From contig CBDCWC010000002.1 in the NCBI GenBank assembly GCA_965223295.1, forward strand, positions 1,152,001 to 1,216,000: 64,000 nt of DNA, given 5' to 3'. A program made the position numbers and the translations under genes. Under the pieces are notes generated by a model. It was not told the origin of the DNA and made no database searches. It saw only the letters and a program-made list of their open reading frames with translations. Positions 1 to 64,000 of this stretch are shown one piece after another (positions within the stretch are counted from its first letter, which is position 1; each line of letters starts with the position of its first letter). This stretch comes from Nitrospirales bacterium (GTDB lineage: Bacteria; Nitrospirota; Nitrospiria; Nitrospirales; UBA8639).

Positions 1-633
1 GGTCACTTTTATGAGTTCCACCATATCTAACGAAGGATTGACATTGGATTTTTCCAACATACCTTGATGCACCGTTGTCTCTCGTGCAGAGGTTGGCTTC
101 TCGGGAACCGTCCAATATAAATCTCCTACCTTGGCCACAGACTCGCCCTTAGGAAGTCGATCTAGACGCAAGGTATCTGCTACCACGCCATTCACACTAA
201 TGTTTCCACCATTATCAATGGCAATTTCTCCTGGCGGCACTTTAACCAGCCCTTTTTTCCCTAATAAAGGATCACCATGATGTGTGACCAAGTTTCCGTT
301 CAAATTGCGCTGTAGCTTTCCTCCACGATAGTAACGAAGTCCTTCTGGAGTTTGAGCGACCAAAAACCCCTCCCCTTGTAATGCGACGTCTAAACTTTCC
401 CCGGTATGGTACAACACCCCTTGCGAACGATCGGGCGGCAAGGCATCAATTAATGGAAATAGATCAATGCCAGCTACCGAGGGCCCAGATGTTTGACCAA
501 GAATGGTGGCAAATACTGGCTTATCCTTTTTATAACCAGTTGTCTGTACATTCCCGATATTATGAGAAAGAATTTCGAGACGACGCTCCAAGGTAATAGC
601 CCCGGCAAGGGGAGGATAGATACCACGATTCAT
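1..633 (-). CDS. flgF: Flagellar basal-body rod protein FlgF (5' part; runs off the window edge; absent from the ORF track)
   Basis: Manual translation from ATG at 633 (RBS AAGGAG): MNRGIYPPLAGAITLERRLEILSHNIGNVQTTGYKKD...VHQGMLEKSNVNPSLDMVELIKVT; has the N- and C-terminal rod/hook motifs. Confidence 0.85.
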   Translation of the reverse strand, partial: MNRGIYPPLAGAITLERRLEILSHNIGNVQTTGYKKDKPVFATILGQTSGPSVAGIDLFPLIDALPPDRSQGVLYHTGESLDVALQGEGFLVAQTPEGLRYYRGGKLQRNLNGNLVTHHGDPLLGKKGLVKVPPGEIAIDNGGNISVNGVVADTLRLDRLPKGESVAKVGDLYWTVPEKPTSARETTVHQGMLEKSNVNPSLDMVELIKVT

Positions 634-667
634 GAAGATCTCCTTTTCGTAGTTTTAAACAAATTTG

Positions 668-683
668 TGCAACGCATGTGCCA
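668..683 (-). promoter_or_regulatory. Sigma54 -24/-12 promoter upstream of flgF
   Basis: Minus strand reads TGGCAC-ATGCG-TTGCA, exact consensus and spacing, 35 nt upstream of the flgF ATG. Confidence 0.8.
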
Positions 684-925
684 TTGACGGCAGAAAGAAG
701 ATTTTTCAAAGAAAGCTATTGATTAATCACTCTAGTCAATAATTTTCTCGAAATTCCCACATAAACTCGATCTAACAAGAAAGAACTGGAATTTTTTGCC
801 TAGAAAAATTTGTGGTTTCGTGAAAACCGAAAAAGCATGTCTTTGATGATCGGCCAGAAACCAATGGGCAGAACTTTCCATCTACGTAGAAACCTGCCTA
901 GCTGAGCTGAGAAACGTGCGAAGGA

Positions 926-957
926 AAAAGTAAGGAGTGGATCTTTCCCTGACTTTT
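926..957 (-). terminator. Hairpin after motB containing one AGTAAGG unit (possible terminator or minimal heptamer element)
   Basis: AAAAGTAAGG...CCTGACTTTT imperfect inverted repeat just after the motB stop. Confidence 0.4.
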
Positions 958-970
958 AGGGTTCCCTTGT

Positions 971-1711
971 TTAGGGGAGGAACGGGTGAGACTCTAATGC
1001 ACGAGGGTTCGTGTCACGCAACACGATCATTTCCACGCGGCGATTTGAGGCCTGCCCCTCTGCAGTGTCATTAGAATGGATGGGACGAGTACCTGCAAAT
1101 CCCGTTGATGAAAATCGATTGGGTTGCAACTCATGAAACTCTGTAAAATACCGAACTAACCTATTGGCTCTTGAAGTAGAAAGATCCCAGTTTGAAGGAA
1201 AGACCGCCGTTCGAATGGGTTGGTTATCAGTGTGCCCCTCCACCGCAATAAGATTCGGTAAATCCTTAACCAATCCGGCAATTAAATCCAGAAACTCTTC
1301 AATCTGAGGATTCAAGTCTGCGCTGCCACTCGTAAATAAGGCATCATCCGAAATCCGAATACTCAACCCACGATCGGTAGAGGAGATTTTCACGCCTTTT
1401 GGCACTTTTGCCGCCGTAATAGCATTGGCCACTTTTAAGTAGGCACGGGAATTATCTTTAGATTTTTGTTGTTCCTGTACGACAATCTGTCGGCTTTTTG
1501 AAACGGGCAGATCCATAATCGTCAGCTTACCAACCGGTTTCGTGTTAGAGAATGAATTAGAAAGTGAATTACTCAAAACTTTGTATTTACCCTCATTGAC
1601 TGAGGACACGGCATACATCACCACGAAAAAAGCAAACAAGAGTGTAATGAAGTCAGCATACGAAACGAGCCATCGCTCATGGTTTTCATGCTCTTCATGT
1701 TTTTTCTTCAT
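971..1711 (-). CDS. motB: Flagellar stator protein MotB (MotD-like), OmpA-type peptidoglycan-binding domain
   Basis: WLVSYADFITLLFAFFVVMY transmembrane motif with the conserved Asp; GHTD, NWDLS and NRRVE motifs. Confidence 0.95.
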   Translation of the reverse strand: MKKKHEEHENHERWLVSYADFITLLFAFFVVMYAVSSVNEGKYKVLSNSLSNSFSNTKPVGKLTIMDLPVSKSRQIVVQEQQKSKDNSRAYLKVANAITAAKVPKGVKISSTDRGLSIRISDDALFTSGSADLNPQIEEFLDLIAGLVKDLPNLIAVEGHTDNQPIRTAVFPSNWDLSTSRANRLVRYFTEFHELQPNRFSSTGFAGTRPIHSNDTAEGQASNRRVEMIVLRDTNPRALESHPFLP

Positions 1712-1748
1712 GGATTAATTAACCTCGTCTCTGACGAAGTGATATATT

Positions 1749-2507
1749 TCATTTCTTTTTCTGCGAACTCGGAAGAAACCCGCTCAACTTTTCTTCAATC
1801 ATTCGAGGATTTTCGCCCTGCGCAACACTTAACAGTCCTTCTATCACCATTAGTTTCCCGGCGATGAGATCCTTTGCCTTAATCTTGATTTTATTTCCCA
1901 TTGGCAGAAAAATGAGATTCGCGAGCCCCACACCATACACGGTCGCCACGAATGCTACGGCAATTCCACCGCCTAACGCCGAAGGATCCGCCAGATTTTC
2001 CATCACATGAATTAACCCTAACACGGCCCCAATGATTCCCACACACGGTGCATATCCTCCAAACGCTTCATACACTTTTGCATAAGACGTATATTCATCT
2101 TCAAGTACACCAAGTTCCACTTCAAGAATTTCTCTGATCTTTGGCGGCTCTGTTCCATCCACGACCAATTGCACACCTTTGGCCATAAATGGATCATTGA
2201 TATTCTTCATCTGTCCTTCCAATGCCAGCAGTCCCTGCTTGCGACTCACATTGGAGAGTTCCACAATCTTGGTGATGACCCCTTTCATATCCACACTAAC
2301 ATTGCCAAAAACCATCCCGGCGGCTCCAAGCGACTTCAAAAAAATATTGAGAGGAAACTGGAGCATGACGGCTCCTATTGTCCCGCCAAATACAATGAGA
2401 AATGCCGTAAATTGAAGAATGGAACTTAAGTGGCCGCCTTCTAAATGTTGTCCACCAACAATGGCGCCAATGGCCACAATAATTCCCAGCACCGATAAAA
2501 TATCCAT
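1749..2507 (-). CDS. motA: Flagellar stator protein MotA (MotC-like)
   Basis: 4-TM pattern; GLLALE, GGYAP.VGIIGAVLGLI, AFVATVYG and GENP motifs; adjacent to motB. Confidence 0.95.
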   Translation of the reverse strand: MDILSVLGIIVAIGAIVGGQHLEGGHLSSILQFTAFLIVFGGTIGAVMLQFPLNIFLKSLGAAGMVFGNVSVDMKGVITKIVELSNVSRKQGLLALEGQMKNINDPFMAKGVQLVVDGTEPPKIREILEVELGVLEDEYTSYAKVYEAFGGYAPCVGIIGAVLGLIHVMENLADPSALGGGIAVAFVATVYGVGLANLIFLPMGNKIKIKAKDLIAGKLMVIEGLLSVAQGENPRMIEEKLSGFLPSSQKKK

Positions 2508-2522
2508 TCCGGCTTACTCTCC

Positions 2523-3008
2523 TTACCCAACAGACTCGATGCCAAAGAGCTGGTCTAAATTCAACAAGACTAGCAACCGTCCTTCCACACGCCCAACGCC
2601 TTTATGAAAATCATTAGTAGTTCCTCGGTTAGCCGAGGAAGAGGGTTCAATAAATTCCTCAGGAAGTCGAAGCACTTCTTCCACTGAATCAACAATGAAT
2701 CCGAGTATCAAGTGCCCCACTTCCACCACAACAATACGCGTGTCTTTCGTCGGTTCCGCGGTGGACAAACCTAAGCGGGTGCGAAGATTAATAATTGGAA
2801 TGACTTTTCCGCGAAGGTTCACCACTCCTTCGACATAATGTGGGGCATTGGGAACATGTGTAATTTCTACCAACCGAATAATTTCCTGGACACTCAGAAT
2901 ATCGATGGCATATTCCTCTGGCCCTAATTGAAAACTGACCAACTGCAGCACCTCACCAGTTTCCTCATAGGCTTCATCATGAGGGACAGTATTCGTTACG
3001 GCATTCAT
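2523..3008 (-). CDS. cheW: CheW (system 1)
   Basis: EEYAIDILSVQEII, GVVNLRGKVIPIINLR, GFIVDSV. Confidence 0.95.
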   Translation of the reverse strand: MNAVTNTVPHDEAYEETGEVLQLVSFQLGPEEYAIDILSVQEIIRLVEITHVPNAPHYVEGVVNLRGKVIPIINLRTRLGLSTAEPTKDTRIVVVEVGHLILGFIVDSVEEVLRLPEEFIEPSSSANRGTTNDFHKGVGRVEGRLLVLLNLDQLFGIESVG

Positions 3009-3095
3009 AATGGATCAAGCCTCCCCACCTGGTTATAATTCGCAAACATCAGTGCCACAATATAGTGAATATGTGCATCTTCCATATCTTGTCTA

Positions 3096-4253
3096 CTACC
3101 TACTGACAAGAGCAAAAGAATCAACTGCCTGCCTTAATGCAGGACCAATTTCCACATCCGCCAGAACGGCGTCGGCCAATCCTGCCTCATACACAGCCCG
3201 TGGCATTCCATAAATCAAGGAGCTGGATTCATCTTGAATCAAGACAATACCTCCGTTCTCCTTAATTTTTTGACATCCAACCACTCCATCATTACCCATT
3301 CCTGTGAGAACCAGACCCACGGTCGCTCCGCCAAACTGTTCGGCGGCTGAAGTCATTGCACAATCAACCGAAGGCCGATAAGGATATCCTAGTGACTCAG
3401 ATTCAAGTTTAATGAAAACTCGACCATCAAGCTGGCGAGTCATCGATACATGATGAGCGCCAGGCGCCACCCAACCGACTCCAGGTAACAACTCATCTCC
3501 ATCCTGTGCTTCGCAAATGGGTATATTGGCTAACGCATTGAGATGTTCTGCAAAGAATTTGGTATAGAACTTTGGCATGTGTTGAACAATCAGCAATGCC
3601 GCGGAAAAGGATGGCGGCAATTCCTTGATGAGGCGACTCAACAGGTTCGGCCCCCCAGTCGACGCACCAATCACGGCAAGAGGAAATGTGCCTGACTTCA
3701 ACGACTTAGAGTTTTCCATCAATGGAAGTTGCGTGGAATGTCTCCTCCGAGAGAACCGCTGAAGGTTTCTGTCCGAAGACACCTGACCCTGCATCCCTTT
3801 TTGTGGAATTTTGTTCGACCGAAACATTGGCAGGCGATCCCGCATTCGATAAGCCTCACGAACTTTAGCCGGCAAGACCTCTTCGATCGACCCTAATTCA
3901 GATCGAGACTCATTCATCGGCTTTGGGATAAAATCCACGGCGCCTCGTTCAAGGGCTTGAAGCGTTGCTGTCGCTCCTTCTTCTGTAACCCCGCTTACCA
4001 TAATTGTTGGGAGTGAATGATCAGGCATCATTTTCTCCAACACTTCCAAACCATTCATACCTGGCATTTCAATATCAAGAGTCATGACATCCGGCTGAGT
4101 GTGTTGGATTTGCTCAATGGCCTCATATCCATTTTTTGCGGTTCCCACGATCTTCATATCTGGACATTTCATCAACATCATGGAAAGCCTATTGCGCATA
4201 AACTCGGAATCATCAACAATTAGGACACGAATAGGCTGATCGTTGTTGGCCAT
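3096..4253 (-). CDS. cheB: Chemotaxis methylesterase CheB (system 1); start probably ATG 4253
   Basis: REC domain plus catalytic motifs GASTGGP, VQHMP and LTGMGNDG. Confidence 0.93.
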   Translation of the reverse strand: MANNDQPIRVLIVDDSEFMRNRLSMMLMKCPDMKIVGTAKNGYEAIEQIQHTQPDVMTLDIEMPGMNGLEVLEKMMPDHSLPTIMVSGVTEEGATATLQALERGAVDFIPKPMNESRSELGSIEEVLPAKVREAYRMRDRLPMFRSNKIPQKGMQGQVSSDRNLQRFSRRRHSTQLPLMENSKSLKSGTFPLAVIGASTGGPNLLSRLIKELPPSFSAALLIVQHMPKFYTKFFAEHLNALANIPICEAQDGDELLPGVGWVAPGAHHVSMTRQLDGRVFIKLESESLGYPYRPSVDCAMTSAAEQFGGATVGLVLTGMGNDGVVGCQKIKENGGIVLIQDESSSLIYGMPRAVYEAGLADAVLADVEIGPALRQAVDSFALVSR

Positions 4254-4430
4254 AACAATGGATCGCGACGAGTTTAGAACGAGCAAAGACCGCTACTAAC
4301 CAAGCTCAATCTGCAACAACAACAAACATCCTCCTTTAACTTCATCGATTGGCTCCTTGAGACACCGATATCCACTCTGATAGGGTGCAGAATATTATTC
4401 TTATTTTTCTTATGATAAAGGACATTCATT

Positions 4431-4691
4431 ATGGACCGACCAGCCAGTGCACAAGCCGAACGCTTATTGCTTGATGCCAAAAAAGCCATTCTTCAAGAAC
4501 AACATCAACGGTTTCAAGATCTTCAACGGGAAGAGCGTTGGGATGATGCCTGGAAACAACTCCATGTCACCTTGACCTGTGCAGCAGATCTACTGAAAGA
4601 CTCGGTCGGCTTGCTAGAAAAGGTCGTGACGGAAAAAAAACCACTCCCACCTTCATCGACATCTCCATCTGAACCTCCACTCTCTCACTAG
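4431..4691 (+). CDS. Small hypothetical helical protein (86 aa)
   Basis: ATG with upstream AAGGA; fills the gap between cheB and an MCP; converges on the hairpin at 4728-4746. Confidence 0.6.
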   Translation: MDRPASAQAERLLLDAKKAILQEQHQRFQDLQREERWDDAWKQLHVTLTCAADLLKDSVGLLEKVVTEKKPLPPSSTSPSEPPLSH

Positions 4692-4727
4692 AGCGGAGAA
4701 AAAATTCTTATTCCTAGACTACGTAAA

Positions 4728-4746
4728 GGGGAGGCATCGCCTCCCC
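4728..4746 (-). terminator. Intrinsic terminator-like hairpin after the heme-c MCP
   Basis: GGGGAGGC-ATC-GCCTCCCC perfect 8-bp stem 3 nt after the stop, between convergent genes. Confidence 0.7.
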
Positions 4747-4749
4747 ACC

Positions 4750-6426
4750 TTAAACCTTAAAGCTATTCACCGTTCTCTGAAGATCGCCTGCTAAGGCACT
4801 GAGGTCATGACAGGCTTGAGCAGACTCAGCAATGCCACTTGTTGTCTGACGTGTGTTTTCTGTCATGGCCTCTAAATCTCTCGCAATCTGTCGCGTGGCA
4901 TTTGATTGTTCTTCAGCCGCACTGGCAATTTGTTGAATCATGCCAGAGGTGGCACTAATCATCTCATGAATCTTCGAAAGAGCTTCTCCGGTTTTATTGG
5001 CTAATTCTACCCCTTGAACCACTTGGTTAGTCCCTTCTTCCATAGAAGCCACCGCACTCTTGGTGTCTTGCTGAATCTGTCGAATCATATCACCAATCTC
5101 TTTTGTCGCCTTTGTCGTCCGTTCAGCTAATTTACGAACTTCATCGGCCACAACAGCAAATCCACGGCCTTGGTCGCCCGCACGTGCCGCTTCGATAGCG
5201 GCATTGAGGGCCAACAGGTTCGTTTGATCCGCAATATCTTCAATTACCCGCACAATTTCTCCGATTTGATCTGAGGACCGCCCCAAGGTGGTAATAATAT
5301 TTGCCGCCTGGACCACGGCTTCAGACACTTGTTGCATCCCCGTGACTGTTTGCGTCATCACGTCTTGTCCACTTCGTGCGGTCTCAGCCGTTTCCTGTGC
5401 AATCCGTGCCGCTTCGGTGGAGTTACGAGCTACTTCGCCAGCCGTCATGGTCATCTCTTCCACAGCTGATGCAGATTGAACCGCTCTGGCATCTTGCCCT
5501 TCCGCTGCGCGAACGACCCGATCAGCAGTTGAAGACAATTCTACAGTGGAGGCAGCCAACCGATTAGTGGACTGACCAACAAGCGAGAGGGCACCATGCA
5601 TTTTCTGGATAAATAAATTAAAGTCATGCGCCAAATCAGTAATTTCATCTGAACCACTTCCAACAGGGACTTGCCTCGTCAAATCCCCTCTTCCTTCAGC
5701 AATATCATGAGAGATGGCTGCCAAGGCATGGAGAGGCTTCAAGACAAACAGATGAATAAGCCAGTACACCGCAACAAGAAATACCGCAATGATCCCAATC
5801 ATCCACAAACCCGAATACATCACAGAACTTTGCATGGAAGCCTGGGCTTGAGACATGGGAATCGCCACGGATAACATGCCGATCACATCTCCAATTTTTT
5901 TCCCTGCATGGCATCCCACACAGGCCTCTACAGACGCCTTATCCGCACTAGCTCGCAAAAACGTTGGCACGCCGTTGACCACTTGCACATCACTAAAACT
6001 ATCAGCTCCATTCTTAATTAACTCCATCGCTTTGACTTCAAAGCCTTCCTTCGGCGCATTCGCGGGATTCATGGGTTGATCACTCACCAGGCGAGCCATG
6101 TAGATTCCCTGTCCAGCCAGTTCTTCTCCAATTTCTTGAGTCGCGGTAGCTGGAAATGGAACGGCTGCGGGATCTTGCTCATATTCCCGTGAGATATGAA
6201 GATCTGAACCCAGAGAAGATTTTTTTAACTTTCCCACATAATTTTTTGCAATATAGGCTCGCGTGACTTCAATTTGTGCTTGGATAATTTTCCCTTCTTC
6301 TTCCAATAACGTTCGCATTCGTCCTTCTTCTTGCTGATAAATCCCCCAGAGAACACAAATAATTAAGATCGTTGCCATGACAGCAAGGGACAATACAAAT
6401 TTTTGTCCGAGTCTCAAATTCCCCAT
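4750..6426 (-). CDS. Methyl-accepting chemotaxis protein with periplasmic c-type heme (DUF3365/Tll0287-like) sensor, HAMP and signalling domain
   Basis: TM-sensor (PFPAT, PMNPAN, CVGCH)[26 protein letters not shown]; RBS GAGGAG before ATG 6426. Confidence 0.9.
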
Positions 6427-6455
6427 ACTGTACTCCTCGCTAAATGTTTCACCAT

Positions 6456-8567
6456 TCAATCACTGCATTTTGATTTCAAAGTAAACCGGCTCAGTGACAT
6501 CTGTAGATCTGCGGCCAATCCCGCAAATTGTTGTGTTGCCGTGGCTACCCCCTGCACATGACCTTCATTTTCTTGGCTGAGTTGTGCTACTTGTTGAATA
6601 CTGGAAGATAGCTGGCCAGAGATATCCGATTGTTTCTGAGTGGATCCCGCAAACTGTTGAATCATCCCGACAACCTGTTGAACTCCATTGACAATTTCTG
6701 TCAGTCGACTACCAGCCTCGCGGGCTAACGCCATTCCATTATGAGCTTCCTGAGTGCCGGCTTCCATGGAACTCACAGCCTCATTCGTGCCTTTTTGCAC
6801 CGATTCAATAACGGTAGCAATTTCTTTTGTGGATTTCCCGGTCCGCTCCGCTAACTTCCTCACTTCATCGGCGACCACGGCAAACCCTCGACCTTGATCC
6901 CCAGCCCGGGCAGCTTCGATCGCGGCATTTAATGCTAAGAGATTCGTCTGTTCGGCAATATCTTCGATGACTCCAATAATGTCGCCAATTTCCTGGGAAC
7001 GCTTTCCTAATGATTGAATATGACTTGCCGACTCCTGCATACGACTGGAAACCGATTCCATTCCTTGAATAGACGAGGAAACAATTTCTCCACCACGCAC
7101 AGCTGATTCATTCACTTCAGTTGCCGTCACAGCCAATCCTTGAGTATTCCGAGCCATATCTCCAGCTGTGGAAGCCACCTTTTCTACGGACGTGGCGACT
7201 TGCGTGGCTTGATTGAGTTGCGATTGACTCACTTGAACGACTTGTTGTCCAACCGCCGACAATTCGTCAGACGCATAGGATAAAGAATGCGCGACTTCCT
7301 GCGTTTGAAGCAACATGCCATTTAATTGGTCCAATAAGTGATTCAAAGCATCTCCCATTTGTCCCAACTCATCTTGCGTGGTCACAGAAACTCGATGGGT
7401 TAAATCGCCTTCGGAAGCCTTCGCAGCAACTTCCCAAAATGGCTTTAACCGGCTAATCACTTTCCGCCCCATCACAATGCCAATTGGAACAACGACAAGC
7501 AATCCCACAAACATTTCTAAAAGTGTCTTATTGGTAATAGCGGTCACTTGCTTGAAGGCTTCTTCCTCAGGAATCTGCACCAGAATAGACCAATGCAGTC
7601 CCTGAAACCCTTTGCCTTCCCGAAGATGACTAAAGCCAATGATCTGTTGACTTTGTTTACTCGGATGAAAATTCCTTGAAAAGCCTGACTGCCCCTGTAC
7701 CGCCGACTGTGCCGCTTCCAAACCCAGTTGTGCTAAATTTGTACGAAACAACACATTATCAAAATCATGAACCACTTCTTCAGTTTGATGAACGGCTGGG
7801 GCATAATCCACGATCGTGAACCCTTGACCATTCTGCAATGTCAGTTCTGCACCAGGAAACCCAGCTTTCTTCAGACGTTGATACGCCTGCTGAATAATCT
7901 GTTCCACCATCGAATATTTCATACGTTGGGACCAATACCCCACAATTTTTCCATGATCATACAGAGGAATCGACAACCCAACCGTCAGTCCACTGTCATT
8001 TGGAAAACTATTAACAACATCCCGATCCACCGCGACATCCTCAACAAAGACCGGGGCATCAGAAGCAGAGGAACCACCGCTTTGCTTGAGAGCCTGAAAC
8101 CAGACCGTTGAGCGGTAACTGTTTCCATATAACCGTTCAGTCGCAAGAGGTTGACCCTGACTATCTTGATTATTCACCGCAATAAGTTGTCCCTCTCGAT
8201 CCACTATCTGTATCAAGTGATAAGCTCCAGAGGTTTGAACATATTCATTCAAGACCTCCACAATTTCGTTGGTTTGATGTTCAGGCTGATACCACAGTGT
8301 GCGATCACGAAAGATTCGGTTTCGACTCATGGTTTGCGCATCAACATACCGCTCACCGAGATACTGTTGAATTGTATTGGCTAAACCCTCAGCCACCGCT
8401 TGATATTGAGCGCCTACTTCTTCTTTTAAAACGGCTGCTGTTTCAAAGAGCGAATACACTTGAACGCTTAAAGGAATCAGCGAAAAAAAGACAAGAATGG
8501 AGACAAGCTTGCTCGTAATGCCAATATTTCGAAAACAATTCATCATGTTCATATCTGATCTTTCCAT
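6456..8567 (-). CDS. MCP with large periplasmic Cache-like sensor (system 1)
   Basis: Two TMs around a ~300-aa sensor, [24 protein letters not shown]. Confidence 0.92.
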
Positions 8568-8642
8568 CTAATTGTCGTTGGACAACGTCGCTTCACATGG
8601 AATAGAAACGCGTTGAATTCGTGGTTAATCAATGCCATTTCG

Positions 8643-9599
8643 TTACCGCACAACCGCTTCACTCTGGGAACGGCCAAAATGCTTTACTAGCTTGTCACGT
8701 AATTCAGCGGGTTGAAATTTTGTGACATAGTCAGTCACCCCCATTGATTTCCCTCTTTCAACATTACAGTGTCCCGAAAGGGAAGAATGCATCAAAACAG
8801 GCAACGCTTGTAGGCGCGGATCTTCACGAACATGTTTCGTAAGAGAAAATCCGTCCATTTCAGGCATTTCAATATCAGTAATCACACCGACAAAAAAATC
8901 ATAGATGGACTGGCCTGCCACCTCCGCTGTTTCAGCATAATGCTGCAAACGCGTTAACGCCTCTTTTCCCGTTTGAGTTTCTTCCCATTTCATACCTAAG
9001 CGTTCCAAGGTTTTCGTGATTTGTTTTCTGGCCACCACTGAATCATCTGCCACTAGCACTCGCTTGCCGGCTAGTTCGCTGACCATTTCAATCCCGACAA
9101 GGACTTCTTCGTCAGCTTTAGGATGCAATTCAGCCAAAACTTTTTCGACATCCAGAATCAGGACCATGCGACCGTCTTCAAGTTTGGTGACCGCAGTGAC
9201 CGCTCCTTGCCGGCTTGATTGCACCATCGGAGGAGGCACCTGAATACGTTCCCAGGACATGCGAATAATCCGGTCAACTCCAGCTACAATAAACCCTTGC
9301 TTGTTATCGTTGTACTCTGCAATGATGAGCTTCGCTCCTTCAATTTCCATGGGCCCTAACCCAATAGCCTGTTTCAAATCAACTAGAGCAACATTCTCAC
9401 CTCGAAGGTGCACTAACCCCAAGACTCTGGGATCAGCATTAGGAAGTTTGGTCACTTGAGGCACTTGCATTACTTCACGAATCTTGAAGACATTAATTCC
9501 ATAAATTTCTTCTGTGCCAAGGTGGAACATCAACAGTTCCATTTTATTGGCTCCAGCTAGCCGAGTTCGTTGATCAATTTCCGCCATCCATTTCGCCAT
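8643..9599 (-). CDS. cheV: CheV (CheW-REC); start probably ATG 9599
   Basis: YGINVFKIREV CheW domain plus REC (VADDS, TDIEMPEMDG); RBS GAGGAG. Confidence 0.95.
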   Translation of the reverse strand: MAKWMAEIDQRTRLAGANKMELLMFHLGTEEIYGINVFKIREVMQVPQVTKLPNADPRVLGLVHLRGENVALVDLKQAIGLGPMEIEGAKLIIAEYNDNKQGFIVAGVDRIIRMSWERIQVPPPMVQSSRQGAVTAVTKLEDGRMVLILDVEKVLAELHPKADEEVLVGIEMVSELAGKRVLVADDSVVARKQITKTLERLGMKWEETQTGKEALTRLQHYAETAEVAGQSIYDFFVGVITDIEMPEMDGFSLTKHVREDPRLQALPVLMHSSLSGHCNVERGKSMGVTDYVTKFQPAELRDKLVKHFGRSQSEAVVR

Positions 9600-9675
9600 T
9601 ACATGCTCCTCACCGGCTGAATCATGACTCTGATACGGTTCAGCTATTGTCAAAAGAATGTTTATTCGTGTGCGA

Positions 9676-11559
9676 CTACCTCAGCGATGCGAATTCTGGC
9701 CCAAGTACACTTTGCACTAAATCGGCCATATCTAAAATCAGTACAACTTTTCCATCACCCGTAATGGTAGCCCCGGCAACACCCTGAACGTTCGCCAAGA
9801 AGTCGCCGAGGGATTTAATCACAACCTCTTCCTGCGCCTTGAGACGATCCACAACCACTCCAAACCGTTGCGCTCCAATCGCCACCACGACCACATAACA
9901 TTCATCACTGGTCCGTTCACCAGGAATTTGAAACGTTCTGGCTAAATCCAACAAGGGCAGAATCCGTTCGCGAAGATTTAGAACAGCTTCCCCATTCACA
10001 CTTTTAATGTCTTCCTTGGTCACTTTCACCGCTTCAATAACCGACGCCAGAGGGACAGCAAACGTGGCAGATTCAACTTCGACCATCAGTGCCTGAATGA
10101 TCGCCACGGTTAATGGAAGCCTAATGGTCATCTGACTACCGTGCCCCGGTTCCGAATCTAATTCTAAACTCCCGTTCATGCGGCTAATATTCGTTCGAAC
10201 CACATCCATCCCCACCCCGCGCCCAGACAAATCGCTGACCTGTTCCACGGTACTAAACCCTGGAAGGAAGATCAGCTTCATAATGTCTCGTGGACTCATG
10301 GAAGAAAGCTCAGATTCACTGACCAGCCCTTTGGATAAGGCTTTTTCTGCAATCTTTTCAACTTGCAGACCGCGACCATCATCTTCTATGCGAATGACGA
10401 TACTATTCCCTTCTTGGTAGGCCGCCAAGCGTACAGAACCTTCCGGGTTTTTCCCTTTCTGTTTGCGTTCTTCAATGGTCTCCAATCCATGATCCATAGA
10501 ATTCCGAACCAGATGGACTAACGGATCACCCAGTTCATCCGCCACCGATTTATCAACTTCCGTATCTTCTCCAACCAAATCCAATCGCACTTGCTTGCCC
10601 AGTTTATTAGATAAATCTCGAACCAAACGCGGAAAACGAGAAAATACTTTCCGGATGGGGACCATCCGTGTTTTCATGACAGCCAATTGTAAATCCGACG
10701 TCACAACGTTAAGTTGCGCCAAGGTCACACCTAGTTCGCGGACAAGCGGATTCGTTTCATCTTGTTCCTCAAGTCCAAAACCAAGCTTCATGAGCCGATT
10801 ACGTCCCAGCACTAACTCCCCAACCAGATTCATGACATGATCGAGACGTTTGGTTTCGACTCGAACAGTTGTTTCTTCTTCTTTTCCTGCCGGCTTGGAG
10901 GGTGCAGGAGACGTGGCTTTCGCCGTTCGAGAGGCCGCCTCTTGCATTTTGGCCAAGACATCAGTCAGAACTGGGGGAGCACTTTCCGTAACAGGCTCAG
11001 GAGGCAGTGTAGGGTTAGGCGTTTCTTCCTGTACGGATTCCGATGCGGGAACGATATCCTCTGCCACAACTTCCGCAGGTTCAGGCGCCTCTTCAGCTGG
11101 GACGGCCGGTGTGGAGGGTTCGCTTTTCACCGACGGTGAAGGAGCCGGCATAATATCCTTTAGATCATCTGCACTATCCATGGTGAGCGTCAATTTATTC
11201 ACGATCAATGAGGTTTCAACATGTGAATCTTCCCCCGTCGATCGTATATCCTCATGCAACAGTTTGACGGCATCCACGGCTTCAAGAATTATGTCAATTA
11301 TAAAAGGCGAAACACTCATTTCGCCTTGGCGCAATTTATTGAGGAGGCTTTCTGCCTGATGCGCGACTTCTACCAAATGGGTAAATCCAAGAAATCCAGC
11401 AGATCCTTTCATGCTATGCATGCACCGAAAAATCTCATTCAATAAGTCGGCATTGGTTGGCTCGGATTCGAGTTTGACGAAATGCTGGTCAAGCGCTTCC
11501 AACATTTCTGAACTTTCGACAAGAAAGTCACTCAATATCTCTTGCATTTCATCGTTCAT
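9676..11559 (-). CDS. cheA: CheA histidine kinase (system 1)
   Basis: Hpt IFRCMHSMKG, dimerisation domain, HLVRNSMDHG, SGRGVGMDVV, one CheW domain. Confidence 0.97.
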   Translation of the reverse strand: MNDEMQEILSDFLVESSEMLEALDQHFVKLESEPTNADLLNEIFRCMHSMKGSAGFLGFTHLVEVAHQAESLLNKLRQGEMSVSPFIIDIILEAVDAVKLLHEDIRSTGEDSHVETSLIVNKLTLTMDSADDLKDIMPAPSPSVKSEPSTPAVPAEEAPEPAEVVAEDIVPASESVQEETPNPTLPPEPVTESAPPVLTDVLAKMQEAASRTAKATSPAPSKPAGKEEETTVRVETKRLDHVMNLVGELVLGRNRLMKLGFGLEEQDETNPLVRELGVTLAQLNVVTSDLQLAVMKTRMVPIRKVFSRFPRLVRDLSNKLGKQVRLDLVGEDTEVDKSVADELGDPLVHLVRNSMDHGLETIEERKQKGKNPEGSVRLAAYQEGNSIVIRIEDDGRGLQVEKIAEKALSKGLVSESELSSMSPRDIMKLIFLPGFSTVEQVSDLSGRGVGMDVVRTNISRMNGSLELDSEPGHGSQMTIRLPLTVAIIQALMVEVESATFAVPLASVIEAVKVTKEDIKSVNGEAVLNLRERILPLLDLARTFQIPGERTSDECYVVVVAIGAQRFGVVVDRLKAQEEVVIKSLGDFLANVQGVAGATITGDGKVVLILDMADLVQSVLGPEFASLR

Positions 11560-11626
11560 AGATCACCCTTGTCAGCACGATAGGACTCTCAAAGATCCGA
11601 GCATCACTCACGTGTCGAGCCACTTA

Positions 11627-12247
11627 TCACGAGAACCCAAATTCGGACATGATATCATCCACCAAATCTTGCTTGAGCGCGGTCGTTTTAGACGCCTCTA
11701 ATTGCCGGAGCATTTCAGTGCCACGCCCGTCGTCCTTGGCACCATCTTTCTTTTGCTTAATGCCAAAAACCACAACCAACTTGAGTAACTTGTGCTGTAC
11801 TTCATTAAGAATGGTCACTAGTTTTGCGACACGTTGTGCCACCAAGTCTTGAAATGAAAGAGCTACATGAATATCCGTAAGCCGGCCTTCATCAGTTTTT
11901 ACCATTTCCAACAATCTTTCAGCGTCGGTGGCAGATGCCCCATCCAGTTTTTGACACAATTCCTCCAAGCCACGTTGCAACGTTCCTCGATTGGTTTCTA
12001 TGGCTTCTGTGAGAGCGATCACTCGATGTGTGCCCTCTTCTGTGAGTTTGGCCAAATCATTCAGATGCGAAGTCGCCTGAGGCAATTGATCTGAGGTTGA
12101 GGCCACAGGCGATTCCATATCACGAATTGTGCTTGTAATTACTTCTACATATTTCGTTAGTTCAGCTAGTTCATTATTGATCGAACGATCTTCTTCTGGA
12201 GCATCAACATCTTCATCATCTGTCTCAATATTACGATCCACCAGCAT
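11627..12247 (-). CDS. cheZ: CheZ-family phosphatase; start probably ATG 12247
   Basis: LSFQDLVAQR catalytic DxxxQ motif; C-terminal QDLVDDIMSEFGF CheY-binding peptide; RBS AAGGAG; lies between cheY and cheA. Confidence 0.85.
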   Translation of the reverse strand: MLVDRNIETDDEDVDAPEEDRSINNELAELTKYVEVITSTIRDMESPVASTSDQLPQATSHLNDLAKLTEEGTHRVIALTEAIETNRGTLQRGLEELCQKLDGASATDAERLLEMVKTDEGRLTDIHVALSFQDLVAQRVAKLVTILNEVQHKLLKLVVVFGIKQKKDGAKDDGRGTEMLRQLEASKTTALKQDLVDDIMSEFGFS

Positions 12248-12299
12248 AGAATTCTCCTTATCCGACAAAAGAATGTGGAACGATCTTGTGAGGCTTTCT

Positions 12300-12698
12300 T
12301 TACCCTCTAGCCGGTTGAGTTTTGGCAAAGATTTTCTCGAGCTTTCCTTGAAGCGCCTCGGCCGTAAAGGGTTTCACAACATAGTTACTCACGCCAGCTT
12401 GCACGGCCTCGATAATATTTTCTTTTTGGGCTTCAGCCGTCACCATCAAGAAAGGAAGATGCTTGAGATCAGGATCTGCCCGCACGGCACGCAATAATTC
12501 AATACCCTGCATAACTGGCATGTTCCAATCGGACACAACCAACCCGAATCCGCCAGCCTTCAATTTCGTCAAGGCATCCTGGCCATTTTCCGCTTCAGTT
12601 AAGTTGGAAAACCCGATTTGCTTCAACACATTTTTCACAATTCGCCGCATCGTGGACATATCATCCACCACTAAAACTTTAAGACTGGTATCAATCAT
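12300..12698 (-). CDS. cheY: CheY (system 1, likely the motor-controlling CheY)
   Basis: [34 protein letters not shown]. Confidence 0.96.
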
Positions 12699-13249
12699 GC
12701 TGAACTCCTTGAAGCTTGAGGAAAGCCCCTCTGTGAGACATCACAAACTCATCATAAACGGATGCAAGAACAATAAATGACAATTCCTAGATGCCGCTAA
12801 CATGTAGTAAATTGAAATTCGGTTACTTGATGCTTATTCTTTAGATATTCATTAAAAAAGTTATGTTCTAAAAGAGAGGTAAGAAGTGTTCTCTGGAGGG
12901 GAATTTTTTACTTCACAAGTGTAGTCAACAAACCATGCTGACAATGCAAATTCTAGTCTAGAATGCAAACCACGGGACCATGAGAGGTCGAAAACTAGGA
13001 GAGAAACTCGTTAGAGGAGAAACGCGGAAGCGTCAAGAGAAAGAACAGAAACAGAAACTGAAGCTGGCAAGACTCAAAGAAAGAGTCAAGCATAGATGCT
13101 GAGGCAACCATGTAGGGTATCCCATTGAACTTGACAAACCATATGATCAGATATTTCATCCTTCGAAACTGGTCCGTCGATACTGTGCACATCATACCCT
13201 AAACTCTATACTCTTCCCCAATACACTGAAGGGAACAGAGATACCAGAA

Positions 13250-13483
13250 TTAGTTTAAACTAAACCGGTCGCGGCTGCCGTTTCCTGAAGCAGCTCCAAC
13301 CATTGCTTCATCGCTGCCTGCATTTTGTACCCACGCTTCAATTTCTTCCCGGACAAATCGCCAATGCTTGCCAACCTTGTGACCTGGGAGGCGTCGTTCT
13401 CGAGCCAATTTGTAAATCGTTGACTTCGGAACTTTTAAGAATGTGGAAACTTCACTTAATGTCAGTAAATCTTTCATTGTCAT
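13250..13483 (-). CDS. Small helix-turn-helix DNA-binding protein (excisionase-like/MerR-fold HTH)
   Basis: LLTLSEVSTFLKVPKSTIYKLARERRLPGHKVGKHWRF pattern. Confidence 0.85.
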   Translation of the reverse strand: MTMKDLLTLSEVSTFLKVPKSTIYKLARERRLPGHKVGKHWRFVREEIEAWVQNAGSDEAMVGAASGNGSRDRFSLN

Positions 13484-13516
13484 ACCCTCGTTAGATTTTG
13501 GCCAATAATGGTTTTC

Positions 13517-13544
13517 GTATCGGACTGATAGTTAGAAAACTTGA
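13517..13544 (-). promoter_or_regulatory. Sigma28 (FliA)-like promoter for the HTH gene
   Basis: Minus strand TCAA-N16(GTTTT...)-TCCGATAC. Confidence 0.6.
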
Positions 13545-13608
13545 GCGTTTTTCCGCAATAGAGGGTTTTTTTGTCCTAGAGACCTAGAAAACTCTGCCTA
13601 GGACTTCT

Positions 13609-16551
13609 TCAAACCTTTCCGCGATGGTGCTCCTGGCTTCTTTCACCTGGCATTTCTTGAGGCGATGGCATTGCCTCCCTGAGTAGAGTGGTTAACCTCT
13701 TGACCTCATAGTCCAAATCTCGGAAACGGTGCCGCAGTTCGATAAATTCTGCCCTCAAAGCTTTCTCTTCAAGACATCCAGCTAGCTTTGCCTGATGAGA
13801 TGCATTTAGAGCAGACAAGGCCCCCTTTAATTGATGAAGGAGGCGTTGAAACTCGTGGCGATTTTCCTCAACGAGAGCTTCATCCAGCCCTCGCATGATT
13901 GGGGGGGCGGTGTCAAAAAATATATGGAACAGAGAATGTAGCAATGCCTCATCGCCTTCTACTGACTCCAACGCTACCGAAAAACTATAGATTTCACTGG
14001 ATGACTGATCCGACACTTGAGTCCTTACAGCTTCAGCCTCTCCGACGCACTTTCTCTTACCTGAAACATCCAACCCAAGCCACTCCTTCAGTACGCGTAC
14101 CAAATCTCGGATGTGAACGGGCTTTGCCAAACAATCATCCATCACATGGACCCAACGCTCTTGATTTTTCTCTGAATGTCCATGTGCGGTCATTCCGATA
14201 ATTGGAATAGTCTTAGACCATAAACCCCTGTTCTCTAGCCGTTTCAGACGCTTCGATTTCTCCAGTTCTCGAATTGCCTGCGTGGTCTCAAAACCATCCA
14301 TTCCTGGCAATTCCCAATCCATCATGATGACATCAAACGCCTGTTCCTGAACAAGCGTCAGGGCTTGATCCCCTGATTTGGCGATCATCACGTGACAACC
14401 TAACTTGCCGAACAACCCCGCAGCCACCTTTTGATTGACAAGATTATCTTCAACAATCAGAACTGAGGGCCTCCTGTGACGATTCTTGTCTTCACATTCA
14501 ATGGTGACGTTCATACTCTGCTGATCGGATTCCCCCGGCACTAATAGTCTTGAATTATCATCACGATGAAAATCAGTGGATGCGTTACATTGATCAAACA
14601 CATCAGGTTCGTTGAATACACAGCGATATAGTTGATCTCGATGAATAGGCAATGTAATCATGCCGTCAAATGTTTTAAGCAAATCTTCATTGTTCTTTCG
14701 CAACCAAAAGGGACCCATCGCCCAGAGATGTATGTCCGAAAATGGAGCTGCTTTTACCGTCGACAGCCATGAACTCCATGTTTCCTGTCTAACTTCTTCT
14801 CCTATGATAATGCCTAACACGTCGGAGGGAGAGGTGCGTTTCGTCTCGAAATATTCTTTAGCGTCTTGCATCTCTTCAACCCATACCACTCGCAATCCTC
14901 TTTCTTGCAAATAACGAGATATCACCTCACTAGACATATTTAATGAAGAACATAGGAGCAGTTCTTTTCCGGCATCAACACCCAACGGCATCTCCTTTTC
15001 CTGGCCTACAGCAGGAAGCTGAAAGGGGAGATTACACCAAAACGTCGAACCATAGCCCTGCCGACTCTTCACTCCAACTGTCCCATTCATGAGTTCCACT
15101 AGTTGTTGACAAATAGCCAACCCCAACCCTGACCCACCAAATTTCCGACTCATAGAACTATCGGCTTGAGTAAACACCTGAAAAATTTTTTCTTGGGTGG
15201 AGGGAGAAATTCCAATTCCAGTATCCTTCACTGCAAATTGCAGAGATCGTTCAGAGACTTGTTCAACAATCTCTGAGTCTTCTCTAGACCCAGCAACTAT
15301 TCTCTTTTCGCATGCTGGAAGGAGCGTCACTTCAAGCCACACGGATCCCTTGTTTGTAAACTTGAGGGCATTCGAAACAAAATTACAGAGAATTTGACGT
15401 AAGCGATGAGGATCGCCAATCAAGTGGCACGGAATTTCTTGGCTAACATACGCGGCTAAATCCAGCCCCTTTTGGTAGGCTCGTTCCGAAAATAAATCCA
15501 ACACTTCTTCAACTAACGTCCAAGGATTGAAACCAATTTGTTCCAAAGCCATATACCCTGACTCAATTTTTGAAAAATCCAAAATATCATTAATAATCGC
15601 AAGCAACCCCTCGCCGGAATTCCTGATAATTTTGGTACATTCTTCTTGCTCCGGGTTTAAGACCGAATTTAATAGCAGCTCAGCCATTCCAATCACGCCG
15701 TTCAACGGTGTACGAATCTCATGGCTCATCGTCGCCAAAAATGCCGCTTTTGCTTGCGTCGCTTCTTCGGCCTTGACCAATGCTTGGTCTAACTCTTGAT
15801 TTTTTGTCTCCAATGTATCGGCAAAAGTTGTCAATTCAGCCTCCGCTCGTTTTGACTCTGTGATATCCATGCCGTATCCACGAAGCCGGCCCAATTCCGG
15901 ATGAGAAGAAAACATCCAGGCATAGTATTTCTCTCCTACTCGGACTTCGACATTGGTTTCAAGATGACCGTGCGCCAAACATCTAGCCGCCAAACCTGGG
16001 AAGTCGTCAGGTAAGGCTGTCGAAAATCCATCTTGGCCGATCTGCGCTTCTTCCATTAACCGTTCCATCGAAGGATTGACGTATAGCAGATGTCCCTCTG
16101 CATCGACCTCAATAATGGGAAAGGGACTTTCCTGTGGGATAGAGGCTAAGCGACTAAATTCCTCGGCCAAGCGAGTTTCCGTACTCAAATCACGAAACAT
16201 GAGGAGGAATTGAGTGTCTTCCTCCTCTTCTATGGCAACGGCTTTCATTTCCACCCAACACCACGTTCCTCGACGACATCGCATACGAATTCGTGGGAAC
16301 CAGCCAATTTTTTTTTCTTTAATCATTGATAAAAAATGCTGACAAAAAGTTTGGTCTCTCGCAACGGGCGCCGAATCCTCTACCATGTCATCAATCGAGA
16401 GATTGGTAGGGCAAACGCCCCCCCACCCAAGCAAACGGGAACCTGCGATATTCATCTGAACGACCGTACCTTTGTGATCAAGCAGACACGCTCCAACAAT
16501 TAGTGCGTCCCATAAATGTTGGGCAAAAGAAGGACGTGTTCCGAGGATCAT
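13609..16551 (-). CDS. Soluble hybrid sensor kinase PAS-PAS-HisKA-HATPase-(degenerate REC)-REC-Hpt
   Basis: FLATMSHEIRTPLNG, NALKFT, GGSGLGL, VEDN...MDWELPGMDG, Hpt LHQLKG; start overlaps the HD-GYP stop. Confidence 0.92.
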   Translation of the reverse strand: MILGTRPSFAQHLWDALIVGACLLDHKGTVVQMNIAGSRLLGWGGVCPTNLSIDDMVEDSAPVARDQTFCQHFLSMIKEKKIGWFPRIRMRCRRGTWCWVEMKAVAIEEEEDTQFLLMFRDLSTETRLAEEFSRLASIPQESPFPIIEVDAEGHLLYVNPSMERLMEEAQIGQDGFSTALPDDFPGLAARCLAHGHLETNVEVRVGEKYYAWMFSSHPELGRLRGYGMDITESKRAEAELTTFADTLETKNQELDQALVKAEEATQAKAAFLATMSHEIRTPLNGVIGMAELLLNSVLNPEQEECTKIIRNSGEGLLAIINDILDFSKIESGYMALEQIGFNPWTLVEEVLDLFSERAYQKGLDLAAYVSQEIPCHLIGDPHRLRQILCNFVSNALKFTNKGSVWLEVTLLPACEKRIVAGSREDSEIVEQVSERSLQFAVKDTGIGISPSTQEKIFQVFTQADSSMSRKFGGSGLGLAICQQLVELMNGTVGVKSRQGYGSTFWCNLPFQLPAVGQEKEMPLGVDAGKELLLCSSLNMSSEVISRYLQERGLRVVWVEEMQDAKEYFETKRTSPSDVLGIIIGEEVRQETWSSWLSTVKAAPFSDIHLWAMGPFWLRKNNEDLLKTFDGMITLPIHRDQLYRCVFNEPDVFDQCNASTDFHRDDNSRLLVPGESDQQSMNVTIECEDKNRHRRPSVLIVEDNLVNQKVAAGLFGKLGCHVMIAKSGDQALTLVQEQAFDVIMMDWELPGMDGFETTQAIRELEKSKRLKRLENRGLWSKTIPIIGMTAHGHSEKNQERWVHVMDDCLAKPVHIRDLVRVLKEWLGLDVSGKRKCVGEAEAVRTQVSDQSSSEIYSFSVALESVEGDEALLHSLFHIFFDTAPPIMRGLDEALVEENRHEFQRLLHQLKGALSALNASHQAKLAGCLEEKALRAEFIELRHRFRDLDYEVKRLTTLLREAMPSPQEMPGERSQEHHRGKV

Positions 16552-17861
16552 CAGAGATACTCCTTAGGATCAATGGCATACTCCGTGGGCTCTAGAACTT
16601 TCACAATGCTCACATCATGTCCTAAATTGGAATGGTTCGTTAAATCACAGACCCATGGCCGGTTAAGAATCTTTCCATCAGAATCCTGAAAAATCTTGAC
16701 CTGCGGTTTCAGACCACTTTTCTCATTTTGCTTCACGACGACGGCTTGTTCACCAATAGACAATTGCACAGCCGTACCAACGGGAAACACACCAAACGTT
16801 CGTATCATTGCTTCAATACACCGGGTTGAGAATTTTCCCTTCTGCGCTTCCTGATACATCCGACGAATGGCTAACGCGGCAGGGAAAGATCCCGTGACAC
16901 CTCCGACTGTTAACAGCTCATCAAAATAGTCCATCACACCTAACAACTGTCCACATTCAGAAAGGCTATTGTTCCCCTGTCTGTTCGCATACCCAGACCC
17001 GTCCTGATAGGCATGATGCTCCGCCACCATTCGCACGATATCCTGAGAAAACTGCTGTTGCCGTTGAATAAGGGCCTCTCCAATGGCCACATGTTGCTGA
17101 AGCAACCGAGAATCATTTCCGCTATTCCAGTGATCTTTCATAACATTGTGTGGCAACCGCATATAGCCAACATCATGCAATAAGGCCCCCACACCAATTT
17201 TTTCTAGTGTTTCATCATCCCATCCTAATTGCAGGCCAACCAAAATCGAGCACACGGCCGTATCAACCACATGCGCATAGAGAGTCTTATCAAAGTGGCT
17301 CAGCGCATTAACTAATAAAATTTCTGCCAGGAGTGTTGGATGTTGCAAAGCTTTCTGGACCAAGGATTGCGCTGCGGCATGCAGATCAGGCCGAGAAATC
17401 TGCTGCCCGCTCTTCACGCCATCAAACATGTCTTCGACGGCAGCCAACACATCTTCACGAGCCCGAGCAAGCGCAGCCCGATTCTTGGACTCCTCTTCAA
17501 AAATCGATTTTCCGGGAACTTCAACAGTCTCTGACGACACTCCTTCAGCATTCCCCTCATTCAGAACAGGGACCACCGAAGGAGCATCTGCCAGATTGGC
17601 GAATTCCCCATCAGCATGTTCTTCAGAGTCAGAAGAAACCCCCACACCAAGAGAGATGTCAATTTCTACTTCCTTAATCCCTGAACGCAGCAGTTGTTGG
17701 ATCTCAACAGGCGAATTCAACAATCGCTGATGAGTAAAGAAAGGCGACTTCCACCACGAATCAAGAACACGGACCAAAAACATGCCCGATCGCAATTGAG
17801 AGGTGGCAATGCGTCGAAGCGTGGAAGAAGAAGTCGAGGTTACTCTGGAAAGACTAGACAT
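16551..17861 (-). CDS. HD-GYP family protein with DUF3391-like N-terminus (GYP loop divergent)
   Basis: LLHDVG, HHAYQDGSGYA, FPVGT.V.LS.GE.AVV; N-terminal L..GMF...LDSWWKSPF. Confidence 0.85.
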   Translation of the reverse strand: MSSLSRVTSTSSSTLRRIATSQLRSGMFLVRVLDSWWKSPFFTHQRLLNSPVEIQQLLRSGIKEVEIDISLGVGVSSDSEEHADGEFANLADAPSVVPVLNEGNAEGVSSETVEVPGKSIFEEESKNRAALARAREDVLAAVEDMFDGVKSGQQISRPDLHAAAQSLVQKALQHPTLLAEILLVNALSHFDKTLYAHVVDTAVCSILVGLQLGWDDETLEKIGVGALLHDVGYMRLPHNVMKDHWNSGNDSRLLQQHVAIGEALIQRQQQFSQDIVRMVAEHHAYQDGSGYANRQGNNSLSECGQLLGVMDYFDELLTVGGVTGSFPAALAIRRMYQEAQKGKFSTRCIEAMIRTFGVFPVGTAVQLSIGEQAVVVKQNEKSGLKPQVKIFQDSDGKILNRPWVCDLTNHSNLGHDVSIVKVLEPTEYAIDPKEYL

Positions 17862-18009
17862 GCCACCCCCTCACTATAGGATTGAGGCTAACGATCTCGA
17901 CTCTCCTGAGACCTGAAGGGACAGTTTGAAATAAGAGAACTTGGTTGGACAACCTGCAGAACATGACAATTGAGAAGACCTATGCAGGCATAGTTGCCAG
18001 GGAAAATAT

Positions 18010-18360
18010 TTAGGCTGGCGCGCTAGCAGGAACAGGACTTTTGGGCACGTCTGCAACGGTGGGGAAAATAGGAATCATTTTCCCAATATTCGCCAAATCC
18101 AACACCTGTTTGACATAGGTTTGGGGATTTACCAGGTAAAATGGAATCTTTTTATTCTTAAGGTTTTGATGGCAAATGACCAAGAGACCCAACGCCGAAC
18201 TATCAACAAATGTCACTTTTTCCAAATCTAGCACTACTGTTTTTCCCTCCAGAGCTAGGGTATCGACGGTTTCCTTAAATTGTTTTCTGGACCCAAAATC
18301 AAAGCGTCCATCCAAATGAACGACCGCCATCGCATCGGTTTTTTCTTCTGAAATATTCAT
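18010..18360 (-). CDS. STAS anti-sigma-factor antagonist; start probably ATG 18360
   Basis: LDLEKVTFVDSSALGLL with the phospho-acceptor Ser; RBS GAAGGAGG. Confidence 0.9.
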   Translation of the reverse strand: MNISEEKTDAMAVVHLDGRFDFGSRKQFKETVDTLALEGKTVVLDLEKVTFVDSSALGLLVICHQNLKNKKIPFYLVNPQTYVKQVLDLANIGKMIPIFPTVADVPKSPVPASAPA

Positions 18361-18434
18361 ATGCGCCTCCTTCCCTTTGCTCCTGAAAGCTTTAAGTCTG
18401 TCGCTATAGCCCTCCAAGCCATCATTAATCAATC

Positions 18435-18462
18435 TTATCGGTTAGTATTCAAGAAGAATTAA
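18435..18462 (-). promoter_or_regulatory. Sigma28-like promoter for STAS / HD-GYP / hybrid kinase
   Basis: Minus strand TTAA-N16-ACCGATAA. Confidence 0.6.
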
Positions 18463-18550
18463 GGACAGAAGAGGAAGGATAAGATATGAAAAAGAGGTAA
18501 AATCGTCTGTAACATTCTTCCAACTCCTTACTCCTAATCTCTCACACCTT
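18461..18550. repeat. Heptamer inverted-repeat element (PilZ|STAS)
   Basis: Irregular purine arm, then ACTCCTT ACTCCTA ATCTCTC ACACCTT (18523-18550). Confidence 0.6.
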
Positions 18551-18561
18551 GCGAATTCTTC

Positions 18562-18951
18562 TTATGATTTGGCATGAAGCCCTACATGGGACTCAAACTC
18601 TTCTTCAACCTGATTCGCCTGCGTTCCACTGTTATACAATACTAAGTTTTTCAGATGCTGGATGCTCTCATTGCCAATAATTTCATCAAATTGCACAGCC
18701 AATTTGTGCGTCTCCGTACGTGCGACCACTCCCCTCGCCTCTATGGTAGGACCACCCTGTCCACCGTCTAAATGGACAAAAACTAGACACGGAGTTTGTT
18801 CAGGTAGCGATGTTTCACTATTGAGTAACAAACCGTTCAAGCTCACATTTTCCAATTCCCCTTGAATCACGACATTGCCGCCAACGCGCAACTCGGCATG
18901 AATTGCTACTTTGACTCGCGTAAACTCTCGATGATTTTCAACAGCAGGCAT
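18562..18951 (-). CDS. Stand-alone PilZ-domain c-di-GMP receptor; start probably ATG 18951
   Basis: RxxxR (REFTR) and NxSxxG (NVSLNG) motifs intact. Confidence 0.88.
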   Translation of the reverse strand: MPAVENHREFTRVKVAIHAELRVGGNVVIQGELENVSLNGLLLNSETSLPEQTPCLVFVHLDGGQGGPTIEARGVVARTETHKLAVQFDEIIGNESIQHLKNLVLYNSGTQANQVEEEFESHVGLHAKS

Positions 18952-18974
18952 AAGCCACCTTTCCTGTAAGAAGT

Positions 18975-19088
18975 CGTCAGGAGTGAAAACAAAAAGTGAG
19001 AAGCAAGAGAAAAGCAATTCGTAATTGCAGTTCCAATCTTCTTCTTGTATTTCCCATTTTTACTTCTACCGCCTCCCTTTACCCTCCT
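18975..19088. repeat. Heptamer inverted-repeat element (cheX|PilZ)
   Basis: CGTCAGG AGTGAAA ... AGTGAGA AGCAAGA followed by a pyrimidine-rich arm. Confidence 0.55.
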
Positions 19089-19538
19089 TCATTGTCGTTG
19101 CCAGACAGAAACAAAGAGCGGCTGTTCCTGACAATCAAACACCAGTTCGCTCATCCGTTTCATCCCTGAAATTTTCAAATGGTCGTCCGTCGTGGACTCT
19201 ACACAAGGGATAGAAAGCTGACACGGCTCGGGAAGCAAGGACTTGATATTACCTCCAATAATGTTTGTCAATTCATACATGGCATCGACAGAATCCTGGT
19301 CAGTACCAGCATCCGGTTCAGTTGAAAAGATCACAGCCGCCGCAGCTGCTGCCAGTTCCCGAGACCCATGCAACAACACGGCACCCGTCCAGGCCCCCGA
19401 AATTTCCACCTTCCCCGTCAAATATCCTGCAACTGGCCCCATCGACGCCGGCAACGCACGAGGACGAATGTCCAGCCCTAAAATCGACTGCCACGTGGCT
19501 TCCGTAATCTCCAAAATTTCCTCTTCAAGAAATTGCAT
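19089..19538 (-). CDS. cheX: CheX phosphatase; start probably ATG 19538
   Basis: DAMYELTNIIGGNIK (ExxN motif), LSIP. Confidence 0.9.
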   Translation of the reverse strand: MQFLEEEILEITEATWQSILGLDIRPRALPASMGPVAGYLTGKVEISGAWTGAVLLHGSRELAAAAAAVIFSTEPDAGTDQDSVDAMYELTNIIGGNIKSLLPEPCQLSIPCVESTTDDHLKISGMKRMSELVFDCQEQPLFVSVWQRQ

Positions 19539-19549
19539 TCGGGTTCCTC

Positions 19550-20383
19550 CTATCCCTTTTTCACTCGATAACATGAGGTGCCACTAATCGCGACTCGTTC
19601 ATATTGATCGTCTAAATTAATCGTTGTTTCCGATCCCCCTAAAAGCAAGTAGCCATTTGGATCTATTATTTTTCGAATGTTTCCTAAAATTTGTTTTTTG
19701 GTATCCGCATCAAAATAAATCATGACATTGCGAAGAAACACAATGTCCAACGTTGGAAATGACAACCACGGCCCAGCCAGATTCATAGGTTTAAAATCAA
19801 TCTGTCGACGAATCTCTTCTTGCACCTGCCAACCCATACCCTTTTTTGAAAAATATTTGGTCAGCAATATCGCAGGAAGACCACGATTCACTTCGAGTTG
19901 ACTGTATTTACCATTCCGGCATTTGGTCAGCATTTCATCTGAAATATCCGTCGCAATGAATTGAACCACCCAGTTCTTTAATTCTGGGAAATGCTCCATA
20001 ATCGTGAACATGACTGAATACGGCTCCTGTCCGCTGGAACTGGCTCCACACCACATATTCAAACGTTTCGAGGTACCTTTTCGTGCAATAATCTCTGGAA
20101 GTAATTTCTCACGTAGGGCGTCAAATGGCGTCAAATCTCTGAAAAAACTCGTTTCATTAGTGGTCATAGCTTCGACCACCTTCTTATGCAACACTCCATA
20201 GGGAGTCGAATGTAATTGCTGTACCAGTTCAGCTAAGGACTCGAAACCCTCGCTCTTGGAAAGAGGCTCTAACCGGGATTGCACCAAATAGGCTTTTTCT
20301 GGCTCCAACACAATGGCCGAACGGGTTCGTACCAACTCGCGCACATAGTCCAAGTCCTTTGGACTTAAAGCCACTTCCCCCAT
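19550..20383 (-). CDS. cheR: CheR methyltransferase (system 2)
   Basis: TTNETSFFRD, SSGQEPYS, FLRNVMIYF. Confidence 0.96.
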   Translation of the reverse strand: MGEVALSPKDLDYVRELVRTRSAIVLEPEKAYLVQSRLEPLSKSEGFESLAELVQQLHSTPYGVLHKKVVEAMTTNETSFFRDLTPFDALREKLLPEIIARKGTSKRLNMWCGASSSGQEPYSVMFTIMEHFPELKNWVVQFIATDISDEMLTKCRNGKYSQLEVNRGLPAILLTKYFSKKGMGWQVQEEIRRQIDFKPMNLAGPWLSFPTLDIVFLRNVMIYFDADTKKQILGNIRKIIDPNGYLLLGGSETTINLDDQYERVAISGTSCYRVKKG

Positions 20384-20397
20384 CGTATACCTTTCTG

Positions 20398-21489
20398 CTA
20401 GGCGGTCACAGGCTGTGCCTGACCGGCTCGCACTTTTCTTATGATTTCTGAAGAAATTTGATCAAGAGGGACAACTGAATGAGCGAGCCCGGCCTGTACC
20501 ACCGCTCCTGGCATCCCCCACACCACACTAGAAGCTTCGTCTTGCACCATAACATGGCCACCGGCTTCCCGAATCACTTCAGCCCCACGCATCCCATCCT
20601 GCCCCATACCAGTGAGCACCACAGCCAACACGGCCTTGCCATAAACCTTGGCCACAGACCGAAACATTACATCCACCGCAGGGCGGCATGAGTTTTCTGG
20701 CGGATCTTGGTTTGTTGCCAGCACAATCTTGGTTCCTTTTCGCTCCACAACCATATGGTAGTCTCCCGGAGCTATCCAAGCTTGCCCTGGTGTCATTACA
20801 TCGCCCGGGTTCCCCTCAAGGATCGGAATTTGAGATTTGACAGACAATCGTTCAGCCAGACATTTCGTAAACACGGGCGGCATATGTTGGACAATGACAA
20901 TAGGCACCGGACAATCTTTGGGGATACAAGGTATCACTTCCGCCAGGGCATTGGGACCTCCTGTCGAAACACCGATCGCCACAATATCCACTGCAAAGGG
21001 TTTTTTCGAACTGAATTGAAGGGCAGAAGGTGCTGAAGGCTTTGGCACAGCCGGTGCATCCGAACCGACAAATCCACTTTGTAGTTGAGCTAACGATTTG
21101 ATTTTGGGGATCAATTCTTCTCGAACACGCTGCATCGCCAACGTCGCACTCCCTACATTGGCGGGTTTGGTCACATAATCATTGGCTCCTCGAGCCAATG
21201 CCTCCAAGGTTTCCTTCGCCGCTCGTTGACTTAAGGTACTAAACATAATAATGGGGAGTTTCTTGTGTGTTTTCCGAATCTCCGAAACAGCCGTTAAGCC
21301 ATCCATCTCTGGCATTTCAATATCCATAGTCACAACGTCAGGAGGAGTTTGCTCAATCTTTGCCAGCGCAATTTCCCCCGTTGCCGCAGAACCAATCACC
21401 TCAATATCAGGATCTTTATTGAGTTCATCCGTCAGAATGCGTCTAATCACGACCGAATCATCGACAACAAGTACACGGATTTTGGGCAT
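20398..21489 (-). CDS. cheB: CheB methylesterase (system 2)
   Basis: REC plus GVSTGGP, VQHMP, LTGMGQDG. Confidence 0.96.
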   Translation of the reverse strand: MPKIRVLVVDDSVVIRRILTDELNKDPDIEVIGSAATGEIALAKIEQTPPDVVTMDIEMPEMDGLTAVSEIRKTHKKLPIIMFSTLSQRAAKETLEALARGANDYVTKPANVGSATLAMQRVREELIPKIKSLAQLQSGFVGSDAPAVPKPSAPSALQFSSKKPFAVDIVAIGVSTGGPNALAEVIPCIPKDCPVPIVIVQHMPPVFTKCLAERLSVKSQIPILEGNPGDVMTPGQAWIAPGDYHMVVERKGTKIVLATNQDPPENSCRPAVDVMFRSVAKVYGKAVLAVVLTGMGQDGMRGAEVIREAGGHVMVQDEASSVVWGMPGAVVQAGLAHSVVPLDQISSEIIRKVRAGQAQPVTA

Positions 21490-21503
21490 GTCTTTCTCCT
21501 ACA

Positions 21504-21576
21504 AGTAAAAAATCCGAAGCGAAGAAATGCTAATGAAGGCTTCCTAACATCTCACTTCTTCACTTCCACTTTTTCC
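21504..21576. repeat. Heptamer inverted-repeat element (cheY|cheB, system 2)
   Basis: AGTAAAA AATCCGA AGCGAAG ... ACATCTC ACTTCTT CACTTCC ACTTTTT. Confidence 0.55.
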
Positions 21577-21942
21577 TTATTTAATCCCCAAAATTTTCAA
21601 CTTCTCCTGAATGACGTCTTTCGTAAAAGGCTTCATAACATATTCATTGGCCCCGGCTGCCAAAGCCTTACCCATTTGAGATGATTCTGTCTCTGTGGTC
21701 ACCATCATAAGCGGAAGCGTTCGATAAGTAGGATTGCCCCGAACAGCTCGAACGAACTCTAGGCCATTCATTTCTGGCATATTCCAATCAACCAAGACGA
21801 TATCTGGCTTCTGCATAGATTTAAGTTTTTCCAAACCTTCTTGCCCATTACCCGCTTCTTCCACCGTCGCACCCACAGACTGCAAAATCTGTTTTAAAAT
21901 AATTCTCATAGCTTTTGAATCATCGATCACTAACGCATGCAT
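21577..21942 (-). CDS. cheY: CheY (system 2)
   Basis: ALVIDDSKAMR, VDWNMPEMNG, MVTTE, YVMKPFT. Confidence 0.93.
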   Translation of the reverse strand: MHALVIDDSKAMRIILKQILQSVGATVEEAGNGQEGLEKLKSMQKPDIVLVDWNMPEMNGLEFVRAVRGNPTYRTLPLMMVTTETESSQMGKALAAGANEYVMKPFTKDVIQEKLKILGIK

Positions 21943-22036
21943 AGCTCCTCCTTTTATTCATCAACTGCATTCGTCAGGCGTAAAACATAAATCGCAGAAA
22001 ATCCTCCGTCTCAAGCTTTATGTTTCCCGCAATGTA

Positions 22037-24523
22037 TTAGGTGAGAGTGCTTACCACTTTTTGTAAGTCGGATGCCATTCTGGCCAATTCAGAAGACGCC
22101 TGATAGGTTTGTGTAGCACCATCGCTCGTCCCTCTGGCCGCATCGGCCACACTCACGATATTGCCGGCAATTTCCATACTGCCTTTTGAGGCCTCGGTCA
22201 CATTCCGCGCCATTTCATTCGTCGTCACGGTTTGCTCCTCCACCGCACTGGCAATAGTATTCATGTAATCATTAACCTGCTTAATAATGGTGGAAATTTC
22301 TTCAATCGCATCCACAGACCCTTTGGTATCCTCTTGGATCGTCTCGATCATGCAACTGATATTTTCCGTGGCCTTCGTGGTTTCTTTAGCCAATTCTTTG
22401 ACCTCATTGGCCACCACGGCAAAGCCTTTTCCAGCATCACCTGCCCGGGCAGCTTCGATTGTGGCATTCAAGGCTAAGAGATTCGTTTGCTCCGCAATCG
22501 TCGTAATCACCTTAATAATACTGCCAATCTCAGCACTACTTTGACCGAGTTTGGCCACTGTTGCATTCGTCGATTCAGCCACGTTTACCGCTTGGGCGGC
22601 TACTTTGGCTGCATCAGTCGTATTCTTAGCAATCTCCTGAATACTGGCCGTCATTTCTTCAGAACCAGTGGAGACTGACTGCACATTCTTACTGACTTGC
22701 TCAGCAGCCGCAGCCACCACATTGGCCTGACTCGAAGTTTCTTCGGCAGTGGAACCCATCGTGCTGCTTACAGATGTCAACTCTTCAGACGCACTAGCTA
22801 GATTCGTTCCAATTTGCGCAATTTCCTCGACGCCTTCCTGCAACCGCTTCGCCTGTTCACGTTCCCGATCCGAAGCCTCTTTGATTTCCTTTTCTTGTTT
22901 CAGCTTCGCGGTTATCACCTCCCACGTAGCCATAGCACCTAAATAAGTATTTTGTTCATCAAAAATCGCACTAACCTTAAGCTCCAAGACCTCTCCTCCC
23001 AATTCAATCTGAGCGTTATAGGGAAGATTTTTTGGATCTGACAACAGCTGCCGCTGATGTTGAGGATTCTTATGATAGGCATCAATACACGTCCCCACCA
23101 TTTGATCCACTTTCACAGGCAACTTGTCTTCAATCGTTTTCAAGGTTTTCTTTGAAGCGGGATTCATATACCGAAGCACAAGATCGAGATCCACAAACAT
23201 GACATTAATTGGTGCATTTTCCATCATATTTTTCACCCGTGCCATTTCTACATTGCTACTCTGGATCTCTTGGGCCATATGATTAAACGCTTCTCCTAAT
23301 TGCCCGATTTCATCACCAGAAGAAATGGTCACTCGGGCATCATAGTCCCCCGCCGCCATTTTCCCGGCTGCCTCTTGAATGACCTTGACTTGACCAGCAC
23401 CTTTTCGACCAATCCAAAGACCCATGGGTAGAATCAACACCAAACACCCCATAGCCACGATCATAACTTTTTGCATGAGTACTCGAGAGTCAGCAGTCGC
23501 TTCCTCCTCAGGTATTCTCACCAGCACAGCCCAATTCATACCTGGATAACCCAAAGCCCCTTTTAGATGGGTATAACCCGAGGCCTGGACAATTTTTTTT
23601 CTGGCATGAATGGCATTGGCATACCCGGTCCTGCCAGCAATAGCCTCTTGCGCAACCACAACACCTTTTTCTGCCAGATTGAGTTTTAGAACAACTTTGT
23701 CAAAATTATGATTGGGAGCTTCCTTCCCATGAACCATTGGGTCATAATCCACAATCACTCTTCCAACGGAATCAAGAAGAGTGATTTCAGCTCCTGGAAA
23801 GCCATTGGTTTTCAATTCTTGATACGAATCTCCGATAATTTCTTCCACTAAGCTAAACTTAGCCCGATTTGACCAATAGCCCAGGACTTCCCCATTAGCG
23901 TCATAAACAGGGGCGGAAAATCCTATGGTCATCCCCGGAACACCAGGATACGCCGTCATTACATCTTCATCGAAGTGAAGATCTTCAATGTATGTTCCCG
24001 TTGAACCTTTGTTTTCCTGAGCAGAAAAGGGAGTCGTGGTCGTAAATTGTTTTTTGGACAGCGCTTGGAACCAGGGCGTTTGACTATAATTTTTTTCAAA
24101 AAGAGGTTGGTAATTTATCGGCTTTCCCTGTGCATCATGATAATTGACAGCAATCAAATCACCCTTGGTATCCACAAATAACGTCAGATAGTAAATGCCA
24201 TAGGTCGTGATATACTTATCCATTAAAGGCGCCAAAACACTATGTTCAGAGGAGTCGTACCATCGGCTCACCCGTTGAACGGCATCATTCAAGGCAAACG
24301 CTTGGACATCCCCATATCGTTCAAATAGATTGCGGTCGATTTTGTCTGCGATCGCCATTGCCGTATTTTCGAACTGTTTTCCGACTTTGGCTTCCATATC
24401 TTGCCCAGTCTGCCAGGCCATGTAACCCAGGGCGATAATCGGTACTAAGCCAAACACACAAAATAAAATTGATAGCTTTGTGGCTAATCCCAAATTTCGT
24501 ACGTTCATCCAGTTCCCACCCAT
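22037..24523 (-). CDS. MCP: periplasmic Cache-like sensor, HAMP, cytoplasmic Aer2-type PAS, signalling domain
   Basis: [12 protein letters not shown] sensor; PAS NVMFVD...YMNPAS...YHKNPQHQR...[24 protein letters not shown]. Confidence 0.9.
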   Translation of the reverse strand: MGGNWMNVRNLGLATKLSILFCVFGLVPIIALGYMAWQTGQDMEAKVGKQFENTAMAIADKIDRNLFERYGDVQAFALNDAVQRVSRWYDSSEHSVLAPLMDKYITTYGIYYLTLFVDTKGDLIAVNYHDAQGKPINYQPLFEKNYSQTPWFQALSKKQFTTTTPFSAQENKGSTGTYIEDLHFDEDVMTAYPGVPGMTIGFSAPVYDANGEVLGYWSNRAKFSLVEEIIGDSYQELKTNGFPGAEITLLDSVGRVIVDYDPMVHGKEAPNHNFDKVVLKLNLAEKGVVVAQEAIAGRTGYANAIHARKKIVQASGYTHLKGALGYPGMNWAVLVRIPEEEATADSRVLMQKVMIVAMGCLVLILPMGLWIGRKGAGQVKVIQEAAGKMAAGDYDARVTISSGDEIGQLGEAFNHMAQEIQSSNVEMARVKNMMENAPINVMFVDLDLVLRYMNPASKKTLKTIEDKLPVKVDQMVGTCIDAYHKNPQHQRQLLSDPKNLPYNAQIELGGEVLELKVSAIFDEQNTYLGAMATWEVITAKLKQEKEIKEASDREREQAKRLQEGVEEIAQIGTNLASASEELTSVSSTMGSTAEETSSQANVVAAAAEQVSKNVQSVSTGSEEMTASIQEIAKNTTDAAKVAAQAVNVAESTNATVAKLGQSSAEIGSIIKVITTIAEQTNLLALNATIEAARAGDAGKGFAVVANEVKELAKETTKATENISCMIETIQEDTKGSVDAIEEISTIIKQVNDYMNTIASAVEEQTVTTNEMARNVTEASKGSMEIAGNIVSVADAARGTSDGATQTYQASSELARMASDLQKVVSTLT

Positions 24524-24610
24524 AATCTACACTCCTTGTTAAGTCAATCCTCCACGACCACCTTGTGATATCGATCTGTAGATTGTTGTTGAATGTCTTT
24601 CTGCAGAAGC

Positions 24611-25016
24611 CTATTCAGCTTCTTCCAGTATAATATTTTTAATGCCTGCAAACGCCTAGGCCTAACCTTGACAAACTTCTTTCGTCCAAGCCAGTCCGGA
24701 AAACTCTTTCAAAACAGCTAAGAAATTTTCTCCAACGGCCGCGTAATAGGCAGACATTGCGCCATACTCCACATGTTTGGCTCCCAATTCCAAGAAGGCT
24801 AGCTTCAGTTTTTCGGATTTCCGAAGATTACTAATGACTAAGACTAACGAGGCCAACAATTTCTTTTGTTGCTGTTTGATATTAGCCTTGGCAAATAATG
24901 GTCGAAACCTAGGGATATTTTTGGAAGAAGCGTTCATAAAACCTACCGACCAATTGTTCCCCTTTTGGTACAACCACTTGAAAACTTTTTTCGAGTGATT
25001 CAACCTTCAGACTCAT
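24611..25016 (-). pseudogene. Single-domain globin pseudogene (3 in-frame TAG stops and a +1 frameshift)
   Basis: Reconstructed: MSLKVESLEKSFQVVVPKGEQLVGRFYERFFQKYP*V/RPLFAKANIKQQQKKLLASLVLVISNLRKSEKLKLAFLELGAKHVEYG...WTKEVCQG*A*AFAGIKNIILEEAE; length 406 nt = 3n+1. Confidence 0.85.
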
Positions 25017-25066
25017 CAATCACCCTTCCCTTTCCCATGTCTTGCCTCGGTCACACCCGGACTCAT

Positions 25067-25525
25067 TTACGCCGCAGCCTCATCGTTGACTTTTCCACCG
25101 GAATCAGGCACACAAATCACTTTGGCCGTATCCAACACCAACAACAAACGCCCATCTAATTTATACACTCCAGTAATCACTTCCTTCACTTTGCCTTCAA
25201 TCGTTGAGGGAGGTGATTCCAACACATCGTCCGACACCTCCAAGACATCTCCAATTTCATCAACAAGAAGGCTTACGGCCCCTTCATCTGTTTGAATAAC
25301 CACATTCATGGGTTCCCAATTATCCCGATCAGACAGATCAAGTCGTCGCCGCAAATCAATGGCCGTCACAATTTGTCCGCGTAAATTAATCAACCCACGC
25401 ACCATAGACGAGGCCTGAGGCACCACCGTCATGATTTGCGATCGAATGACCTCTTGTACCTGAAGAACTTTGACCCCGAAAAAGAGTTGGTCAGCATAAA
25501 ATGTACAAAATTGTTGAGTAGCCAT
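25067..25525 (-). CDS. cheW: CheW (system 2)
   Basis: FGVKVLQVQEVI, GLINLRGQIVTAIDLR, LLVDEIGDV. Confidence 0.95.
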   Translation of the reverse strand: MATQQFCTFYADQLFFGVKVLQVQEVIRSQIMTVVPQASSMVRGLINLRGQIVTAIDLRRRLDLSDRDNWEPMNVVIQTDEGAVSLLVDEIGDVLEVSDDVLESPPSTIEGKVKEVITGVYKLDGRLLLVLDTAKVICVPDSGGKVNDEAAA

Positions 25526-25528
25526 ACG

Positions 25529-28426
25529 TTACACTCCTACGCAATCCGCCGCTTCAAGCTCAGCTTCGCTCAACTGTGTTTTCTGCCAGACCGATTCGAT
25601 ATCGAGTAAATCTGTTACCCGATCTTGCACCACGGCCGAGCCTAAAATACCTGGCTGATCAGAACGTGTGAGAGGCCCCAGCGAAACATCCACAATGTCC
25701 ATGATTCGATCCACCATAATGCCGACTTGACGTTCCTTAGATCTCACCACAACCATTTGAAACGTTCCCGACTGTTCTTCAGTTTCGAAACCACAGGCTG
25801 CTAACATTGAACTGAGACGAAATACGGGTAGAATGGTTCCCCTATATTGCACTACTTCATGGCCTCCAGCGACCTCTTTCACCTTCTCCTGCATCTCCTC
25901 CAACCGAGCAATATGCGACACGGGGATCCCCACGCGTCCCTGACTACCGACTTGGACCAGGAGAAGAGTCTGAAGGGTATGCTCCGCATTTGTTGAGCCA
26001 TTCATAGCTTCACTGTCAGACTGAACTTTATCACCATCTCTCAGGTTGGCCTTTTGTACAAGACCCAGAACATCCAAAATTAAGGCCACTTTCCCATCCC
26101 CCATAATCGTCGCTCCAGCAAAGATGGGAATACCCTTGAGTTGTTTGCTTAACGGTTTCACCACAATTTCTTCCGTATCATTGACCTCATCAACCACCAG
26201 ACCAAACCGCCGCCCATCATCTTGCAAAACCACAATGTTTGATGCTATCGAGCTCATGTCGTCTTCCTCCTCGGAATAAGGTTGTGTTCCGAGATTGATC
26301 ACTTTATTGAGGTACACCAACGGTAGAAGCTGTCCACGTAATCTATAGACCGGGGCCCCCTGAATATACTCAATATTCTGCACGCCATTTTCTCCATCCA
26401 CCCGTACCAGTTCCAACAAACTGGCCTGAGGAATCGCAAAACGCTCTCCTGCTGACGTCACAATCAATGCAGGAATAATCGCCAAGGTCAGGGGCACTTT
26501 CAGCTTGAAGGTGCTCCCATGGCCTGGGGCAGAAGAAATATCAATGGTACCTCCAATTTTTTCGATATTGGTTTTGACCACATCCATCCCTACACCCCGT
26601 CCTGAAACATTAGTAACTTTTTCTGCAGTGGAGAATCCCGATTGAAAGATTAAGCCCAAGAGTTCTCGCTCTGACATCTTCGAGACTTGCTCTGCAGTCG
26701 TTACTCCTTTTTTGATGGCAATCTCCACCACGCGGTCGACATTTATCCCCCCACCATCATCAGTAATCTCAATATTCACTTGCCCACCTTCATGGTAAGC
26801 TCGAAGCAACAAGAGCCCTTCTCGAGGTTTGCCACGTTCCTCTCGAATAGCCGGAATTTCGATTCCATGATCCACAGAGTTTCGGACCAAATGGGTTAGG
26901 GGATCTTTAATGGCCTCAATCAAAGTCTTATCAAGCTCTGTATCTTTTCCTTCCATTTCGAGCCGAATTTCTTTTCCAAGGGTTGGAGCTAAATCTCTCA
27001 CGACTCGAGGAAACTTACTCCAAATATTGCCAATTTGCTGCATTCGTGTTTTCATGATGCCTTCTTGGAGCTCCGTGGTAATCAAACTCAGCCGCTGTGA
27101 GGCATGTAATAGAGAAGGATCTTCCAATTTTGACAACCCTTGCCCAATTTGATTCCGCGTCAAGACCAATTCACCCACCATATTCATTAGCTTGTCGAGT
27201 AACCCAACATCCACCCGAATGGAGGATTCTGCAGCTGAAGGACCCTTGACATCTGCTGCTGCAGTAGGCGCAGCGTTCGTTTTTTTCACAGAAGATTGGG
27301 GTGGAGAAACAGGTACCTCTTTGACCTCGGCTGCCGATGTTTCCACACCTGTCAATTGCTCCTGGCTCTTGTCAGAAACTTCAGCCGCTTTTGGAACAGA
27401 TTCTGGAGAACTCACTGATGGACCAGGCTTTTCTGTGGCCGACGGAGGCATTTCCCCCTTTTGCAGAGCCACTAATATATTCTTGAGATCTTGATATTCA
27501 TTCGTCCCATCATTTCCCGTTTGTTCTATAGCCCCCAACATTTGCCGAACGGCATCCACCATCTTGAACAGAGCGCTGACAACATCATTCGTGAGGGCTC
27601 GCTCACCATCACGCGCTAAACTCAAGAGCGTTTCGCCTGTATGGGCCAAACCCTCAAGCTTGGAATATCCTAAAAAGGAACAAGTCCCTTTGATGGTATG
27701 AATCGCGCGGAAAATCCTGGCGAGTGCTCCCTCTTGGTTAGGATGCCCTTCTAGATCAACGAGATCTTGTTCAACGGCACTAAGATTTTCGTCGCTTTCG
27801 ACTAAAAACTCTTGTACGGCCACATCCATTTCACCCATATCTGCAGCCGGCCCAGCATTCGTGTGTTCCACAAAAGGTTGCGGTTGGAAGGCAGTTTCCA
27901 TCTTGCTCTCGAATGCTAATTTTTCCCCACAAATCGATAGATCCTGGTCATGGGCAGGAACGCCACCAACTTTTTGCGGGTCAAGAGGAGAAGGGGATGA
28001 GGCCGTGACCTCAAACACTTCGGTCGGCGCAGAAAAAGGTTCGCCCTTTTGCAGCGCAATCAACACATTCTTGAGGTCTTCATAGTCTTCCGTACCATCA
28101 TTTCCCGTTTGTTCTATAGCCCCCAACATTTGCCGAACGGCATCCACCATTTTAAGCAGAGCGCTGACAACATCATTCGTGAGGGCCCGCTCACCATCAC
28201 GCACCAAGCTCAGGAGCGTTTCCCCTGTGTGAGCCAGCCTTTCTAATTTTGAATAACCTAAGAAGGAACAGGTCCCCTTAATCGTATGAATGGCTCGAAA
28301 AATACTCGCTAAGGTTTCTTCCTGGGCAGGATGTCCTTCTATATCAACAAGATCCTGTTCTACTGCACTTAGATTTTCATCACTCTCGACTAAAAACTCT
28401 TGTATCGCGGCATCCATTTCACTCAT
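25529..28426 (-). CDS. cheA: CheA (system 2) with two tandem Hpt domains and two CheW domains; start probably ATG 28426
   Basis: IFRAIHTIKG twice; HLVRNSVDHG; SGRGVGMDVV; two C-terminal CheW-like domains. Confidence 0.95.
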   Translation of the reverse strand: MSEMDAAIQEFLVESDENLSAVEQDLVDIEGHPAQEETLASIFRAIHTIKGTCSFLGYSKLERLAHTGETLLSLVRDGERALTNDVVSALLKMVDAVRQMLGAIEQTGNDGTEDYEDLKNVLIALQKGEPFSAPTEVFEVTASSPSPLDPQKVGGVPAHDQDLSICGEKLAFESKMETAFQPQPFVEHTNAGPAADMGEMDVAVQEFLVESDENLSAVEQDLVDLEGHPNQEGALARIFRAIHTIKGTCSFLGYSKLEGLAHTGETLLSLARDGERALTNDVVSALFKMVDAVRQMLGAIEQTGNDGTNEYQDLKNILVALQKGEMPPSATEKPGPSVSSPESVPKAAEVSDKSQEQLTGVETSAAEVKEVPVSPPQSSVKKTNAAPTAAADVKGPSAAESSIRVDVGLLDKLMNMVGELVLTRNQIGQGLSKLEDPSLLHASQRLSLITTELQEGIMKTRMQQIGNIWSKFPRVVRDLAPTLGKEIRLEMEGKDTELDKTLIEAIKDPLTHLVRNSVDHGIEIPAIREERGKPREGLLLLRAYHEGGQVNIEITDDGGGINVDRVVEIAIKKGVTTAEQVSKMSERELLGLIFQSGFSTAEKVTNVSGRGVGMDVVKTNIEKIGGTIDISSAPGHGSTFKLKVPLTLAIIPALIVTSAGERFAIPQASLLELVRVDGENGVQNIEYIQGAPVYRLRGQLLPLVYLNKVINLGTQPYSEEEDDMSSIASNIVVLQDDGRRFGLVVDEVNDTEEIVVKPLSKQLKGIPIFAGATIMGDGKVALILDVLGLVQKANLRDGDKVQSDSEAMNGSTNAEHTLQTLLLVQVGSQGRVGIPVSHIARLEEMQEKVKEVAGGHEVVQYRGTILPVFRLSSMLAACGFETEEQSGTFQMVVVRSKERQVGIMVDRIMDIVDVSLGPLTRSDQPGILGSAVVQDRVTDLLDIESVWQKTQLSEAELEAADCVGV
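27461..28426. repeat. Intragenic direct repeat of the Hpt domain (~375 nt, offset 588 nt)
   Basis: Copies at ~27461-27838 and ~28049-28426; 56-nt identical block at 27507-27562 and 28095-28150. Confidence 0.9.
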
Positions 28427-28464
28427 ATCACAATCCCTTTTGGCCGATCTTATGAAAGCGACTC

Positions 28465-29442
28465 TCACAAAATAGTTTCGGCTGACTCACTCGATATCAT
28501 CTGCCATTCTAGTGCCTGTTCACGAAGGGCTCCCAATTGTCGCACCACCTTCTCCAACCGTTGCCGTGATATATCTTGAAATTGCATCGACATCACGATG
28601 TCGGTCACTAGATTGGCATGTTTTTGAGCCGATTCCGTGGCATGGAGAACACCTTCTTCCAGTTTCGTACTTTTAGTTTCTAGAATTTTGGTGATCTCCC
28701 CAACTCGCTCACGCGTCGTGAGAGCACCAGTCAAGTCGATCGAAGAGAAACCTTGCAGTGCAGTAATGGCCTTTTCTGTACTGGCATTTACGGCTTGAAC
28801 AACGCCTTGGATATTGGCTGCAGCGACTCGTGATCGATTGGCCAGCTTTGCAACTTCTTCAGCCACCACGGCAAACCCTCGACCAGCTTCTTTTGCCCGA
28901 GCCGCTTCAATGGCCGCATTGAGAGCTAACAAACGGGTTTGATCGGCAATGAATTCAATTTCTTCCAACAAGGGAGTGATACGCTGAGTACTGCTCTCAA
29001 CATCCTCAACAACCATGGCCACATCCATTCCCAATTGCGAGAACTCCACTACACTTTGCGCGAATGTACTAATAATGAGATTTGTTTCATCTAACAACGA
29101 TGTATCAGTTTGACCATGGCCTTCAGGAGGGCTTTGAAATTGGGAGGCGGTCACATTAGCGTCCTGAATGGCACCATCGGTAATCTCTTGGAACCGGCAA
29201 ATCAATTCGATCACGGCTTCTTCCACAATATTCACTACCTCTTGGATTTGCGTCACCGAATCGTCAATGACCGGATTCAATATCTCGGCATCCTGCCGAC
29301 GAGTTTCAGCCTGTACTCTGGACTCAATCTCCTGGATCAGTTCTTGAACATGCTGAGGCCACACATTCTGACGCAGCCAATACATGGCCCCACCAGCTCC
29401 TAGAGCGATGCCGAGACCGAGGTACATGATGTCAACAAGCAT
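28465..29442 (-). CDS. Short MCP-like protein (N-terminal TM, signalling hairpin, QFQDxxRQ tail); start uncertain (29442 vs 29520)
   Basis: [31 protein letters not shown]. Confidence 0.82.
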
Positions 29443-29562
29443 CAGTTTCCTGCTATTCCAATTTTGGTGCATGACCTTTGGCAAATGCCGAAGGCAATCA
29501 AATCGTGTGTGTGCTATCACACCTAGTTCAGAAGAATATTTCGGTTCACTTTATATAGATCT

Positions 29563-30630
29563 TTAAGGATGGGAGAGCATATTTAGATGGGTAAGAATAG
29601 CCGAAGGAATATCATTCAACGGCAGAATCTTATCAACGCCACCAGCTTTGATGGCTTCCTTAGGCATCCCAAATACCACACAGGAGGCTTCGTCCTGCGC
29701 TAGATTAAAGGCACCCGCCTTTTTCATGTCCAACATGCCGGCTGCCCCGTCATTTCCCATACCCGTTAAAATCACTCCAACACTGTTCGCCCCAGCAAAT
29801 TTCGCCACTGATTGAAACATGGGGTCCACAGCCGGCCGATGACGATTGACGGGTGGTTCTTGATTCAAGGTCACGTAATAGCGTGCTCCGCTTCGCCTCA
29901 ACTCCATATGATAGTTTCCGGGAGCCAACAAAGCCTGGCCCGGCAACACACTGTCCCCTTCTTGTGCTTCCTTGACTCCTATTTGACAAAGTTCATTCAA
30001 CCGATCCGCAAAGGTTTTCGTAAATCGTTCTGGCATATGTTGCGTCATGAGAATTGGAGGAGTATTGGGTGGCAACACCTCCAACATCTCACGAAGGGCT
30101 TCCGTTCCGCCAGTTGAAGAGCCAATAGCAATAATCGTATCGGTCGTTTTGATCATGGCAGACTGCTGCGCTAGGGCTTTAATGCGGTCTGCGCAATCTG
30201 CTGGCGGGGTTCGTTTTTTCACTGTCGCTTGAGCGGCGGCTTTTACCTTACTCGTAATTTGTTGAGCGAGATCCTCTAGTCCGTGCTGAATATCCACCGT
30301 TGGCTTGGTCACGAAATCCACGGCACCCGCTTCTAAGGCTTGCATCGTCGTGGCCGCACCTTTATCAGTTAGCGAACTTACCATCACCACAGGCATCGGA
30401 CGAGCTGCCATAAGTTTGTGCAGAAAGGTCAACCCATCCATTTTGGGCATTTCTACATCCAATGTCAGAACATCCGGCGCCAATGTTTTGATCTTGTCGC
30501 GTGCAGCATAGGGATCCGGCGCTGCCCCGATGACTTCAATCTCAGAATCCTGTGAAAGAATTTCAGTCATCACGCCACGAATCAACGCGGAATCATCAAC
30601 AATCAACACTCGAATCTTCCCGTCACTCAT
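29563..30630 (-). CDS. cheB: CheB methylesterase (system 3)
   Basis: REC plus GSSTGGTEAL, TQHMP, LTGMGNDGA. Confidence 0.96.
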   Translation of the reverse strand: MSDGKIRVLIVDDSALIRGVMTEILSQDSEIEVIGAAPDPYAARDKIKTLAPDVLTLDVEMPKMDGLTFLHKLMAARPMPVVMVSSLTDKGAATTMQALEAGAVDFVTKPTVDIQHGLEDLAQQITSKVKAAAQATVKKRTPPADCADRIKALAQQSAMIKTTDTIIAIGSSTGGTEALREMLEVLPPNTPPILMTQHMPERFTKTFADRLNELCQIGVKEAQEGDSVLPGQALLAPGNYHMELRRSGARYYVTLNQEPPVNRHRPAVDPMFQSVAKFAGANSVGVILTGMGNDGAAGMLDMKKAGAFNLAQDEASCVVFGMPKEAIKAGGVDKILPLNDIPSAILTHLNMLSHP

Positions 30631-30645
30631 ATCCCCTCCCTAAAT

Positions 30646-30730
30646 CGTGAAAAGTAAGAAAGGAGAAGTCAGAAGAAAAAAGATCTGAACTCTTTGCTTG
30701 TCTCATACCTCTCACTTCTAACTTTGACCT
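30646..30730. repeat. Heptamer inverted-repeat element (cheD|cheB)
   Basis: CGTGAAA AGTAAGA AAGGAGA AGTCAGA AGAAAAA ... ACCTCTC ACTTCTA ACTTTG. Confidence 0.7.
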
Positions 30731-30736
30731 TATATC

Positions 30737-31342
30737 TTAAAAAAGAGTTACCTCGGACTGCGCAGGAGCCTGTTGCAGCTTTGCTCGGTATTGCCCCTCC
30801 TCCTCCGCAATAGTTTTCGCAACGACCCGATCAAGCTTCTTTAACAACACTTTTCCGGAATCGGTAAAAAAATACACTTTCCGTGGACACACATCCCCCA
30901 CATTAGCTTTCACGAGCGAAAGCCCCTCTTGCTCCAGAAAGGCTAAGGCCCACGCCGCATTTTTCGCTCCAATATCGATGGTTCCATCATAAATTTTCCC
31001 TCCCCCAAACACTTTGGCTTCCAACCTGTCCTTTTTTCCTCCACGCTTGAGAATGTCATTAATCAACATTTCCATCGCAAAACTTCCATAGCGGCCAGAT
31101 TCGGCCCAGTTATCATGGCCATCGGTTTTGGAGGGCGCGGCTAACATGAAATGATTCATACCTCCGACGTTAACCAATGGATCCCGCAAACAAACTGATA
31201 TGCAGGAACCCAATACCGTATACACCACTTTAGGCTCTTCGCTTACAAAATATTCGCCTGGCAAAATCACCGCGACTTCATAGGGAAAGCGGGTATCTTG
31301 AATCCGGCGGATATGCCCAAATTCCATGTTGGTTGCCGACAT
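30737..31342 (-). CDS. cheD: CheD receptor glutamine deamidase
   Basis: TVLGSCISVCL, GGMNHFML, AKVFGGG, IGAKN. Confidence 0.95.
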   Translation of the reverse strand: MSATNMEFGHIRRIQDTRFPYEVAVILPGEYFVSEEPKVVYTVLGSCISVCLRDPLVNVGGMNHFMLAAPSKTDGHDNWAESGRYGSFAMEMLINDILKRGGKKDRLEAKVFGGGKIYDGTIDIGAKNAAWALAFLEQEGLSLVKANVGDVCPRKVYFFTDSGKVLLKKLDRVVAKTIAEEEGQYRAKLQQAPAQSEVTLF

Positions 31343-31352
31343 AAATTTTTAT

Positions 31353-31463
31353 AGTAAGGAGTGAAGAGTAAGGGGTAAGGAGCAAAAGGAAACAGAAGAA
31401 TCGTTCAAGTATCTACTCCTTACTACTCACTCCTAACTCCTGACTACTTACCTCTTACCACTC
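31353..31463. repeat. Heptamer inverted-repeat element (cheR|cheD); clearest copy
   Basis: AGTAAGG AGTGAAG AGTAAGG GGTAAGG AGCAAAA (31353-87) ... ACTCCTT ACTACTC ACTCCTA ACTCCTG ACTACTT ACCTCTT ACCACTC (31415-63). Confidence 0.9.
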
Positions 31464-31468
31464 TTGGG

Positions 31469-32290
31469 TTATTCAAAAGATTTTTGGTAAATCGTCGGTT
31501 TTACATACGAAAACTGATGTTCAATCCATTGCAGACTTTCAGAATGCCCAATGAAGAGATAGCCTCCAGGACGTAAATAGCGATAAAACTTGCTCATCAG
31601 CGTGGCTTGCGTCGGACGATCAAAATAAATCATGACATTACGGCAAAAAATCACATCCAACGGCGTACGGATAGGAAACGCCGGAGCCATAAGATTAATG
31701 CGGCGAAACGCGATCATCTCAGACAAACGCTTACGAACCTTTAACTTCCCAGCTTGTTCGCCTTTGCCGCGCAGGAAATGGCGACGAACAATATCTTGTG
31801 GAAGTTGTAAGACTCGCTCTTCGTCGTAAATGCCTGAGGCCGCTTTGGCTAACACACGCGTAGAAATATCGGAGGCCAACACTTTTACATCCCAGCTTGC
31901 AAGATCGGGAAGTGAGTCAGCTAACGTCATCGCTATGGTATAGGGCTCTTCTCCCGATGATGACGCGGAGGACCAGATCCGAATCGTACGAGTTGCTTGT
32001 AGTTGAGGAAGAACCTGTTCACGAAGAAAATCAAAATGTACCGGCTCACGAAAAAAGTCAGTCTTATTAGTCGAGACCAGATCCACTAAACGGATTAACT
32101 CTTCTTCCCCGCCTTTGCTACTGACGCGATCAAAGTAGGCTTGATACGTGGACAACTCCAATTCTCGTAGTCGTTTCCCCAATCGTGACGTCAACAAACT
32201 TTTTTTGGGTGCATCCAACTTGATACCGACGTGCTCATAAATCAGTGTTTGAAACTGCTGAAATTCTTGGTCAGTTAAAGTCGCACTCAT
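31469..32290 (-). CDS. cheR: CheR methyltransferase (system 3)
   Basis: STNKTDFFREP.HF, SSSGEEPYT, FCRNVMIYF, GHSE. Confidence 0.96.
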   Translation of the reverse strand: MSATLTDQEFQQFQTLIYEHVGIKLDAPKKSLLTSRLGKRLRELELSTYQAYFDRVSSKGGEEELIRLVDLVSTNKTDFFREPVHFDFLREQVLPQLQATRTIRIWSSASSSGEEPYTIAMTLADSLPDLASWDVKVLASDISTRVLAKAASGIYDEERVLQLPQDIVRRHFLRGKGEQAGKLKVRKRLSEMIAFRRINLMAPAFPIRTPLDVIFCRNVMIYFDRPTQATLMSKFYRYLRPGGYLFIGHSESLQWIEHQFSYVKPTIYQKSFE

Positions 32291-32310
32291 AAATTGATCC
32301 TATAAAAGCA

Positions 32311-32404
32311 ATGAAGAGGTACGGCGTAATTAGTAAGGAAGAAGGGGTACGTCCCAGAGGTTTCTTCCCGCTCCTCACTCGTTACGATTCACGTTTCACT
32401 CATC
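32311..32404. repeat. Heptamer inverted-repeat element (DUF420|cheR)
   Basis: ATGAAGA GGTACGG CGTAATT AGTAAGG AAGAAGG ... GCTCCTC ACTCGTT ACGATTC ACGTTTC ACTCATC. Confidence 0.75.
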
Positions 32405-32897
32405 TGGCTGGATACCAGTAAAACAACATGAGATACACAAGATACGCTGTCAGAATTGTCCCACCAAACGTCCATTCCATCACATGTCCTAGCCTGCGAT
32501 GCAGAGACACTCCCGCCACCATAGCCCCTGCCCCAATACCATGCCGAAGACGACGCAACCCAATAACCATATTGGTACCACCAAGACCAATCGTAATAAG
32601 GGCCAGCCCCGTATGCACGACAAGCAAGGGCATATACAACATCCAATATTCTTCTGATGTCCCACCAAAATGATCTCTCCCAAACATCAATTGTTTCGTG
32701 ACATAGGCGACGAGCCAAATACCGACCAAGAGACAGGAAACCGTCATCCACTTTTTGTGAGACGCCACATCGTGACTTTTGGCTGCCCGGACACCCACTA
32801 AAACCATGCCATAGGCCAGGGTCATACCCACCAACACTGCGCCCCATAACAGATCAACAATTCCCATTTGTGCGCCACGGAAGGGGATTTGAACCAT
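32400..32897 (-). CDS. DUF420-like 4-TM membrane protein (start may be 32867)
   Basis: Four hydrophobic helices with HKKWM, HTGLA, HRRLG and a final VYLML. Confidence 0.75.
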   Translation of the reverse strand: MVQIPFRGAQMGIVDLLWGAVLVGMTLAYGMVLVGVRAAKSHDVASHKKWMTVSCLLVGIWLVAYVTKQLMFGRDHFGGTSEEYWMLYMPLLVVHTGLALITIGLGGTNMVIGLRRLRHGIGAGAMVAGVSLHRRLGHVMEWTFGGTILTAYLVYLMLFYWYPAR

Positions 32898-32981
32898 AAA
32901 TCGCTTGATCCGCTATACGTACTTCATACATAGAAGAAGTGAACTGAAACACTGGAATCAGGATTTCTTATACTCTGATAT

Positions 32982-33009
32982 CTATCGGCACAGGGGAGTG
33001 TAGAAATAA
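32982..33009 (-). promoter_or_regulatory. Possible sigma28 promoter for DUF420-cheR-cheD-cheB
   Basis: -10 GCCGATAG is strong; -35 TTAT at N16 is weak; lies after a terminator. Confidence 0.45.
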
Positions 33010-33060
33010 GTCAAATTTTTCAATTTTTAAGGGATTTGACTGATCACATGTAGGAGAAAT

Positions 33061-33099
33061 AAAAAATGGCGTGGACGGCTCTGACACCATCCACGCCAT
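33061..33099 (-). terminator. Intrinsic terminator after the heme-c protein gene
   Basis: ATGGCGTGGA/TCCACGCCAT 10-bp stem followed by a T-tract on the minus strand. Confidence 0.8.
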
Positions 33100-33129
33100 A
33101 ACATAAGGCGGTTGCCTGAGAAGTGAAGG

Positions 33130-33669
33130 TTATTTCATTCGGACCACAATCGCGCCCATGAAATCCCCTTTTTTCCAATCTTTTTTCGTCGTCTTGGGAT
33201 GCTCATTGTGACAAGAAGCGCAGCTATCAACGATCGCAAAGTCTGCGGACATACCAATCGTTTTTCCACCATCTTCACCTGTAATGACCTTTGCTTTTCC
33301 ACTGGCTAATGCAGCTAGCATTTCTTTTTCTTTAGGACTTTTTGCCGCATTTGAAGCATACAATGGGTCCGTTCCAAGAAGACCGATCTCAAAATCCCGA
33401 ACTTCTTTCCCAATTTCTTTGACAAATTGTGCAGGAAGCATGATGCCATGATCATCCTTCACCCAATCTTCATTCCCTTTTAAGCCCCCTTTTTTTGCAT
33501 CGGCAAGTACACCTTTGACAAAGACTGTTCTCGCAGCTTTGACCGCCGCTAACACATACTCGGCAGCTTTGCCCTTCGAAATGTCCGCTGCTTGCCCAGC
33601 AGGCAACATCATGAGTAGCCCCAAAACACATACTCCAAACATCATTGAGATTGTCGCTCCTCGTCTCAT
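33130..33669 (-). CDS. Secreted mono-heme c-type protein, DUF3365/Tll0287-like; start probably ATG 33669
   Basis: Signal peptide ending AGQA; MLPAQFVKE; C-terminal CASCH...GDFMGAI; RBS GGAGGAG. Confidence 0.85.
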   Translation of the reverse strand: MRRGATISMMFGVCVLGLLMMLPAGQAADISKGKAAEYVLAAVKAARTVFVKGVLADAKKGGLKGNEDWVKDDHGIMLPAQFVKEIGKEVRDFEIGLLGTDPLYASNAAKSPKEKEMLAALASGKAKVITGEDGGKTIGMSADFAIVDSCASCHNEHPKTTKKDWKKGDFMGAIVVRMK

Positions 33670-33786
33670 AGCTCCTCCCTCCGAAAAATGTTGGAAAACA
33701 TGATGTAACAATACGATCCGTAGTAGTTGGGGGAAGTGAAGAGTACACGACAATACCTGGAACAGTCAACTTCAAGGGAGGCGGAA

Positions 33787-33877
33787 AGGGAGAAGGTCGA
33801 AGTCAGGAGCAAGAACAGGAAGAACGCTACGAACGTTTCTTTACTATTCACTTCTCCCTTCTACCTTCTCACTTATT
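33787..33877. repeat. Heptamer inverted-repeat element (MCP|heme-c gene)
   Basis: AGGGAGA AGGTCGA AGTCAGG AGCAAGA ... ACTATTC ACTTCTC CCTTCTA CCTTCTC ACTTATT. Confidence 0.8.
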
Positions 33878-35679
33878 TAGAATTCTTCAAAAAAGTCATC
33901 ATCCACTTTATCTGCCTGATGCCCATTACTGCTGCCCACTGATATTGGCTTGGAACTCGCAAACGTCGTTGGCTTTAAAGCTGTACTTGCGTGGCTGGGT
34001 GAATGAGCTGGGTCCGAACTATGTCTATGACTTACGCTATTCTGATTATTTGCAATTCTCTGCCCGCTAACTCCCAAATCTTGCCCCTCAGTCTTGAAAA
34101 ATTCTACCTGCTCTAAAAGGGCTTCCGCTTGTTGCTTCATGGACTGCGACGCAGATGTAGCTTGCTCAACCAACGCCGCGTTCTGTTGTGTACCCTGATC
34201 CATTTGCATCACGGCCTTATTCACTTGATCGATACCACTGGCCTGCTCCTGCGAGGCGGCACTAATCTCGGCAATAATATCGGTCACGCGCTTCACGGAA
34301 TTTACAATTTCTTCTAGCGTCTTACCGGATTGATTCACCAGGTCACTACCATCACTCACTTTCTGGACAGACTCATTGATCAGAGATTTAATTTCTTTCG
34401 CTGCCGTAGCTGACCGTTGCGCTAGATTTCGCACTTCGGATGCCACGACCGCAAACCCGCGGCCTTGCTCCCCGGCCCGCGCCGCTTCCACTGCCGCATT
34501 GAGCGCTAGCAAATTGGTCTGGAACGCAATTTCATCAATCACATTAATAATATCTGCGATCTTTTTACTGCTCTTATTGATTTCATCCATAGCATTCACA
34601 GCTTTATCTGTAACCGCTCCGCCTTTTTCAGCCACTTCCCGCGCCGTCACCGCCAACTGATTGGCCTGCTTAGCATTATCGGCATTTTGTTTAATGGTAG
34701 AGGTCATCTCTTCCATGGAAGCACTGGTTTCCTCTAACGCACCAGCCTGGGAAGATGTCCGTTGCGACAAATCTTCATTCCCTTGGGAAATTTCCCTCGT
34801 TCCCGTCGTAATGCCAGACACCGCTGATTTGACGGACTGCACGACTTCCCCGACTCGGTCAAACATGACATTAAAGGATTCGCTGGCCCGTCCAATTTCA
34901 TCTCGGCTCACCATGGTGGCCCGTACAGATAAATCTCCGTCCTTAGCCAGCGCGGCCATCGCCTCTAACTCTTTCATGGGCTTAGTCACCATTCGAGAGA
35001 GCAACATGGCCAATAGACTCACGGTAACCAATCCGACGAACCCAATACCCATATATACAGTATTCAAATTAGAATCGAGTTGTGCCAGCGGCGCCCCCAT
35101 CGGAATCTGGACCGACACCGCTCCCAACATATCACCAACTTGTTTGCCTGCATGACAGGACACACAGGCTTTCACGCTGGCTAGATCCGCCGTCGCACGT
35201 CGATACATCATCTCCCCATCAACTGGTTCAATGCTCGTATATTCTTGTTGACCCGCGGCTAAAGCGGCTAAAGCTTGTTCTTCAAAAGAGTCTTGAGGAT
35301 GATTTGCTGGGTTTAAGGGAGTGGCACTGATGACTCGAGCGTCATAGACGCCTTCTTTGGCAAGAGTTTCTGAAGTTTCTCGAGTAAACGTCGCAGGGAA
35401 AGGAATTGTATCAGGCGCATCATGCTCCATACTCACTTTCATGCCAGCACCCTTGGCCTTGACCACAAACTGCTTAGCCACATAGGCCCGCGTCACTTGA
35501 ATTTGTTGTTCAATAATGCCTGCTTGATTGGACATCACTCGGTTCAAATCTCCTCGCAATTGCTCGCCAAGGAAATAGGCCCCACCAACCATCAATACTG
35601 CAAAGACCACTACTGTAGAAATGATGACCTTCGGCCCAATGCCCAATTCCTTCCACGTTCCCAGCGTACTCCCCTTCAT
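33877..35679 (-). CDS. MCP with periplasmic heme-c (DUF3365-like) sensor and C-terminal pentapeptide FFEEF
   Basis: [39 protein letters not shown]; tail DDDFFEEF. Confidence 0.92.
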
Positions 35680-35846
35680 AATCGCATATCCTCCTCGTTT
35701 AATATTCCCAACTTAACTCAGTTAAGAAAATATGAATGCCTGTCACGACTCTAAATGGTCTGCAATAGGCGTCTTGAGACCTTGATTATTCCTGTCTCAA
35801 TCCACTTCTTTATTCATCCCGACTATGGATTTTCTCCTAGTAGTAA

Positions 35847-38057
35847 TTAGAATTCTTCAAAAAAGTCGTCATCCGCTTGGCGCCGATTATGGCCATTGCT
35901 ACTCCCCACCCCAGCTAACTGCGGGGCTGGTTGGGGCACTGCCTTCACTGGCATGGGAGGCTTGATCACCTCACTCGCAGGTTTTGGCGCCGGGATCGAT
36001 GGGCCTAGGCCCGGTCGACAGCTACCATTGCCTCCTGTCGTCACCTTGAAAAACGCGACTTGCTCCAACAAGCCTGCAGCTTGCTGTTTCATGGACTGCG
36101 AAGCTGACGTGGCTTCTTCCACCAACGCCGCGTTCTGTTGCGTCCCCTGATCCATTTGCATCACGGCCTTATTCACCTGATCGATCCCACTGGCCTGCTC
36201 TTGCGAAGCCGCGCTGATCTCCGCAATGATGTCTGTTACCCGCTTGACAGAATTGACAATTTCATCCAACGTTTGGCCCGATTGATTCACTAACTCACTG
36301 CCGTCTCCCACTTTCTGCACCGATTCGTTGATCAAAGACTTAATTTCTTTGGCCGCAGTGGCAGAACGTTGAGCTAAATTGCGGACTTCCGACGCTACAA
36401 CCGCAAAGCCACGCCCCTGTTCTCCTGCTCGTGCGGCTTCTACCGCTGCATTCAAAGCAAGGAGATTTGTCTGAAAGGCAATTTCATCAATCACGTTAAT
36501 AATGTCCGCAATTTTCTTACTGCTGTTGTTGATTTCATCCATGGCCCCAACAGCTTTATCTGTGACTGCCCCACCTTTCTCTGCGACTTCCCGTGCCATC
36601 ACCGCCAGCTGATTGGCTTGTTTGGCATTATCAGCATTTTGTTTAATGGTGGAGGTCATTTCTTCCATCGAGGCACTGGTTTCTTCTAATGCCCCTGCTT
36701 GTGCCGAGGTTCGTTGGGAGAGATCTTCATTGCCTTGAGTAATTTCGGCTGAAGCCGTAGACACATGTTCAGCCGCTTGCCGGACTTTGCCAACCACCCC
36801 AGAAATATTATCCAACATGGCGTTCATAGCTTGGCCAAGTTGGCCTAACTCATCCTGGCTTGTCATGGTGGCCCGCTGAGTTAAGTCGCCGTCGGCTGCT
36901 TGTTGCGCGATATTACTGATCGCCACCAGGTTTCCAGCCCCTCGACGCCCAACCCACCAGCCTAGGGGAAGTAGCACCGCTAAGCAGATTAAACCGGTCA
37001 TGAGGACTTTGCTCTGGATTCCAAGAGCTTCGGCTACCGCTTCTTCTTCAGGTACCCGCACCAAAACTGACCAGTTCATACCCGGAAAACCTATGGCGCC
37101 TTGTAAATGGGTATAACCACCTACTTGGGTGATCCCTTTCCGCACATGGCGGCTAAACGCAAATCCTGATTCCCCTCGCACCGCCGCTTGGGCCACTTCC
37201 ACGCCTTTTTCGGCCAAGTTTAACTTCATCAGCACATCGAAATTTCGAACCACCTCTAGTGTGCCGGTCTTGCCAGGGTCATAGTCCACCAACACGCGGC
37301 CTTGACTATCTAAGACGGTTAACTCAGTACCCGGAAATCCCTGTTCTTTCAAATTGACATACACATCGGCAAACATTTGCTCGATCACACTAAAGTTCGT
37401 ACGATTGGTCCAATAGGCCACTACTCTGCCATTTTCGTCATAGACGGGCGTCGAGAAGCCCATTACCAACCCATCATTGCCTAACGCCTGCTTCACATCC
37501 GTATCAATATGTACATCTTCGATAAACGTGCCGGAGGAAATGTCATTGCCCGGCGCCGTAAAGGGCATCTTGGTCGTAAATTCGCCTACTTCCAAGGCCT
37601 TAAACCAGGCCGTCTCCTTGAAGTTTTTCTCAAACAAAAATTTGGAGTCGATCGGCTCTCCTTGCGCGTTCTGAAAGTTCACCGCAATGAGTTGACCTGC
37701 CGGATCAACAAGCATGGCCAAGTCATAAATGCCATACGCCACCACATATTTATTCATGACCTGACTGACCACGTTATATTCCGTGGGGTCATACCACTGT
37801 GACGTACGCGTGATCGCATCGTTATAGCCAAACGCTTGGACATCGCCATAGCGCTCAAAGAGATTGCGATCAATTTTTTCGGCTAACCCCTTGGCTTCTG
37901 ACTGGAACCGGGCGCCGACCTTGGCTTTCATGTCTTCGGCAGCCCCGAAGGCAATGAGGCCCACCGCAGTCATGGGAATGGCTCCGAAAATGACAAACAA
38001 AGCGACTAACTTCCCTGTGATGCCTAAACTTAGGAAACTTTTTTTTACACTGTTCAT
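35847..38057 (-). CDS. MCP with Cache-like sensor and C-terminal pentapeptide FFEEF
   Basis: [12 protein letters not shown] sensor, HAMP, Tar-like signalling domain, tail DDDFFEEF. Confidence 0.93.
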
Positions 38058-38201
38058 GATTCCTTCATCCTTGGCTTAATGTTTGTTGAGCATGTCTTGA
38101 GACAGTGGCACTCGACTCATATCTAATCCACATCTTGCCTAACTTATTGACATCTCACTCTCTTGTTCGTTTCCACATAAGTTTTTTATTGTCTCTTTAC
38201 T

Positions 38202-38741
38202 CTATGCAGTCCCTTCGACGCTTTCTGGATCCATCGGAATCTCGCCGACCGTTTTGACTTCCTCATCTGTTAATACTCGATCAATATCTAAGAGCGTCAC
38301 AAGGTGATCATTGGAGTTCCCAATTCCTGCTACAAAGGTGGTATCGACCGAACTTCCCAATTCCGGAGGAGGCTGAATGTCTTTCGCGTTCAAATCCAAT
38401 ACATCGGATACGGCATCGACTAAAAATCCCATCACTCGATTTCGGACATTCACAACTACCACAACTGTAAAAGAGGTCGGCTCGGTGACTCCCATGCCAA
38501 ATTTCAACCGGAGGTCCACAATTGGAACAATGGTGCCTCGCAAGTTCAGGACCCCTTTGAGATACTCCGGTGTATTCGGGATTTTTGTGACATTGGTATA
38601 GCCTTTAATTTCTTGAACTTTTAATATGTCTACGCCATAGAATTCACCTGCCAGATTAAAGGTCAGGTACTGTTGCCCATCACTGGAATAGGTCGTTTGA
38701 ATATCTGCTTGCTCGCTCGGTTCAATGGTTGCCGTGGTCAT
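38202..38741 (-). CDS. cheW: CheW (system 3)
   Basis: YGVDILKVQEIKGY, GVLNLRGTIVPIVDLR, VDAVSDV. Confidence 0.96.
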   Translation of the reverse strand: MTTATIEPSEQADIQTTYSSDGQQYLTFNLAGEFYGVDILKVQEIKGYTNVTKIPNTPEYLKGVLNLRGTIVPIVDLRLKFGMGVTEPTSFTVVVVVNVRNRVMGFLVDAVSDVLDLNAKDIQPPPELGSSVDTTFVAGIGNSNDHLVTLLDIDRVLTDEEVKTVGEIPMDPESVEGTA

Positions 38742-38800
38742 AATTGCTCTCCTTCTTTATGTACGTCATCAATAGCATCCTCATCTTTTACAGTTTCCTT

Positions 38801-38923
38801 GGTAAGGAGTCAGGAGTAAGGCGAAAAAACCCAATTACTTTCTCTCATACCCTATATACTCTTTTTCTTATACCCCTTACTCTTTTTACTCCTTACTTTT
38901 GTACTTCTTACTTTTCACTTCTT
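38801..38923. repeat. Heptamer inverted-repeat element (cheA|cheW)
   Basis: GGTAAGG AGTCAGG AGTAAGG CGAAAAA ... ACCCCTT ... ACTCCTT ... ACTTCTT ACTTTTC ACTTCTT. Confidence 0.85.
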
Positions 38924-38925
38924 CG

Positions 38926-41022
38926 TCATGCGGCGGCGGTATGGCCCGCTCGAGCCAGTTTTGCCAATCCAGACACATCTAAAATAAGTGCTACCTGCCC
39001 ATCACCCAAAATAGTTGCCCCGGAAATCGCATCAATTTTTCGATAGTTTTCTTCTAAACTTTTAATCACGACCTGTTGTTGTCCCGTCAACTCATCCACT
39101 AAGACGGCCAGACGACGTCCTTCGGCTTCTACGATGACCAGTAAGGCCTTCGAAGGATCACTGAAATCTGGTGTGGTATTGAACACTTCGTAAAGCCGAA
39201 CCACTGGAACCCATTCTCCTCGTAAGTGAACAACTTCGCCTTTCCCAACAACACGTTGTAATTCACTAGATTTCGGTCGAATGGACTCCGTCACCGTAAT
39301 AAGAGGAATGATATAATTTTCCGCTCCAACGCGAACCGTCATTCCATCGATAATAGCCAAGGTCAGAGGCAACTTGAGTGTCAGTTTCGAACCCTTTCCT
39401 AAGGTGCTTTCAATGGTAACCGATCCTCCAAGACCTTCGATATTTCGCTTCACGACGTCCATCCCCACCCCCCGACCGGAGACATCGGTTATGGTATCAG
39501 CGGTGGAGAACCCGGCCCGAAAGATCAATTGATAGACATCTTCATCACTCATATTGGTCCCATCTGCAATCAATCCACGCTCAACAGCTTTTTTGATTAT
39601 TTTATCTCGATTGATACCCCGGCCATCATCCTCCACCGCAATACAGATATTGCCTCCGTCATGGTAGGCATGTAGCCGAATGGTTCCACGTTCGGGTTTG
39701 CCCGCATTTATGCGCTCCTCCGGTCCTTCCAACCCATGATCCGTCGAATTGCGAACTAAGTGAGTCAGCGGATCACCAATGGCTTCAATCAATGTTTTAT
39801 CCAATTCCGTTTCCTCACCAGACATCACCAACTGAATCTGTTTGCCGCTCTTTCCAGAGAGATCCCGCACTAGACGCGGGAAACGATGAAAGGCGGATCC
39901 GATCGGCATCATCCGAATAGACATGACACGTTCTTGTAATTCCCGGGTATTGCGCTCGAGCTGTACAATACGTTCTTGAAGAACCGGCAATTGATCCATC
40001 GTAAACTTTTCGCCAAGATCCGTGATCATGGATTGCGTAATCACCAACTCACCAACCAAATTGATGAGTTTGTCTATCTTTTCGGTATCTACACGAATGG
40101 ACGCCGCCTCACCTTTTTTCAATTGTTTCTGCTTTTGCAAGGCTTTATCCACTTGCTGTGGCGTCGCCTTTTTTTCTTCGACTAAAATTTCTCCTAGCGG
40201 TTTTTGCTTGGCCAAACCATCGGATATTTCTCCCGAGGTAACGATGCCTTCTTCAAGCAGTATTTCCCCTACCCGTTTATAGGGTTCAGCTTGTTTCGGT
40301 GCACAGTCCGTAATTGTCAATTCACTCCCGTCTCGTACAAAATCAAATACCGTGTCGACCTCACTTACCGCAGCATCAGTCTCCAGTTCAATTGCCCAAC
40401 TCAGATAACATTGCTCAGGATCCATAGCCTCTAACGGGGGAATTTTATCAGTGTGGACTTGTAAAACTTTGATCGATCCTAAATCATGTAGTTCTTTAAA
40501 AATTTGCGCGGGATCTAAGCCTCGCTGAAAGAGTTCAGGCAACGGCACCCAATCAATTTTTATTAGGCGCCATGGATTTGCTGAGGATGTAGGAACCGCT
40601 AGCGTTTCTGGAGCTGTCTCCTGTTGCACTTGTGAGCCATCCTGACAAGCCTGTAATTCTTGCTCAACCACCTGAATCACCTCTTCGTCTGCATCAGCAC
40701 CACCCTGTGCGGCCTCTAGGAGACTTTTCAACCCATCAAGGGCCCGCAACAACACATCGATCACATGAGGCGTCACAGGCATTTGCTCATTACGGAGAAG
40801 ATCCAACACATTCTCCATTTTATGCGTAAGACCTCCAATGGCCGCAAAATTGAACATCCCCGCATTGCCTTTGATCGAGTGCGCCGCCCGAAAGATTCGG
40901 TTCAATAAATCTAAGTCTTGTGGACGCTGCTCCAGCTCTAAGAGCCCTGACTCTATGGTTTCCACATGCTCAGCAGACTCAGTAAAAAACGACTCTTGGA
41001 ATTGAGATAAATCAACAGCCAT
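38926..41022 (-). CDS. cheA: CheA (system 3); start probably ATG 41022
   Basis: IFRAAHSIKG, P2-like domain, HLVRNSTDHG, SGRGVGMDVV, CheW domain. Confidence 0.96.
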   Translation of the reverse strand: MAVDLSQFQESFFTESAEHVETIESGLLELEQRPQDLDLLNRIFRAAHSIKGNAGMFNFAAIGGLTHKMENVLDLLRNEQMPVTPHVIDVLLRALDGLKSLLEAAQGGADADEEVIQVVEQELQACQDGSQVQQETAPETLAVPTSSANPWRLIKIDWVPLPELFQRGLDPAQIFKELHDLGSIKVLQVHTDKIPPLEAMDPEQCYLSWAIELETDAAVSEVDTVFDFVRDGSELTITDCAPKQAEPYKRVGEILLEEGIVTSGEISDGLAKQKPLGEILVEEKKATPQQVDKALQKQKQLKKGEAASIRVDTEKIDKLINLVGELVITQSMITDLGEKFTMDQLPVLQERIVQLERNTRELQERVMSIRMMPIGSAFHRFPRLVRDLSGKSGKQIQLVMSGEETELDKTLIEAIGDPLTHLVRNSTDHGLEGPEERINAGKPERGTIRLHAYHDGGNICIAVEDDGRGINRDKIIKKAVERGLIADGTNMSDEDVYQLIFRAGFSTADTITDVSGRGVGMDVVKRNIEGLGGSVTIESTLGKGSKLTLKLPLTLAIIDGMTVRVGAENYIIPLITVTESIRPKSSELQRVVGKGEVVHLRGEWVPVVRLYEVFNTTPDFSDPSKALLVIVEAEGRRLAVLVDELTGQQQVVIKSLEENYRKIDAISGATILGDGQVALILDVSGLAKLARAGHTAAA

Positions 41023-41034
41023 GAGGTACCTCAT

Positions 41035-41093
41035 TGAAAGTAAAAAGAGAGAAAGGAGAAGGGAGAAGTAGGGAGAAAGGAGGGAGAAAACCC
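41035..41093. repeat. Purine heptamer arm on one flank of the four-helix-bundle gene
   Basis: AGTAAAA AGAGAGA AAGGAGA AGGGAGA AGTAGGG AGAAAGG AGGGAGA AAACCC. Confidence 0.8.
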
Positions 41094-41109
41094 AGGGCGA
41101 ATAGCTCGA

Positions 41110-41475
41110 TCACTTTTGCCTCTCTTTCTGATGGCGAATAAGCCCACTGATCATCTTGTCAACTTCAACCATATTTTTATCAATGAACTCCCATTTCATT
41201 TCAGGGATGTAGCCCAGCCGTTTAGCTAATTCCAGTTGTGTGTCCAATTCACTCAAGGAACCTTTCGCTACATACAAAAACTGAGTGAATTCGTTTTTGC
41301 TCCGGCGACTGGCTCCTTCTGCTATGTTACTGGGAATACTCACCACTGCCCTTCGAATTTGGCTTGTCAATCCATAGCTTTCAAAAGCCGGAAACTTTTT
41401 TGTGATTTCATACACGTTTAACACCAAATCTATTGCCCCCTGCCATGCATTTAATTTTTTATGAAGTTTCTCCAC
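41110..41475 (-). CDS. Four-helix-bundle protein (23S rRNA intervening-sequence protein / Avd-like family)
   Basis: L.AWQ.A..L...VY.IT..FP..E.YGLTSQIRRA.VSIPSNIAEG..R.S..EF..FL..AKGSLSELDTQL..A..LGY family signature; GTG start. Confidence 0.92.
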   Translation of the reverse strand: MEKLHKKLNAWQGAIDLVLNVYEITKKFPAFESYGLTSQIRRAVVSIPSNIAEGASRRSKNEFTQFLYVAKGSLSELDTQLELAKRLGYIPEMKWEFIDKNMVEVDKMISGLIRHQKERQK

Positions 41476-41481
41476 AAAAAT

Positions 41482-41626
41482 AGCAAGAAGTTAGATGTGA
41501 GAAGAGAGACGCAAGAAGAGGAGATACTCTGACTCTTCTTTTCCTCTAATCTCCCATCTGACAACCTGTACTTCTTCCATCTCAAATCTCACTTTGTGCG
41601 CTTCTCACTTCTTCCTTTTCACTTTT
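41482..41626. repeat. Heptamer hairpin plus an extra pyrimidine arm on the other flank of the four-helix-bundle gene
   Basis: AGCAAGA AGTTAGA TGTGAGA AGAGAGA CGCAAGA ... CTCTTCTT ... TCTCCCATCTGA ... CTTCTC ACTTCTT CCTTTTC ACTTTTT. Confidence 0.8.
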
Positions 41627-41998
41627 TCATCCTGGCAAGACTTTTTTGATGGTGGCCAGCATTTGTTCTGGATTAAATGGTTTCACCACCCATCCCGTCG
41701 CTCCCGCGCTTTGTCCTTCTTTCTTTTTCGCATCTGATGACTCAGTTGTCAGCATGAGGATCGGCGTAAACTTATGCGCCGCCATGCCACGAACGGCTTT
41801 TATGAGGGATATGCCATCCATATTGGGCATATTCAGATCAGTAATTACGAGATTGGGCTTGGCTCCACCATTTAACTTGTCGACGGCTTCTTTTCCGTCG
41901 CCGGCCTCAACGACCTCATACCCAGCTCCGGTGAGTGTGAAATTCACCATTTGCCGCATGGAAACGGAATCATCAACTACTAGTACGGTCTTGCCCAT
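41627..41998 (-). CDS. cheY: CheY (system 3)
   Basis: VLVVDDSVSMRQMV, TDLNMPNMDG, MLTTES, GWVVKPF. Confidence 0.95.
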   Translation of the reverse strand: MGKTVLVVDDSVSMRQMVNFTLTGAGYEVVEAGDGKEAVDKLNGGAKPNLVITDLNMPNMDGISLIKAVRGMAAHKFTPILMLTTESSDAKKKEGQSAGATGWVVKPFNPEQMLATIKKVLPG

Positions 41999-42067
41999 GA
42001 TTATCCCTCTCTGTTGTCGGGTTACTTGGATATCGCCTTGCGCAATTCATCTTTGACATTTCGTTCC

Positions 42068-42176
42068 AGTAAGGAGTCGGGAAAAAGGGACTAGGAGAAA
42101 AACCCTTTGCAGGGTTTCCCTCTTCTCAGTTCCCATTCTTCACTCCTTACGGCTCACTCCTTACTTTTTCCTTCTC
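42068..42176. repeat. Heptamer inverted-repeat element (MCP-like|cheY)
   Basis: AGTAAGG AGTCGGG AAAAAGG GACTAGG, inner hairpin AAACCCT-TTGC-AGGGTTT, then TCTTCTC AGTTCCC ATTCTTC ACTCCTT ACGGCTC ACTCCTT ACTTTTT CCTTCTC. Confidence 0.88.
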
Positions 42177-42183
42177 ATCGCAA

Positions 42184-43326
42184 TCAGAACAAGGTCACAC
42201 TATCGCCTTCTTCGGTATCACCTGTCGTCCCCACCATGATCGCTTCTTCTCCAGCATGCGCCGCTTCAATTGTCAGCCGCTCGGATTCCATTGTATAGCT
42301 ATGCTCAAGGGAGCGAAGTTCTCCAAGCACTTCAGGCAGCGTATCTGTGGTCTCGGAGGCTTCTACCACTGCTTGCAGAGGGGCATAGATACGTTCCAAT
42401 GGCTGATAAACATGCTCCAGCTTTTGTCGCGTAATATCTTGGAACTGCATAGACATCACAATTTGCCCAATATGTTCCCCAAGTTCTTTTGCCCGTCCAG
42501 AGTTTTGCCCCACACTTTCTTTCAGCGCTTCATTTTTTGCTACCATGACTTCGGTCATTTCCATAATTTTCTCTTGTGCTTTCAAGGTTTCCGTCAGATC
42601 TATGCTGGCCAGCACCTCGAGCTCAGACATGGCTGACTCCGTTGTACCTTTCACCGCTGTCGCCAAAGCGCGAATCTGTTCGGCCGCTTGCCCCGACCGA
42701 TTGGCTAACTTGGTGACTTCATCTGCAACAACGGCAAATCCTCGGCCATGTTCTCCTGCCCTTGCCGCTTCAATTGCGGCGTTCAAAGCTAACAATCGTG
42801 TTTGATCGGCGATAAATTCTACCTCCTCAACGACAGTTGATATCCGAGACGTCGTATCAACAGCTTCTTCCATCACGCCTACAGTCGAGACTGTGACCGT
42901 GGAGGTCTGAGTCACCTGATTCACAAACATTTGCATGGTATCTTTCGTTCTATTCAGAATAGCTTCCACGCTCATCTCATCGTCAGACCCACTCCCCTCA
43001 CCCATGCTTAAAATAGTCTCCGTTTCAAACGCAGATTCTCTCGCTTGTTGAGAAATTTTTTGAAACCGCTGAATTAACCCTGCCGAAGCCTGTTCTGTTT
43101 CTTGTATGACCGCTTTAAGTTGACCCACAAAAACGGGAAGCATCGGCGCCAAGCATGCACAAAATTCTTTCCAGTTTTTCTGGAACACGATAGCCTCCTG
43201 TTCCAGTTCCTGTTGAACGGTTGCATCAGCCGCGCTGTCAGGTTGTCGTGCTCGTTGCCCCACGATAAATCCGGCTCCACTCCCTACTATGAAGAATATT
43301 GCCCCTAACAACCAATCAATCACCAC
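42184..43326 (-). CDS. Short MCP-like protein (N-terminal TM, signalling hairpin, QFQDxxRQ, tail SVTLF)
   Basis: [52 protein letters not shown]. Confidence 0.85.
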
Positions 43327-43399
43327 ACGTCACCTCTTCTTCATTAATGCCGCATTACTCTGAAATGAACCTCATTCTCCATTCCATTTGGAATGCGTC

Positions 43400-43690
43400 C
43401 TATATGTTTGGAAGGAACTGTGCAAAGCCAATCTGTTCAAAACGATCTCGTATCTGCGAAGAATATCCTTTCAACGTCAAACGGCCCGACCGAGTGGCGG
43501 CCACGATAAGCTGGACGCAAGAGGAATCCATTCGATCGACTTCAGAAAAATCTAATTCTATCGGCCCTTCTTGTTTGTGAAGAAGATCCAGATCTTCATG
43601 GAATTGTGCTGCTTCAAAAATTGTCAAATCGCCAACTGGTTTTAAGACCGCATTGAAAGAAACTGCTTCGACCTCACTTCCACCGTCCAT
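43400..43690 (-). CDS. STAS-domain protein heading the system 3 operon
   Basis: GDLTIFEAA, LDFSEVDRMDSSCVQLI. Confidence 0.85.
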   Translation of the reverse strand: MDGGSEVEAVSFNAVLKPVGDLTIFEAAQFHEDLDLLHKQEGPIELDFSEVDRMDSSCVQLIVAATRSGRLTLKGYSSQIRDRFEQIGFAQFLPNI

Positions 43691-43784
43691 ATATACTCCT
43701 CATCGCTTTTTGAATGTATATGTTTGTATCTCCACTTTCACAGATGCAGCCATTCAATGCTGACCTAGAATAGGCCACACATTC

Positions 43785-43813
43785 TTCTCGGGAGAGAAAT
43801 ATCTGAACTTTAG
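43785..43813 (-). promoter_or_regulatory. Sigma28-like promoter of the system 3 operon
   Basis: Minus strand CTAAA-N16(GTTC...)-CCCGAGAA. Confidence 0.65.
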
Positions 43814-44024
43814 ACATCTTTCAAAAATTGGGATATTCAGATTTCGAGGTAAACTCAGAGCAACAAGAGATGAGCTTCAAAAGCATCACGGCTACCTACA
43901 GTTGCTGTTTCAACCTCCTTCAAACACTTGAGATTGACACTGCCTCTCCGAGTAGGATAGGCCAAACTGAAAAAGAGAAGAGAAAAGATAGACTTACTGT
44001 TCAAGAAAGACCGGAGCCTACAGC

Positions 44025-44981
44025 TTACACAACCTGAGAAACTTCGGTTACCGCAGATTTGTTTAATTGATCTTTTTCGACCAAATTAACCATACAGATG
44101 ACTTTATTGCCTGAGCCTACGTACTCCAGAAAATCGAAACTTAGCGCTTTTGCTATAGCAATTCCACGCCCATGGCTTTCAAGCATGCGATCCGCTTTAA
44201 TTTCTTCGTACTCGCCCCAATTAAATCCTGCCCCCTGATCGGTGATGGTGACTTGAATCTTCCCTGGATACCGTTCAAACACCACTTCCACAAATTTTTC
44301 AGCATGTTCAGGCAGATCTTGCCGACGTAGAATTTCATCTTCCCAACTATCAGCTTCTTGCAATTGGGTTTTCTCTTCATAGGTAATTCCTAAATTGCCA
44401 TGTTCCAAGCTATTGACCAACAATTCATTAAACCCAAACGCCACTTTTTCAGGATTGGGGCAGGCCTGCGCTAACAAGACCGCCAGATCGTATGTTTCTT
44501 CTAACGTTCGCAAGCGAAATACCCCTTGATAGAAACAACCCATCGTCTTCGCCTGTACGCGAAGAGTCTGAGATAACTCCTTCCAGCGGCGAGCCTGCTC
44601 CACAGCGGCACCGATAATGCGTAAAAGGACGTCGGGTTCGTAGGGTTTGGTCAGATAGAAAAAGACTCCTGCTTCCACCCCTTCACAAATTTCAGCAGGA
44701 GCTGCGGCTGCCGTCTGCATAACGACCGGTATCCATTTATACGCTTCATCGTTCTGAAGATGAGTGACAACCTCCAGACCATTCATACCCGGCATCATTC
44801 GATCCAACACAATAACCTGAAACTCTTGAATACCCTTAGCGAGAAGCTCCAAGGCTTCTCCGCCATCATGTGCAACCGCCACTTCATAGGGTTCATCCTT
44901 GAGACATTCTACGAGGACATCAAGGCTCGCCACATCATCATCTACTAATAAGATCCGTGCAAGTTTTTCTTGATTCATCAT
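44025..44981 (-). CDS. REC fused to an RsbW/SpoIIAB-like HATPase (putative serine kinase/anti-sigma factor)
   Basis: VDDD, LDRMMPGMNG, LTKP; then ELLVNSLEHGNL, TDQGAGF, HGRGI..A; no HisKA. Confidence 0.8.
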   Translation of the reverse strand: MMNQEKLARILLVDDDVASLDVLVECLKDEPYEVAVAHDGGEALELLAKGIQEFQVIVLDRMMPGMNGLEVVTHLQNDEAYKWIPVVMQTAAAAPAEICEGVEAGVFFYLTKPYEPDVLLRIIGAAVEQARRWKELSQTLRVQAKTMGCFYQGVFRLRTLEETYDLAVLLAQACPNPEKVAFGFNELLVNSLEHGNLGITYEEKTQLQEADSWEDEILRRQDLPEHAEKFVEVVFERYPGKIQVTITDQGAGFNWGEYEEIKADRMLESHGRGIAIAKALSFDFLEYVGSGNKVICMVNLVEKDQLNKSAVTEVSQVV

Positions 44982-45009
44982 GCTTCTGGATATTCCTCGA
45001 ACATACTAT

Positions 45010-46227
45010 TTACAATTCCATTCCCACCAGAGCCACATCATCGACAAATGAGCCATCGACTTGCCACGAACGACTCTTATTCACAATACTTTTAAGTCCT
45101 AACCTCATGGTTCGCGAATAGACGCCTTCCAGCGCTTCTTGCAAACGGAGAGTCCCCCAAATTTCGCCTTCAGCATTCTCTACTTCATAGATTCCATCAC
45201 TAAATAAATAGAGCCGGTCACCTTTTGACACCGTGGTGGAACTGGTCTCATAGACTTCATCTGCAGAAAAGCCCACGGGCCACGTTCTACCTCCTAACAC
45301 TTCTGATGGAGCATCTTTTCGTAGTAAAATTGCACCCGGATGGCCGCCGCTGGCAAAACGCAGCACTCCAGTTGAAAGCTGTAAAACACCCATCCAGATC
45401 GTAAAGTATTCTCCTTGTTCAGTCATGGGATTCTCCGCGTTCAGACGCGTCACGATTTGGCCTGGATCATAGTCAGGGAAAGCTTTTGCAATATGATCAC
45501 CTTTAAACCACATGGACAAGGACACAGCCCGCAAGGCTGGACCTGTTCCATGTCCGGACATATCCAAAACCATAATGCCTAAATAGTCATCTCCCCACTT
45601 TGCGACTTGAAATAAATCTCCTCCCAACTGAGAAGAGGGCAAAAATTCCCATGCTAAGCGAATTCCAGGAGCCACCTCTCCAGGAACTGGAAGCAAGGAC
45701 CGCACAAAATCGGAAGCCAATTGAATTTCGGCATCCGTCTCAGCTTGTTTCTGGGAAATAATCCGATAGGATTCATTCAAATCCAAGAGTAGTTTTCGAG
45801 TTCGCAGACCCGAACCAATTCGCGCATGAAGCTCATGATCCGACGCAGATTTAGGGAGGAAATCATCTGCACCACGACTCAAGCCTTCCGCAATTTGCTC
45901 CGGTTGATCCAACGCCGTCATTAAGACAAAATGAATAGAACGAAGTTCATGATCTTTCTTTATGACTTCGCAAAGACCCGGGCCATCCAGGTTGGGCATC
46001 ATCCAATCCGAGAGAACCAGATCGACTGGTTCGCGACGGAGGATCTCAAGAGCTTGCTGCCCATCTTCCGCTTCCAATAAGCGATGATTCAGCTTCGATA
46101 GCCGGCGTTTCGCGACCATTCGTACTATTTTTTCATCATCAACGAGCAAGATCGTATAGGGAGAGAGAGACGAAGATTGTTCATCCTCCACTCCCTCGAT
46201 CACCGCAACATTGTCGGGATTGTCCAT
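45010..46227 (-). CDS. REC-PP2C (SpoIIE/RsbU-type) serine phosphatase
   Basis: SDWMMP; LGGD, DMSGHG, SGGHP, FSDG, DDVAL. Confidence 0.92.
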   Translation of the reverse strand: MDNPDNVAVIEGVEDEQSSSLSPYTILLVDDEKIVRMVAKRRLSKLNHRLLEAEDGQQALEILRREPVDLVLSDWMMPNLDGPGLCEVIKKDHELRSIHFVLMTALDQPEQIAEGLSRGADDFLPKSASDHELHARIGSGLRTRKLLLDLNESYRIISQKQAETDAEIQLASDFVRSLLPVPGEVAPGIRLAWEFLPSSQLGGDLFQVAKWGDDYLGIMVLDMSGHGTGPALRAVSLSMWFKGDHIAKAFPDYDPGQIVTRLNAENPMTEQGEYFTIWMGVLQLSTGVLRFASGGHPGAILLRKDAPSEVLGGRTWPVGFSADEVYETSSTTVSKGDRLYLFSDGIYEVENAEGEIWGTLRLQEALEGVYSRTMRLGLKSIVNKSRSWQVDGSFVDDVALVGMEL

Positions 46228-46278
46228 CGGGCAGACCTCTTTTCACTTATACACTAAACACTAAACCGTATTGATCAT

Positions 46279-46306
46279 TCATCGGTCACCTTTCCTGAGA
46301 ACTCAA
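46279..46306 (-). promoter_or_regulatory. Sigma28-like promoter for REC-PP2C / REC-kinase
   Basis: Minus strand TTGA-N16(GTTC...)-ACCGATGA. Confidence 0.5.
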
Positions 46307-46700
46307 ATGCAATTATCTTACATGTGTCACCATGACCAAGTTGTCGAAAGACAGCATAACCACTATGCAAGGACTTACTTTGGTCATTCTTCATATCCTT
46401 AAAGCCCCTCAGTCTTGTGAGATGACTCACCGTCATCACATATGATTTCCCAACGCAACACACGAACTTGGCAGCCAGTTGCATGCACAGTTCTTACAGC
46501 GCCAAAAATAGACCCAGCTAAAGACACGAATGGACTCCTCTTTCTTCGTCTCAGGAAGGATTTCTGTCCTCTCAAGCCTCTCTCATCAGCTTCCGAAGAG
46601 ATTCTATGAAAAGATAATATTGTGATTCGTCAAAAACACAATTATTAAACAAACGATCCTCCCACATGCTCTCTTCTTCTTTATCATAAAAGGACTGCTC

Positions 46701-47570
46701 ATGGCCTCTCTTCCCACTAATCATGAAAAAACAGTTGAAGTACTGTTGGTGATTTTGATGGAGAAGTTGGGTAAACGCGAATTTAATTTACCCCCGCTCC
46801 CCCAAATTGCCAATCAAGTGCTTGCGCTCACCACAGATCCAGAGGCGAATGCCTCCAAACTGACCGCGGTGATTGAACAAGACCCCATACTCACTGCCAA
46901 AGTCTTTCAAACTTCGAATTCGGTCGTACAAGGCTCCGCTCGCCAAATCGACTCGTTACACCAAGCCATTGCCTGGCTTGGGCTCAATACCGTTGCAGGC
47001 ACGGCGTTTACTCTGTCGGTACAGATTGGGGTGTTCGAGGTTCACGGCTATGTCCACGAGGTGAAGGACTTATGGCGACATATGTTAACAACAGCCTTTT
47101 ACGCCAAGACCATTGCTGCGCTTCTGGGATACAAGCCCGACACGGCATTTCTTAGCGGATTGCTCTTTGCCATAGGTAAGCTGCTGGTCGTTCATGTTGT
47201 GAATCAGTATCAAGAAAATCCAACGTCCTTACTCCCTTGGAGCGCCATTGTGACCCTGATGAGAGAATCCTATGTCGAGGTGGGCAGGCAACTCGCCGAA
47301 GCCTGGGGATTTCCCGATTCCGTCAAGGAAGCCATTATTCTTCATCAAGACCATGCGTATCCTTTGGCCATCTCACCCACCAAAAGTGCTCCTATAACCT
47401 GTCTCGCAAACCATTTTGCCTCATATGCTCTCGATCCGCAGTCTCTTTCCGAAGATGCGATTCGCACGCACTCAGTCGTTCAGGCGCTCAACATACCAGA
47501 TACTGTCATCGAGACATTACTAGACACAAAGTCAACGATTCAGGCCCAGGTGGATGGGATGCTCGTCTAA
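46701..47570 (+). CDS. HDOD-domain protein
   Basis: LPPLP, IEQDP.LTAK, AIAWLG, GLLFAIGK (HD replaced by FA), LAEAWGFP. Confidence 0.88.
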   Translation: MASLPTNHEKTVEVLLVILMEKLGKREFNLPPLPQIANQVLALTTDPEANASKLTAVIEQDPILTAKVFQTSNSVVQGSARQIDSLHQAIAWLGLNTVAGTAFTLSVQIGVFEVHGYVHEVKDLWRHMLTTAFYAKTIAALLGYKPDTAFLSGLLFAIGKLLVVHVVNQYQENPTSLLPWSAIVTLMRESYVEVGRQLAEAWGFPDSVKEAIILHQDHAYPLAISPTKSAPITCLANHFASYALDPQSLSEDAIRTHSVVQALNIPDTVIETLLDTKSTIQAQVDGMLV

Positions 47571-47719
47571 AAAAAGAGAGATGTTCGCTAGCCAGGGTAG
47601 TTCTAGAAAGTCATGAAGCGAAACACGTAAGAGGAGTTCAGAAGACCGAACAAAAGCTGAATCTTTCTTCAGCTCTTTGTTTGTTTCTTGACTCTCCTTA
47701 CTCTACTGTTCCCATTTTG

Positions 47720-48499
47720 TTATCGGGCTAGTCTATTATGCAGGAGAGCTTTGAGCCGGACCATCGATTGGGCATGCAGCTGGCAGATTCGTGATTCGGT
47801 CACATGTAAAATGACGCCAATTTCTTTCATCGTGAGTTCTTCAAAGTAATAGAGCGTCAAGACTAACCGCTGGCGTTCAGGTAATCGTTCAATGGCTTCT
47901 ACTAACGCGCGGCGAGCATCTTCCGACACCAGAGATTCCAGAGGATTAGGCTGATCCCGGTCAGCCAACGCATCTAAGATTGGATGAGAATCTTCATCAT
48001 TACTCCCTAAATCATCTAAACTCAACACGACAGCCCCTTTAGCCTGCAAAAGTGTCTCGTCCACTTCTTGCGCTTCCATGCCTAAGGATTCCGCGAGTTC
48101 AGCTTCCGTTGGTGGGCGACCTTTTCGTTTGGTCCATTCGTTGGCAGCATGTTGAATTTTCCCAATACGTTCGCGCAATGAGCGCGGCACCCAGTCCATG
48201 GCTCGGATTTCGTCCAACATGGCTCCACGAATGCGAAACTCGGCATAGGTGCGGAATTTAATTTCTCGGGAAGGATCAAATTTTGTAAGAGCATCTAACA
48301 GACCCACCATACCTGCACTCATGAGGTCTTCCACATTTAGCCCACTCGAGACTCGTATGGCCAACCGCATCGCCATGTATTTGATGACTGGCAAAAACTC
48401 TTGAATGAGTTTCTCACGTTCAGGTGTCGTCAGTGAAAGCTTTGTCGGAAGGGCCGTCTTAGGTTTTTCAGGCACTTCTGTTACCGCACCACGTTTCAT
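47720..48499 (-). CDS. fliA: Flagellar sigma factor FliA (sigma28)
   Basis: KFRTYAEFRIRGAMLDEIR.MDWVPRS; TESRICQLH. Confidence 0.96.
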   Translation of the reverse strand: MKRGAVTEVPEKPKTALPTKLSLTTPEREKLIQEFLPVIKYMAMRLAIRVSSGLNVEDLMSAGMVGLLDALTKFDPSREIKFRTYAEFRIRGAMLDEIRAMDWVPRSLRERIGKIQHAANEWTKRKGRPPTEAELAESLGMEAQEVDETLLQAKGAVVLSLDDLGSNDEDSHPILDALADRDQPNPLESLVSEDARRALVEAIERLPERQRLVLTLYYFEELTMKEIGVILHVTESRICQLHAQSMVRLKALLHNRLAR

Positions 48500-48502
48500 T
48501 CG

Positions 48503-49432
48503 TTATCCTTCCGTCACATGTTGAGTTGCGGCCAAGGCCGAAGGTCCAAACAATTGAAACCCACCTTGCCAAGAATGATGTGAACCCCAGGCACGAATCG
48601 TGGGAACCAAAGATTTTATGGCTCGGCTTGCCGGCGCACGTGGATAAAGATCACAAACGGCTCGCTGTTGAGCCACCGCCATCGTGACATAATCATCTGT
48701 GGGAATACACCCCATATAATCCAGTGAAATAGATAAAAATCGGTCTGTGACTAAACTAAATTTTCGAAACACATCTTTGCCTTCTTGAACATTTCTGACT
48801 TTGTTGACTAGTAGGCGAAACGTTCGCAAGTGATACCGATTTGAAAGAATTTTGACGAGTGCATAGGCATCAGTCAGCGAGGTAGGATCGGGAGTGACCA
48901 GAATGAGCGTTTCATGCGCCACCAAACTAAAATACAACACATTCGCTGAAATGCCTGCGGCACAATCAATAAGCAACAGATCAGGAGTACTGGGTAATTC
49001 CAGAAAAGCGGTTTGGAGCAACAGCTGTTGTTCATGGGTAAGTTGCGTAAAAGTCTGTTCACCGGAGGTGGCAGGAAGCAGTTGAATGCCTTCAGGACCT
49101 GAAACCAAGACATCTTCCAATCGTTGTTGTCGTGAAAGGACATCTTCAATGGTATATTGCGGAGTCATCCCCAGAAGAATATCCACATTGCCAAGCGCCA
49201 GGTCGGCATCCATCACTAATACTTTCCGTCCTTGACGTGCGGAGGCCACCGCTAAATTGGTCACGACATTAGATTTACCCACGCCACCTTTTCCAGAACT
49301 GACGGCAATCACCTGCACCTCTTTACTATTCGAAGACGGCAACTTCATCGCTGCGCGCAGTCCACTGGCCTGATCCGAAGGTCGAGATCTCTTGTTTCTG
49401 GAACTGATGACTGAAGGGGCAGACATCGGCAT
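48503..49432 (-). CDS. flhG: FlhG/FleN MinD-like ATPase
   Basis: DQASGLR, SGKGGVGKS, DADLALGN, TDAYALVK. Confidence 0.93.
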   Translation of the reverse strand: MPMSAPSVISSRNKRSRPSDQASGLRAAMKLPSSNSKEVQVIAVSSGKGGVGKSNVVTNLAVASARQGRKVLVMDADLALGNVDILLGMTPQYTIEDVLSRQQRLEDVLVSGPEGIQLLPATSGEQTFTQLTHEQQLLLQTAFLELPSTPDLLLIDCAAGISANVLYFSLVAHETLILVTPDPTSLTDAYALVKILSNRYHLRTFRLLVNKVRNVQEGKDVFRKFSLVTDRFLSISLDYMGCIPTDDYVTMAVAQQRAVCDLYPRAPASRAIKSLVPTIRAWGSHHSWQGGFQLFGPSALAATQHVTEG

Positions 49433-50766
49433 CAGGAAGCGACCTCGGTCAAAGGTTGTGGGTCAGCACTTACCGTTCGTTGAGCACTCCACACTAGTTC
49501 GACCAGCAACTGCCGCGTCGCGACGTCTAAATCCTCTGGCACCCGTTGCCCCGCTGACAAGTACGACACTGGAATCCCAGCTTGCGACAACACGGAATAC
49601 ATGCCCCCATACTTAGATGTCTCATCAAGTTTTGTCATGATAATGTTGTGAATGGGCAACCCTTGATAGCGTCGAATGGTATCCACTTGAACAGTCTCAG
49701 CCATGGGGGCAGCCAAGACCAAGTGCGTGTCAATATGAAAAGAATTGCGTGTCATGGCTATGAGTTCTTCATGCCCTGCATGGTCTTTCGGGCTCCGGCC
49801 TGCTGTATCAATGAGAATCAAGTCCGCATCCTGATGCCGGCCAACACATTCCAGAAAATCTTGGTGCGACACCGCAACCTCTAGTGGAATTTTAAGAATT
49901 TTTGCAAAGACCCGAAGTTGTTCAACTGCTGCCACTCTATAGGTATCAAGTGTAATCAATACCGTTTTTTGCTGTTCGTCCCGTTCTCTAGCCAACCCAG
50001 CTAATTTGGCAATCGTTGTGGTTTTTCCAACACCAGTGGGCCCCACCAACATCATCATTTTCTGTCCATACTGTCGAGAAGCAACCCCCGTAGAAACCAC
50101 CAACGCTTTTTCCATTCGTTCTTGCAACAGACTGTTCACCACCTCACGGTTGGCCATCCCTGCTGTTCCTAAGGTTTCCACCACTGAACGTAAAAGACCA
50201 TGTGCCAACTGAGGATCCACACCCTGACTCACTAGCTTCTGATAGTCCTCGAGTAAATCACCCGGCAATCCCTCGACTCGTTTCTGCATTTGGCTGCCTA
50301 ACACGTCACCTACAACAACTCTCAGGTCTTCGATCTCTTGCCGTAAAGGACCTAATGTCTGTTCAGGATCTTTCTGGGATTCCCTCATTCGTTGAATTTC
50401 TTCTTTCATATCCTGTAAATGTTGCGTGACAGGATCTAGCACTGTTGCCACCTGCAACTGTTCCGAAAATGTCGGTTCATTTTTCATCTTTGGCTGCTCA
50501 CCATTCGGTTTAGCTGGAAGCAAAGGCTTTTTCATGAGCGCCTTAAGGGAACGATCCAATGTCACGGCAGGTTGAGAACCTTCAGTCTGTGCAGACTGAT
50601 CCACTGCAGCCGTGACTTCAATCACGGATTGACTCAGAAGACCAAACAGGCCCCCAGCTTTTTGTATTCGGCGCGAGGACACAATGACGGCATCCGGTCC
50701 CAGTTCAGCTTTGACTGCCTGAAGGGCTTCCTGTAGTGAAAGAGCTTCAAACCGTTTTAATTTCAT
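49432..50766 (-). CDS. flhF: FlhF SRP-family GTPase
   Basis: GPTGVGKTTT, DTYRVAAVEQL, DTAGRS, TKLDE, GQRVPED. Confidence 0.95.
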   Translation of the reverse strand: MKLKRFEALSLQEALQAVKAELGPDAVIVSSRRIQKAGGLFGLLSQSVIEVTAAVDQSAQTEGSQPAVTLDRSLKALMKKPLLPAKPNGEQPKMKNEPTFSEQLQVATVLDPVTQHLQDMKEEIQRMRESQKDPEQTLGPLRQEIEDLRVVVGDVLGSQMQKRVEGLPGDLLEDYQKLVSQGVDPQLAHGLLRSVVETLGTAGMANREVVNSLLQERMEKALVVSTGVASRQYGQKMMMLVGPTGVGKTTTIAKLAGLARERDEQQKTVLITLDTYRVAAVEQLRVFAKILKIPLEVAVSHQDFLECVGRHQDADLILIDTAGRSPKDHAGHEELIAMTRNSFHIDTHLVLAAPMAETVQVDTIRRYQGLPIHNIIMTKLDETSKYGGMYSVLSQAGIPVSYLSAGQRVPEDLDVATRQLLVELVWSAQRTVSADPQPLTEVAS

Positions 50767-52867
50767 GTGGCAACCTCACAACTTCAATGGCTTGAATTTT
50801 TGTTTTTGGATCTAACTCATTTGGCGACAACACGGCCAAGGCATGAATCCCTGGCGACACGAGTCGATACAACTGAGATCTGATCGACTGGGAACATAAA
50901 ACAATTGGTTGATATCCCTGACTGACGACTCGCTCAATGGCCTGCCGCACAGCCACAATGACTTCATTGAAAAGATTAGGTGATAATCCCGGTTGTTCCA
51001 CACCACTGGGCTTAATCGCTTCAGTTAACCGGCGGTCTAACATCGGGTCTAAACTCACAACGTGCACATACCCATCGGCATTGGCATATTGGGTGGAGAT
51101 CGTTCTAGATAAATTTTGCCGGGCATATTCCGTCAGGGTGTCAGGATCTTTACTCACAGTGGTGTAATCCGCGACAGTCTCCAAAATCGTGCGTAAATCC
51201 CGTATGGAAACTCGTTCACGTAGAAGATTTCTTAAGATTCTCACCACAACTCCTAACGTTAATTGGGTGGGGATAAGCTCATCCACCACCTTGGGATACG
51301 TCTTAGCCAAGTTATCCAGCAAATTCTGGGCCTCTTGGCGACCCAGCAATTCATGCCCATTAGTTTTAATGAGTTCCGTTAAATGTGTTGCGATAATGGC
51401 CGGACCATCCACGACTGTATAGCCCTCCATTTGCGCCCGTTCTTTCTCAGTGGGTGCGATCCACACGGCCGGCAACCCAAAACAGGGATCCTGTCCAGGC
51501 TTGCCTTCTAATCCCTTTCTGGCATGTCCAGGATTGATAGCCAATAAATGCCTCGGAACCAATTCGCCTTTGGCTATTTGAATACCTTTGAGCAAAATAC
51601 TGTATTCATGAGGTTTCAGCTGGAGGTTATCTCGAATATGCACCGAAGGCACCACGAAGCCCATATCTAAAGCCGTCTGCTTGCGAATGGCTCGAATACG
51701 CTCTAAGAGCTCACCGCCTTGCGCATGGTCGACAAACGGCACCAGACCGTACCCTACATGGAGTTCTAACAAATCAGGAGGCGCAACCGTATCCACAGAT
51801 TCCGTGGCAGGGGCTTCGGATTTCTCAGGATGGGCAATTGCCCCTTTTTGAGGACTCGCCGCTTCCTCCAGCACAGTCTGCTTACGATTCCAAAGCACGT
51901 ATGCGACACCAGCTGTCATGGCTCCAAGCAGCAAAAAGGCCAGATGAGGCAAGCCCGGCAATAACCCCAGAAAAACTAACATGGCTGCAACAGCGGCAAC
52001 CAAATGGGGATTGAAAAAAATTTGCTCGGTTAAGTCCCGACCGAGACTCGTCGTCGTGGAAACCCTAGTGATAATGATACCGGCTGCAGTGGACATAATG
52101 AGCGCCGGAATTTGCGCTACAATAGCATCCCCGACCGTTAAGAGCGTAAACCGTTTAGCCGCCGCCACAACCGACATGTTATGCTCCATGACTCCGATCG
52201 TTAAGCCTCCTAGCACATTGATAAAGATTATCAACAGCGCAGCTACAGCATCGCCTCGAACGAATTTACTCGCACCATCCATCGAACCATAAAAATCAGC
52301 TTCTTGCGAGATCATTTCCCGTCGCTTCCGGGCTTCCGCTTCGTCAATAATTCCTGCATTGAGATCCGCATCAATACTCATTTGCCGGCCCGGCATCGCG
52401 TCTAACGTAAATCGCGCGGCGACTTCGGCGATACGCGTCGCACCCTTGGTAATCACCACAAAATTAATAATGACCAAGATAGAAAACACCACGATACCAA
52501 CGGCAAAATTTCCGCCTACAACAAATTCACCAAAGACACGAATCACTTCTCCTGCTGCCGCCGGCCCTTCATTGCCATGCAACAAAATGGCTCTGGTCGA
52601 GGCAATATTCAACGCTAACCGGTATAGGGTCGTGAGTAGAACTATTGAAGGGAACACCGAAAACTCTGCAGGACGCCCTGAATGCATCGTGACGAGCAAA
52701 ATTAACATTGCCAAGGTGATGCTAAACGACAAAAACAAATCCAGCATGAAGGAGGGGAGCGGCAGGAGCATCAGCAGCAGAAGACCGACGACACCGACTG
52801 GCAGCAGCACATCTCCATAGTGTGCTGGCATCATTTCATTTTTGAATCGTTCGCTATCAAACGCCAT
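50747..52867 (-). CDS. flhA: Flagellar export gate FlhA
   Basis: RIAEVAARFTLDAMPG.QMSIDADL, FYGSMDGASKFVRGDA. Confidence 0.97.
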   Translation of the reverse strand: MAFDSERFKNEMMPAHYGDVLLPVGVVGLLLLMLLPLPSFMLDLFLSFSITLAMLILLVTMHSGRPAEFSVFPSIVLLTTLYRLALNIASTRAILLHGNEGPAAAGEVIRVFGEFVVGGNFAVGIVVFSILVIINFVVITKGATRIAEVAARFTLDAMPGRQMSIDADLNAGIIDEAEARKRREMISQEADFYGSMDGASKFVRGDAVAALLIIFINVLGGLTIGVMEHNMSVVAAAKRFTLLTVGDAIVAQIPALIMSTAAGIIITRVSTTTSLGRDLTEQIFFNPHLVAAVAAMLVFLGLLPGLPHLAFLLLGAMTAGVAYVLWNRKQTVLEEAASPQKGAIAHPEKSEAPATESVDTVAPPDLLELHVGYGLVPFVDHAQGGELLERIRAIRKQTALDMGFVVPSVHIRDNLQLKPHEYSILLKGIQIAKGELVPRHLLAINPGHARKGLEGKPGQDPCFGLPAVWIAPTEKERAQMEGYTVVDGPAIIATHLTELIKTNGHELLGRQEAQNLLDNLAKTYPKVVDELIPTQLTLGVVVRILRNLLRERVSIRDLRTILETVADYTTVSKDPDTLTEYARQNLSRTISTQYANADGYVHVVSLDPMLDRRLTEAIKPSGVEQPGLSPNLFNEVIVAVRQAIERVVSQGYQPIVLCSQSIRSQLYRLVSPGIHALAVLSPNELDPKTKIQAIEVVRLPHEIKTV

Positions 52868-52875
52868 AAGTATCT

Positions 52876-53955
52876 CTAGCTAGCCTGTTCTTGTGGATTT
52901 CGTAGACGATAAACATAGGCCAACACCTCCGCCGCCGCTTGATAGAGCGCCGCAGGAATTTCTTGTCCTACCTTCGTGGCTTTAAATAAACCACGAGCCA
53001 GACTCCGATTTTCTAGTATCGGCACGCTCGAATGACGGGCAATTTGCTTGATCTTCTCGGCCATAAATCCAGCACCTTTGGCCACAACCACAGGCGCATC
53101 CATACTCGCCGTGTCATAGCGAAGAGCGACTGCCACGTGCGTCGGATTGGTAATCACAACATCGGCTTGTGGAACAGCTTGCAACATGCGCTGGCGCGAC
53201 CGTTCCCGCTGCAAGCTCAATCGACGAGAGCGAATTTGCGGATCCCCTTCGACATCTTTCGATTCATCTTTCACTTCCTGCTTCGTCATTTTTAAATCTT
53301 CGGTGTGCTGCCACTTTTGGTAAATGAAATCGATAATGGCTAATATGAGTAACGCTCCGCCGACAGACCATACAATATTTTGTACCAAACCCCAGGTCTG
53401 GGAAATCGACCCGGATATTCCCAAAATGGGAAACTGGACAAGGTATTGGAGACCTTGGGACAGCACAAAGTAGATAATCCCGGCCACCATACTGATCTTG
53501 AGAATGGACTTGAGAAGTTCAGCGATGCCTTTCCAAGAAAACAGCCGTTTCACACCATTCATGGGATTTAATTTCGATGGTTTGGGCTTAATGCCTTCTT
53601 CAACCCATAAAAACCCTGTTTGCATAAGAATCGCCCCTAATGCCAAGACAGCGACAATCAAGACAAAAGGAATAAGAGGCACAAAGGCTTGATTGGTAAT
53701 GTTGGTGAAGAGGATATGGATCGTCCGCTGATCAATCTGTAGCGTCCCTGCCTGCTCAAACCAGTAACGATAATGCCCGGAGAATTCTCGCAGAAATTGA
53801 GGAGCCCAGAGAGAAATGGCGCCAACGCCGCCGAGCAACACAAACAAGGGTGGCAGCTCGCGCGTCATGGGCACTTGCCCTTTTCGGCGCGCCTCGGCTA
53901 ACTTTTTGCTAGTAGGTTGTTCAGATTTTTCTCCCCCGTCTTTGTTCTCAGCCAT
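52876..53955 (-). CDS. flhB: FlhB
   Basis: NPTH autocleavage motif; MTKQEVKDE. Confidence 0.97.
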   Translation of the reverse strand: MAENKDGGEKSEQPTSKKLAEARRKGQVPMTRELPPLFVLLGGVGAISLWAPQFLREFSGHYRYWFEQAGTLQIDQRTIHILFTNITNQAFVPLIPFVLIVAVLALGAILMQTGFLWVEEGIKPKPSKLNPMNGVKRLFSWKGIAELLKSILKISMVAGIIYFVLSQGLQYLVQFPILGISGSISQTWGLVQNIVWSVGGALLILAIIDFIYQKWQHTEDLKMTKQEVKDESKDVEGDPQIRSRRLSLQRERSRQRMLQAVPQADVVITNPTHVAVALRYDTASMDAPVVVAKGAGFMAEKIKQIARHSSVPILENRSLARGLFKATKVGQEIPAALYQAAAEVLAYVYRLRNPQEQAS

Positions 53956-54733
53956 CGCCTAATCCCTGCAAAAGTTCCCAGAGAATAGTTTCCATTTCCA
54001 GCACGGATTGTTGAAACACCAACGCAATGAACGGCAATCCAAGCCCCAAGACGATAAGACCCACCGAAATAGTGATGGGGAAACTGGTCAGTAAAATATT
54101 CATTTGTGGTACAAGGCGTCCCAGAAGCCCCATGGTAATATGCACAAGGAACGTGGCCGCCATCACCGGTAACGCCAGCCGCATCCCAATGTCATAAGTC
54201 CGTTGCATTAATCCAGTGACATCAGGGAGAAGTGGCGCACTCAAATGAGCACCAAACGGAGGAATGAGCTGGAAGCTACTCCCTAACGCTAAGAGCACCA
54301 ATAAGTGTCCGTCCACTTGAAAATATAAAAGAGTGGCCAGCACCGTCATCAGTTGACCAAAGACCGGTGTTTGGACCTGCGTGACCGGATCCAGAACATT
54401 GGCCATCGCAAATCCCACTTGAAATCCGAGAACATTTCCTGCCAGCTCGACCGCCGCCATGACCAACCGCATCGCCAACCCCAGTATCAATCCAACGAGT
54501 AATTCGGCCCCTACGGCCATCACCAAATATCCTGGCTCCAGCCAATTGGGATGAAGGGAAAATGTGACGACCGGGGTGAGAATCACGGAGACCGCTACGG
54601 CTAACCCAACTTTGATGCGCTGCGGGACTGTTCGACCTCCCAACAAAGGCAAGGCGGCCAAAATAGCCCCGGTTCGCACCAAGACCACAAGAAATTGCCA
54701 CACCTGTTGCATTGCGATATCCCATTGCAACAC
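53948..54733 (-). CDS. fliR: FliR
   Basis: Multi-TM protein; G.Q.GF..A...DP; PQMNI; position between fliQ and flhB. Confidence 0.93.
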   Translation of the reverse strand: MLQWDIAMQQVWQFLVVLVRTGAILAALPLLGGRTVPQRIKVGLAVAVSVILTPVVTFSLHPNWLEPGYLVMAVGAELLVGLILGLAMRLVMAAVELAGNVLGFQVGFAMANVLDPVTQVQTPVFGQLMTVLATLLYFQVDGHLLVLLALGSSFQLIPPFGAHLSAPLLPDVTGLMQRTYDIGMRLALPVMAATFLVHITMGLLGRLVPQMNILLTSFPITISVGLIVLGLGLPFIALVFQQSVLEMETILWELLQGLGDG

Positions 54734-54762
54734 CGGTTACATCATTTCGTTCAACGAAAAAT

Positions 54763-54852
54763 CGTCAGGAGCAAGGGACAAGAGACGAGAAGAGATGTAC
54801 CATCTGCTATTCTTTTTACTTTTCACTTTTCACTCCTCGCTTCTTACTGTCT
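54763..54852. repeat. Heptamer inverted-repeat element (fliQ|fliR)
   Basis: CGTCAGG AGCAAGG GACAAGA GACGAGA ... TCTTTTT ACTTTTC ACTTTTC ACTCCTC GCTTCTT ACTGTCT. Confidence 0.82.
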
Positions 54853-55122
54853 TCACTGCGCCATCTGAGGAATTTGACCCCAAACACCGGTCATAAATCC
54901 CACAAGAATTTGTAGCATCCATGGGAACATGACTAACAACACAATGAACATGGTCATAATTTTTGGCAAAAAGGTCAGTGTCATTTCATTAATTTGAGTC
55001 ATGGCTTGAAATATACTGACCATCAAGCCTACGACTAAACTCAGCCCCAACATCGGCCCCGCCACGAATAAAATCGTTTTAATCGCTTCCTGTCCTACAG
55101 CCATCACACCTTCGGGAGTCAT
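54853..55122 (-). CDS. fliQ: FliQ
   Basis: SIFQAMTQINEMTLTFLPKI. Confidence 0.97.
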   Translation of the reverse strand: MTPEGVMAVGQEAIKTILFVAGPMLGLSLVVGLMVSIFQAMTQINEMTLTFLPKIMTMFIVLLVMFPWMLQILVGFMTGVWGQIPQMAQ

Positions 55123-55133
55123 GTCTTTATCCT

Positions 55134-55218
55134 TGTAAAAAGTGAAATGGGAGAAGTAAAAAAGTGACAGGTATTTGCTGTTCTTTCTTTACACTTTTTC
55201 CTTTTCCCTTCCACTCTC
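55134..55218. repeat. Heptamer inverted-repeat element (fliP|fliQ)
   Basis: TGTAAAA AGTGAAA TGGGAGA AGTAAAA followed by a pyrimidine arm. Confidence 0.65.
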
Positions 55219-55222
55219 GTTA

Positions 55223-56029
55223 TTATTGAAAACTGTTCATGAGTGAACCCACAACGAGAAACCACCCATCAGCCAGTACAAACAACACGAGCTTGAAGGG
55301 CAACGAAATCATGATTGGGGGGAGCATCATCATCCCCATAGACATCAAGGTACTTGCCACAATCATATCGATAACGAGAAAGGGTACATAAATTAAAAAC
55401 CCAATCTGAAAAGCAGTTCGCAATTCGCTCGTCACAAATGCAGGCACCAGCACATGAAACGGGACATCTTTCACGGTCTGAGGGTCGGGAATTTTTCCCA
55501 TACTCATAAACATGCCCAAGTCTTTTTCTCTCACTTGTTTCAACATAAACTCACGAATCGGCTCCATGGCCTTCTGCATCGCAACTTCTTGCGTCACCTG
55601 ATTTTCTAAAAATGGATTCAGCGCTTCTGTTCGGACCTGTTCCCACACCGGCATCATGATGAAGAGCGTTAAGAATAAGGCCAATCCAATCATGACTTGA
55701 TTGGGAGGCGCATGAATGGTCCCCAAGGCTTGCCGAAGAAGACCCAAAACAATCACGACTCGCGTAAAAGACGTCACCAGCATCAACAAAGCCGGTGCTA
55801 ACGTTAAAACTGTCAGCATGAACAGAATGCGTATGCCAAAAGTCCATGGTTCGGTCGCATCTAAACCAGATACTTGCAAACTAATCGTGGGATCCTTTGT
55901 TCCTTGGGCAAATACATCGGTCACTGGACTCATCAAATCATTCATCAAGAACACAAAACAGAAAGTCAGGCCCCCTGTTCTTTTGGATAACCAAGCCTGC
56001 CTGAACGCATTCAAATGTTTCATGAGCAT
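55223..56029 (-). CDS. fliP: FliP (start uncertain)
   Basis: TSFTR, PPNQV, PAFVTSEL.TAFQIGF, MGMMMLPP.MISLPFK. Confidence 0.96.
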   Translation of the reverse strand: MLMKHLNAFRQAWLSKRTGGLTFCFVFLMNDLMSPVTDVFAQGTKDPTISLQVSGLDATEPWTFGIRILFMLTVLTLAPALLMLVTSFTRVVIVLGLLRQALGTIHAPPNQVMIGLALFLTLFIMMPVWEQVRTEALNPFLENQVTQEVAMQKAMEPIREFMLKQVREKDLGMFMSMGKIPDPQTVKDVPFHVLVPAFVTSELRTAFQIGFLIYVPFLVIDMIVASTLMSMGMMMLPPIMISLPFKLVLFVLADGWFLVVGSLMNSFQ

Positions 56030-56427
56030 TTAGAGAGCCGAGTGGCAGAAGTGTGAGATAAAGACTCAGGCTCGCCCTTCCCTGAATTTTTCTGTGACCA
56101 TTGACCTATCCATTCTCCAATACGACCGACCACAGGATCAGCTTGCACTCGCACCTGCATAGCTCGTTCCTTATCAGCGATCTTAGTCAACAAGATCATG
56201 TCCCTAGCAGTTGTGCCTAAGACTAAAACCTCACCAGCCACATCAACCAACATGATTTGTTTTCCCGTTCCGATTCGAAGACCGCCTAACACACGCATAA
56301 GAGGTTCGCCGCTCTTCCCGGCATGTTCTCCAAACATTCGCCGTACCCAAGCTAATCCGCCCAGCAGGATCAGTACAACTAAAGCTAAAGCTCCAGCCAT
56401 TTTCAGTACTTCATGTGTAAAATCCAT
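56020..56427 (-). CDS. fliO: FliO
   Basis: N-terminal TM plus beta-rich LVDVAGEVLVLGTT; lies between fliN and fliP. Confidence 0.82.
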   Translation of the reverse strand: MDFTHEVLKMAGALALVVLILLGGLAWVRRMFGEHAGKSGEPLMRVLGGLRIGTGKQIMLVDVAGEVLVLGTTARDMILLTKIADKERAMQVRVQADPVVGRIGEWIGQWSQKNSGKGEPESLSHTSATRLSKCS

Positions 56428-56474
56428 TTTTTCCTTTAGAGATAGAGCGTGGACCAGCTTACGTCCTTAAGTCT

Positions 56475-56891
56475 TTATCCAAGTTTATTCACCCGTTCCG
56501 TTGCACTAATCACATCCGTCAGACGAATGCCAAATTTTTCGTTGACCATGACGACTTCTCCCCGTGCCACAAGACGCTCATTCACCAATACCTCTAACGG
56601 CTCACCGGCTAACTTATCGAGTTCCACAATAGACCCTGGACCAAGCTGCAATAAATCTTTAATCAACATTCTGGTATTACCCAATTGCGCCGATAACACC
56701 AGCGGGATATCTAATATTCGATCAAGGTTTGAATTTTGCGGAGCCGACAATTCCGGGACAGCTGGAGGCGGGGGGGGAGGTGGCGGAGACGATACCTCCT
56801 CACCTTTTCCAGCCGCTTCCTGAGCCAGAGCCTCCATCATTTCCTTCTCGGCATCAAATGTATCCATATCTACATTGTCATCATCACTCAT
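56475..56891 (-). CDS. fliN: FliN
   Basis: ILDIPL...LG, GSIVELDKLAGEP, GEVVMVNEKFGIR. Confidence 0.96.
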   Translation of the reverse strand: MSDDDNVDMDTFDAEKEMMEALAQEAAGKGEEVSSPPPPPPPPAVPELSAPQNSNLDRILDIPLVLSAQLGNTRMLIKDLLQLGPGSIVELDKLAGEPLEVLVNERLVARGEVVMVNEKFGIRLTDVISATERVNKLG

Positions 56892-56950
56892 GAGTCATCT
56901 CCATATTTTCAGAATATTCCCGTTCTCATTGACCATATTGAGACCCCGTC

Positions 56951-57934
56951 TTACTCCGGAACCTCCATGACTTGGTGAATTTGGAAGGATTGCATCCCCT
57001 TTGATGTTCCTGGAAACCCGAGAAATTTTGGTACACCCTCCACTGTCGCAGTTAATGGCTGTGAGGTCGTTTGATTTAAAGTAATGACATCACCTTCTGA
57101 AAAATTCATAAAATCTTCGACCGACAATTCGGCTTCTCCCAACTTGATCGAGATATTGACTGGGGCTTCCTTGAGTCTGCTAGAAAATCGCTTAATCCAC
57201 CCATGATCCAATTCATAAAAGTCACTTTGAAAGCTGACTTGCAACCGATCACGAATCGGTTCAAGCATGGCATAGGGAAGGCAGAGATGAAGATCTCCCA
57301 CCGAATTGCCGAGTTCAATGCCTAAGGTCACGACAATTACGACATCCGCTGGCAGTACGATCGAGGCCAACTGAGGGTTCATTTCTGCCCGCACAGCTTT
57401 GATGGCCACTTTCTGAACCGGCTCCCAGGCTTTCTGTAGATCCCTCAACCCCATGGCCATCACCTTGCGCATCACCCGCTGTTCAATCAGAGTAAAGTCT
57501 TGTCCTTCAGGTTTGACATGAGTTTGCCCCGCTCCACCAAAAAAGTGATCCACAAGAAGATAGACGGTTGCGGCATCAGTCGCGACCATGGCAGTCCCTC
57601 GCAAAGGCTCCATAGAAATAATTTGAAGATAGGCAGGAACGGGAAGACGTTTCGTGAATTCCCCGAACTTTTGGACGGTTTGGTTGGTGATTGTCACTTC
57701 AACCGTTTTTCGCAAGATGTCACTCAGGGCTAAACGAAAAAGCCGAGAAAACTGCTGGTGAATAACATCCAAGGTCGGCATGCGACCTCGGATCACCCAT
57801 TCCTGGTTTCCTAGATCGTAGGGAACGGGCCCGTCTTGAGGTTCTTCAGCCTCAGGCGCTTCAGTTTCAACATCCCCATCCGACACGCCACGAAGGAGGG
57901 CATCGACTTCATCTTGGCTAAGAATTTTTTCCAT
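56951..57934 (-). CDS. fliM: FliM
   Basis: N-terminal CheY-binding ILSQDEVDALL; FT.IE; SPOA C-terminus. Confidence 0.96.
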   Translation of the reverse strand: MEKILSQDEVDALLRGVSDGDVETEAPEAEEPQDGPVPYDLGNQEWVIRGRMPTLDVIHQQFSRLFRLALSDILRKTVEVTITNQTVQKFGEFTKRLPVPAYLQIISMEPLRGTAMVATDAATVYLLVDHFFGGAGQTHVKPEGQDFTLIEQRVMRKVMAMGLRDLQKAWEPVQKVAIKAVRAEMNPQLASIVLPADVVIVVTLGIELGNSVGDLHLCLPYAMLEPIRDRLQVSFQSDFYELDHGWIKRFSSRLKEAPVNISIKLGEAELSVEDFMNFSEGDVITLNQTTSQPLTATVEGVPKFLGFPGTSKGMQSFQIHQVMEVPE

Positions 57935-58013
57935 AAAATATATCGAATGGCAATCAAGTAAACGGTTCTATCCCTTTACACTCCTGCCTCATCACGACTC
58001 CTATTTCATGACT

Positions 58014-58511
58014 TCACTGGATAATAAAGTCCGTAAAGAACACATTGGAGATCTTACCCTTGCTCATCACTCCATTAACCCGCTTCATAATTTCTTCTCG
58101 AATTCTCCGCTTTCCATTCACAGTTCGTAATAGTTGCGACTCCTTGCTGCTTAACAAAACCAGCAAGGCATCTCGGATAGCTGGAACCTTATTTTGATAG
58201 TCAGTTTTTTCTTCCGGTCGATCTAATTCCAATTTTATGCTGACTTTGAGAAATCGAAGTTCATCTCGATCGGCCAAGTTCAACAAAAACGGATCAAGCT
58301 CCATTACTGGACCAGGTTCTTCAGCGTGCTCGTCATCATGTCCCGCTGAAGCATGCTTCTCCCCTTCTTCTTTCTTATCTCCGCCCATAAAATACCACGC
58401 GGCTCCCCCGCCACCACCAAGAAGCAGAACTCCAACAAGACCTAACACCATCATTTTCTTTCCTGAGCCCGCTTTTACTGGCGCTTCTTCTGCGGCAGAT
58501 TCGTCAGCCAT
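58014..58511 (-). CDS. fliL: FliL
   Basis: N-terminal TM; PFLLNLAD, PAIRD, VFFTDFIIQ. Confidence 0.94.
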   Translation of the reverse strand: MADESAAEEAPVKAGSGKKMMVLGLVGVLLLGGGGGAAWYFMGGDKKEEGEKHASAGHDDEHAEEPGPVMELDPFLLNLADRDELRFLKVSIKLELDRPEEKTDYQNKVPAIRDALLVLLSSKESQLLRTVNGKRRIREEIMKRVNGVMSKGKISNVFFTDFIIQ

Positions 58512-58566
58512 ACAATAACCTCACATGGAAAATTTTTATTGAGCCCAACACTCCTCTTACAAACTC

Positions 58567-58582
58567 AGCAACCTCTATGCCA
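58567..58582 (-). promoter_or_regulatory. Sigma54 promoter of the fliL...fliA operon
   Basis: Minus strand TGGCAT-AGAGG-TTGCT, correct -24/-12 spacing, 56 nt upstream of fliL. Confidence 0.75.
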
Positions 58583-58884
58583 CTGAAAGTTGTCTGTTCA
58601 CTGATGTGTTTCTGAACAACATTTTCCAGTAAAAATAGGGAGTTCGACTATCGCCTTCATGTATATTTCTCCTTTCGTTACAAAGGATTCGAAGTACGAT
58701 TTCGTCAGTTTCCTGGCGTTTCGCTGGAAGCTTTGACGCTCTGAGCTCGATGAGTCCAACTGTCTTGTATGGGAAAAATATTCCTAGCGCCCCCTCATAA
58801 TTTGATCAAAACGTCCGAAAAGCCCTCTATATTCAGAAAATTGTTAGACGGACATTTCACACAAAAAGAAGTCTTTCTAAGACC

Positions 58885-59370
58885 ATGGACGGTTCTTACG
58901 CAGTCACCGCTGCGATCATTGAACAGATATCCCCTGCCAGAACGGCACTGCATCAACTGCTCACGCACATGGGACTCCGTGACATCTTCACTTCTGATAA
59001 GATCGGCCCTTGCTCGTCGACCGATCTCCTCTTTCAATATTCTTTGATCTTTGTCGGATGGCAGATGTGGGATGACATCAAATCCTCATTCCTCCATTCT
59101 CTTTATCAAACACCATCGGAAGACAAACCCAAAATTCTTCTCTTCCTCTCAAGCAACGACCCGCTCGATGTCCTTGAAGCTCTTCAAATGGGCATAGATG
59201 GGTATATCACCTACCCTTTTTCGCTTCATAATGTCCGCCAGAAAATTCATACTGTTCTTCCTCACCATAGGCTTCCAGAGGATTATGTTCCTGACTCAAA
59301 TGCATGGGACCGTGCACCCCATAAAAAAACCCTCAGCCAGCAAACGCCAACTGAGGGTTTTTCATTGTAG
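58885..59370 (+). CDS. Degenerate receiver-like protein
   Basis: CheY-like pattern (ALQMGIDGYITYPF), but the acidic pocket, phospho-Asp and Lys are not conserved. Confidence 0.55.
   Translation: MDGSYAVTAAIIEQISPARTALHQLLTHMGLRDIFTSDKIGPCSSTDLLFQYSLIFVGWQMWDDIKSSFLHSLYQTPSEDKPKILLFLSSNDPLDVLEALQMGIDGYITYPFSLHNVRQKIHTVLPHHRLPEDYVPDSNAWDRAPHKKTLSQQTPTEGFSL
59323..59362. terminator. Bidirectional terminator-like hairpin after flgE
   Basis: AAAAACCCTCAG ... CTGAGGGTTTTT 12-bp inverted repeat with A/T tracts. Confidence 0.75.
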
Positions 59371-59384
59371 AATAAACTGACAAA

Positions 59385-60761
59385 CTATCGAGCGAGATTC
59401 ACCAATTCCCCTAGCAAATCATTAGTGGTCGTGATAATTCGTGAATTGGCTTGAAATCCCCGCTGCATGGTAATCATATCCACGAGCTCATCACCTAAAT
59501 CCACGTTTGACGTTTCCAACGTACTGGCGGAAACTTTCCCGAAGGAACCCGATCCCGGTGCTCCAACTAATGGGGTTCCGGAATCGCCGGATTGAATAAA
59601 CAAGTTCCGTCCTATCGGCTGCAACCCATCTGGATTGATAAAACGGGTCAATGCCACTTGCCCAAGAGCCTGAGTCGTGCCGTTGGAAAACCGCCCGGTA
59701 ATTACGCCATCTTCTCCAATAGAGGTTCCGGTAAGCGTTCCATTGGCAAAACCATCTTGAGACAAGGTTAAGAGGACGGATGGCGATCCTTGCTGTAACA
59801 TACCATCTGTCCCGGTTCCCCCATCGGTGGTAATGCTGGTACCGAAATCAAACGCAATTTGTTGATCAGGCGTGGGAGCCGTTGGAAAAGTCGATCCTGC
59901 AGGACTGGTAAAATCAATACCAGTTCCACCAGCATTAAAATACGAAACAGCGCTCTCGGTATCTAGTAAACCTTCCCCGTTGAACACAAGCGTTCCCTGG
60001 GCAACAAGAGCGTTACCGGTAAGAGGATCGGAATTCCCTGCTGAAACGGTCACTTCGGTATCTTGAGCAATCGCACTGTAGGTCCATGTATTTGCCGCTG
60101 TTTTGGTAAAATACACTGTGAGGTCATGTCCCGTCCCTTGACTATCAAAGACTCGAATACCAGTACTAAATTGGGAGATCGCTGGATTTGAGGGATCTGC
60201 TAGAAGCTGCGCAGTCGTGGGTGCAGGACTAGCTGCAACTGAGTTAGATAACAAATTTCCGCTCATTTCCACTTCCGTGGTAGGTGACCCAGATTGTTGG
60301 GTTGTGGTAAGTACCATATCACCTAGCGTTCCTAAAATCGTTCCAGTGATGCCGTCTGCCTGGAAACCCTGAAGCCGTAAACCAGCAGGATTCACAATAT
60401 TTCCATTTGAATCAATATTGAATTGTCCGGCTCGAGAAAAAAACGTGTTTCCTGCAGTATCTCTGATTTGAAAAAACCCGTCGCCATCAATGGCCAAATC
60501 TAGGGCATTCGAAGTTGTTTGAAGGGATCCCTGAGTAAAACTGGGATCGATACCTAGTACCCTTACCCCACGGCCTTCAACTAAAGCCGTACTAGTCCCA
60601 CCACCGCCGATCGTCGCGCCAAACAAATCACCAAAAGAAACTGACCGGCTTTTGTACCCGACGGTCTGTGCATTGGCGATATTATTCCCGATTTCACTGA
60701 GTGCCCGACTCGTTGCATTAATTCCGCTTGTCGCTGCAAAAAATGCTGATGTAATGCCCAT
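59385..60761 (-). CDS. flgE: Flagellar hook protein FlgE
   Basis: IGNNIANAQTVGYK, DLAIDGDGFF, RAGQF, LETSNVDL...MI..QRGFQANSR. Confidence 0.96.
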   Translation of the reverse strand: MGITSAFFAATSGINATSRALSEIGNNIANAQTVGYKSRSVSFGDLFGATIGGGGTSTALVEGRGVRVLGIDPSFTQGSLQTTSNALDLAIDGDGFFQIRDTAGNTFFSRAGQFNIDSNGNIVNPAGLRLQGFQADGITGTILGTLGDMVLTTTQQSGSPTTEVEMSGNLLSNSVAASPAPTTAQLLADPSNPAISQFSTGIRVFDSQGTGHDLTVYFTKTAANTWTYSAIAQDTEVTVSAGNSDPLTGNALVAQGTLVFNGEGLLDTESAVSYFNAGGTGIDFTSPAGSTFPTAPTPDQQIAFDFGTSITTDGGTGTDGMLQQGSPSVLLTLSQDGFANGTLTGTSIGEDGVITGRFSNGTTQALGQVALTRFINPDGLQPIGRNLFIQSGDSGTPLVGAPGSGSFGKVSASTLETSNVDLGDELVDMITMQRGFQANSRIITTTNDLLGELVNLAR

Positions 60762-60820
60762 TGATCATGACTCCTTTGTTACGAGCATTTCGGACATCCA
60801 TGTTCGGCATGCTGCTGGGG

Positions 60821-61507
60821 TTATTGAATCGAGATAATGTCCTGCTGTTTCAGTGCGTTTCCACTTTGAAGAACAATTGGGTTCTCTGCCTCAAACACAA
60901 TGTTGGCGACAGGCTCACGCCCAAACGTAATGACCGGAACAACATTCTTTTTCAAATCTTCGGCTTTGACTCTAAACTGGTAAATTCCTTCGGGTACTCG
61001 GTTCCCGTTACCATCCAACCCATCCCACCGCACTTGGTTCGCCCCGGCATTCTGGAACTCTGTTGATTGAAGTCGCTGGATGACTTGATCATTGGCTCCC
61101 AAAATTTCAATTGTCACCAGGCTCGCATCTTCACTCAATGCATAAGATAGAACAGGTTGATCATCTTTACCGATACTGACCGTATCTCCCGGAGAAACCA
61201 CGTTTCGTCCGATTAGATTCACTAAACTCAACTGTGTCCGTTGCGTATCCTGGACAATCAAGTCTTCAAGTAAGTCATTGGTGTTCGTGGTCTGTTCCAA
61301 CGTAGAGAATTGCGCCAACTGTGCCACAAAATCCTCGTTTTCCACCGGATTCGTCGGATCTTGACTTTGCAATTGAGTCACTAGTAATCGCAGAAATACC
61401 TCAGATCCCAATTCCGACACCGCAGCTTGCACATTATCTTCTCCTGTGAGGGTAGAAGACGTCGTCGCTGATGCCGTAGTCGTCGATATCGGTGTGATCG
61501 GGTCCAT
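60821..61507 (-). CDS. flgD: Hook capping protein FlgD
   Basis: [33 protein letters not shown]. Confidence 0.95.
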
Positions 61508-61549
61508 ATCCTTATACTCCTTTTTTTAGCTCATCGCTCTGCCTGTCTT

Positions 61550-63247
61550 TCATGCCACAAAATGTACTCCCGGCTTTTCCTGTTGGTAGGTAACAGCCTG
61601 TAAAGACCCTTGACTGTTTTCAGAATGGAACCTGCCTTCTCGTGGATCATGCGGCTGTGAAAAATGGTGAAACAGGTTCTCTTCATCTTGTGAACCTTCT
61701 TCGCGCACTTCAGCAGAAAATTCTTGCAGATCTAAATCGGCTTGCGCTAATTGGTTTTCCAGTTGAGGCACGAATTGAGCGGCAAGATTTCGTAGCACGG
61801 AATGGTCCATCACCAAACCCGCATAGACTTGACGGTGTTGAACTCCTACATCAATTTGCACCCGCTGATTTTCAGATAATTGAACATCCATTTGGAGTCG
61901 TTGCAGAACAGGCATTGGGAAAGCCGCTGTTCGTTCTTCTAATGCTCGCATTCTAACTCCTTGGCTCTGTGAAGACGTTGACTGCTGAAAGCCTGATTGT
62001 GATTGAGAAAAATTGTTCATGCTCATGCCGGCAGCACCCTGACCGCCGCTTGAATCTATTCCCACACTCTTGATTGATGGCTCTACGGCGCTTTGAACAC
62101 GCTCTCCTTTCCCAAGCCATCCTTGTTCTGCCGCAAGATCAGCTGGAAGAGTCGAACGAGCATCAGTAACATGACTAATCGCCTCATGCGCACTTAATGA
62201 ATTGCCGGAGAGCGGCCTTGTAGAAATTTTGTTTGCGAGAATTCGTTCGGTGAACCCGGCAGGTCCCTCAGACTCAATGGCCGTCACGGGAAGATTCTGA
62301 TTCGGAAACCCAATTGGAGATCGCGCTGATTGCAGCAGTGGCGGTTTCTGCAATACGCCATTCGAAGGCTCATTTTGAAAAGCAGTCTTTTCAATCTGAT
62401 CGACACTTTTCAGGAATTCCTTTACAGGCTGAACCAAAGTCCGTGACAGTGACTCCCCTTTTTCCTGAAACCCTAGAGTTGGCTGCTCACCGCTCTGTCC
62501 TTGTGGACTCTGCCGAGAGAGCACTCCAGGTTGAGGGACTTTGACTACAGATGCCTGTTGTGTGGTGACTCCCGCATCAAACTCTTTAGATACAGGAAGT
62601 TGCACTTTTTCTAGAGCCACGGCTCCACGTCCAAGATCCTGTTTCACAAAGCTCGTGGGTTGCTGCTCTTTTAGAAGTGGAACCTGCCACTCATGAATCA
62701 ATTGATTTTCTGGAGCATGCACACCTTGTGGTAACTTGAGAGGGTTGACTGATAAAGATGTCGGCAAAAAAACAGGACGTTGAACGCCAACATGATGCGA
62801 TTCCCGCAGATCTGAAAACACGACAGTGGGTACTGTTGTTTGATGAGGAATAGTCAAACCTGGCAGCGATTCCGAATGAGCCGTTTGGGAAATCAGTGCT
62901 TCAGAAAGAATCTCTTTCCCGGCTGCCTGAGGTGCACTCACCACCAGTTCCCCCGCACCGGATTGGACTAATTGCCCGAGATGAAGAATATCTTCTTGTG
63001 TCAAACGGTCTTGAGGTTTTCCGTCTCGTTGAATGTCTTTCGATACAAACGTCTGTAATTGCTTTAAAAAGGCCGGGGCCTCAATGGGTGAACTCGGAGA
63101 GTTGACAAGAGTTGATGGAATTTCGTGGCCAGATATTTTCGATTGCTCCTGAGGCGTTTTCGCTAGCGGGTCCTGAGTTGGCTGGATTCCTTCAAAAGCA
63201 TTTGCGCCGGTTGGATGACCACCAAGTATGGGGAGAAAAACACTCAT
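61550..63247 (-). CDS. fliK: Hook-length control protein FliK (probable)
   Basis: Long P/S/Q-rich low-complexity protein with a compact C-terminal domain; immediately upstream of flgD. Confidence 0.7.
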   Translation of the reverse strand: MSVFLPILGGHPTGANAFEGIQPTQDPLAKTPQEQSKISGHEIPSTLVNSPSSPIEAPAFLKQLQTFVSKDIQRDGKPQDRLTQEDILHLGQLVQSGAGELVVSAPQAAGKEILSEALISQTAHSESLPGLTIPHQTTVPTVVFSDLRESHHVGVQRPVFLPTSLSVNPLKLPQGVHAPENQLIHEWQVPLLKEQQPTSFVKQDLGRGAVALEKVQLPVSKEFDAGVTTQQASVVKVPQPGVLSRQSPQGQSGEQPTLGFQEKGESLSRTLVQPVKEFLKSVDQIEKTAFQNEPSNGVLQKPPLLQSARSPIGFPNQNLPVTAIESEGPAGFTERILANKISTRPLSGNSLSAHEAISHVTDARSTLPADLAAEQGWLGKGERVQSAVEPSIKSVGIDSSGGQGAAGMSMNNFSQSQSGFQQSTSSQSQGVRMRALEERTAAFPMPVLQRLQMDVQLSENQRVQIDVGVQHRQVYAGLVMDHSVLRNLAAQFVPQLENQLAQADLDLQEFSAEVREEGSQDEENLFHHFSQPHDPREGRFHSENSQGSLQAVTYQQEKPGVHFVA

Positions 63248-63250
63248 CTC

Positions 63251-63853
63251 TTATTTTTGAGGTTTGGTATTCACGCGACGATTGAGTTTAATTTCACGGT
63301 ATTTCCGAAGGCCTTCAGAGAGCCTGGCTGCTTTCTTCGGTTTGACACCTGCCAATATTCCGGCCGCTTTCTTGTTTTTAATCCCCGCAAGAATATCTAA
63401 GGCGAGATCTTCCCGCATTTGTTCAATTCGTAAAGCCCCTTCTTCAGGATCCATCGACTCATAAATTTTGAGTAAATGGACCAACGCCGGATCTTGTTCC
63501 AAATACCGCCGCTGTTCTTCATCCAGGGCCGAAGCCTCTTTATCCAACCGTTTGGCTTCTTTCGCCTGCCGTGCGGCCAGGGCCTCGATATCCCGCTGCA
63601 AGGCTTGAACCTGTTCTTCGCGAAGCTGCAATCTACGTTCCCGTTCCTCGACCGCCTTCAGCCTGGCCTGAAGCTCTTCAAGAAGCGTGGCTTCTTCGCT
63701 GAGTGGCTCATCTAAGAAATCCTCTTCAACATGTTGATTTTCATGTGAATCACTGGAAGTTTTTTCCGTCGTGGCTTGAACAGACCACACCGCCGTCGCC
63801 GACAAAACCAGGACGACAAACCACCAGGGAATGATGCGTGGACTAGGCAACAT
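63251..63853 (-). CDS. MotE/FlbB-like flagellar protein (coiled coil plus MgtE-N-like repeats)
   Basis: N-terminal hydrophobic segment, coiled coil, KIYESMDPEEGA...KKAAGILAG..PKKAA; lies between fliJ and fliK. Confidence 0.75.
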   Translation of the reverse strand: MLPSPRIIPWWFVVLVLSATAVWSVQATTEKTSSDSHENQHVEEDFLDEPLSEEATLLEELQARLKAVEERERRLQLREEQVQALQRDIEALAARQAKEAKRLDKEASALDEEQRRYLEQDPALVHLLKIYESMDPEEGALRIEQMREDLALDILAGIKNKKAAGILAGVKPKKAARLSEGLRKYREIKLNRRVNTKPQK

Positions 63854-63860
63854 TGTACTA

Positions 63861-64000
63861 CTAGGTCATTTCTTCAAGGTTAGATGTCGCAAACACATGA
63901 GAAGACAAGTCTTCCTGAATACGTTGTTCCTGTGCCGCCATTTTCTGTAAAACCGCTGCCTCCTTTTTTGCAATTACGAGCTCAACAACTCGTCTGGCAT
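63861..64000 (-). CDS. fliJ: 3' end of probable FliJ (partial; absent from the ORF track)
   Basis: ARRVVELVIAKKEAAVLQKMAAQEQRIQEDLSSHVF...; helical, in the usual fliJ position. Confidence 0.6.
   Translation of the reverse strand, partial: ARRVVELVIAKKEAAVLQKMAAQEQRIQEDLSSHVFATSNLEEMT

Follow-up and report, generated by a model that had tools for sequence, protein, structure and literature searches.

A family of heptamer inverted-repeat elements in the che/fla operons of a Nitrospirales bacterium and its probable kinship with an IVS-type cassette carrying a four-helix-bundle gene

INTRODUCTION

Intervening sequences (IVSs) with an ORF are found in 23S rRNA, as in helix 45 of Coxiella burnetii and in Leptospira; the C. 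burnetii IVS carries the S23p ORF in its loop and is cut by RNase III in a 28-bp stem (PMC4990558). As far as the available part of that source describes them, these IVSs resemble the cassette analysed here in having a gene of the PF05635 family in the loop, terminal inverted repeats that form a long stem, a location inside a host transcript without a promoter of their own (here a presumed co-transcription) and ORF-less versions (PMC4990558). The differences are that the predicted hosts here are operon mRNAs and the 23S-5S spacer and not helices 9, 25 and 45 of 23S rRNA, that the arms are tandem heptamers in variable number, and that a single gene-bearing copy is surrounded by over a dozen gene-less ones.

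Heptameric SSRs (GGGAATC) occur as convergent inverted pairs in Xanthomonas, Nostoc carries GGGGAYT, and the STRR repeats of Calothrix are cited in the same source (PMC4692102). In the accessible text of that source, the Xanthomonas arrays are tandem 7-nt units (2 to >20 per array, usually ~4), many of which face each other head to head on opposite strands; 89-93% are intergenic, shortly after the upstream ORF and mostly between co-directional or convergent genes, and array length is not conserved between related species. All of these are points of likeness to the elements described here. Tandem 7-nt units and close convergent intergenic arrays behind an upstream ORF were both found at the present sites. 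The unit here is different (NGTRAGG, without G4 potential), and the same text draws no connection to a four-helix-bundle gene (PMC4692102). The earlier note on this DNA knew of no mechanistic description of such elements, a fair statement, yet inverted heptamer pairs as such are in print for Xanthomonas. Heptamer repeats of the unit TAACTGA in marine Beggiatoaceae, cyanobacteria and Bacteroidetes are likewise intergenic and found only a few nucleotides from start codons, and a post-transcriptional role has been proposed for them; by the account in the available part of the source they differ in their unit, in being nearly all direct (169 sets vs one inverted) and in forming no hairpin (PMC4679880).

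The Avd proteins of diversity-generating retroelements are homologous four-helix-bundle pentamers, and their relation to PF05635 has been noted (PMC10053308). The genome analysed here differs in having no template or variable repeats and no reverse transcriptase; the latter is the only activity with which Avd proteins are known to partner.

The REP and BIME repeats of enterobacteria and the Rickettsia palindromic elements (RPEs) are palindromic repeats in transcribed operon spacers, as are the present elements, and RPEs are also found in frame inside genes, as are four copies here that lie in frame within receiver-domain coding sequence. Both groups differ from the present elements, which have no conserved core and build their arms from a reiterated unit; REP and BIME differ further in that no link to Y1 transposase genes was observed here (1/10 flanks).

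RESULTS

Layout, period and polarity

The window (i.e. the whole stretch of 64,000 nt that was analysed, from an uncultured bacterium) had been described in the earlier note as containing at least 12 intergenic gaps in which tandem purine-rich heptamers are followed by their reverse complements. This layout was recovered at all 12 main sites, each of which exhibited a purine arm of 3-7 in-phase heptamers, a spacer of 14-63 nt and a pyrimidine arm of 3-9 reverse-complement heptamers (i.e. at least three in-phase units per arm), the weakest being those near 18975 (3/3 units) and near 21504 (3/4 units). The arms consist of variable numbers of the 7-nt unit NGTRAGG, which has GG at most and no G-quadruplex potential, and a conserved unique core is absent. 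An Rfam search of the elements gave no match at E up to 1.

Retention of a 7-nt period, also claimed beforehand, was assessed as lag identity over whole gaps, a test that is independent of arm delimitation. For 13 element gaps (1633 nt), identities of 0.434 at lag 7 (z 15.0) and 0.385 at lag 14 (z 11.0) were obtained, as compared to 0.29-0.32 at the remaining lags, whereas 15 other gaps of the window (2550 nt) were flat at 0.26-0.27 (z < 1.5). The proposed constant 5' position of the purine arm was borne out by a genome-wide scan in which 21-nt windows matching (AGTAAGG)n at >=15/21 positions were paired by order: 20 purine-then-pyrimidine (RY) pairs were detected vs 0 in the other three orders, and two shuffles together produced 0 RY, 1 YR, 4 YY and 3 RR. 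A weighted profile found 39 RY, 8 YR, 11 YY and 2 RR pairs genome-wide vs 2, 3, 9 and 13, respectively, in two shuffles. That the elements are not REP, CRISPR or classical terminators is upheld by the terminator scan, the Rfam search and the flanks of Y1 genes. The elements are real and form one family.

Placement was examined for 96 purine-first pairs, with 42 located between co-directional, 21 between convergent and 5 between divergent genes. The purine arm begins 0-10 nt after the upstream stop codon. Elements occupy spacers presumed to be transcribed, directly behind stop codons, directly ahead of start codons and between convergent genes; they are seldom found between divergent ones. The che/fla region holds the densest cluster, and 26 well-formed elements lie outside the window by unrelated genes (e.g. 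glnA/glnE, trpE/trpG and murC/murB). One hairpin is present in the 23S-5S spacer; the 23S gene itself (3010 nt vs a 2925-position model) has no large insertion and no heptamer arms inside.

Elements of the che/fla region

All elements listed below are assigned to the minus strand unless stated otherwise, with units given as purine/pyrimidine arm. The first gene-less hairpin (18450..18553, pilZ/STAS junction) has, on the plus strand, a purine arm of 6 units at 18450-18491 and a pyrimidine arm of 5 units at 18519-18553, and is followed by a weak one at the cheX/pilZ junction (18961..19088), with scored units at 18988-19008 and 19038-19058 (3/3). The response regulator/cheB junction (21504..21570) carries 3/4 units with a sense-strand fold z of -4.5, and an extra hairpin that the earlier note had missed was located at the MCP/response regulator junction (21972..22029; 4/4 units, 7/5 in the relative G016). 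Further gene-less hairpins were mapped to the cheD/cheB (30646..30723; 5/3 units on the plus strand), DUF420/cheR (32318..32393; 4/4), MCP/Tll0287-like (33780..33873; 5/5) and cheA/cheW (38801..38923) junctions. The best-formed of the gene-less hairpins occupies the cheR/cheD junction (31353..31459; 5/6 units), where the sense fold reaches -46.1 kcal/mol (z -5.3) and the cheD ATG that follows is without a Shine-Dalgarno sequence. At the MCP/cheY junction (42068..42179; 5/9 units) the gene-less element contains a small central hairpin that is GC-rich and has a T run. Two elements separate fliQ from fliR (54763..54848; 4/5 units), a junction occupied in most genus members, and fliP from fliQ (55134..55221; 4/5 units, sense fold z -4.8).

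The three weaker traces of the earlier note fared differently. The trace near 926, upstream of motB, proved to be a lone purine arm without a partner arm (915..949; 3/1 units). The trace near 47620, between convergent HDOD and fliA genes (47612..47707, no strand assigned), has 3/3 units and is weak; its hairpin at 47655-47674 is the sole flagged terminator-like hairpin in a heptamer trace. The fliL/fliM spacer (57935..58013, near the claimed 57970) has 1/2 units and is unsupported here, but the same junction is well-formed in two relatives (5/4 units in G016 and 6/6 in G012), and the spacer is probably a worn remnant.

The four-helix-bundle gene and its cassette

Between the cheY stop and the cheA ATG, a cassette (41035-41626, minus strand) encloses a four-helix-bundle gene in heptamer arms. 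The gene (41110..41475; PF05635, 134.8 bits; TIGR02436, 126.8 bits; PDB 2gsc, E 6e-26) is present as a single copy in the genome, and its true start probably lies ~14 codons inside the ORF. The downstream arm (41035..41109) is pyrimidine-rich on the mRNA, comprises 7 units and runs up to the cheA ATG; this start codon is without a Shine-Dalgarno sequence. On the upstream side (41476..41626), the outer arm, purine-rich on the mRNA (plus-strand positions 41587-41621), directly follows the cheY stop, and a complete inner hairpin is contained at about 41482-41559. The cassette thus has the gene in the loop and the terminal inverted repeats of an IVS and lacks the location in a 23S helix, while the 13 gene-less hairpins, which by definition have no gene in the loop, were filed as ORF-less IVS relatives.

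This arrangement is found well beyond the present genome. Arms of this kind enclose the gene in at least 16 genus members, and all 18 genus loci inspected, one of them at a different locus, have purine arms upstream and pyrimidine arms downstream of it. Among relatives across many phyla, the upstream arm was detected at 71/77, the downstream arm at 59/77 and both at 54/77 loci, with the reversed arrangement at 0/77; control flanks 350-650 nt away gave 3, 10, 2 and 1 of 77, respectively. The gene is co-oriented with both neighbours at 37/73 loci and opposed to both at 0/73. The last purine units stand 1-10 nt before the ATG of the gene, and the simplest reading of the purine-first polarity is that these units supply its Shine-Dalgarno sequence. 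Our literature search found no paper stating a rule that heptamer arms enclose the four-helix-bundle gene. Nine of 39 pairs are found no farther than 25 kb from the cassette, where 0.52 would be expected; unit type in the cassette arms and in the gene-less copies exhibited no significant correlation (Spearman 0.40, p 0.23, n=11). Against the Avd model NF033474 the protein scored 35.7 bits, below the cut-off of 80.

Orthologous junctions and array load in the genus

The claim that elements split normally tight gene pairs agrees with two element-less relatives (G004 and G014), in which cheR/cheD is 8 nt and the fliP/fliQ/fliR gaps are 47-68 nt; cheD/cheB is 7 nt in one of the two. Presence and absence at orthologous junctions had been suggested as a check, and junctions proved to be element-bearing in some relatives and empty and tight in those without the four-helix-bundle gene: at eight junctions G000, G016 and G012 have elements, and G004 and G014, which lack the gene, have short, array-free spacers. 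Elements are inherited at orthologous junctions, where both the number and the sequence of units change rapidly; sister species carry the unit CGTGAGG, which lacks GGA. The strain differences that follow all fall within arms. At the 33780..33873 hairpin, 7 nt at 33857 and 8 nt at 33768 are absent from related strains; in the cheA/cheW hairpin they skip 31 nt (38875-38907) with a 7-nt shared sequence at the joint, and an additional CTTCTAC (+7 nt) is found at 41607, in the upstream part of the cassette, in one related strain. Our reading of these sequence differences is that the elements probably change through 7-base slippage.

Co-occurrence with the gene across genomes, another suggested check, gave a graded pattern. 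Pattern counts had medians of 81 with an intact gene (n=13), 26.5 with a decayed gene (n=6) and 13 where no gene was found (n=9 genomes, >=90% complete), in a comparison of related genomes that comprises about three independent contrasts. Two sister contrasts follow this order, with 272 matches in G012 (gene intact) vs 22 in G024 (cassette cleanly deleted) and 198 in G002 (intact) vs 21 in G007 and 10 in G008, whereas one is opposite, as G006, whose gene contains a stop, has 162 matches vs 178 in its sister G001. Three incomplete genomes without a detected gene are yet array-rich (G046, 154; G049, 104; G010, 93).

RNA folding and arm pairing

The sense strand gives the more stable fold in 29/38 spacers. 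With a G+U content of 0.507, it forms 219 G-U pairs, as compared to 149 for the antisense strand. These results favour a structure at the RNA level. Relative to dinucleotide shuffles, the fold z-scores lie between +0.6 and -5.3, and several elements are no more stable than the shuffles. The claimed arm complementarity is real yet mostly generic to the unit: cognate arms pair at -32.1 kcal/mol, slightly better than arms from other elements (-29.2 kcal/mol). The column-wise consensus structure of 8 orthologous fliQ/fliR spacers has 7 pairs only and shows no compensatory change.

DISCUSSION

We consider it probable that the elements are gene-less members of a family of IVS-type hairpin cassettes, the complete member of which is 41035-41626. 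The earlier suggestion that they are empty counterparts of the element with the four-helix-bundle gene is the best-supported one, with both arms at 54/77 loci and array counts that track the gene. Points against this reading are the 7-pair consensus structure without compensatory change, the mostly generic arm complementarity, the elements that fold no better than shuffles, the opposite contrast of G006 and G001, the array-rich incomplete genomes, the copies inside coding sequence, the lack of a significant correlation of unit types and the missing reverse transcriptase.

An unlikely alternative, though one that accounts for part of the data, is that the elements are plain slippage-born heptanucleotide SSRs of the STRR kind, neutral, functionless and unlinked to the protein, and that the gene landed in, or was captured by, one hairpin. 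Heptamer SSRs are reported to be more common in bacteria than any other class of long SSR (Mrazek 2007, cited in the available part of PMC4679880), and the inverted pairs of Xanthomonas have no function assigned to them in the accessible text of PMC4692102. Such an origin would also suit the 7-nt indels between strains, the speed at which orthologous junctions change in unit number and sequence, the lack of compensatory changes and the generic complementarity. Slippage alone, however, does not explain the strict purine-first polarity (20 vs 0), and the flush placement at stop and start codons, the flanking of the gene by one unit family at both ends across many phyla (54/77 loci, none reversed), the graded drop of array counts with gene decay and loss and the G-U bias of the sense strand are equally unexplained.

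It is improbable that a translational regulator of motility genes (e.g. CsrA, which recognises AAGGA motifs, or a TRAP/HutP-type ring protein) binds the purine arms as site arrays, in competition with the pyrimidine arm. The AGTAAGG unit does give AAGGAG every 7 nt, but the CGTGAGG unit of sister species lacks GGA. NAG repeats spaced 7 nt apart are similar to the HutP site, yet no HutP gene was found in this genome, which is rated 100% complete. While CsrA is encoded 12 kb before the window, the che/fla region holds the densest cluster and some downstream genes are without their own Shine-Dalgarno sequence, the well-formed elements by unrelated genes and the copies in the 23S-5S spacer and inside coding sequence speak against this reading.

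That the elements terminate or attenuate transcription and so divide the long che/fla operons, acting bidirectionally between convergent genes, is similarly improbable. The location of 21/96 pairs between convergent genes, the U-rich pyrimidine arms, the many loops that end with a T run and the GC-rich central hairpin with T run of the 42068 element would be compatible with it. A consensus scan, however, flagged no main-site element between 30000 and 48000, terminator-like sites were not enriched (19 vs 16.3 +- 3.7 expected), the stems are long, A-U/G-U-rich and mismatched, and copies lie in frame within genes. No promoter-like sites were found in the fliP/fliQ/fliR gaps or in the gap before cheA, so that termination there would abolish essential downstream expression. 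Mobilisation of the elements, as a REP- or MITE-like family, by a Y1 transposase (RAYT/IS200-type) is hardly credible, as the REP-like distribution in transcribed extragenic DNA, the five PF01797 hits in the genome and the differing presence at junctions between species are set against the missing unique core, a score of >=13 for heptamer arms in only one of the ten flanks of five Y1 genes, and another repeat family (k-mers with ~100-170 occurrences) that is the likelier partner of those transposases. With regard to MITEs, empty orthologous sites such as cheR/cheD exist, the element boundaries are imprecise as to target-site duplications, and the sole gene-bearing partner (the cassette) encodes no known transposase.

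In the cassette reading, the elements would be co-transcribed with the che/fla operons and their sense RNA would fold into long imperfect purine:pyrimidine stems. By analogy with rRNA IVSs, these stems may be substrates of RNase III, which is encoded in the genome, or other points of processing or stability. Cutting of the stems would split long operon transcripts into segments; at the four copies in receiver-domain coding sequence, cleavage would destroy the mRNA. The pentameric protein may act in trans, either promoting the birth and expansion of arrays or making them tolerable, and in the latter case arrays would decay or be purged on loss of the gene.

Heptamer arrays in the chemotaxis and flagellar cluster

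The genome under study (G000; 3.78 Mb in 3 contigs, 47% G+C) carries a chemotaxis and flagellar cluster in the window, which spans G000:C2:1152001-1216000, with genes almost all on the minus strand (i.e. motAB; several cheA/W/B/R/D/X/Y/Z genes; MCP genes; fliL-M-N-O-P-Q-R; flhB-A-F; fleN; and fliA). A csrA gene (G000:C2:1139902-1140057) lies 12 kb ahead of the window, at the margin of the motility genes. The earlier note had described a shared layout of inverted heptamers in a series of spacers within this cluster, and this layout was confirmed. In mRNA sense, a purine run with a 7-nt period begins 0-10 nt past the upstream stop codon and a reverse-complement run closes the spacer, just ahead of the downstream start codon. 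With a generic NGTNAGG profile, the arms of the 12 main sites scored 3-7 in-phase units on one side and 3-9 on the opposite side, as compared to maxima of 1 and 3 units in nine control gaps of the window. Tandem Repeats Finder, run unaided, reported period-7 arrays at six of the named sites. Lag identity was measured over whole gaps so that circularity was avoided. The 13 named gaps (1633 nt) exhibited identities of 0.434 at lag 7 (z 15.0) and 0.385 at lag 14 (z 11.0) with 0.29-0.32 at other lags, in agreement with the proposed period, and the signal was flat in 15 other gaps of the window (2550 nt). One further element, absent from the earlier list, was detected at 21972-22029.

Three weaker traces fared less well. 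The trace at 926 consists of one arm alone. The trace at 47620 is weak and includes a terminator-like hairpin (47655-47674), and that at 57970 is unsupported in G000, although two relatives have a well-formed element in the corresponding place.

Genome-wide scans also detected the repeats. Matches of at least 20/28 to (AGTAAGG)4 in 28-nt windows numbered 163 on one strand and 240 on the other as compared to 5 in a locally shuffled genome. The fixed order of the arms was likewise upheld, with 20 purine-then-pyrimidine pairs and none in the other three orders at a threshold of 15/21 matches; two shuffles at this threshold yielded 0, 1, 4 and 3 pairs for the four orders. A weighted profile gave 39 purine-then-pyrimidine pairs versus 8, 11 and 2 in the other orders. 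No order asymmetry was apparent when runs of purines and of pyrimidines were called with a crude detector (126 versus 120 pairs), and periodic profiles were used instead. No lag-7 peak was visible in the lag spectrum of all G000 intergenic DNA because the elements form too small a share of it.

Distribution over the genome

At a looser threshold, 96 purine-first pairs were located, of which 42 were in co-directional, 21 in convergent and 5 in divergent gene gaps, and 28 fell within ORF calls, these calls being crude. The window is the densest place, with 9 of 39 pairs lying within 25 kb of position 41300 as compared to 0.52 expected. A flagella-specific or motility regulon was nevertheless ruled out by the diversity of neighbouring genes elsewhere: the 26 well-formed elements outside the window adjoin, among others, glnA|glnE, trpE|trpG, murC|murB, Usp genes, T2SS E|F and two-component systems. 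An element of the same family occupies the 105-nt 23S-5S rRNA spacer (G000:C3:1354112-1354179; L059:4533-4600), and no large insertion was found inside the G000 23S gene.

Four copies are in frame within hybrid histidine-kinase or receiver proteins (G000:C3:1574576-1574689, 1580678-1580783, 1584180-1584294 and 1843332-1843459). These copies are translated as 36-40 extra residues that fall in the receiver domain, within its alpha3-beta4 loop, between MPEMDGYEATRxIR and IPIIAMTA. Orthologues in relatives have 24-36 residues in the same loop; the in-frame heptamers of G012 are well formed, those of G015 are C-type and those of G004, which lacks the cassette, are degenerate.

Other repeats were also observed. 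A second, unrelated family of ~200 nt with a GC-rich core and ends TGTTGAAAAA...TTTTTGAACA, whose 10-mers occur ~100-170 times in G000 intergenic DNA, is found in the fliP|fliQ gap of locus L013 and the fliQ|fliR gaps of loci L016, L021, L030 and L031; these fli junctions belong to further members of the genus and even to a different family within the order. In the G012 MCP|cheY and L007 fliP|fliQ gaps, heptamer elements contain or adjoin copies of a small GC-rich hairpin (GCCCCGCCC...GGGCGGGG), which has a T-rich tail and may represent a further small repeat or terminators.

Strand asymmetry and predicted RNA folding

Each spacer could be folded into a long imperfect purine:pyrimidine hairpin, with z-scores of +0.6 to -5.3 against dinucleotide shuffles, a weak control in which the two arms get mixed. 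Cognate arms paired at -32.1 kcal/mol, only a small gain over pairing with arms taken from another element or genome (-27.7 and -29.2 kcal/mol). No compensatory changes were detected by RNAalifold in eight orthologous fliQ|fliR spacers, in which seven pairs were kept; column-wise covariation tests are ill-suited to these elements because the repeat register shifts. Generic pairing and the lack of covariation indicate that complementarity belongs to the unit family and not to single elements. The sense strand was the more stable in 29 of 38 spacers (12 from G000 and 26 orthologous, the orthologues not being independent), and the same spacers contained 219 G-U pairs on the sense strand versus 149 on the other at a G+U content of 0.507. 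This strand asymmetry points to structure at the RNA level.

At the starts of cheD, cheA and the annotated four-helix-bundle ORF (31342, 41034 and 41475; minus strand), no Shine-Dalgarno sequence was seen in the stretch that separates the pyrimidine arm from the start codon. Unpaired Shine-Dalgarno-like purine units are present at the 5' base of the stem, and folding could thus bring such units near the start codon.

The four-helix-bundle cassette

At the cheY|cheA junction, a four-helix-bundle gene (41110-41475) is enclosed by the same arms in a cassette at 41035-41626. On the mRNA, the purine arm follows the cheY stop codon and a pyrimidine arm of 7 units runs up to the cheA ATG. This gene is the sole PF05635 gene of G000, and its product has matches to TIGR02436 ('four helix bundle protein') and to a pentamer in the PDB, 2gsc. 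A 136-codon ORF antisense to cheY (41646-42056, plus strand) has no Pfam match and is probably not a gene. Synteny of the four-helix-bundle gene extends to at least 16 members of the genus, some of which have stop codons in it; genus copies always have such arms on both sides, the unit variant differing by species, and arms also flank a copy at another locus (L048).

The earlier note had suspected a tie between the elements and four-helix-bundle genes, and this association was borne out across phyla. A search using one genome per species produced 80 loci (Nitrospirota, Desulfobacterota, Acidobacteriota, Binatia, Methylomirabilota, Dadabacteria, Fermentibacteria, Aminicenantia and others). For 77 usable loci, a purine arm was present within 150 nt upstream in 71, a downstream pyrimidine arm in 59 and both in 54, with the reverse arrangement in none. 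Control flanks 350-650 nt away from the gene gave 3, 10, 2 and 1 of 77 for these four categories. The commonest arm length was 4 units (medians 5 and 4), a number reached by only 8 of 500 random segments. The last purine units form the ribosome-binding site of the four-helix-bundle gene, which is oriented with both neighbours at 37 of 73 loci and against both at none. RNAduplex values for the cassette flanks (cognate -102 versus non-cognate -96 kcal/mol; cognate better in 54/77) were uninformative.

Turnover of the arrays within the genus

Elements are present at fliP|fliQ and fliQ|fliR in most of 23 sampled same-genus genomes, with unit number and sequence varying by species. Some neighbouring elements are alignable, indicating descent and not repeated insertion. 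Eight junctions have elements in G000, G016 and G012 but are short and array-free in G004 and G014, in both of which cheR|cheD is 8 nt. Elements at fliN|fliO and fliL|fliM were found in G016 and G012 and are absent from G000. In related-strain contigs (four runs), arms differed by -7, -8 and +7 nt and by a 31-nt skip with 7 nt common at the joint. The fliA|RR-SpoIIE junction of G012 (loci L177-L179) has a pyrimidine array of 34 consecutive units, far above any in G000.

Array load was compared with the state of the cassette gene. Counts of the array pattern ranged from 1 to 280 over 50 genus genomes, as compared to 3-79 for a control in which the pattern was read backwards. The median count was 81 with an intact gene (n = 13), 26.5 with a decayed gene (n = 6) and 13 where none was found (n = 9, genomes at least 90% complete); Mann-Whitney tests of gene state against counts gave P values of 9e-5 and 0.003, related genomes not being independent. 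Sister comparisons on a FliPQR tree, about three contrasts in all, included G012 (intact gene) with 272 versus 22 in G024, and G002 with 198 versus 21 in G007 and 10 in G008. The count in G001 was 178, and G006, with one stop codon in the gene, still had 162. At the cheY|cheA junction, the cassette is cleanly deleted in G024 with ~3 pyrimidine units left, G017 has remnants, G011 has ~600 nt without an intact gene, and G004 and G014 have no trace. Unit type in the cassette arms was compared with that in the gene-less copies for a sign of concerted evolution, and the correlation was not significant. As an anecdotal case, the sister genomes G015 and G021 carry C-type and A-type units, respectively, at equal flank G+C.

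Proposed origin and mode of action of the elements

We read the elements as gene-less members of an IVS-type cassette family that form long RNA stems in operon transcripts. The cassette layout is that described for ORF-bearing 23S rRNA intervening sequences, in which the stem is cut by RNase III (PMC4990558). The most likely activity of the spacer stems would similarly be cleavage by the double-strand-specific RNase III encoded in G000; otherwise, the stems might stabilise or segment the operon transcript.

That array load depends on the gene suggests a trans action of the four-helix-bundle protein on the arrays. The protein could promote the birth and expansion of arrays or, fitting the counts equally well, could render the stems harmless such that arrays would be purged once the gene was lost. 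A more specific version of this trans role, which we regard as possible but rather improbable, is that the pentameric protein is the trans-acting factor of the arrays, recognising the unit on single-stranded nucleic acid (~1 unit per subunit, with 4-6 units being commonest in an arm) and driving birth, expansion and homogenisation without a transposase or reverse transcriptase. Caution on mechanism is warranted given the weak covariation, the case of G006 and the copies that lie in frame.

Other origins are less compatible with the data. Classical terminators had been doubted from the outset and a consensus scan of 30000-48000 agreed, flagging no main-site heptamer element, and among the traces the one near 47620 contains a flagged hairpin; terminator-like sites numbered 19 in this region versus 16.3 +- 3.7 expected. 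The sole strong canonical intrinsic terminator in 30-48 kb (33066-33099, minus strand; 14-bp stem and T run), within the 232-nt gap after a Tll0287-like gene, is not a heptamer element. An Avd-like route, after the relative of the four-helix-bundle protein in diversity-generating retroelements, is unlikely because no RVT_1 gene, and hence no reverse-transcriptase partner, was found in a genome rated 100% complete. The view that the elements are not REP-type also stood, and a RAYT link was rejected since the flanks of the five Y1-transposase genes in the genome lack heptamer arms. A HutP-like reader of the repeats was rejected as no HutP gene was found in G000, and Rfam families gave no match over the whole window at E values up to 1.

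Comparable repeats have been described elsewhere. Inverted heptamer pairs lie just behind ORFs in Xanthomonas (186 and 183 arrays, with 70 and 75 convergent pairs) and heptamer repeats also occur in Nostoc (PMC4692102), whilst direct TAACTGA repeats precede start codons in Beggiatoaceae (PMC4679880). No link to four-helix-bundle genes is made in the passages of these papers that present the repeats (PMC4692102, PMC4679880). Neither a published statement connecting heptamer repeats with four-helix-bundle or IVS proteins nor an account of such repeats in Nitrospira was found in a literature collection with few of the subscription journals, and an earlier account may exist.

The elements are variations on known kinds, and the link from gene to hairpin is the part of wider interest. 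For annotation, neither the spacers nor the in-frame receiver copies should be taken for terminators, small RNAs or real protein linkers. The genus constitutes a natural experiment in which one cassette at a conserved place has been kept, broken or deleted in sister species and hairpin load follows, with orthologous junctions ranging from 8 nt to 100-200 nt; the trans role of the protein is therefore directly testable. If the hairpins are processed, they would show a way in which long motility operons get cut into separately tuned segments. If the four-helix-bundle protein is indeed the trans-acting factor, the cassette and its gene-less hairpins would be a new kind of protein-dependent expanding element, accounting for the orphan '23S IVS protein' family as well as for the long-puzzling excess of intergenic heptamers in bacteria. 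Two loose ends would then be joined, namely the widespread TIGR02436 ('23S rRNA intervening-sequence') proteins of unknown function and the abundant intergenic heptamer repeats.

Follow-up and report, generated by a model that had tools for sequence, protein, structure and literature searches.

In the DNA analyzed here, a 64,000-nt stretch from a Nitrospirales bacterium that we refer to as the window, the gap between cheY and cheA is a 592-nt insert that carries a four-helix-bundle ORF of the PF05635/TIGR02436 family between complementary heptamer arms. We put the probability at roughly 60% that this insert is a self-contained cassette, kin to the ORF-bearing intervening sequences (IVS) of 23S rRNA and lodged in an operon spacer. 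ORF-bearing rRNA IVS have been known for approximately 30 years, and we know of no account of their origin or of the role of their protein. The gene-in-a-stem unit turns out here to live mostly in the spacers of ordinary operons, and its design is fixed, namely inverted arrays of 7-nt period in which each cassette has its own word, often a stop-bearing one. The cassette links the long-puzzling heptamer repeats of bacteria to a large, functionally uncharacterized protein family, and it offers a testable handle on the function of PF05635, on the richness of bacterial genomes in heptamer arrays, and on how inserts can be harmless within tightly coupled operons (che, nuo, nif, pro).

The insert, its protein, and its predicted fold

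The genes of the che operon are read on the minus strand in the order MCP (43326-42184), cheY (41998-41627), the ORF (41475-41110), and cheA (41034-38926). The features of the locus are:

42068..42181, no strand assigned: heptamer hairpin without a gene, located in the MCP-cheY spacer and built from the same word family (mfe -38.2 kcal/mol)
41627..41998, minus strand: cheY, upstream host gene (PF00072 Response_reg match, E 2.2e-26)
41601..41626, minus strand: 5' outer arm of purine-type heptamers (AAAAGTGAAAAGGAAGAAGTGAGAAG), seen in the sequence and pairing with 41061-41039
41482..41600, minus strand: inner 5' region with more purine heptamers followed by their complement, giving a local hairpin (mfe -19.0 kcal/mol)
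41110..41475, minus strand: gene for the four-helix-bundle protein, 121 aa, GTG start (PF05635, E 1.7e-39)
41036..41097, minus strand: pyrimidine-type heptamers that make up the 3' arm, the complement of the 5' arm, ending directly at the cheA RBS
38926..41034, minus strand: cheA, downstream host gene (Hpt, H-kinase_dim, HATPase_c, and CheW domains)
38802..38924, no strand assigned: heptamer hairpin without a gene, located in the cheA-cheW spacer and built from the same word family

The cheY gene is 92% to 99% identical to its orthologues in the genus and ends with a TGA stop codon at 41629-41627. The true start of cheA is likely the ATG at 41022 (MAVDLS...), with GAGG at 41031-41028 as RBS, because the orthologues begin at MAVDL. 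All features listed in the first-pass annotation of this DNA were recovered in place. The ORF is richer in AT than its neighbors (GC content of 41.3%, versus 49.2% in cheY and 47.4% in cheA), its GTG is not preceded by a Shine-Dalgarno-like run, and it does interrupt an adjacency of cheY and cheA, since the junction is gene-free and 54 to 110 nt long in the outgroup family and in basal species of the genus. An Rfam scan of positions 38000-44000 (E ≤ 1) returned no rRNA and a single chance match to mir-72. The host of the cassette is thus the mRNA spacer between cheY and cheA, and not a helix of 23S rRNA as in the known IVS.

The ORF product matches PF05635 with 134.8 bits (cut-off 33.8) over positions 1-106 of the 106 in the profile, TIGR02436 with 130.2 bits (cut-off 24), and NF008911 with 141.4 bits (cut-off 137), and PF05635 is present as a single copy in the genome (G000). 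The sequence also matches PDB entries 2GSC (XCC0516, 5 chains; E 9.7e-30) and 2RLD (E 1e-6), and the S23p-family protein is described as a pentamer (PMC4990558). In two unsaturated pairs, dN/dS of the gene was 0.18 and 0.13. The protein is under purifying selection, whereas the S23p protein of Coxiella is reported as probably not made (PMC4990558). A reading of the ORF as a remnant Avd accessory gene of a diversity-generating retroelement can draw on weak matches to bAvd (PF22296, 31.5 bits) and DivGenRetAVD (NF033474, 34.8 bits), and Avd is a pentamer-forming four-helix bundle that interacts with nucleic acid and with a partner enzyme. The Avd fold is described as related to that of the four-helix-bundle family (PMC10053308). 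However, both scores lie under the respective cut-offs (40 bits and 80 bits), no RVT_1 reverse transcriptase was found in G000, which is 100% complete, and the position of the gene within the che operon is conserved. We regard the Avd origin as barely credible.

The first-pass annotation had also proposed that the arms form a stem that encloses the ORF together with a second heptamer hairpin. The 23-mers at 41623-41601 and 41061-41039 do pair (-21.1 kcal/mol), with 21 of 23 positions matched, including 3 G-U pairs, and the second hairpin was located within the loop at 41559-41497, just 5' of the ORF. Folding against shuffles agreed with the proposal, as the mfe fold of 41630-41030 closes the outer stem (z -2.1; 0 of 20 shuffles as good). 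An S23p-family ORF is therefore found at this locus in the loop of a terminal-inverted-repeat stem. In the whole 64 kb, only 2 minus-strand and 4 plus-strand ungapped 23-nt windows pair equally well. However, the caveat that low-complexity arms pair by chance was borne out, because the arms match other tracts about as well. The 65-nt arm tract (41033-41097) can form duplexes of equal stability with the cheY-internal tract 41701-41736 and with 42114-42181 (-34.8 and -34.3 kcal/mol), and cognate arms in this genus pair no better than same-type arms of other genomes (-49.3 versus -49.1 kcal/mol). Even with the 3' arm reversed, the mean still reaches -35.7 kcal/mol, versus -49.3 kcal/mol for the true arm. 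The inner hairpin is a competing alternative to the outer stem as partner of the 5' arm. Such promiscuous pairing makes the outer stem, by itself, weak evidence. Since the local evidence for more than chance is mixed, the decisive support comes from the comparison across genomes and not from the local fold. Pairing of purine and pyrimidine tracts was tried as a definition of the element and rejected, approximately 16% of the tract pairs lying no more than 2 kb apart reaching -18 kcal/mol genome-wide.

The likeness of this architecture to that of the ORF-bearing 23S rRNA IVS is supported by several shared traits. As described for Coxiella burnetii and Leptospira, these IVS have an S23p/PF05635 ORF in the loop of a terminal-inverted-repeat stem, tandem heptamers 5' of the ORF whose number varies between strains, a poor Shine-Dalgarno sequence, a decay-prone ORF, and a size of 430 to 600 nt (PMC4990558). 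The C. burnetii IVS, which lies in helix 45, has a 28-bp stem in which RACE mapped the cuts made by RNase III, and its S23p ORF is preceded by GACAGAT heptamers in tandem (PMC4990558). The arms of the cassette differ in being long heptamer arrays on both sides. On our reading of the insert as a relative of these IVS, it would leave no space for a promoter of its own and would be part of the che operon transcript. Ribosomes arriving from cheY would be halted in every frame by the stop-bearing heptamers of the 5' arm; within 25 nt, the TGA triplets of this arm and the cheY stop block each of the three reading frames. Pairing of the arms would loop out approximately 540 nt and bring the cheY stop beside the cheA RBS, and RNase III would cut the double-stranded stem as it does in rRNA, so that the host would tolerate the insert. 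The genome has an RNase III gene. RNase III cutting was mapped in Coxiella (PMC4990558), whereas excision of the present mRNA element is predicted by analogy. The pentamer-forming protein, finally, may bind heptamer arrays, both in its own arms and in gene-less hairpins.

Entry, exchange, and decay of the cassette in the genus

Among 30 genomes, the cheY-cheA junction is filled in 19, holds a relic in 3, and is empty in 8. The prediction that relatives would have an empty junction came true for the basal species (G004, G009, and G014) and for 3 outgroups, as placed on a CheA tree; a second tree was computed without G019, whose row in the first one was a wrong ORF on a long branch. In the three relics (G036, G039, and G037), only approximately 20 nt of the 3' arm are left. 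Genomes G040 and G018 are 93.7% identical up to the cheY stop and 94.8% identical from the cheA start, and the cassette between these two points is unalignable. Two unalignable cassette types thus substitute for each other, with borders precisely at the cheY stop and the cheA start. On a smaller scale, related contigs from the same samples have exact insertions of +7 nt behind 41607 and 41613. Altogether, the cassette is a discrete unit in the genus that entered the junction after the basal species had split off, its copies decay and are deleted repeatedly, and its arms change by whole 7-nt units. Among che orthologues, no fine-scale covariation of the arms was seen below the level of cassette type. 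A search of sequencing runs for this stretch turned up four contigs of one study and no RNA run. No gene-less form of the junction was seen in these contigs, contigs being assemblies that drop rare variants. With its filled, empty, relic, and deleted junctions and its two cassette types exchanged at exact borders, the genus is a natural experiment.

Heptamer hairpins are present in every spacer of this che operon, and gene-less hairpins occur at the cheY-cheA junctions of outgroups. Together with the promiscuous pairing of low-complexity arms, this would fit an ordinary spacer element, in which the heptamer hairpins are generic intercistronic stabilizers or attenuators and the gene is an unrelated passenger in one loop. 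However, the basal species without the gene lack hairpins in the other two che spacers too. Moreover, a chance landing of the gene fails as explanation because cognate heptamer arms recur around the family in unrelated phyla and at paralogues, as described below. We consider the passenger explanation highly improbable.

Heptamer arms around PF05635 genes across phyla

The suggestion that inverted 7-mer arms also accompany the four-helix-bundle genes of other genomes was examined in 76 PF05635 loci from many phyla, with 42 ORFs as controls, and the outcome was clearly positive. Lag 7 was the best of lags 5 to 10 in 64 of the 76 upstream and 68 of the 76 downstream flanks (12% and 9.5% in controls). 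The median inverted-repeat score was 18.75, versus 7.75 in the controls, 48 of the 76 loci lying above the controls' 99th percentile, and the score of cognate arms (18.75) compared with 7.5 for non-cognate arms. At half of the loci (38/76), the words on the two sides are reverse complements of each other at 6 to 7 of 7 positions. Judged by eye, complementary flanks occur at every one of the 9 non-che loci in related genera, with a separate word at each locus, and each of 23 paralogues in five genomes has an arm pair of its own (24 loci were taken, of which one was too short to be analyzed). The words of paralogues within a genome are mostly different, one pair having a common word, and a few paralogue loci have weak arms or a period other than 7. 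A shared protein clade was considered for the period-8 loci (L049, L057, L101, L109, and L120) and rejected, their identities being 44% to 56%. The inverted heptamer-arm design is a hallmark of the PF05635 family across phyla. A description of this gene-plus-heptamer class was not found in the literature searched, bioRxiv supplements lying outside the search.

The upstream neighbor is co-oriented at 63 of 77 PF05635 loci and both neighbors are at 49 of 72, with median gaps of 73 and 67 nt. Adjacent bacterial genes are commonly co-oriented, and the co-orientation of PF05635 genes is only modestly above that background. Read inward, stops are present in the 5' arm at 47 and in the 3' arm at 45 of the 76 loci, versus 26 and 29 when read outward, with a chance expectation of 35%; the word holds a stop triplet at approximately 60% of loci and not universally. 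This stop-codon bias depends on orientation, which points to mRNA. The arm mismatches, in turn, comprise 91 G-U and 110 A-C over 59 loci, with 20 loci leaning one way and 21 the other. Because an RNA stem under selection should show an excess of wobble pairs, the missing excess counts against such a stem, and the complementarity looks like DNA-level symmetry and not like selected RNA pairing. The original interpretation of the insert as an mRNA-level intervening element is partly supported.

Gene-less arrays and a possible partnership at the DNA level

The strand symmetry of the arms favors an explanation in which the arrays are bound, maintained, or spread by the protein as DNA, in a REP/RAYT-like partnership or as dispersed binding sites, with RNA pairing being incidental. 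We find this explanation tenable, though on the unlikely side. In REP/REPIN systems, a single-copy RAYT gene, which encodes an HUH (Y1) tyrosine transposase, lies between inverted copies of a dispersed intergenic hairpin repeat. The cassette gene is likewise single-copy and flanked by an inverted repeat that is also dispersed as spacer hairpins. Beside its one gene copy, G000 has 61 clusters of GTRARR-type double heptamers, and its triple arrays number 24 at lag 7 and 0 at both lag 6 and lag 8; in a strict-pattern hairpin census, both arms matched in 9 of the 61 clusters, the pattern being too strict to classify them. The same word occurs in the arms and in gene-less hairpins of G000, of the outgroup genome G025, and of a Pirellulaceae genome (43 word matches in approximately 11 loci in the latter; 0 in the reversed control). 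A gene flanked by inverted copies of a repeat dispersed in its genome, the arrangement of REP/RAYT, was found in G000 and in the Pirellulaceae genome. In addition, the gene and arms with the same word recur in unrelated contexts at loci L067 and L072, and across phyla at L072 and L083.

Within the genus, repeat abundance appears to go with the gene. Of the 13 genomes whose copy is intact and high-scoring, 12 have 9 to 112 arrays, and the 9 copy-less genomes with a completeness of at least 90% all have 0 to 7. Seven stop-bearing or degraded copies and three che-junction relics lie in the one subclade with 0 to 4 arrays. However, the link is statistically unsecured, as supported branches provide just 4 independent contrasts, of which about 3 go the expected way, 0 the opposite way, and about 1 is tied (sign test, p 0.25). 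There are also exceptions, namely G041 with an intact copy and 2 arrays, G006 with a stop and 47 arrays, and G028 with arrays and no copy found, besides four incomplete genomes with 15 to 33 arrays and no copy found. Moreover, unlike RAYT, the protein is a small four-helix bundle with matches only to PF05635 and bAvd and without a known catalytic fold, and the repeat consists of tandem copies of a 7-nt word that varies between cassettes. The evidence that the many gene-less heptamer hairpins are served by the protein is only correlative.

A more specific proposal is that the PF05635 pentamer is the trans-acting partner of the heptamer arrays, each protein reading its own 7-nt word and maintaining or spreading the gene-less hairpins. 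We put it forward as speculation and hold it with considerable doubt. If true, it would describe a selfish system of the REPIN/RAYT kind whose protein is a non-catalytic ring, and in which loss of the arrays would lead to decay of the gene and vice versa, and it would give a joint account of the rRNA IVS, of a very large family of unknown function, and of the abundance of heptanucleotide repeats, which are quoted in PMC4679880 as the commonest long simple repeats in prokaryotes. A rewriting of the arrays to fit the resident protein was considered and rejected, since the flavor of the words (C-type or R-type) follows the cassette type only partly. Genomes G012 and G033 have a type A cassette, yet about half of their arrays are C-type, and the MCP-cheY hairpin keeps its word when the cassette type changes, which also counts against the partnership at the DNA level.

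A further parallel comes from Geobacter metallireducens, in which tandem octa- or heptanucleotide arrays are reported to form 24, 21, and 8 inverted pairs between adjacent genes and are read as IHF/HU-type "global regulator sites" (PMC2700814). As inverted arrays of a 7- to 8-nt word between operon genes, such as nifD/nifK and proB/proA, they resemble the cassette, and their reading as regulator sites fits a role at the DNA level (PMC2700814). The terms "S23" and "four-helix" are absent from the main text of that report, and "S23" is absent from 12 of its supplementary files and from file 15 (PMC2700814). In a Geobacter relative included in our locus sample, PF05635 genes lie inside inverted array pairs.

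The small gene between cheY and cheA and its flanking stem

The 3.78-Mb genome carrying the window (G000, contig C2, positions 1152001-1216000; 3 contigs, 47% GC, 100% complete) has a chemotaxis operon in which a small ORF separates cheY from cheA.

43326-42184, minus strand, MCP gene of the chemotaxis operon
41998-41627, minus strand, cheY of the chemotaxis operon
41475-41110, minus strand, 121-codon ORF with a GTG start (PF05635), between cheY and cheA
41034-38926, minus strand, cheA, from the start of the listed ORF
38741-38202, minus strand, cheW of the chemotaxis operon
beyond cheW, minus strand, second MCP gene of the chemotaxis operon

In profile searches the ORF matched PF05635 over its full length (134.8 bits, E 1.7e-39) and also TIGR02436 and NF008911, and the nearest solved structure found by sequence search was Xanthomonas XCC0516 (PDB 2GSC, E 1e-29). 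It is the only PF05635 copy in the genome, and its nearest named relatives come from MAGs labelled Nitrospirales. An identity as the Avd protein of a diversity-generating retroelement was rejected because the Avd models scored below their cut-offs and no RVT_1 reverse transcriptase was found in G000. The dN/dS of the protein was 0.18 and 0.13 in two unsaturated pairs, compared with 0.02-0.03 for cheY; this low ratio indicates that intact copies encode something used. Downstream, the ATG at 41022 (MAVDLS), the second ATG of the listed ORF, is the probable start of cheA because the orthologues begin there, which would make GAGG at 41031-41028 the ribosome-binding site, abutting the end of the 3' arm.

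The first-pass annotation had placed this ORF in the loop of a stem formed by two complementary heptamer arms (taken here as 5' arm 41626-41601 and 3' arm 41097-41036; together with the ORF, the cassette). Its coordinates and sequence letters were correct on inspection, and the two 23-mers that it aligned form 21 pairs out of 23, including 3 G-U, with a duplex energy of -21.1 kcal/mol. When 41630-41030 was folded, the minimum free energy structure closed the outer stem (z-score -2.1, equalled by 0 of 20 shuffles) and the second hairpin described within the loop was present at 41559-41497. The ORF is indeed AT-richer than its neighbours (41.3% GC versus 49.2% for cheY and 47.4% for cheA), and its GTG lacks a preceding Shine-Dalgarno run, as had been stated. 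The accompanying caveat that low-complexity arms pair easily was justified as well: the 65-nt arm tract 41033-41097 finds equally stable partners both within cheY (-34.8 kcal/mol) and in the next spacer (-34.3 kcal/mol). Of the purine/pyrimidine tract pairs at most 2 kb apart, about 16% reach -18 kcal/mol, and the 3' arm still pairs when reversed (mean -35.7 kcal/mol, compared with -49.3 in its true orientation). Within the 64 kb, just 2 ungapped 23-nt segments on the minus strand and 4 on the plus strand pair equally well with the 5' 23-mer. Given this mixed evidence, the local fold alone leaves the question of chance unsettled. The earlier interpretation was partly supported: comparison across loci showed the cassette and its tie to heptamer arms to be genuine and of general occurrence, leaving RNA excision and a role of the protein towards gene-less arrays as possibilities.

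Heptamer arms around PF05635 genes in many phyla

Four-helix-bundle genes elsewhere are also flanked by inverted 7-mers, a point that the first-pass annotation had proposed to check, both in related genera and in many phyla. In related genera of the same order, the 5' and 3' flanks of all nine non-che PF05635 loci are complementary by eye, and eight loci carry tandem heptamer arrays, whose 7-nt units (words) were reported as different: GTTTCAN, GGTCTNN, CTGGTTN, GGCTTAT, GGCAGAT, CGTTAAN (twice) and TTCAGTN. We also took 80 loci retrieved by protein pattern, one genome per species, from Bacteroidota, Acidobacteriota, Planctomycetota, Desulfobacterota, Proteobacteria, Clostridia, Ignavibacteriota, Patescibacteria and others, of which 76 had two clean 150-nt flanks (locus L050 was excluded from the counts because a run of Ns covers most of its 5' flank). 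Among lags 5-10, lag 7 was the best in 64/76 upstream and 68/76 downstream flanks, compared with 12% and 9.5% in controls, the periodicity controls being 42 ORFs from the same loci. The median inverted-repeat score was 18.75 versus 7.75 in controls, with 48/76 loci above the controls' 99th percentile. Cognate arm pairs likewise scored 18.75 versus 7.5 for non-cognate pairs, and a same-strand control exceeded the non-cognate 99th percentile in only 7/76 loci. By tally, the upstream consensus word equalled the downstream reverse complement at 7/7 positions in 15 loci and at 6/7 in 23. The period by summed score was 7 in 72/78 loci, 8 in five and 6 in one. Loci L049, L057, L101, L109 and L120 have an 8-nt period in both arms, and their proteins do not cluster (44-56% identity).

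Paralogues were compared in five genomes with 2-9 copies each (23 of 24 loci, the other being too short). On visual inspection, most have their own word and matching arms; one pair has a common word, and the arms of a few loci are weak or follow a different period. Words agreed at 6/7 positions in 57% of protein pairs with at least 70% identity, which are mostly orthologous loci, and in 1-4% of pairs below 55%. A common word also occurs in unrelated surroundings (L067/L072, and L072/L083 across phyla). Cassettes are compact and point the same way as the upstream neighbour in 63/77 loci and as both neighbours in 49/72, with median gaps of 73 and 67 nt; operon spacers occupied in this way include nuoE/nuoF (L039) and an apparent cheR/cheD (L030). 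Loci L031 (genome G019) and L032 (G029) have in common a conserved stretch, CACTGTAAGTGAGAGGGCGAAGCTGT, directly before the 5' array and about 100-130 nt upstream of the ORF, and both show a local array hairpin upstream of the gene comparable to 41559-41497 in the window.

The cassette belongs to a known kind of element, the ORF-bearing intervening sequence (IVS), of which it is a variant. A paper on the Coxiella IVS describes a single rRNA element with a stem, RNase III cuts and tandem heptamers beside an S23p ORF, in which the heptamer number varies by strain (PMC4990558), similar to the 7-nt insertions in the 5' arm of contigs related to the window. In the genome paper on Geobacter metallireducens, tandem 7-8-nt units that lie as inverted pairs between neighbouring genes (24, 21 and 8 pairs) were interpreted as regulator sites, the PF05635 family going unmentioned in the text searched; according to its supplementary file 15, IS110- and IS481-family insertion sequences adjoin many paired tandem-octamer sites (PMC2700814), which suggests that such arrays are insertion targets. 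A paper on TAACTGA repeats states that, among long simple repeats, heptanucleotides are the most abundant in prokaryotes (PMC4679880). No statement of a general gene-plus-inverted-heptamer design was found in the literature searched.

Possible action on mRNA or DNA

An action at the mRNA level is pointed to by two orientation-dependent facts, the co-directional position in short spacers and an inward bias of stop triplets. Cassettes that are co-directional with host genes in such short spacers would have no room for a promoter of their own. The word read inward contains a stop triplet in 47/76 5' arms and, on the other strand, in 45/76 3' arms, compared with 26 and 29 of 76 when read outward and a chance expectation of 35%. 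As 7 is not divisible by 3, three heptamer units close all three frames, and in the window all frames are closed within 25 nt after the cheY stop. The arms would loop out about 540 nt, placing the cheY stop beside the cheA ribosome-binding site, and the stem could be cut by RNase III, the gene for which is present in G000; by analogy with the Coxiella IVS, we infer that such looping and cutting may occur at the window locus. Counting against an RNA stem under selection, the arm mismatches show no excess of G-U (91 G-U versus 110 A-C in 59 loci, 20 loci leaning one way and 21 the other). This suggests that arm complementarity is maintained at the DNA level, with unit slippage plus copying between arms, or the symmetry of a binding site, as candidate processes. 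Our best guess is that the PF05635 protein binds heptamer arrays.

Junction history and gene-less arrays in the genus

The genus is of special value because it shows how the cassette was gained, was exchanged exactly at its borders, decayed and was deleted. The state of the cheY-cheA junction was determined for 30 genus genomes, 19 filled, 3 with relics and 8 empty; empty junctions, a possibility raised by the first-pass annotation, thus occur among relatives and also in three outgroup genomes.

State of the cheY-cheA junction in genus genomes
Filled, intact: G000, G016, G001, G012, G015, G003, G002, G046, G033, G041
Also filled: G047 (third, divergent type), G049
Filled, with stops or degraded: G006, G018, G040, G007, G008, G032, G048
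Badly eroded relics: G011, G044, G051
Empty: G004, G009, G014, G017, G036, G037, G039, G052

The basal position of the empty G004, G009 and G014 in the CheA tree places the gain of the cassette within the genus. The 36-37-nt junctions of G036, G039 and G037 retain only the last ~20 nt of the 3' arm, indicating deletion there. Two main types, A (RGTRARR-type arms) and B (CGTRARR-type arms), whose proteins are about 57% identical, are interleaved in that tree among species with nearly identical CheA. Between G040 (A) and G018 (B), identity is 93.7% as far as the cheY stop and 94.8% from the cheA start onward, with ~576 nt between these points unalignable, whereas the same-type pairs G040/G032 (A) and G041/G018 (B) show 92.8% and 96.3% identity throughout. 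This switch exactly at the borders indicates that the cassette was exchanged, or kept polymorphic, as one sharp-bordered unit. Exact one-heptamer (7-nt) insertions in the 5' arm (41601-41626) were found in about 5% diverged contigs of related strains or species in the same samples (sequencing runs X2, X3 and X4). One related contig diverges fully upstream of cheA at 41023 and has a different 3' arm (TTTCACTCCTTAC...). In two type B loci, L004 (G001) and L007 (G015), the ORF lacks a stop ahead of the 3' arm and continues across it, ending immediately before cheA, so that the product has 140 aa instead of about 120.

Many intergenic hairpins in G000 belong to the word family of the cassette, including those in two other spacers of the che operon, and both of these spacers lack arrays in basal cassette-less species. 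Triple arrays of GTRARRN number 24 in G000, compared with none at either lag 6 or lag 8, and there are 61 double-heptamer clusters. In a census of 41 genus genomes, triple arrays numbered 9-112 in 12/13 genomes whose copy is intact and high-scoring (G041 had 2), 0-7 in 9/9 genomes at least 90% complete without a copy, and 0-4 throughout the subclade that holds seven stop-bearing or degraded che-junction copies plus three relics. Exceptions are G006, which has a stop in its copy yet 47 arrays, and G052, with 132 arrays, an empty che junction and a divergent copy elsewhere; four incomplete genomes in which no copy was found have 15-33. In the outgroup G025, too, cassette arms and gene-less hairpins have a word in common, as they do in a Pirellulaceae genome (43 hits at about 11 loci, reversed control 0). 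A partnership between PF05635 copies and arrays is only a lead, because relatives are non-independent and just 4 gene-array contrasts are well supported, about 3 in the expected direction, 0 opposite and about 1 tied (p 0.25). When the cassette type changes, neighbouring hairpins keep their word flavour.

The 497-nt MCP-cheY spacer of G012 (L006) contains a heptamer hairpin that carries another insert, about 300 nt long, bearing an identical GC-rich hairpin (GCCCCGCCCTTTGGGCGGGG) at both ends, in which no PF05635 gene was noticed. In the 412-nt cheA-cheW spacer of G025 (L018), GTTTCAN/TGAAACN arms surround a ~300-nt loop without a recognised gene, which may be an eroded cassette; the intact copy of this genome is L030, between the apparent cheR and cheD.
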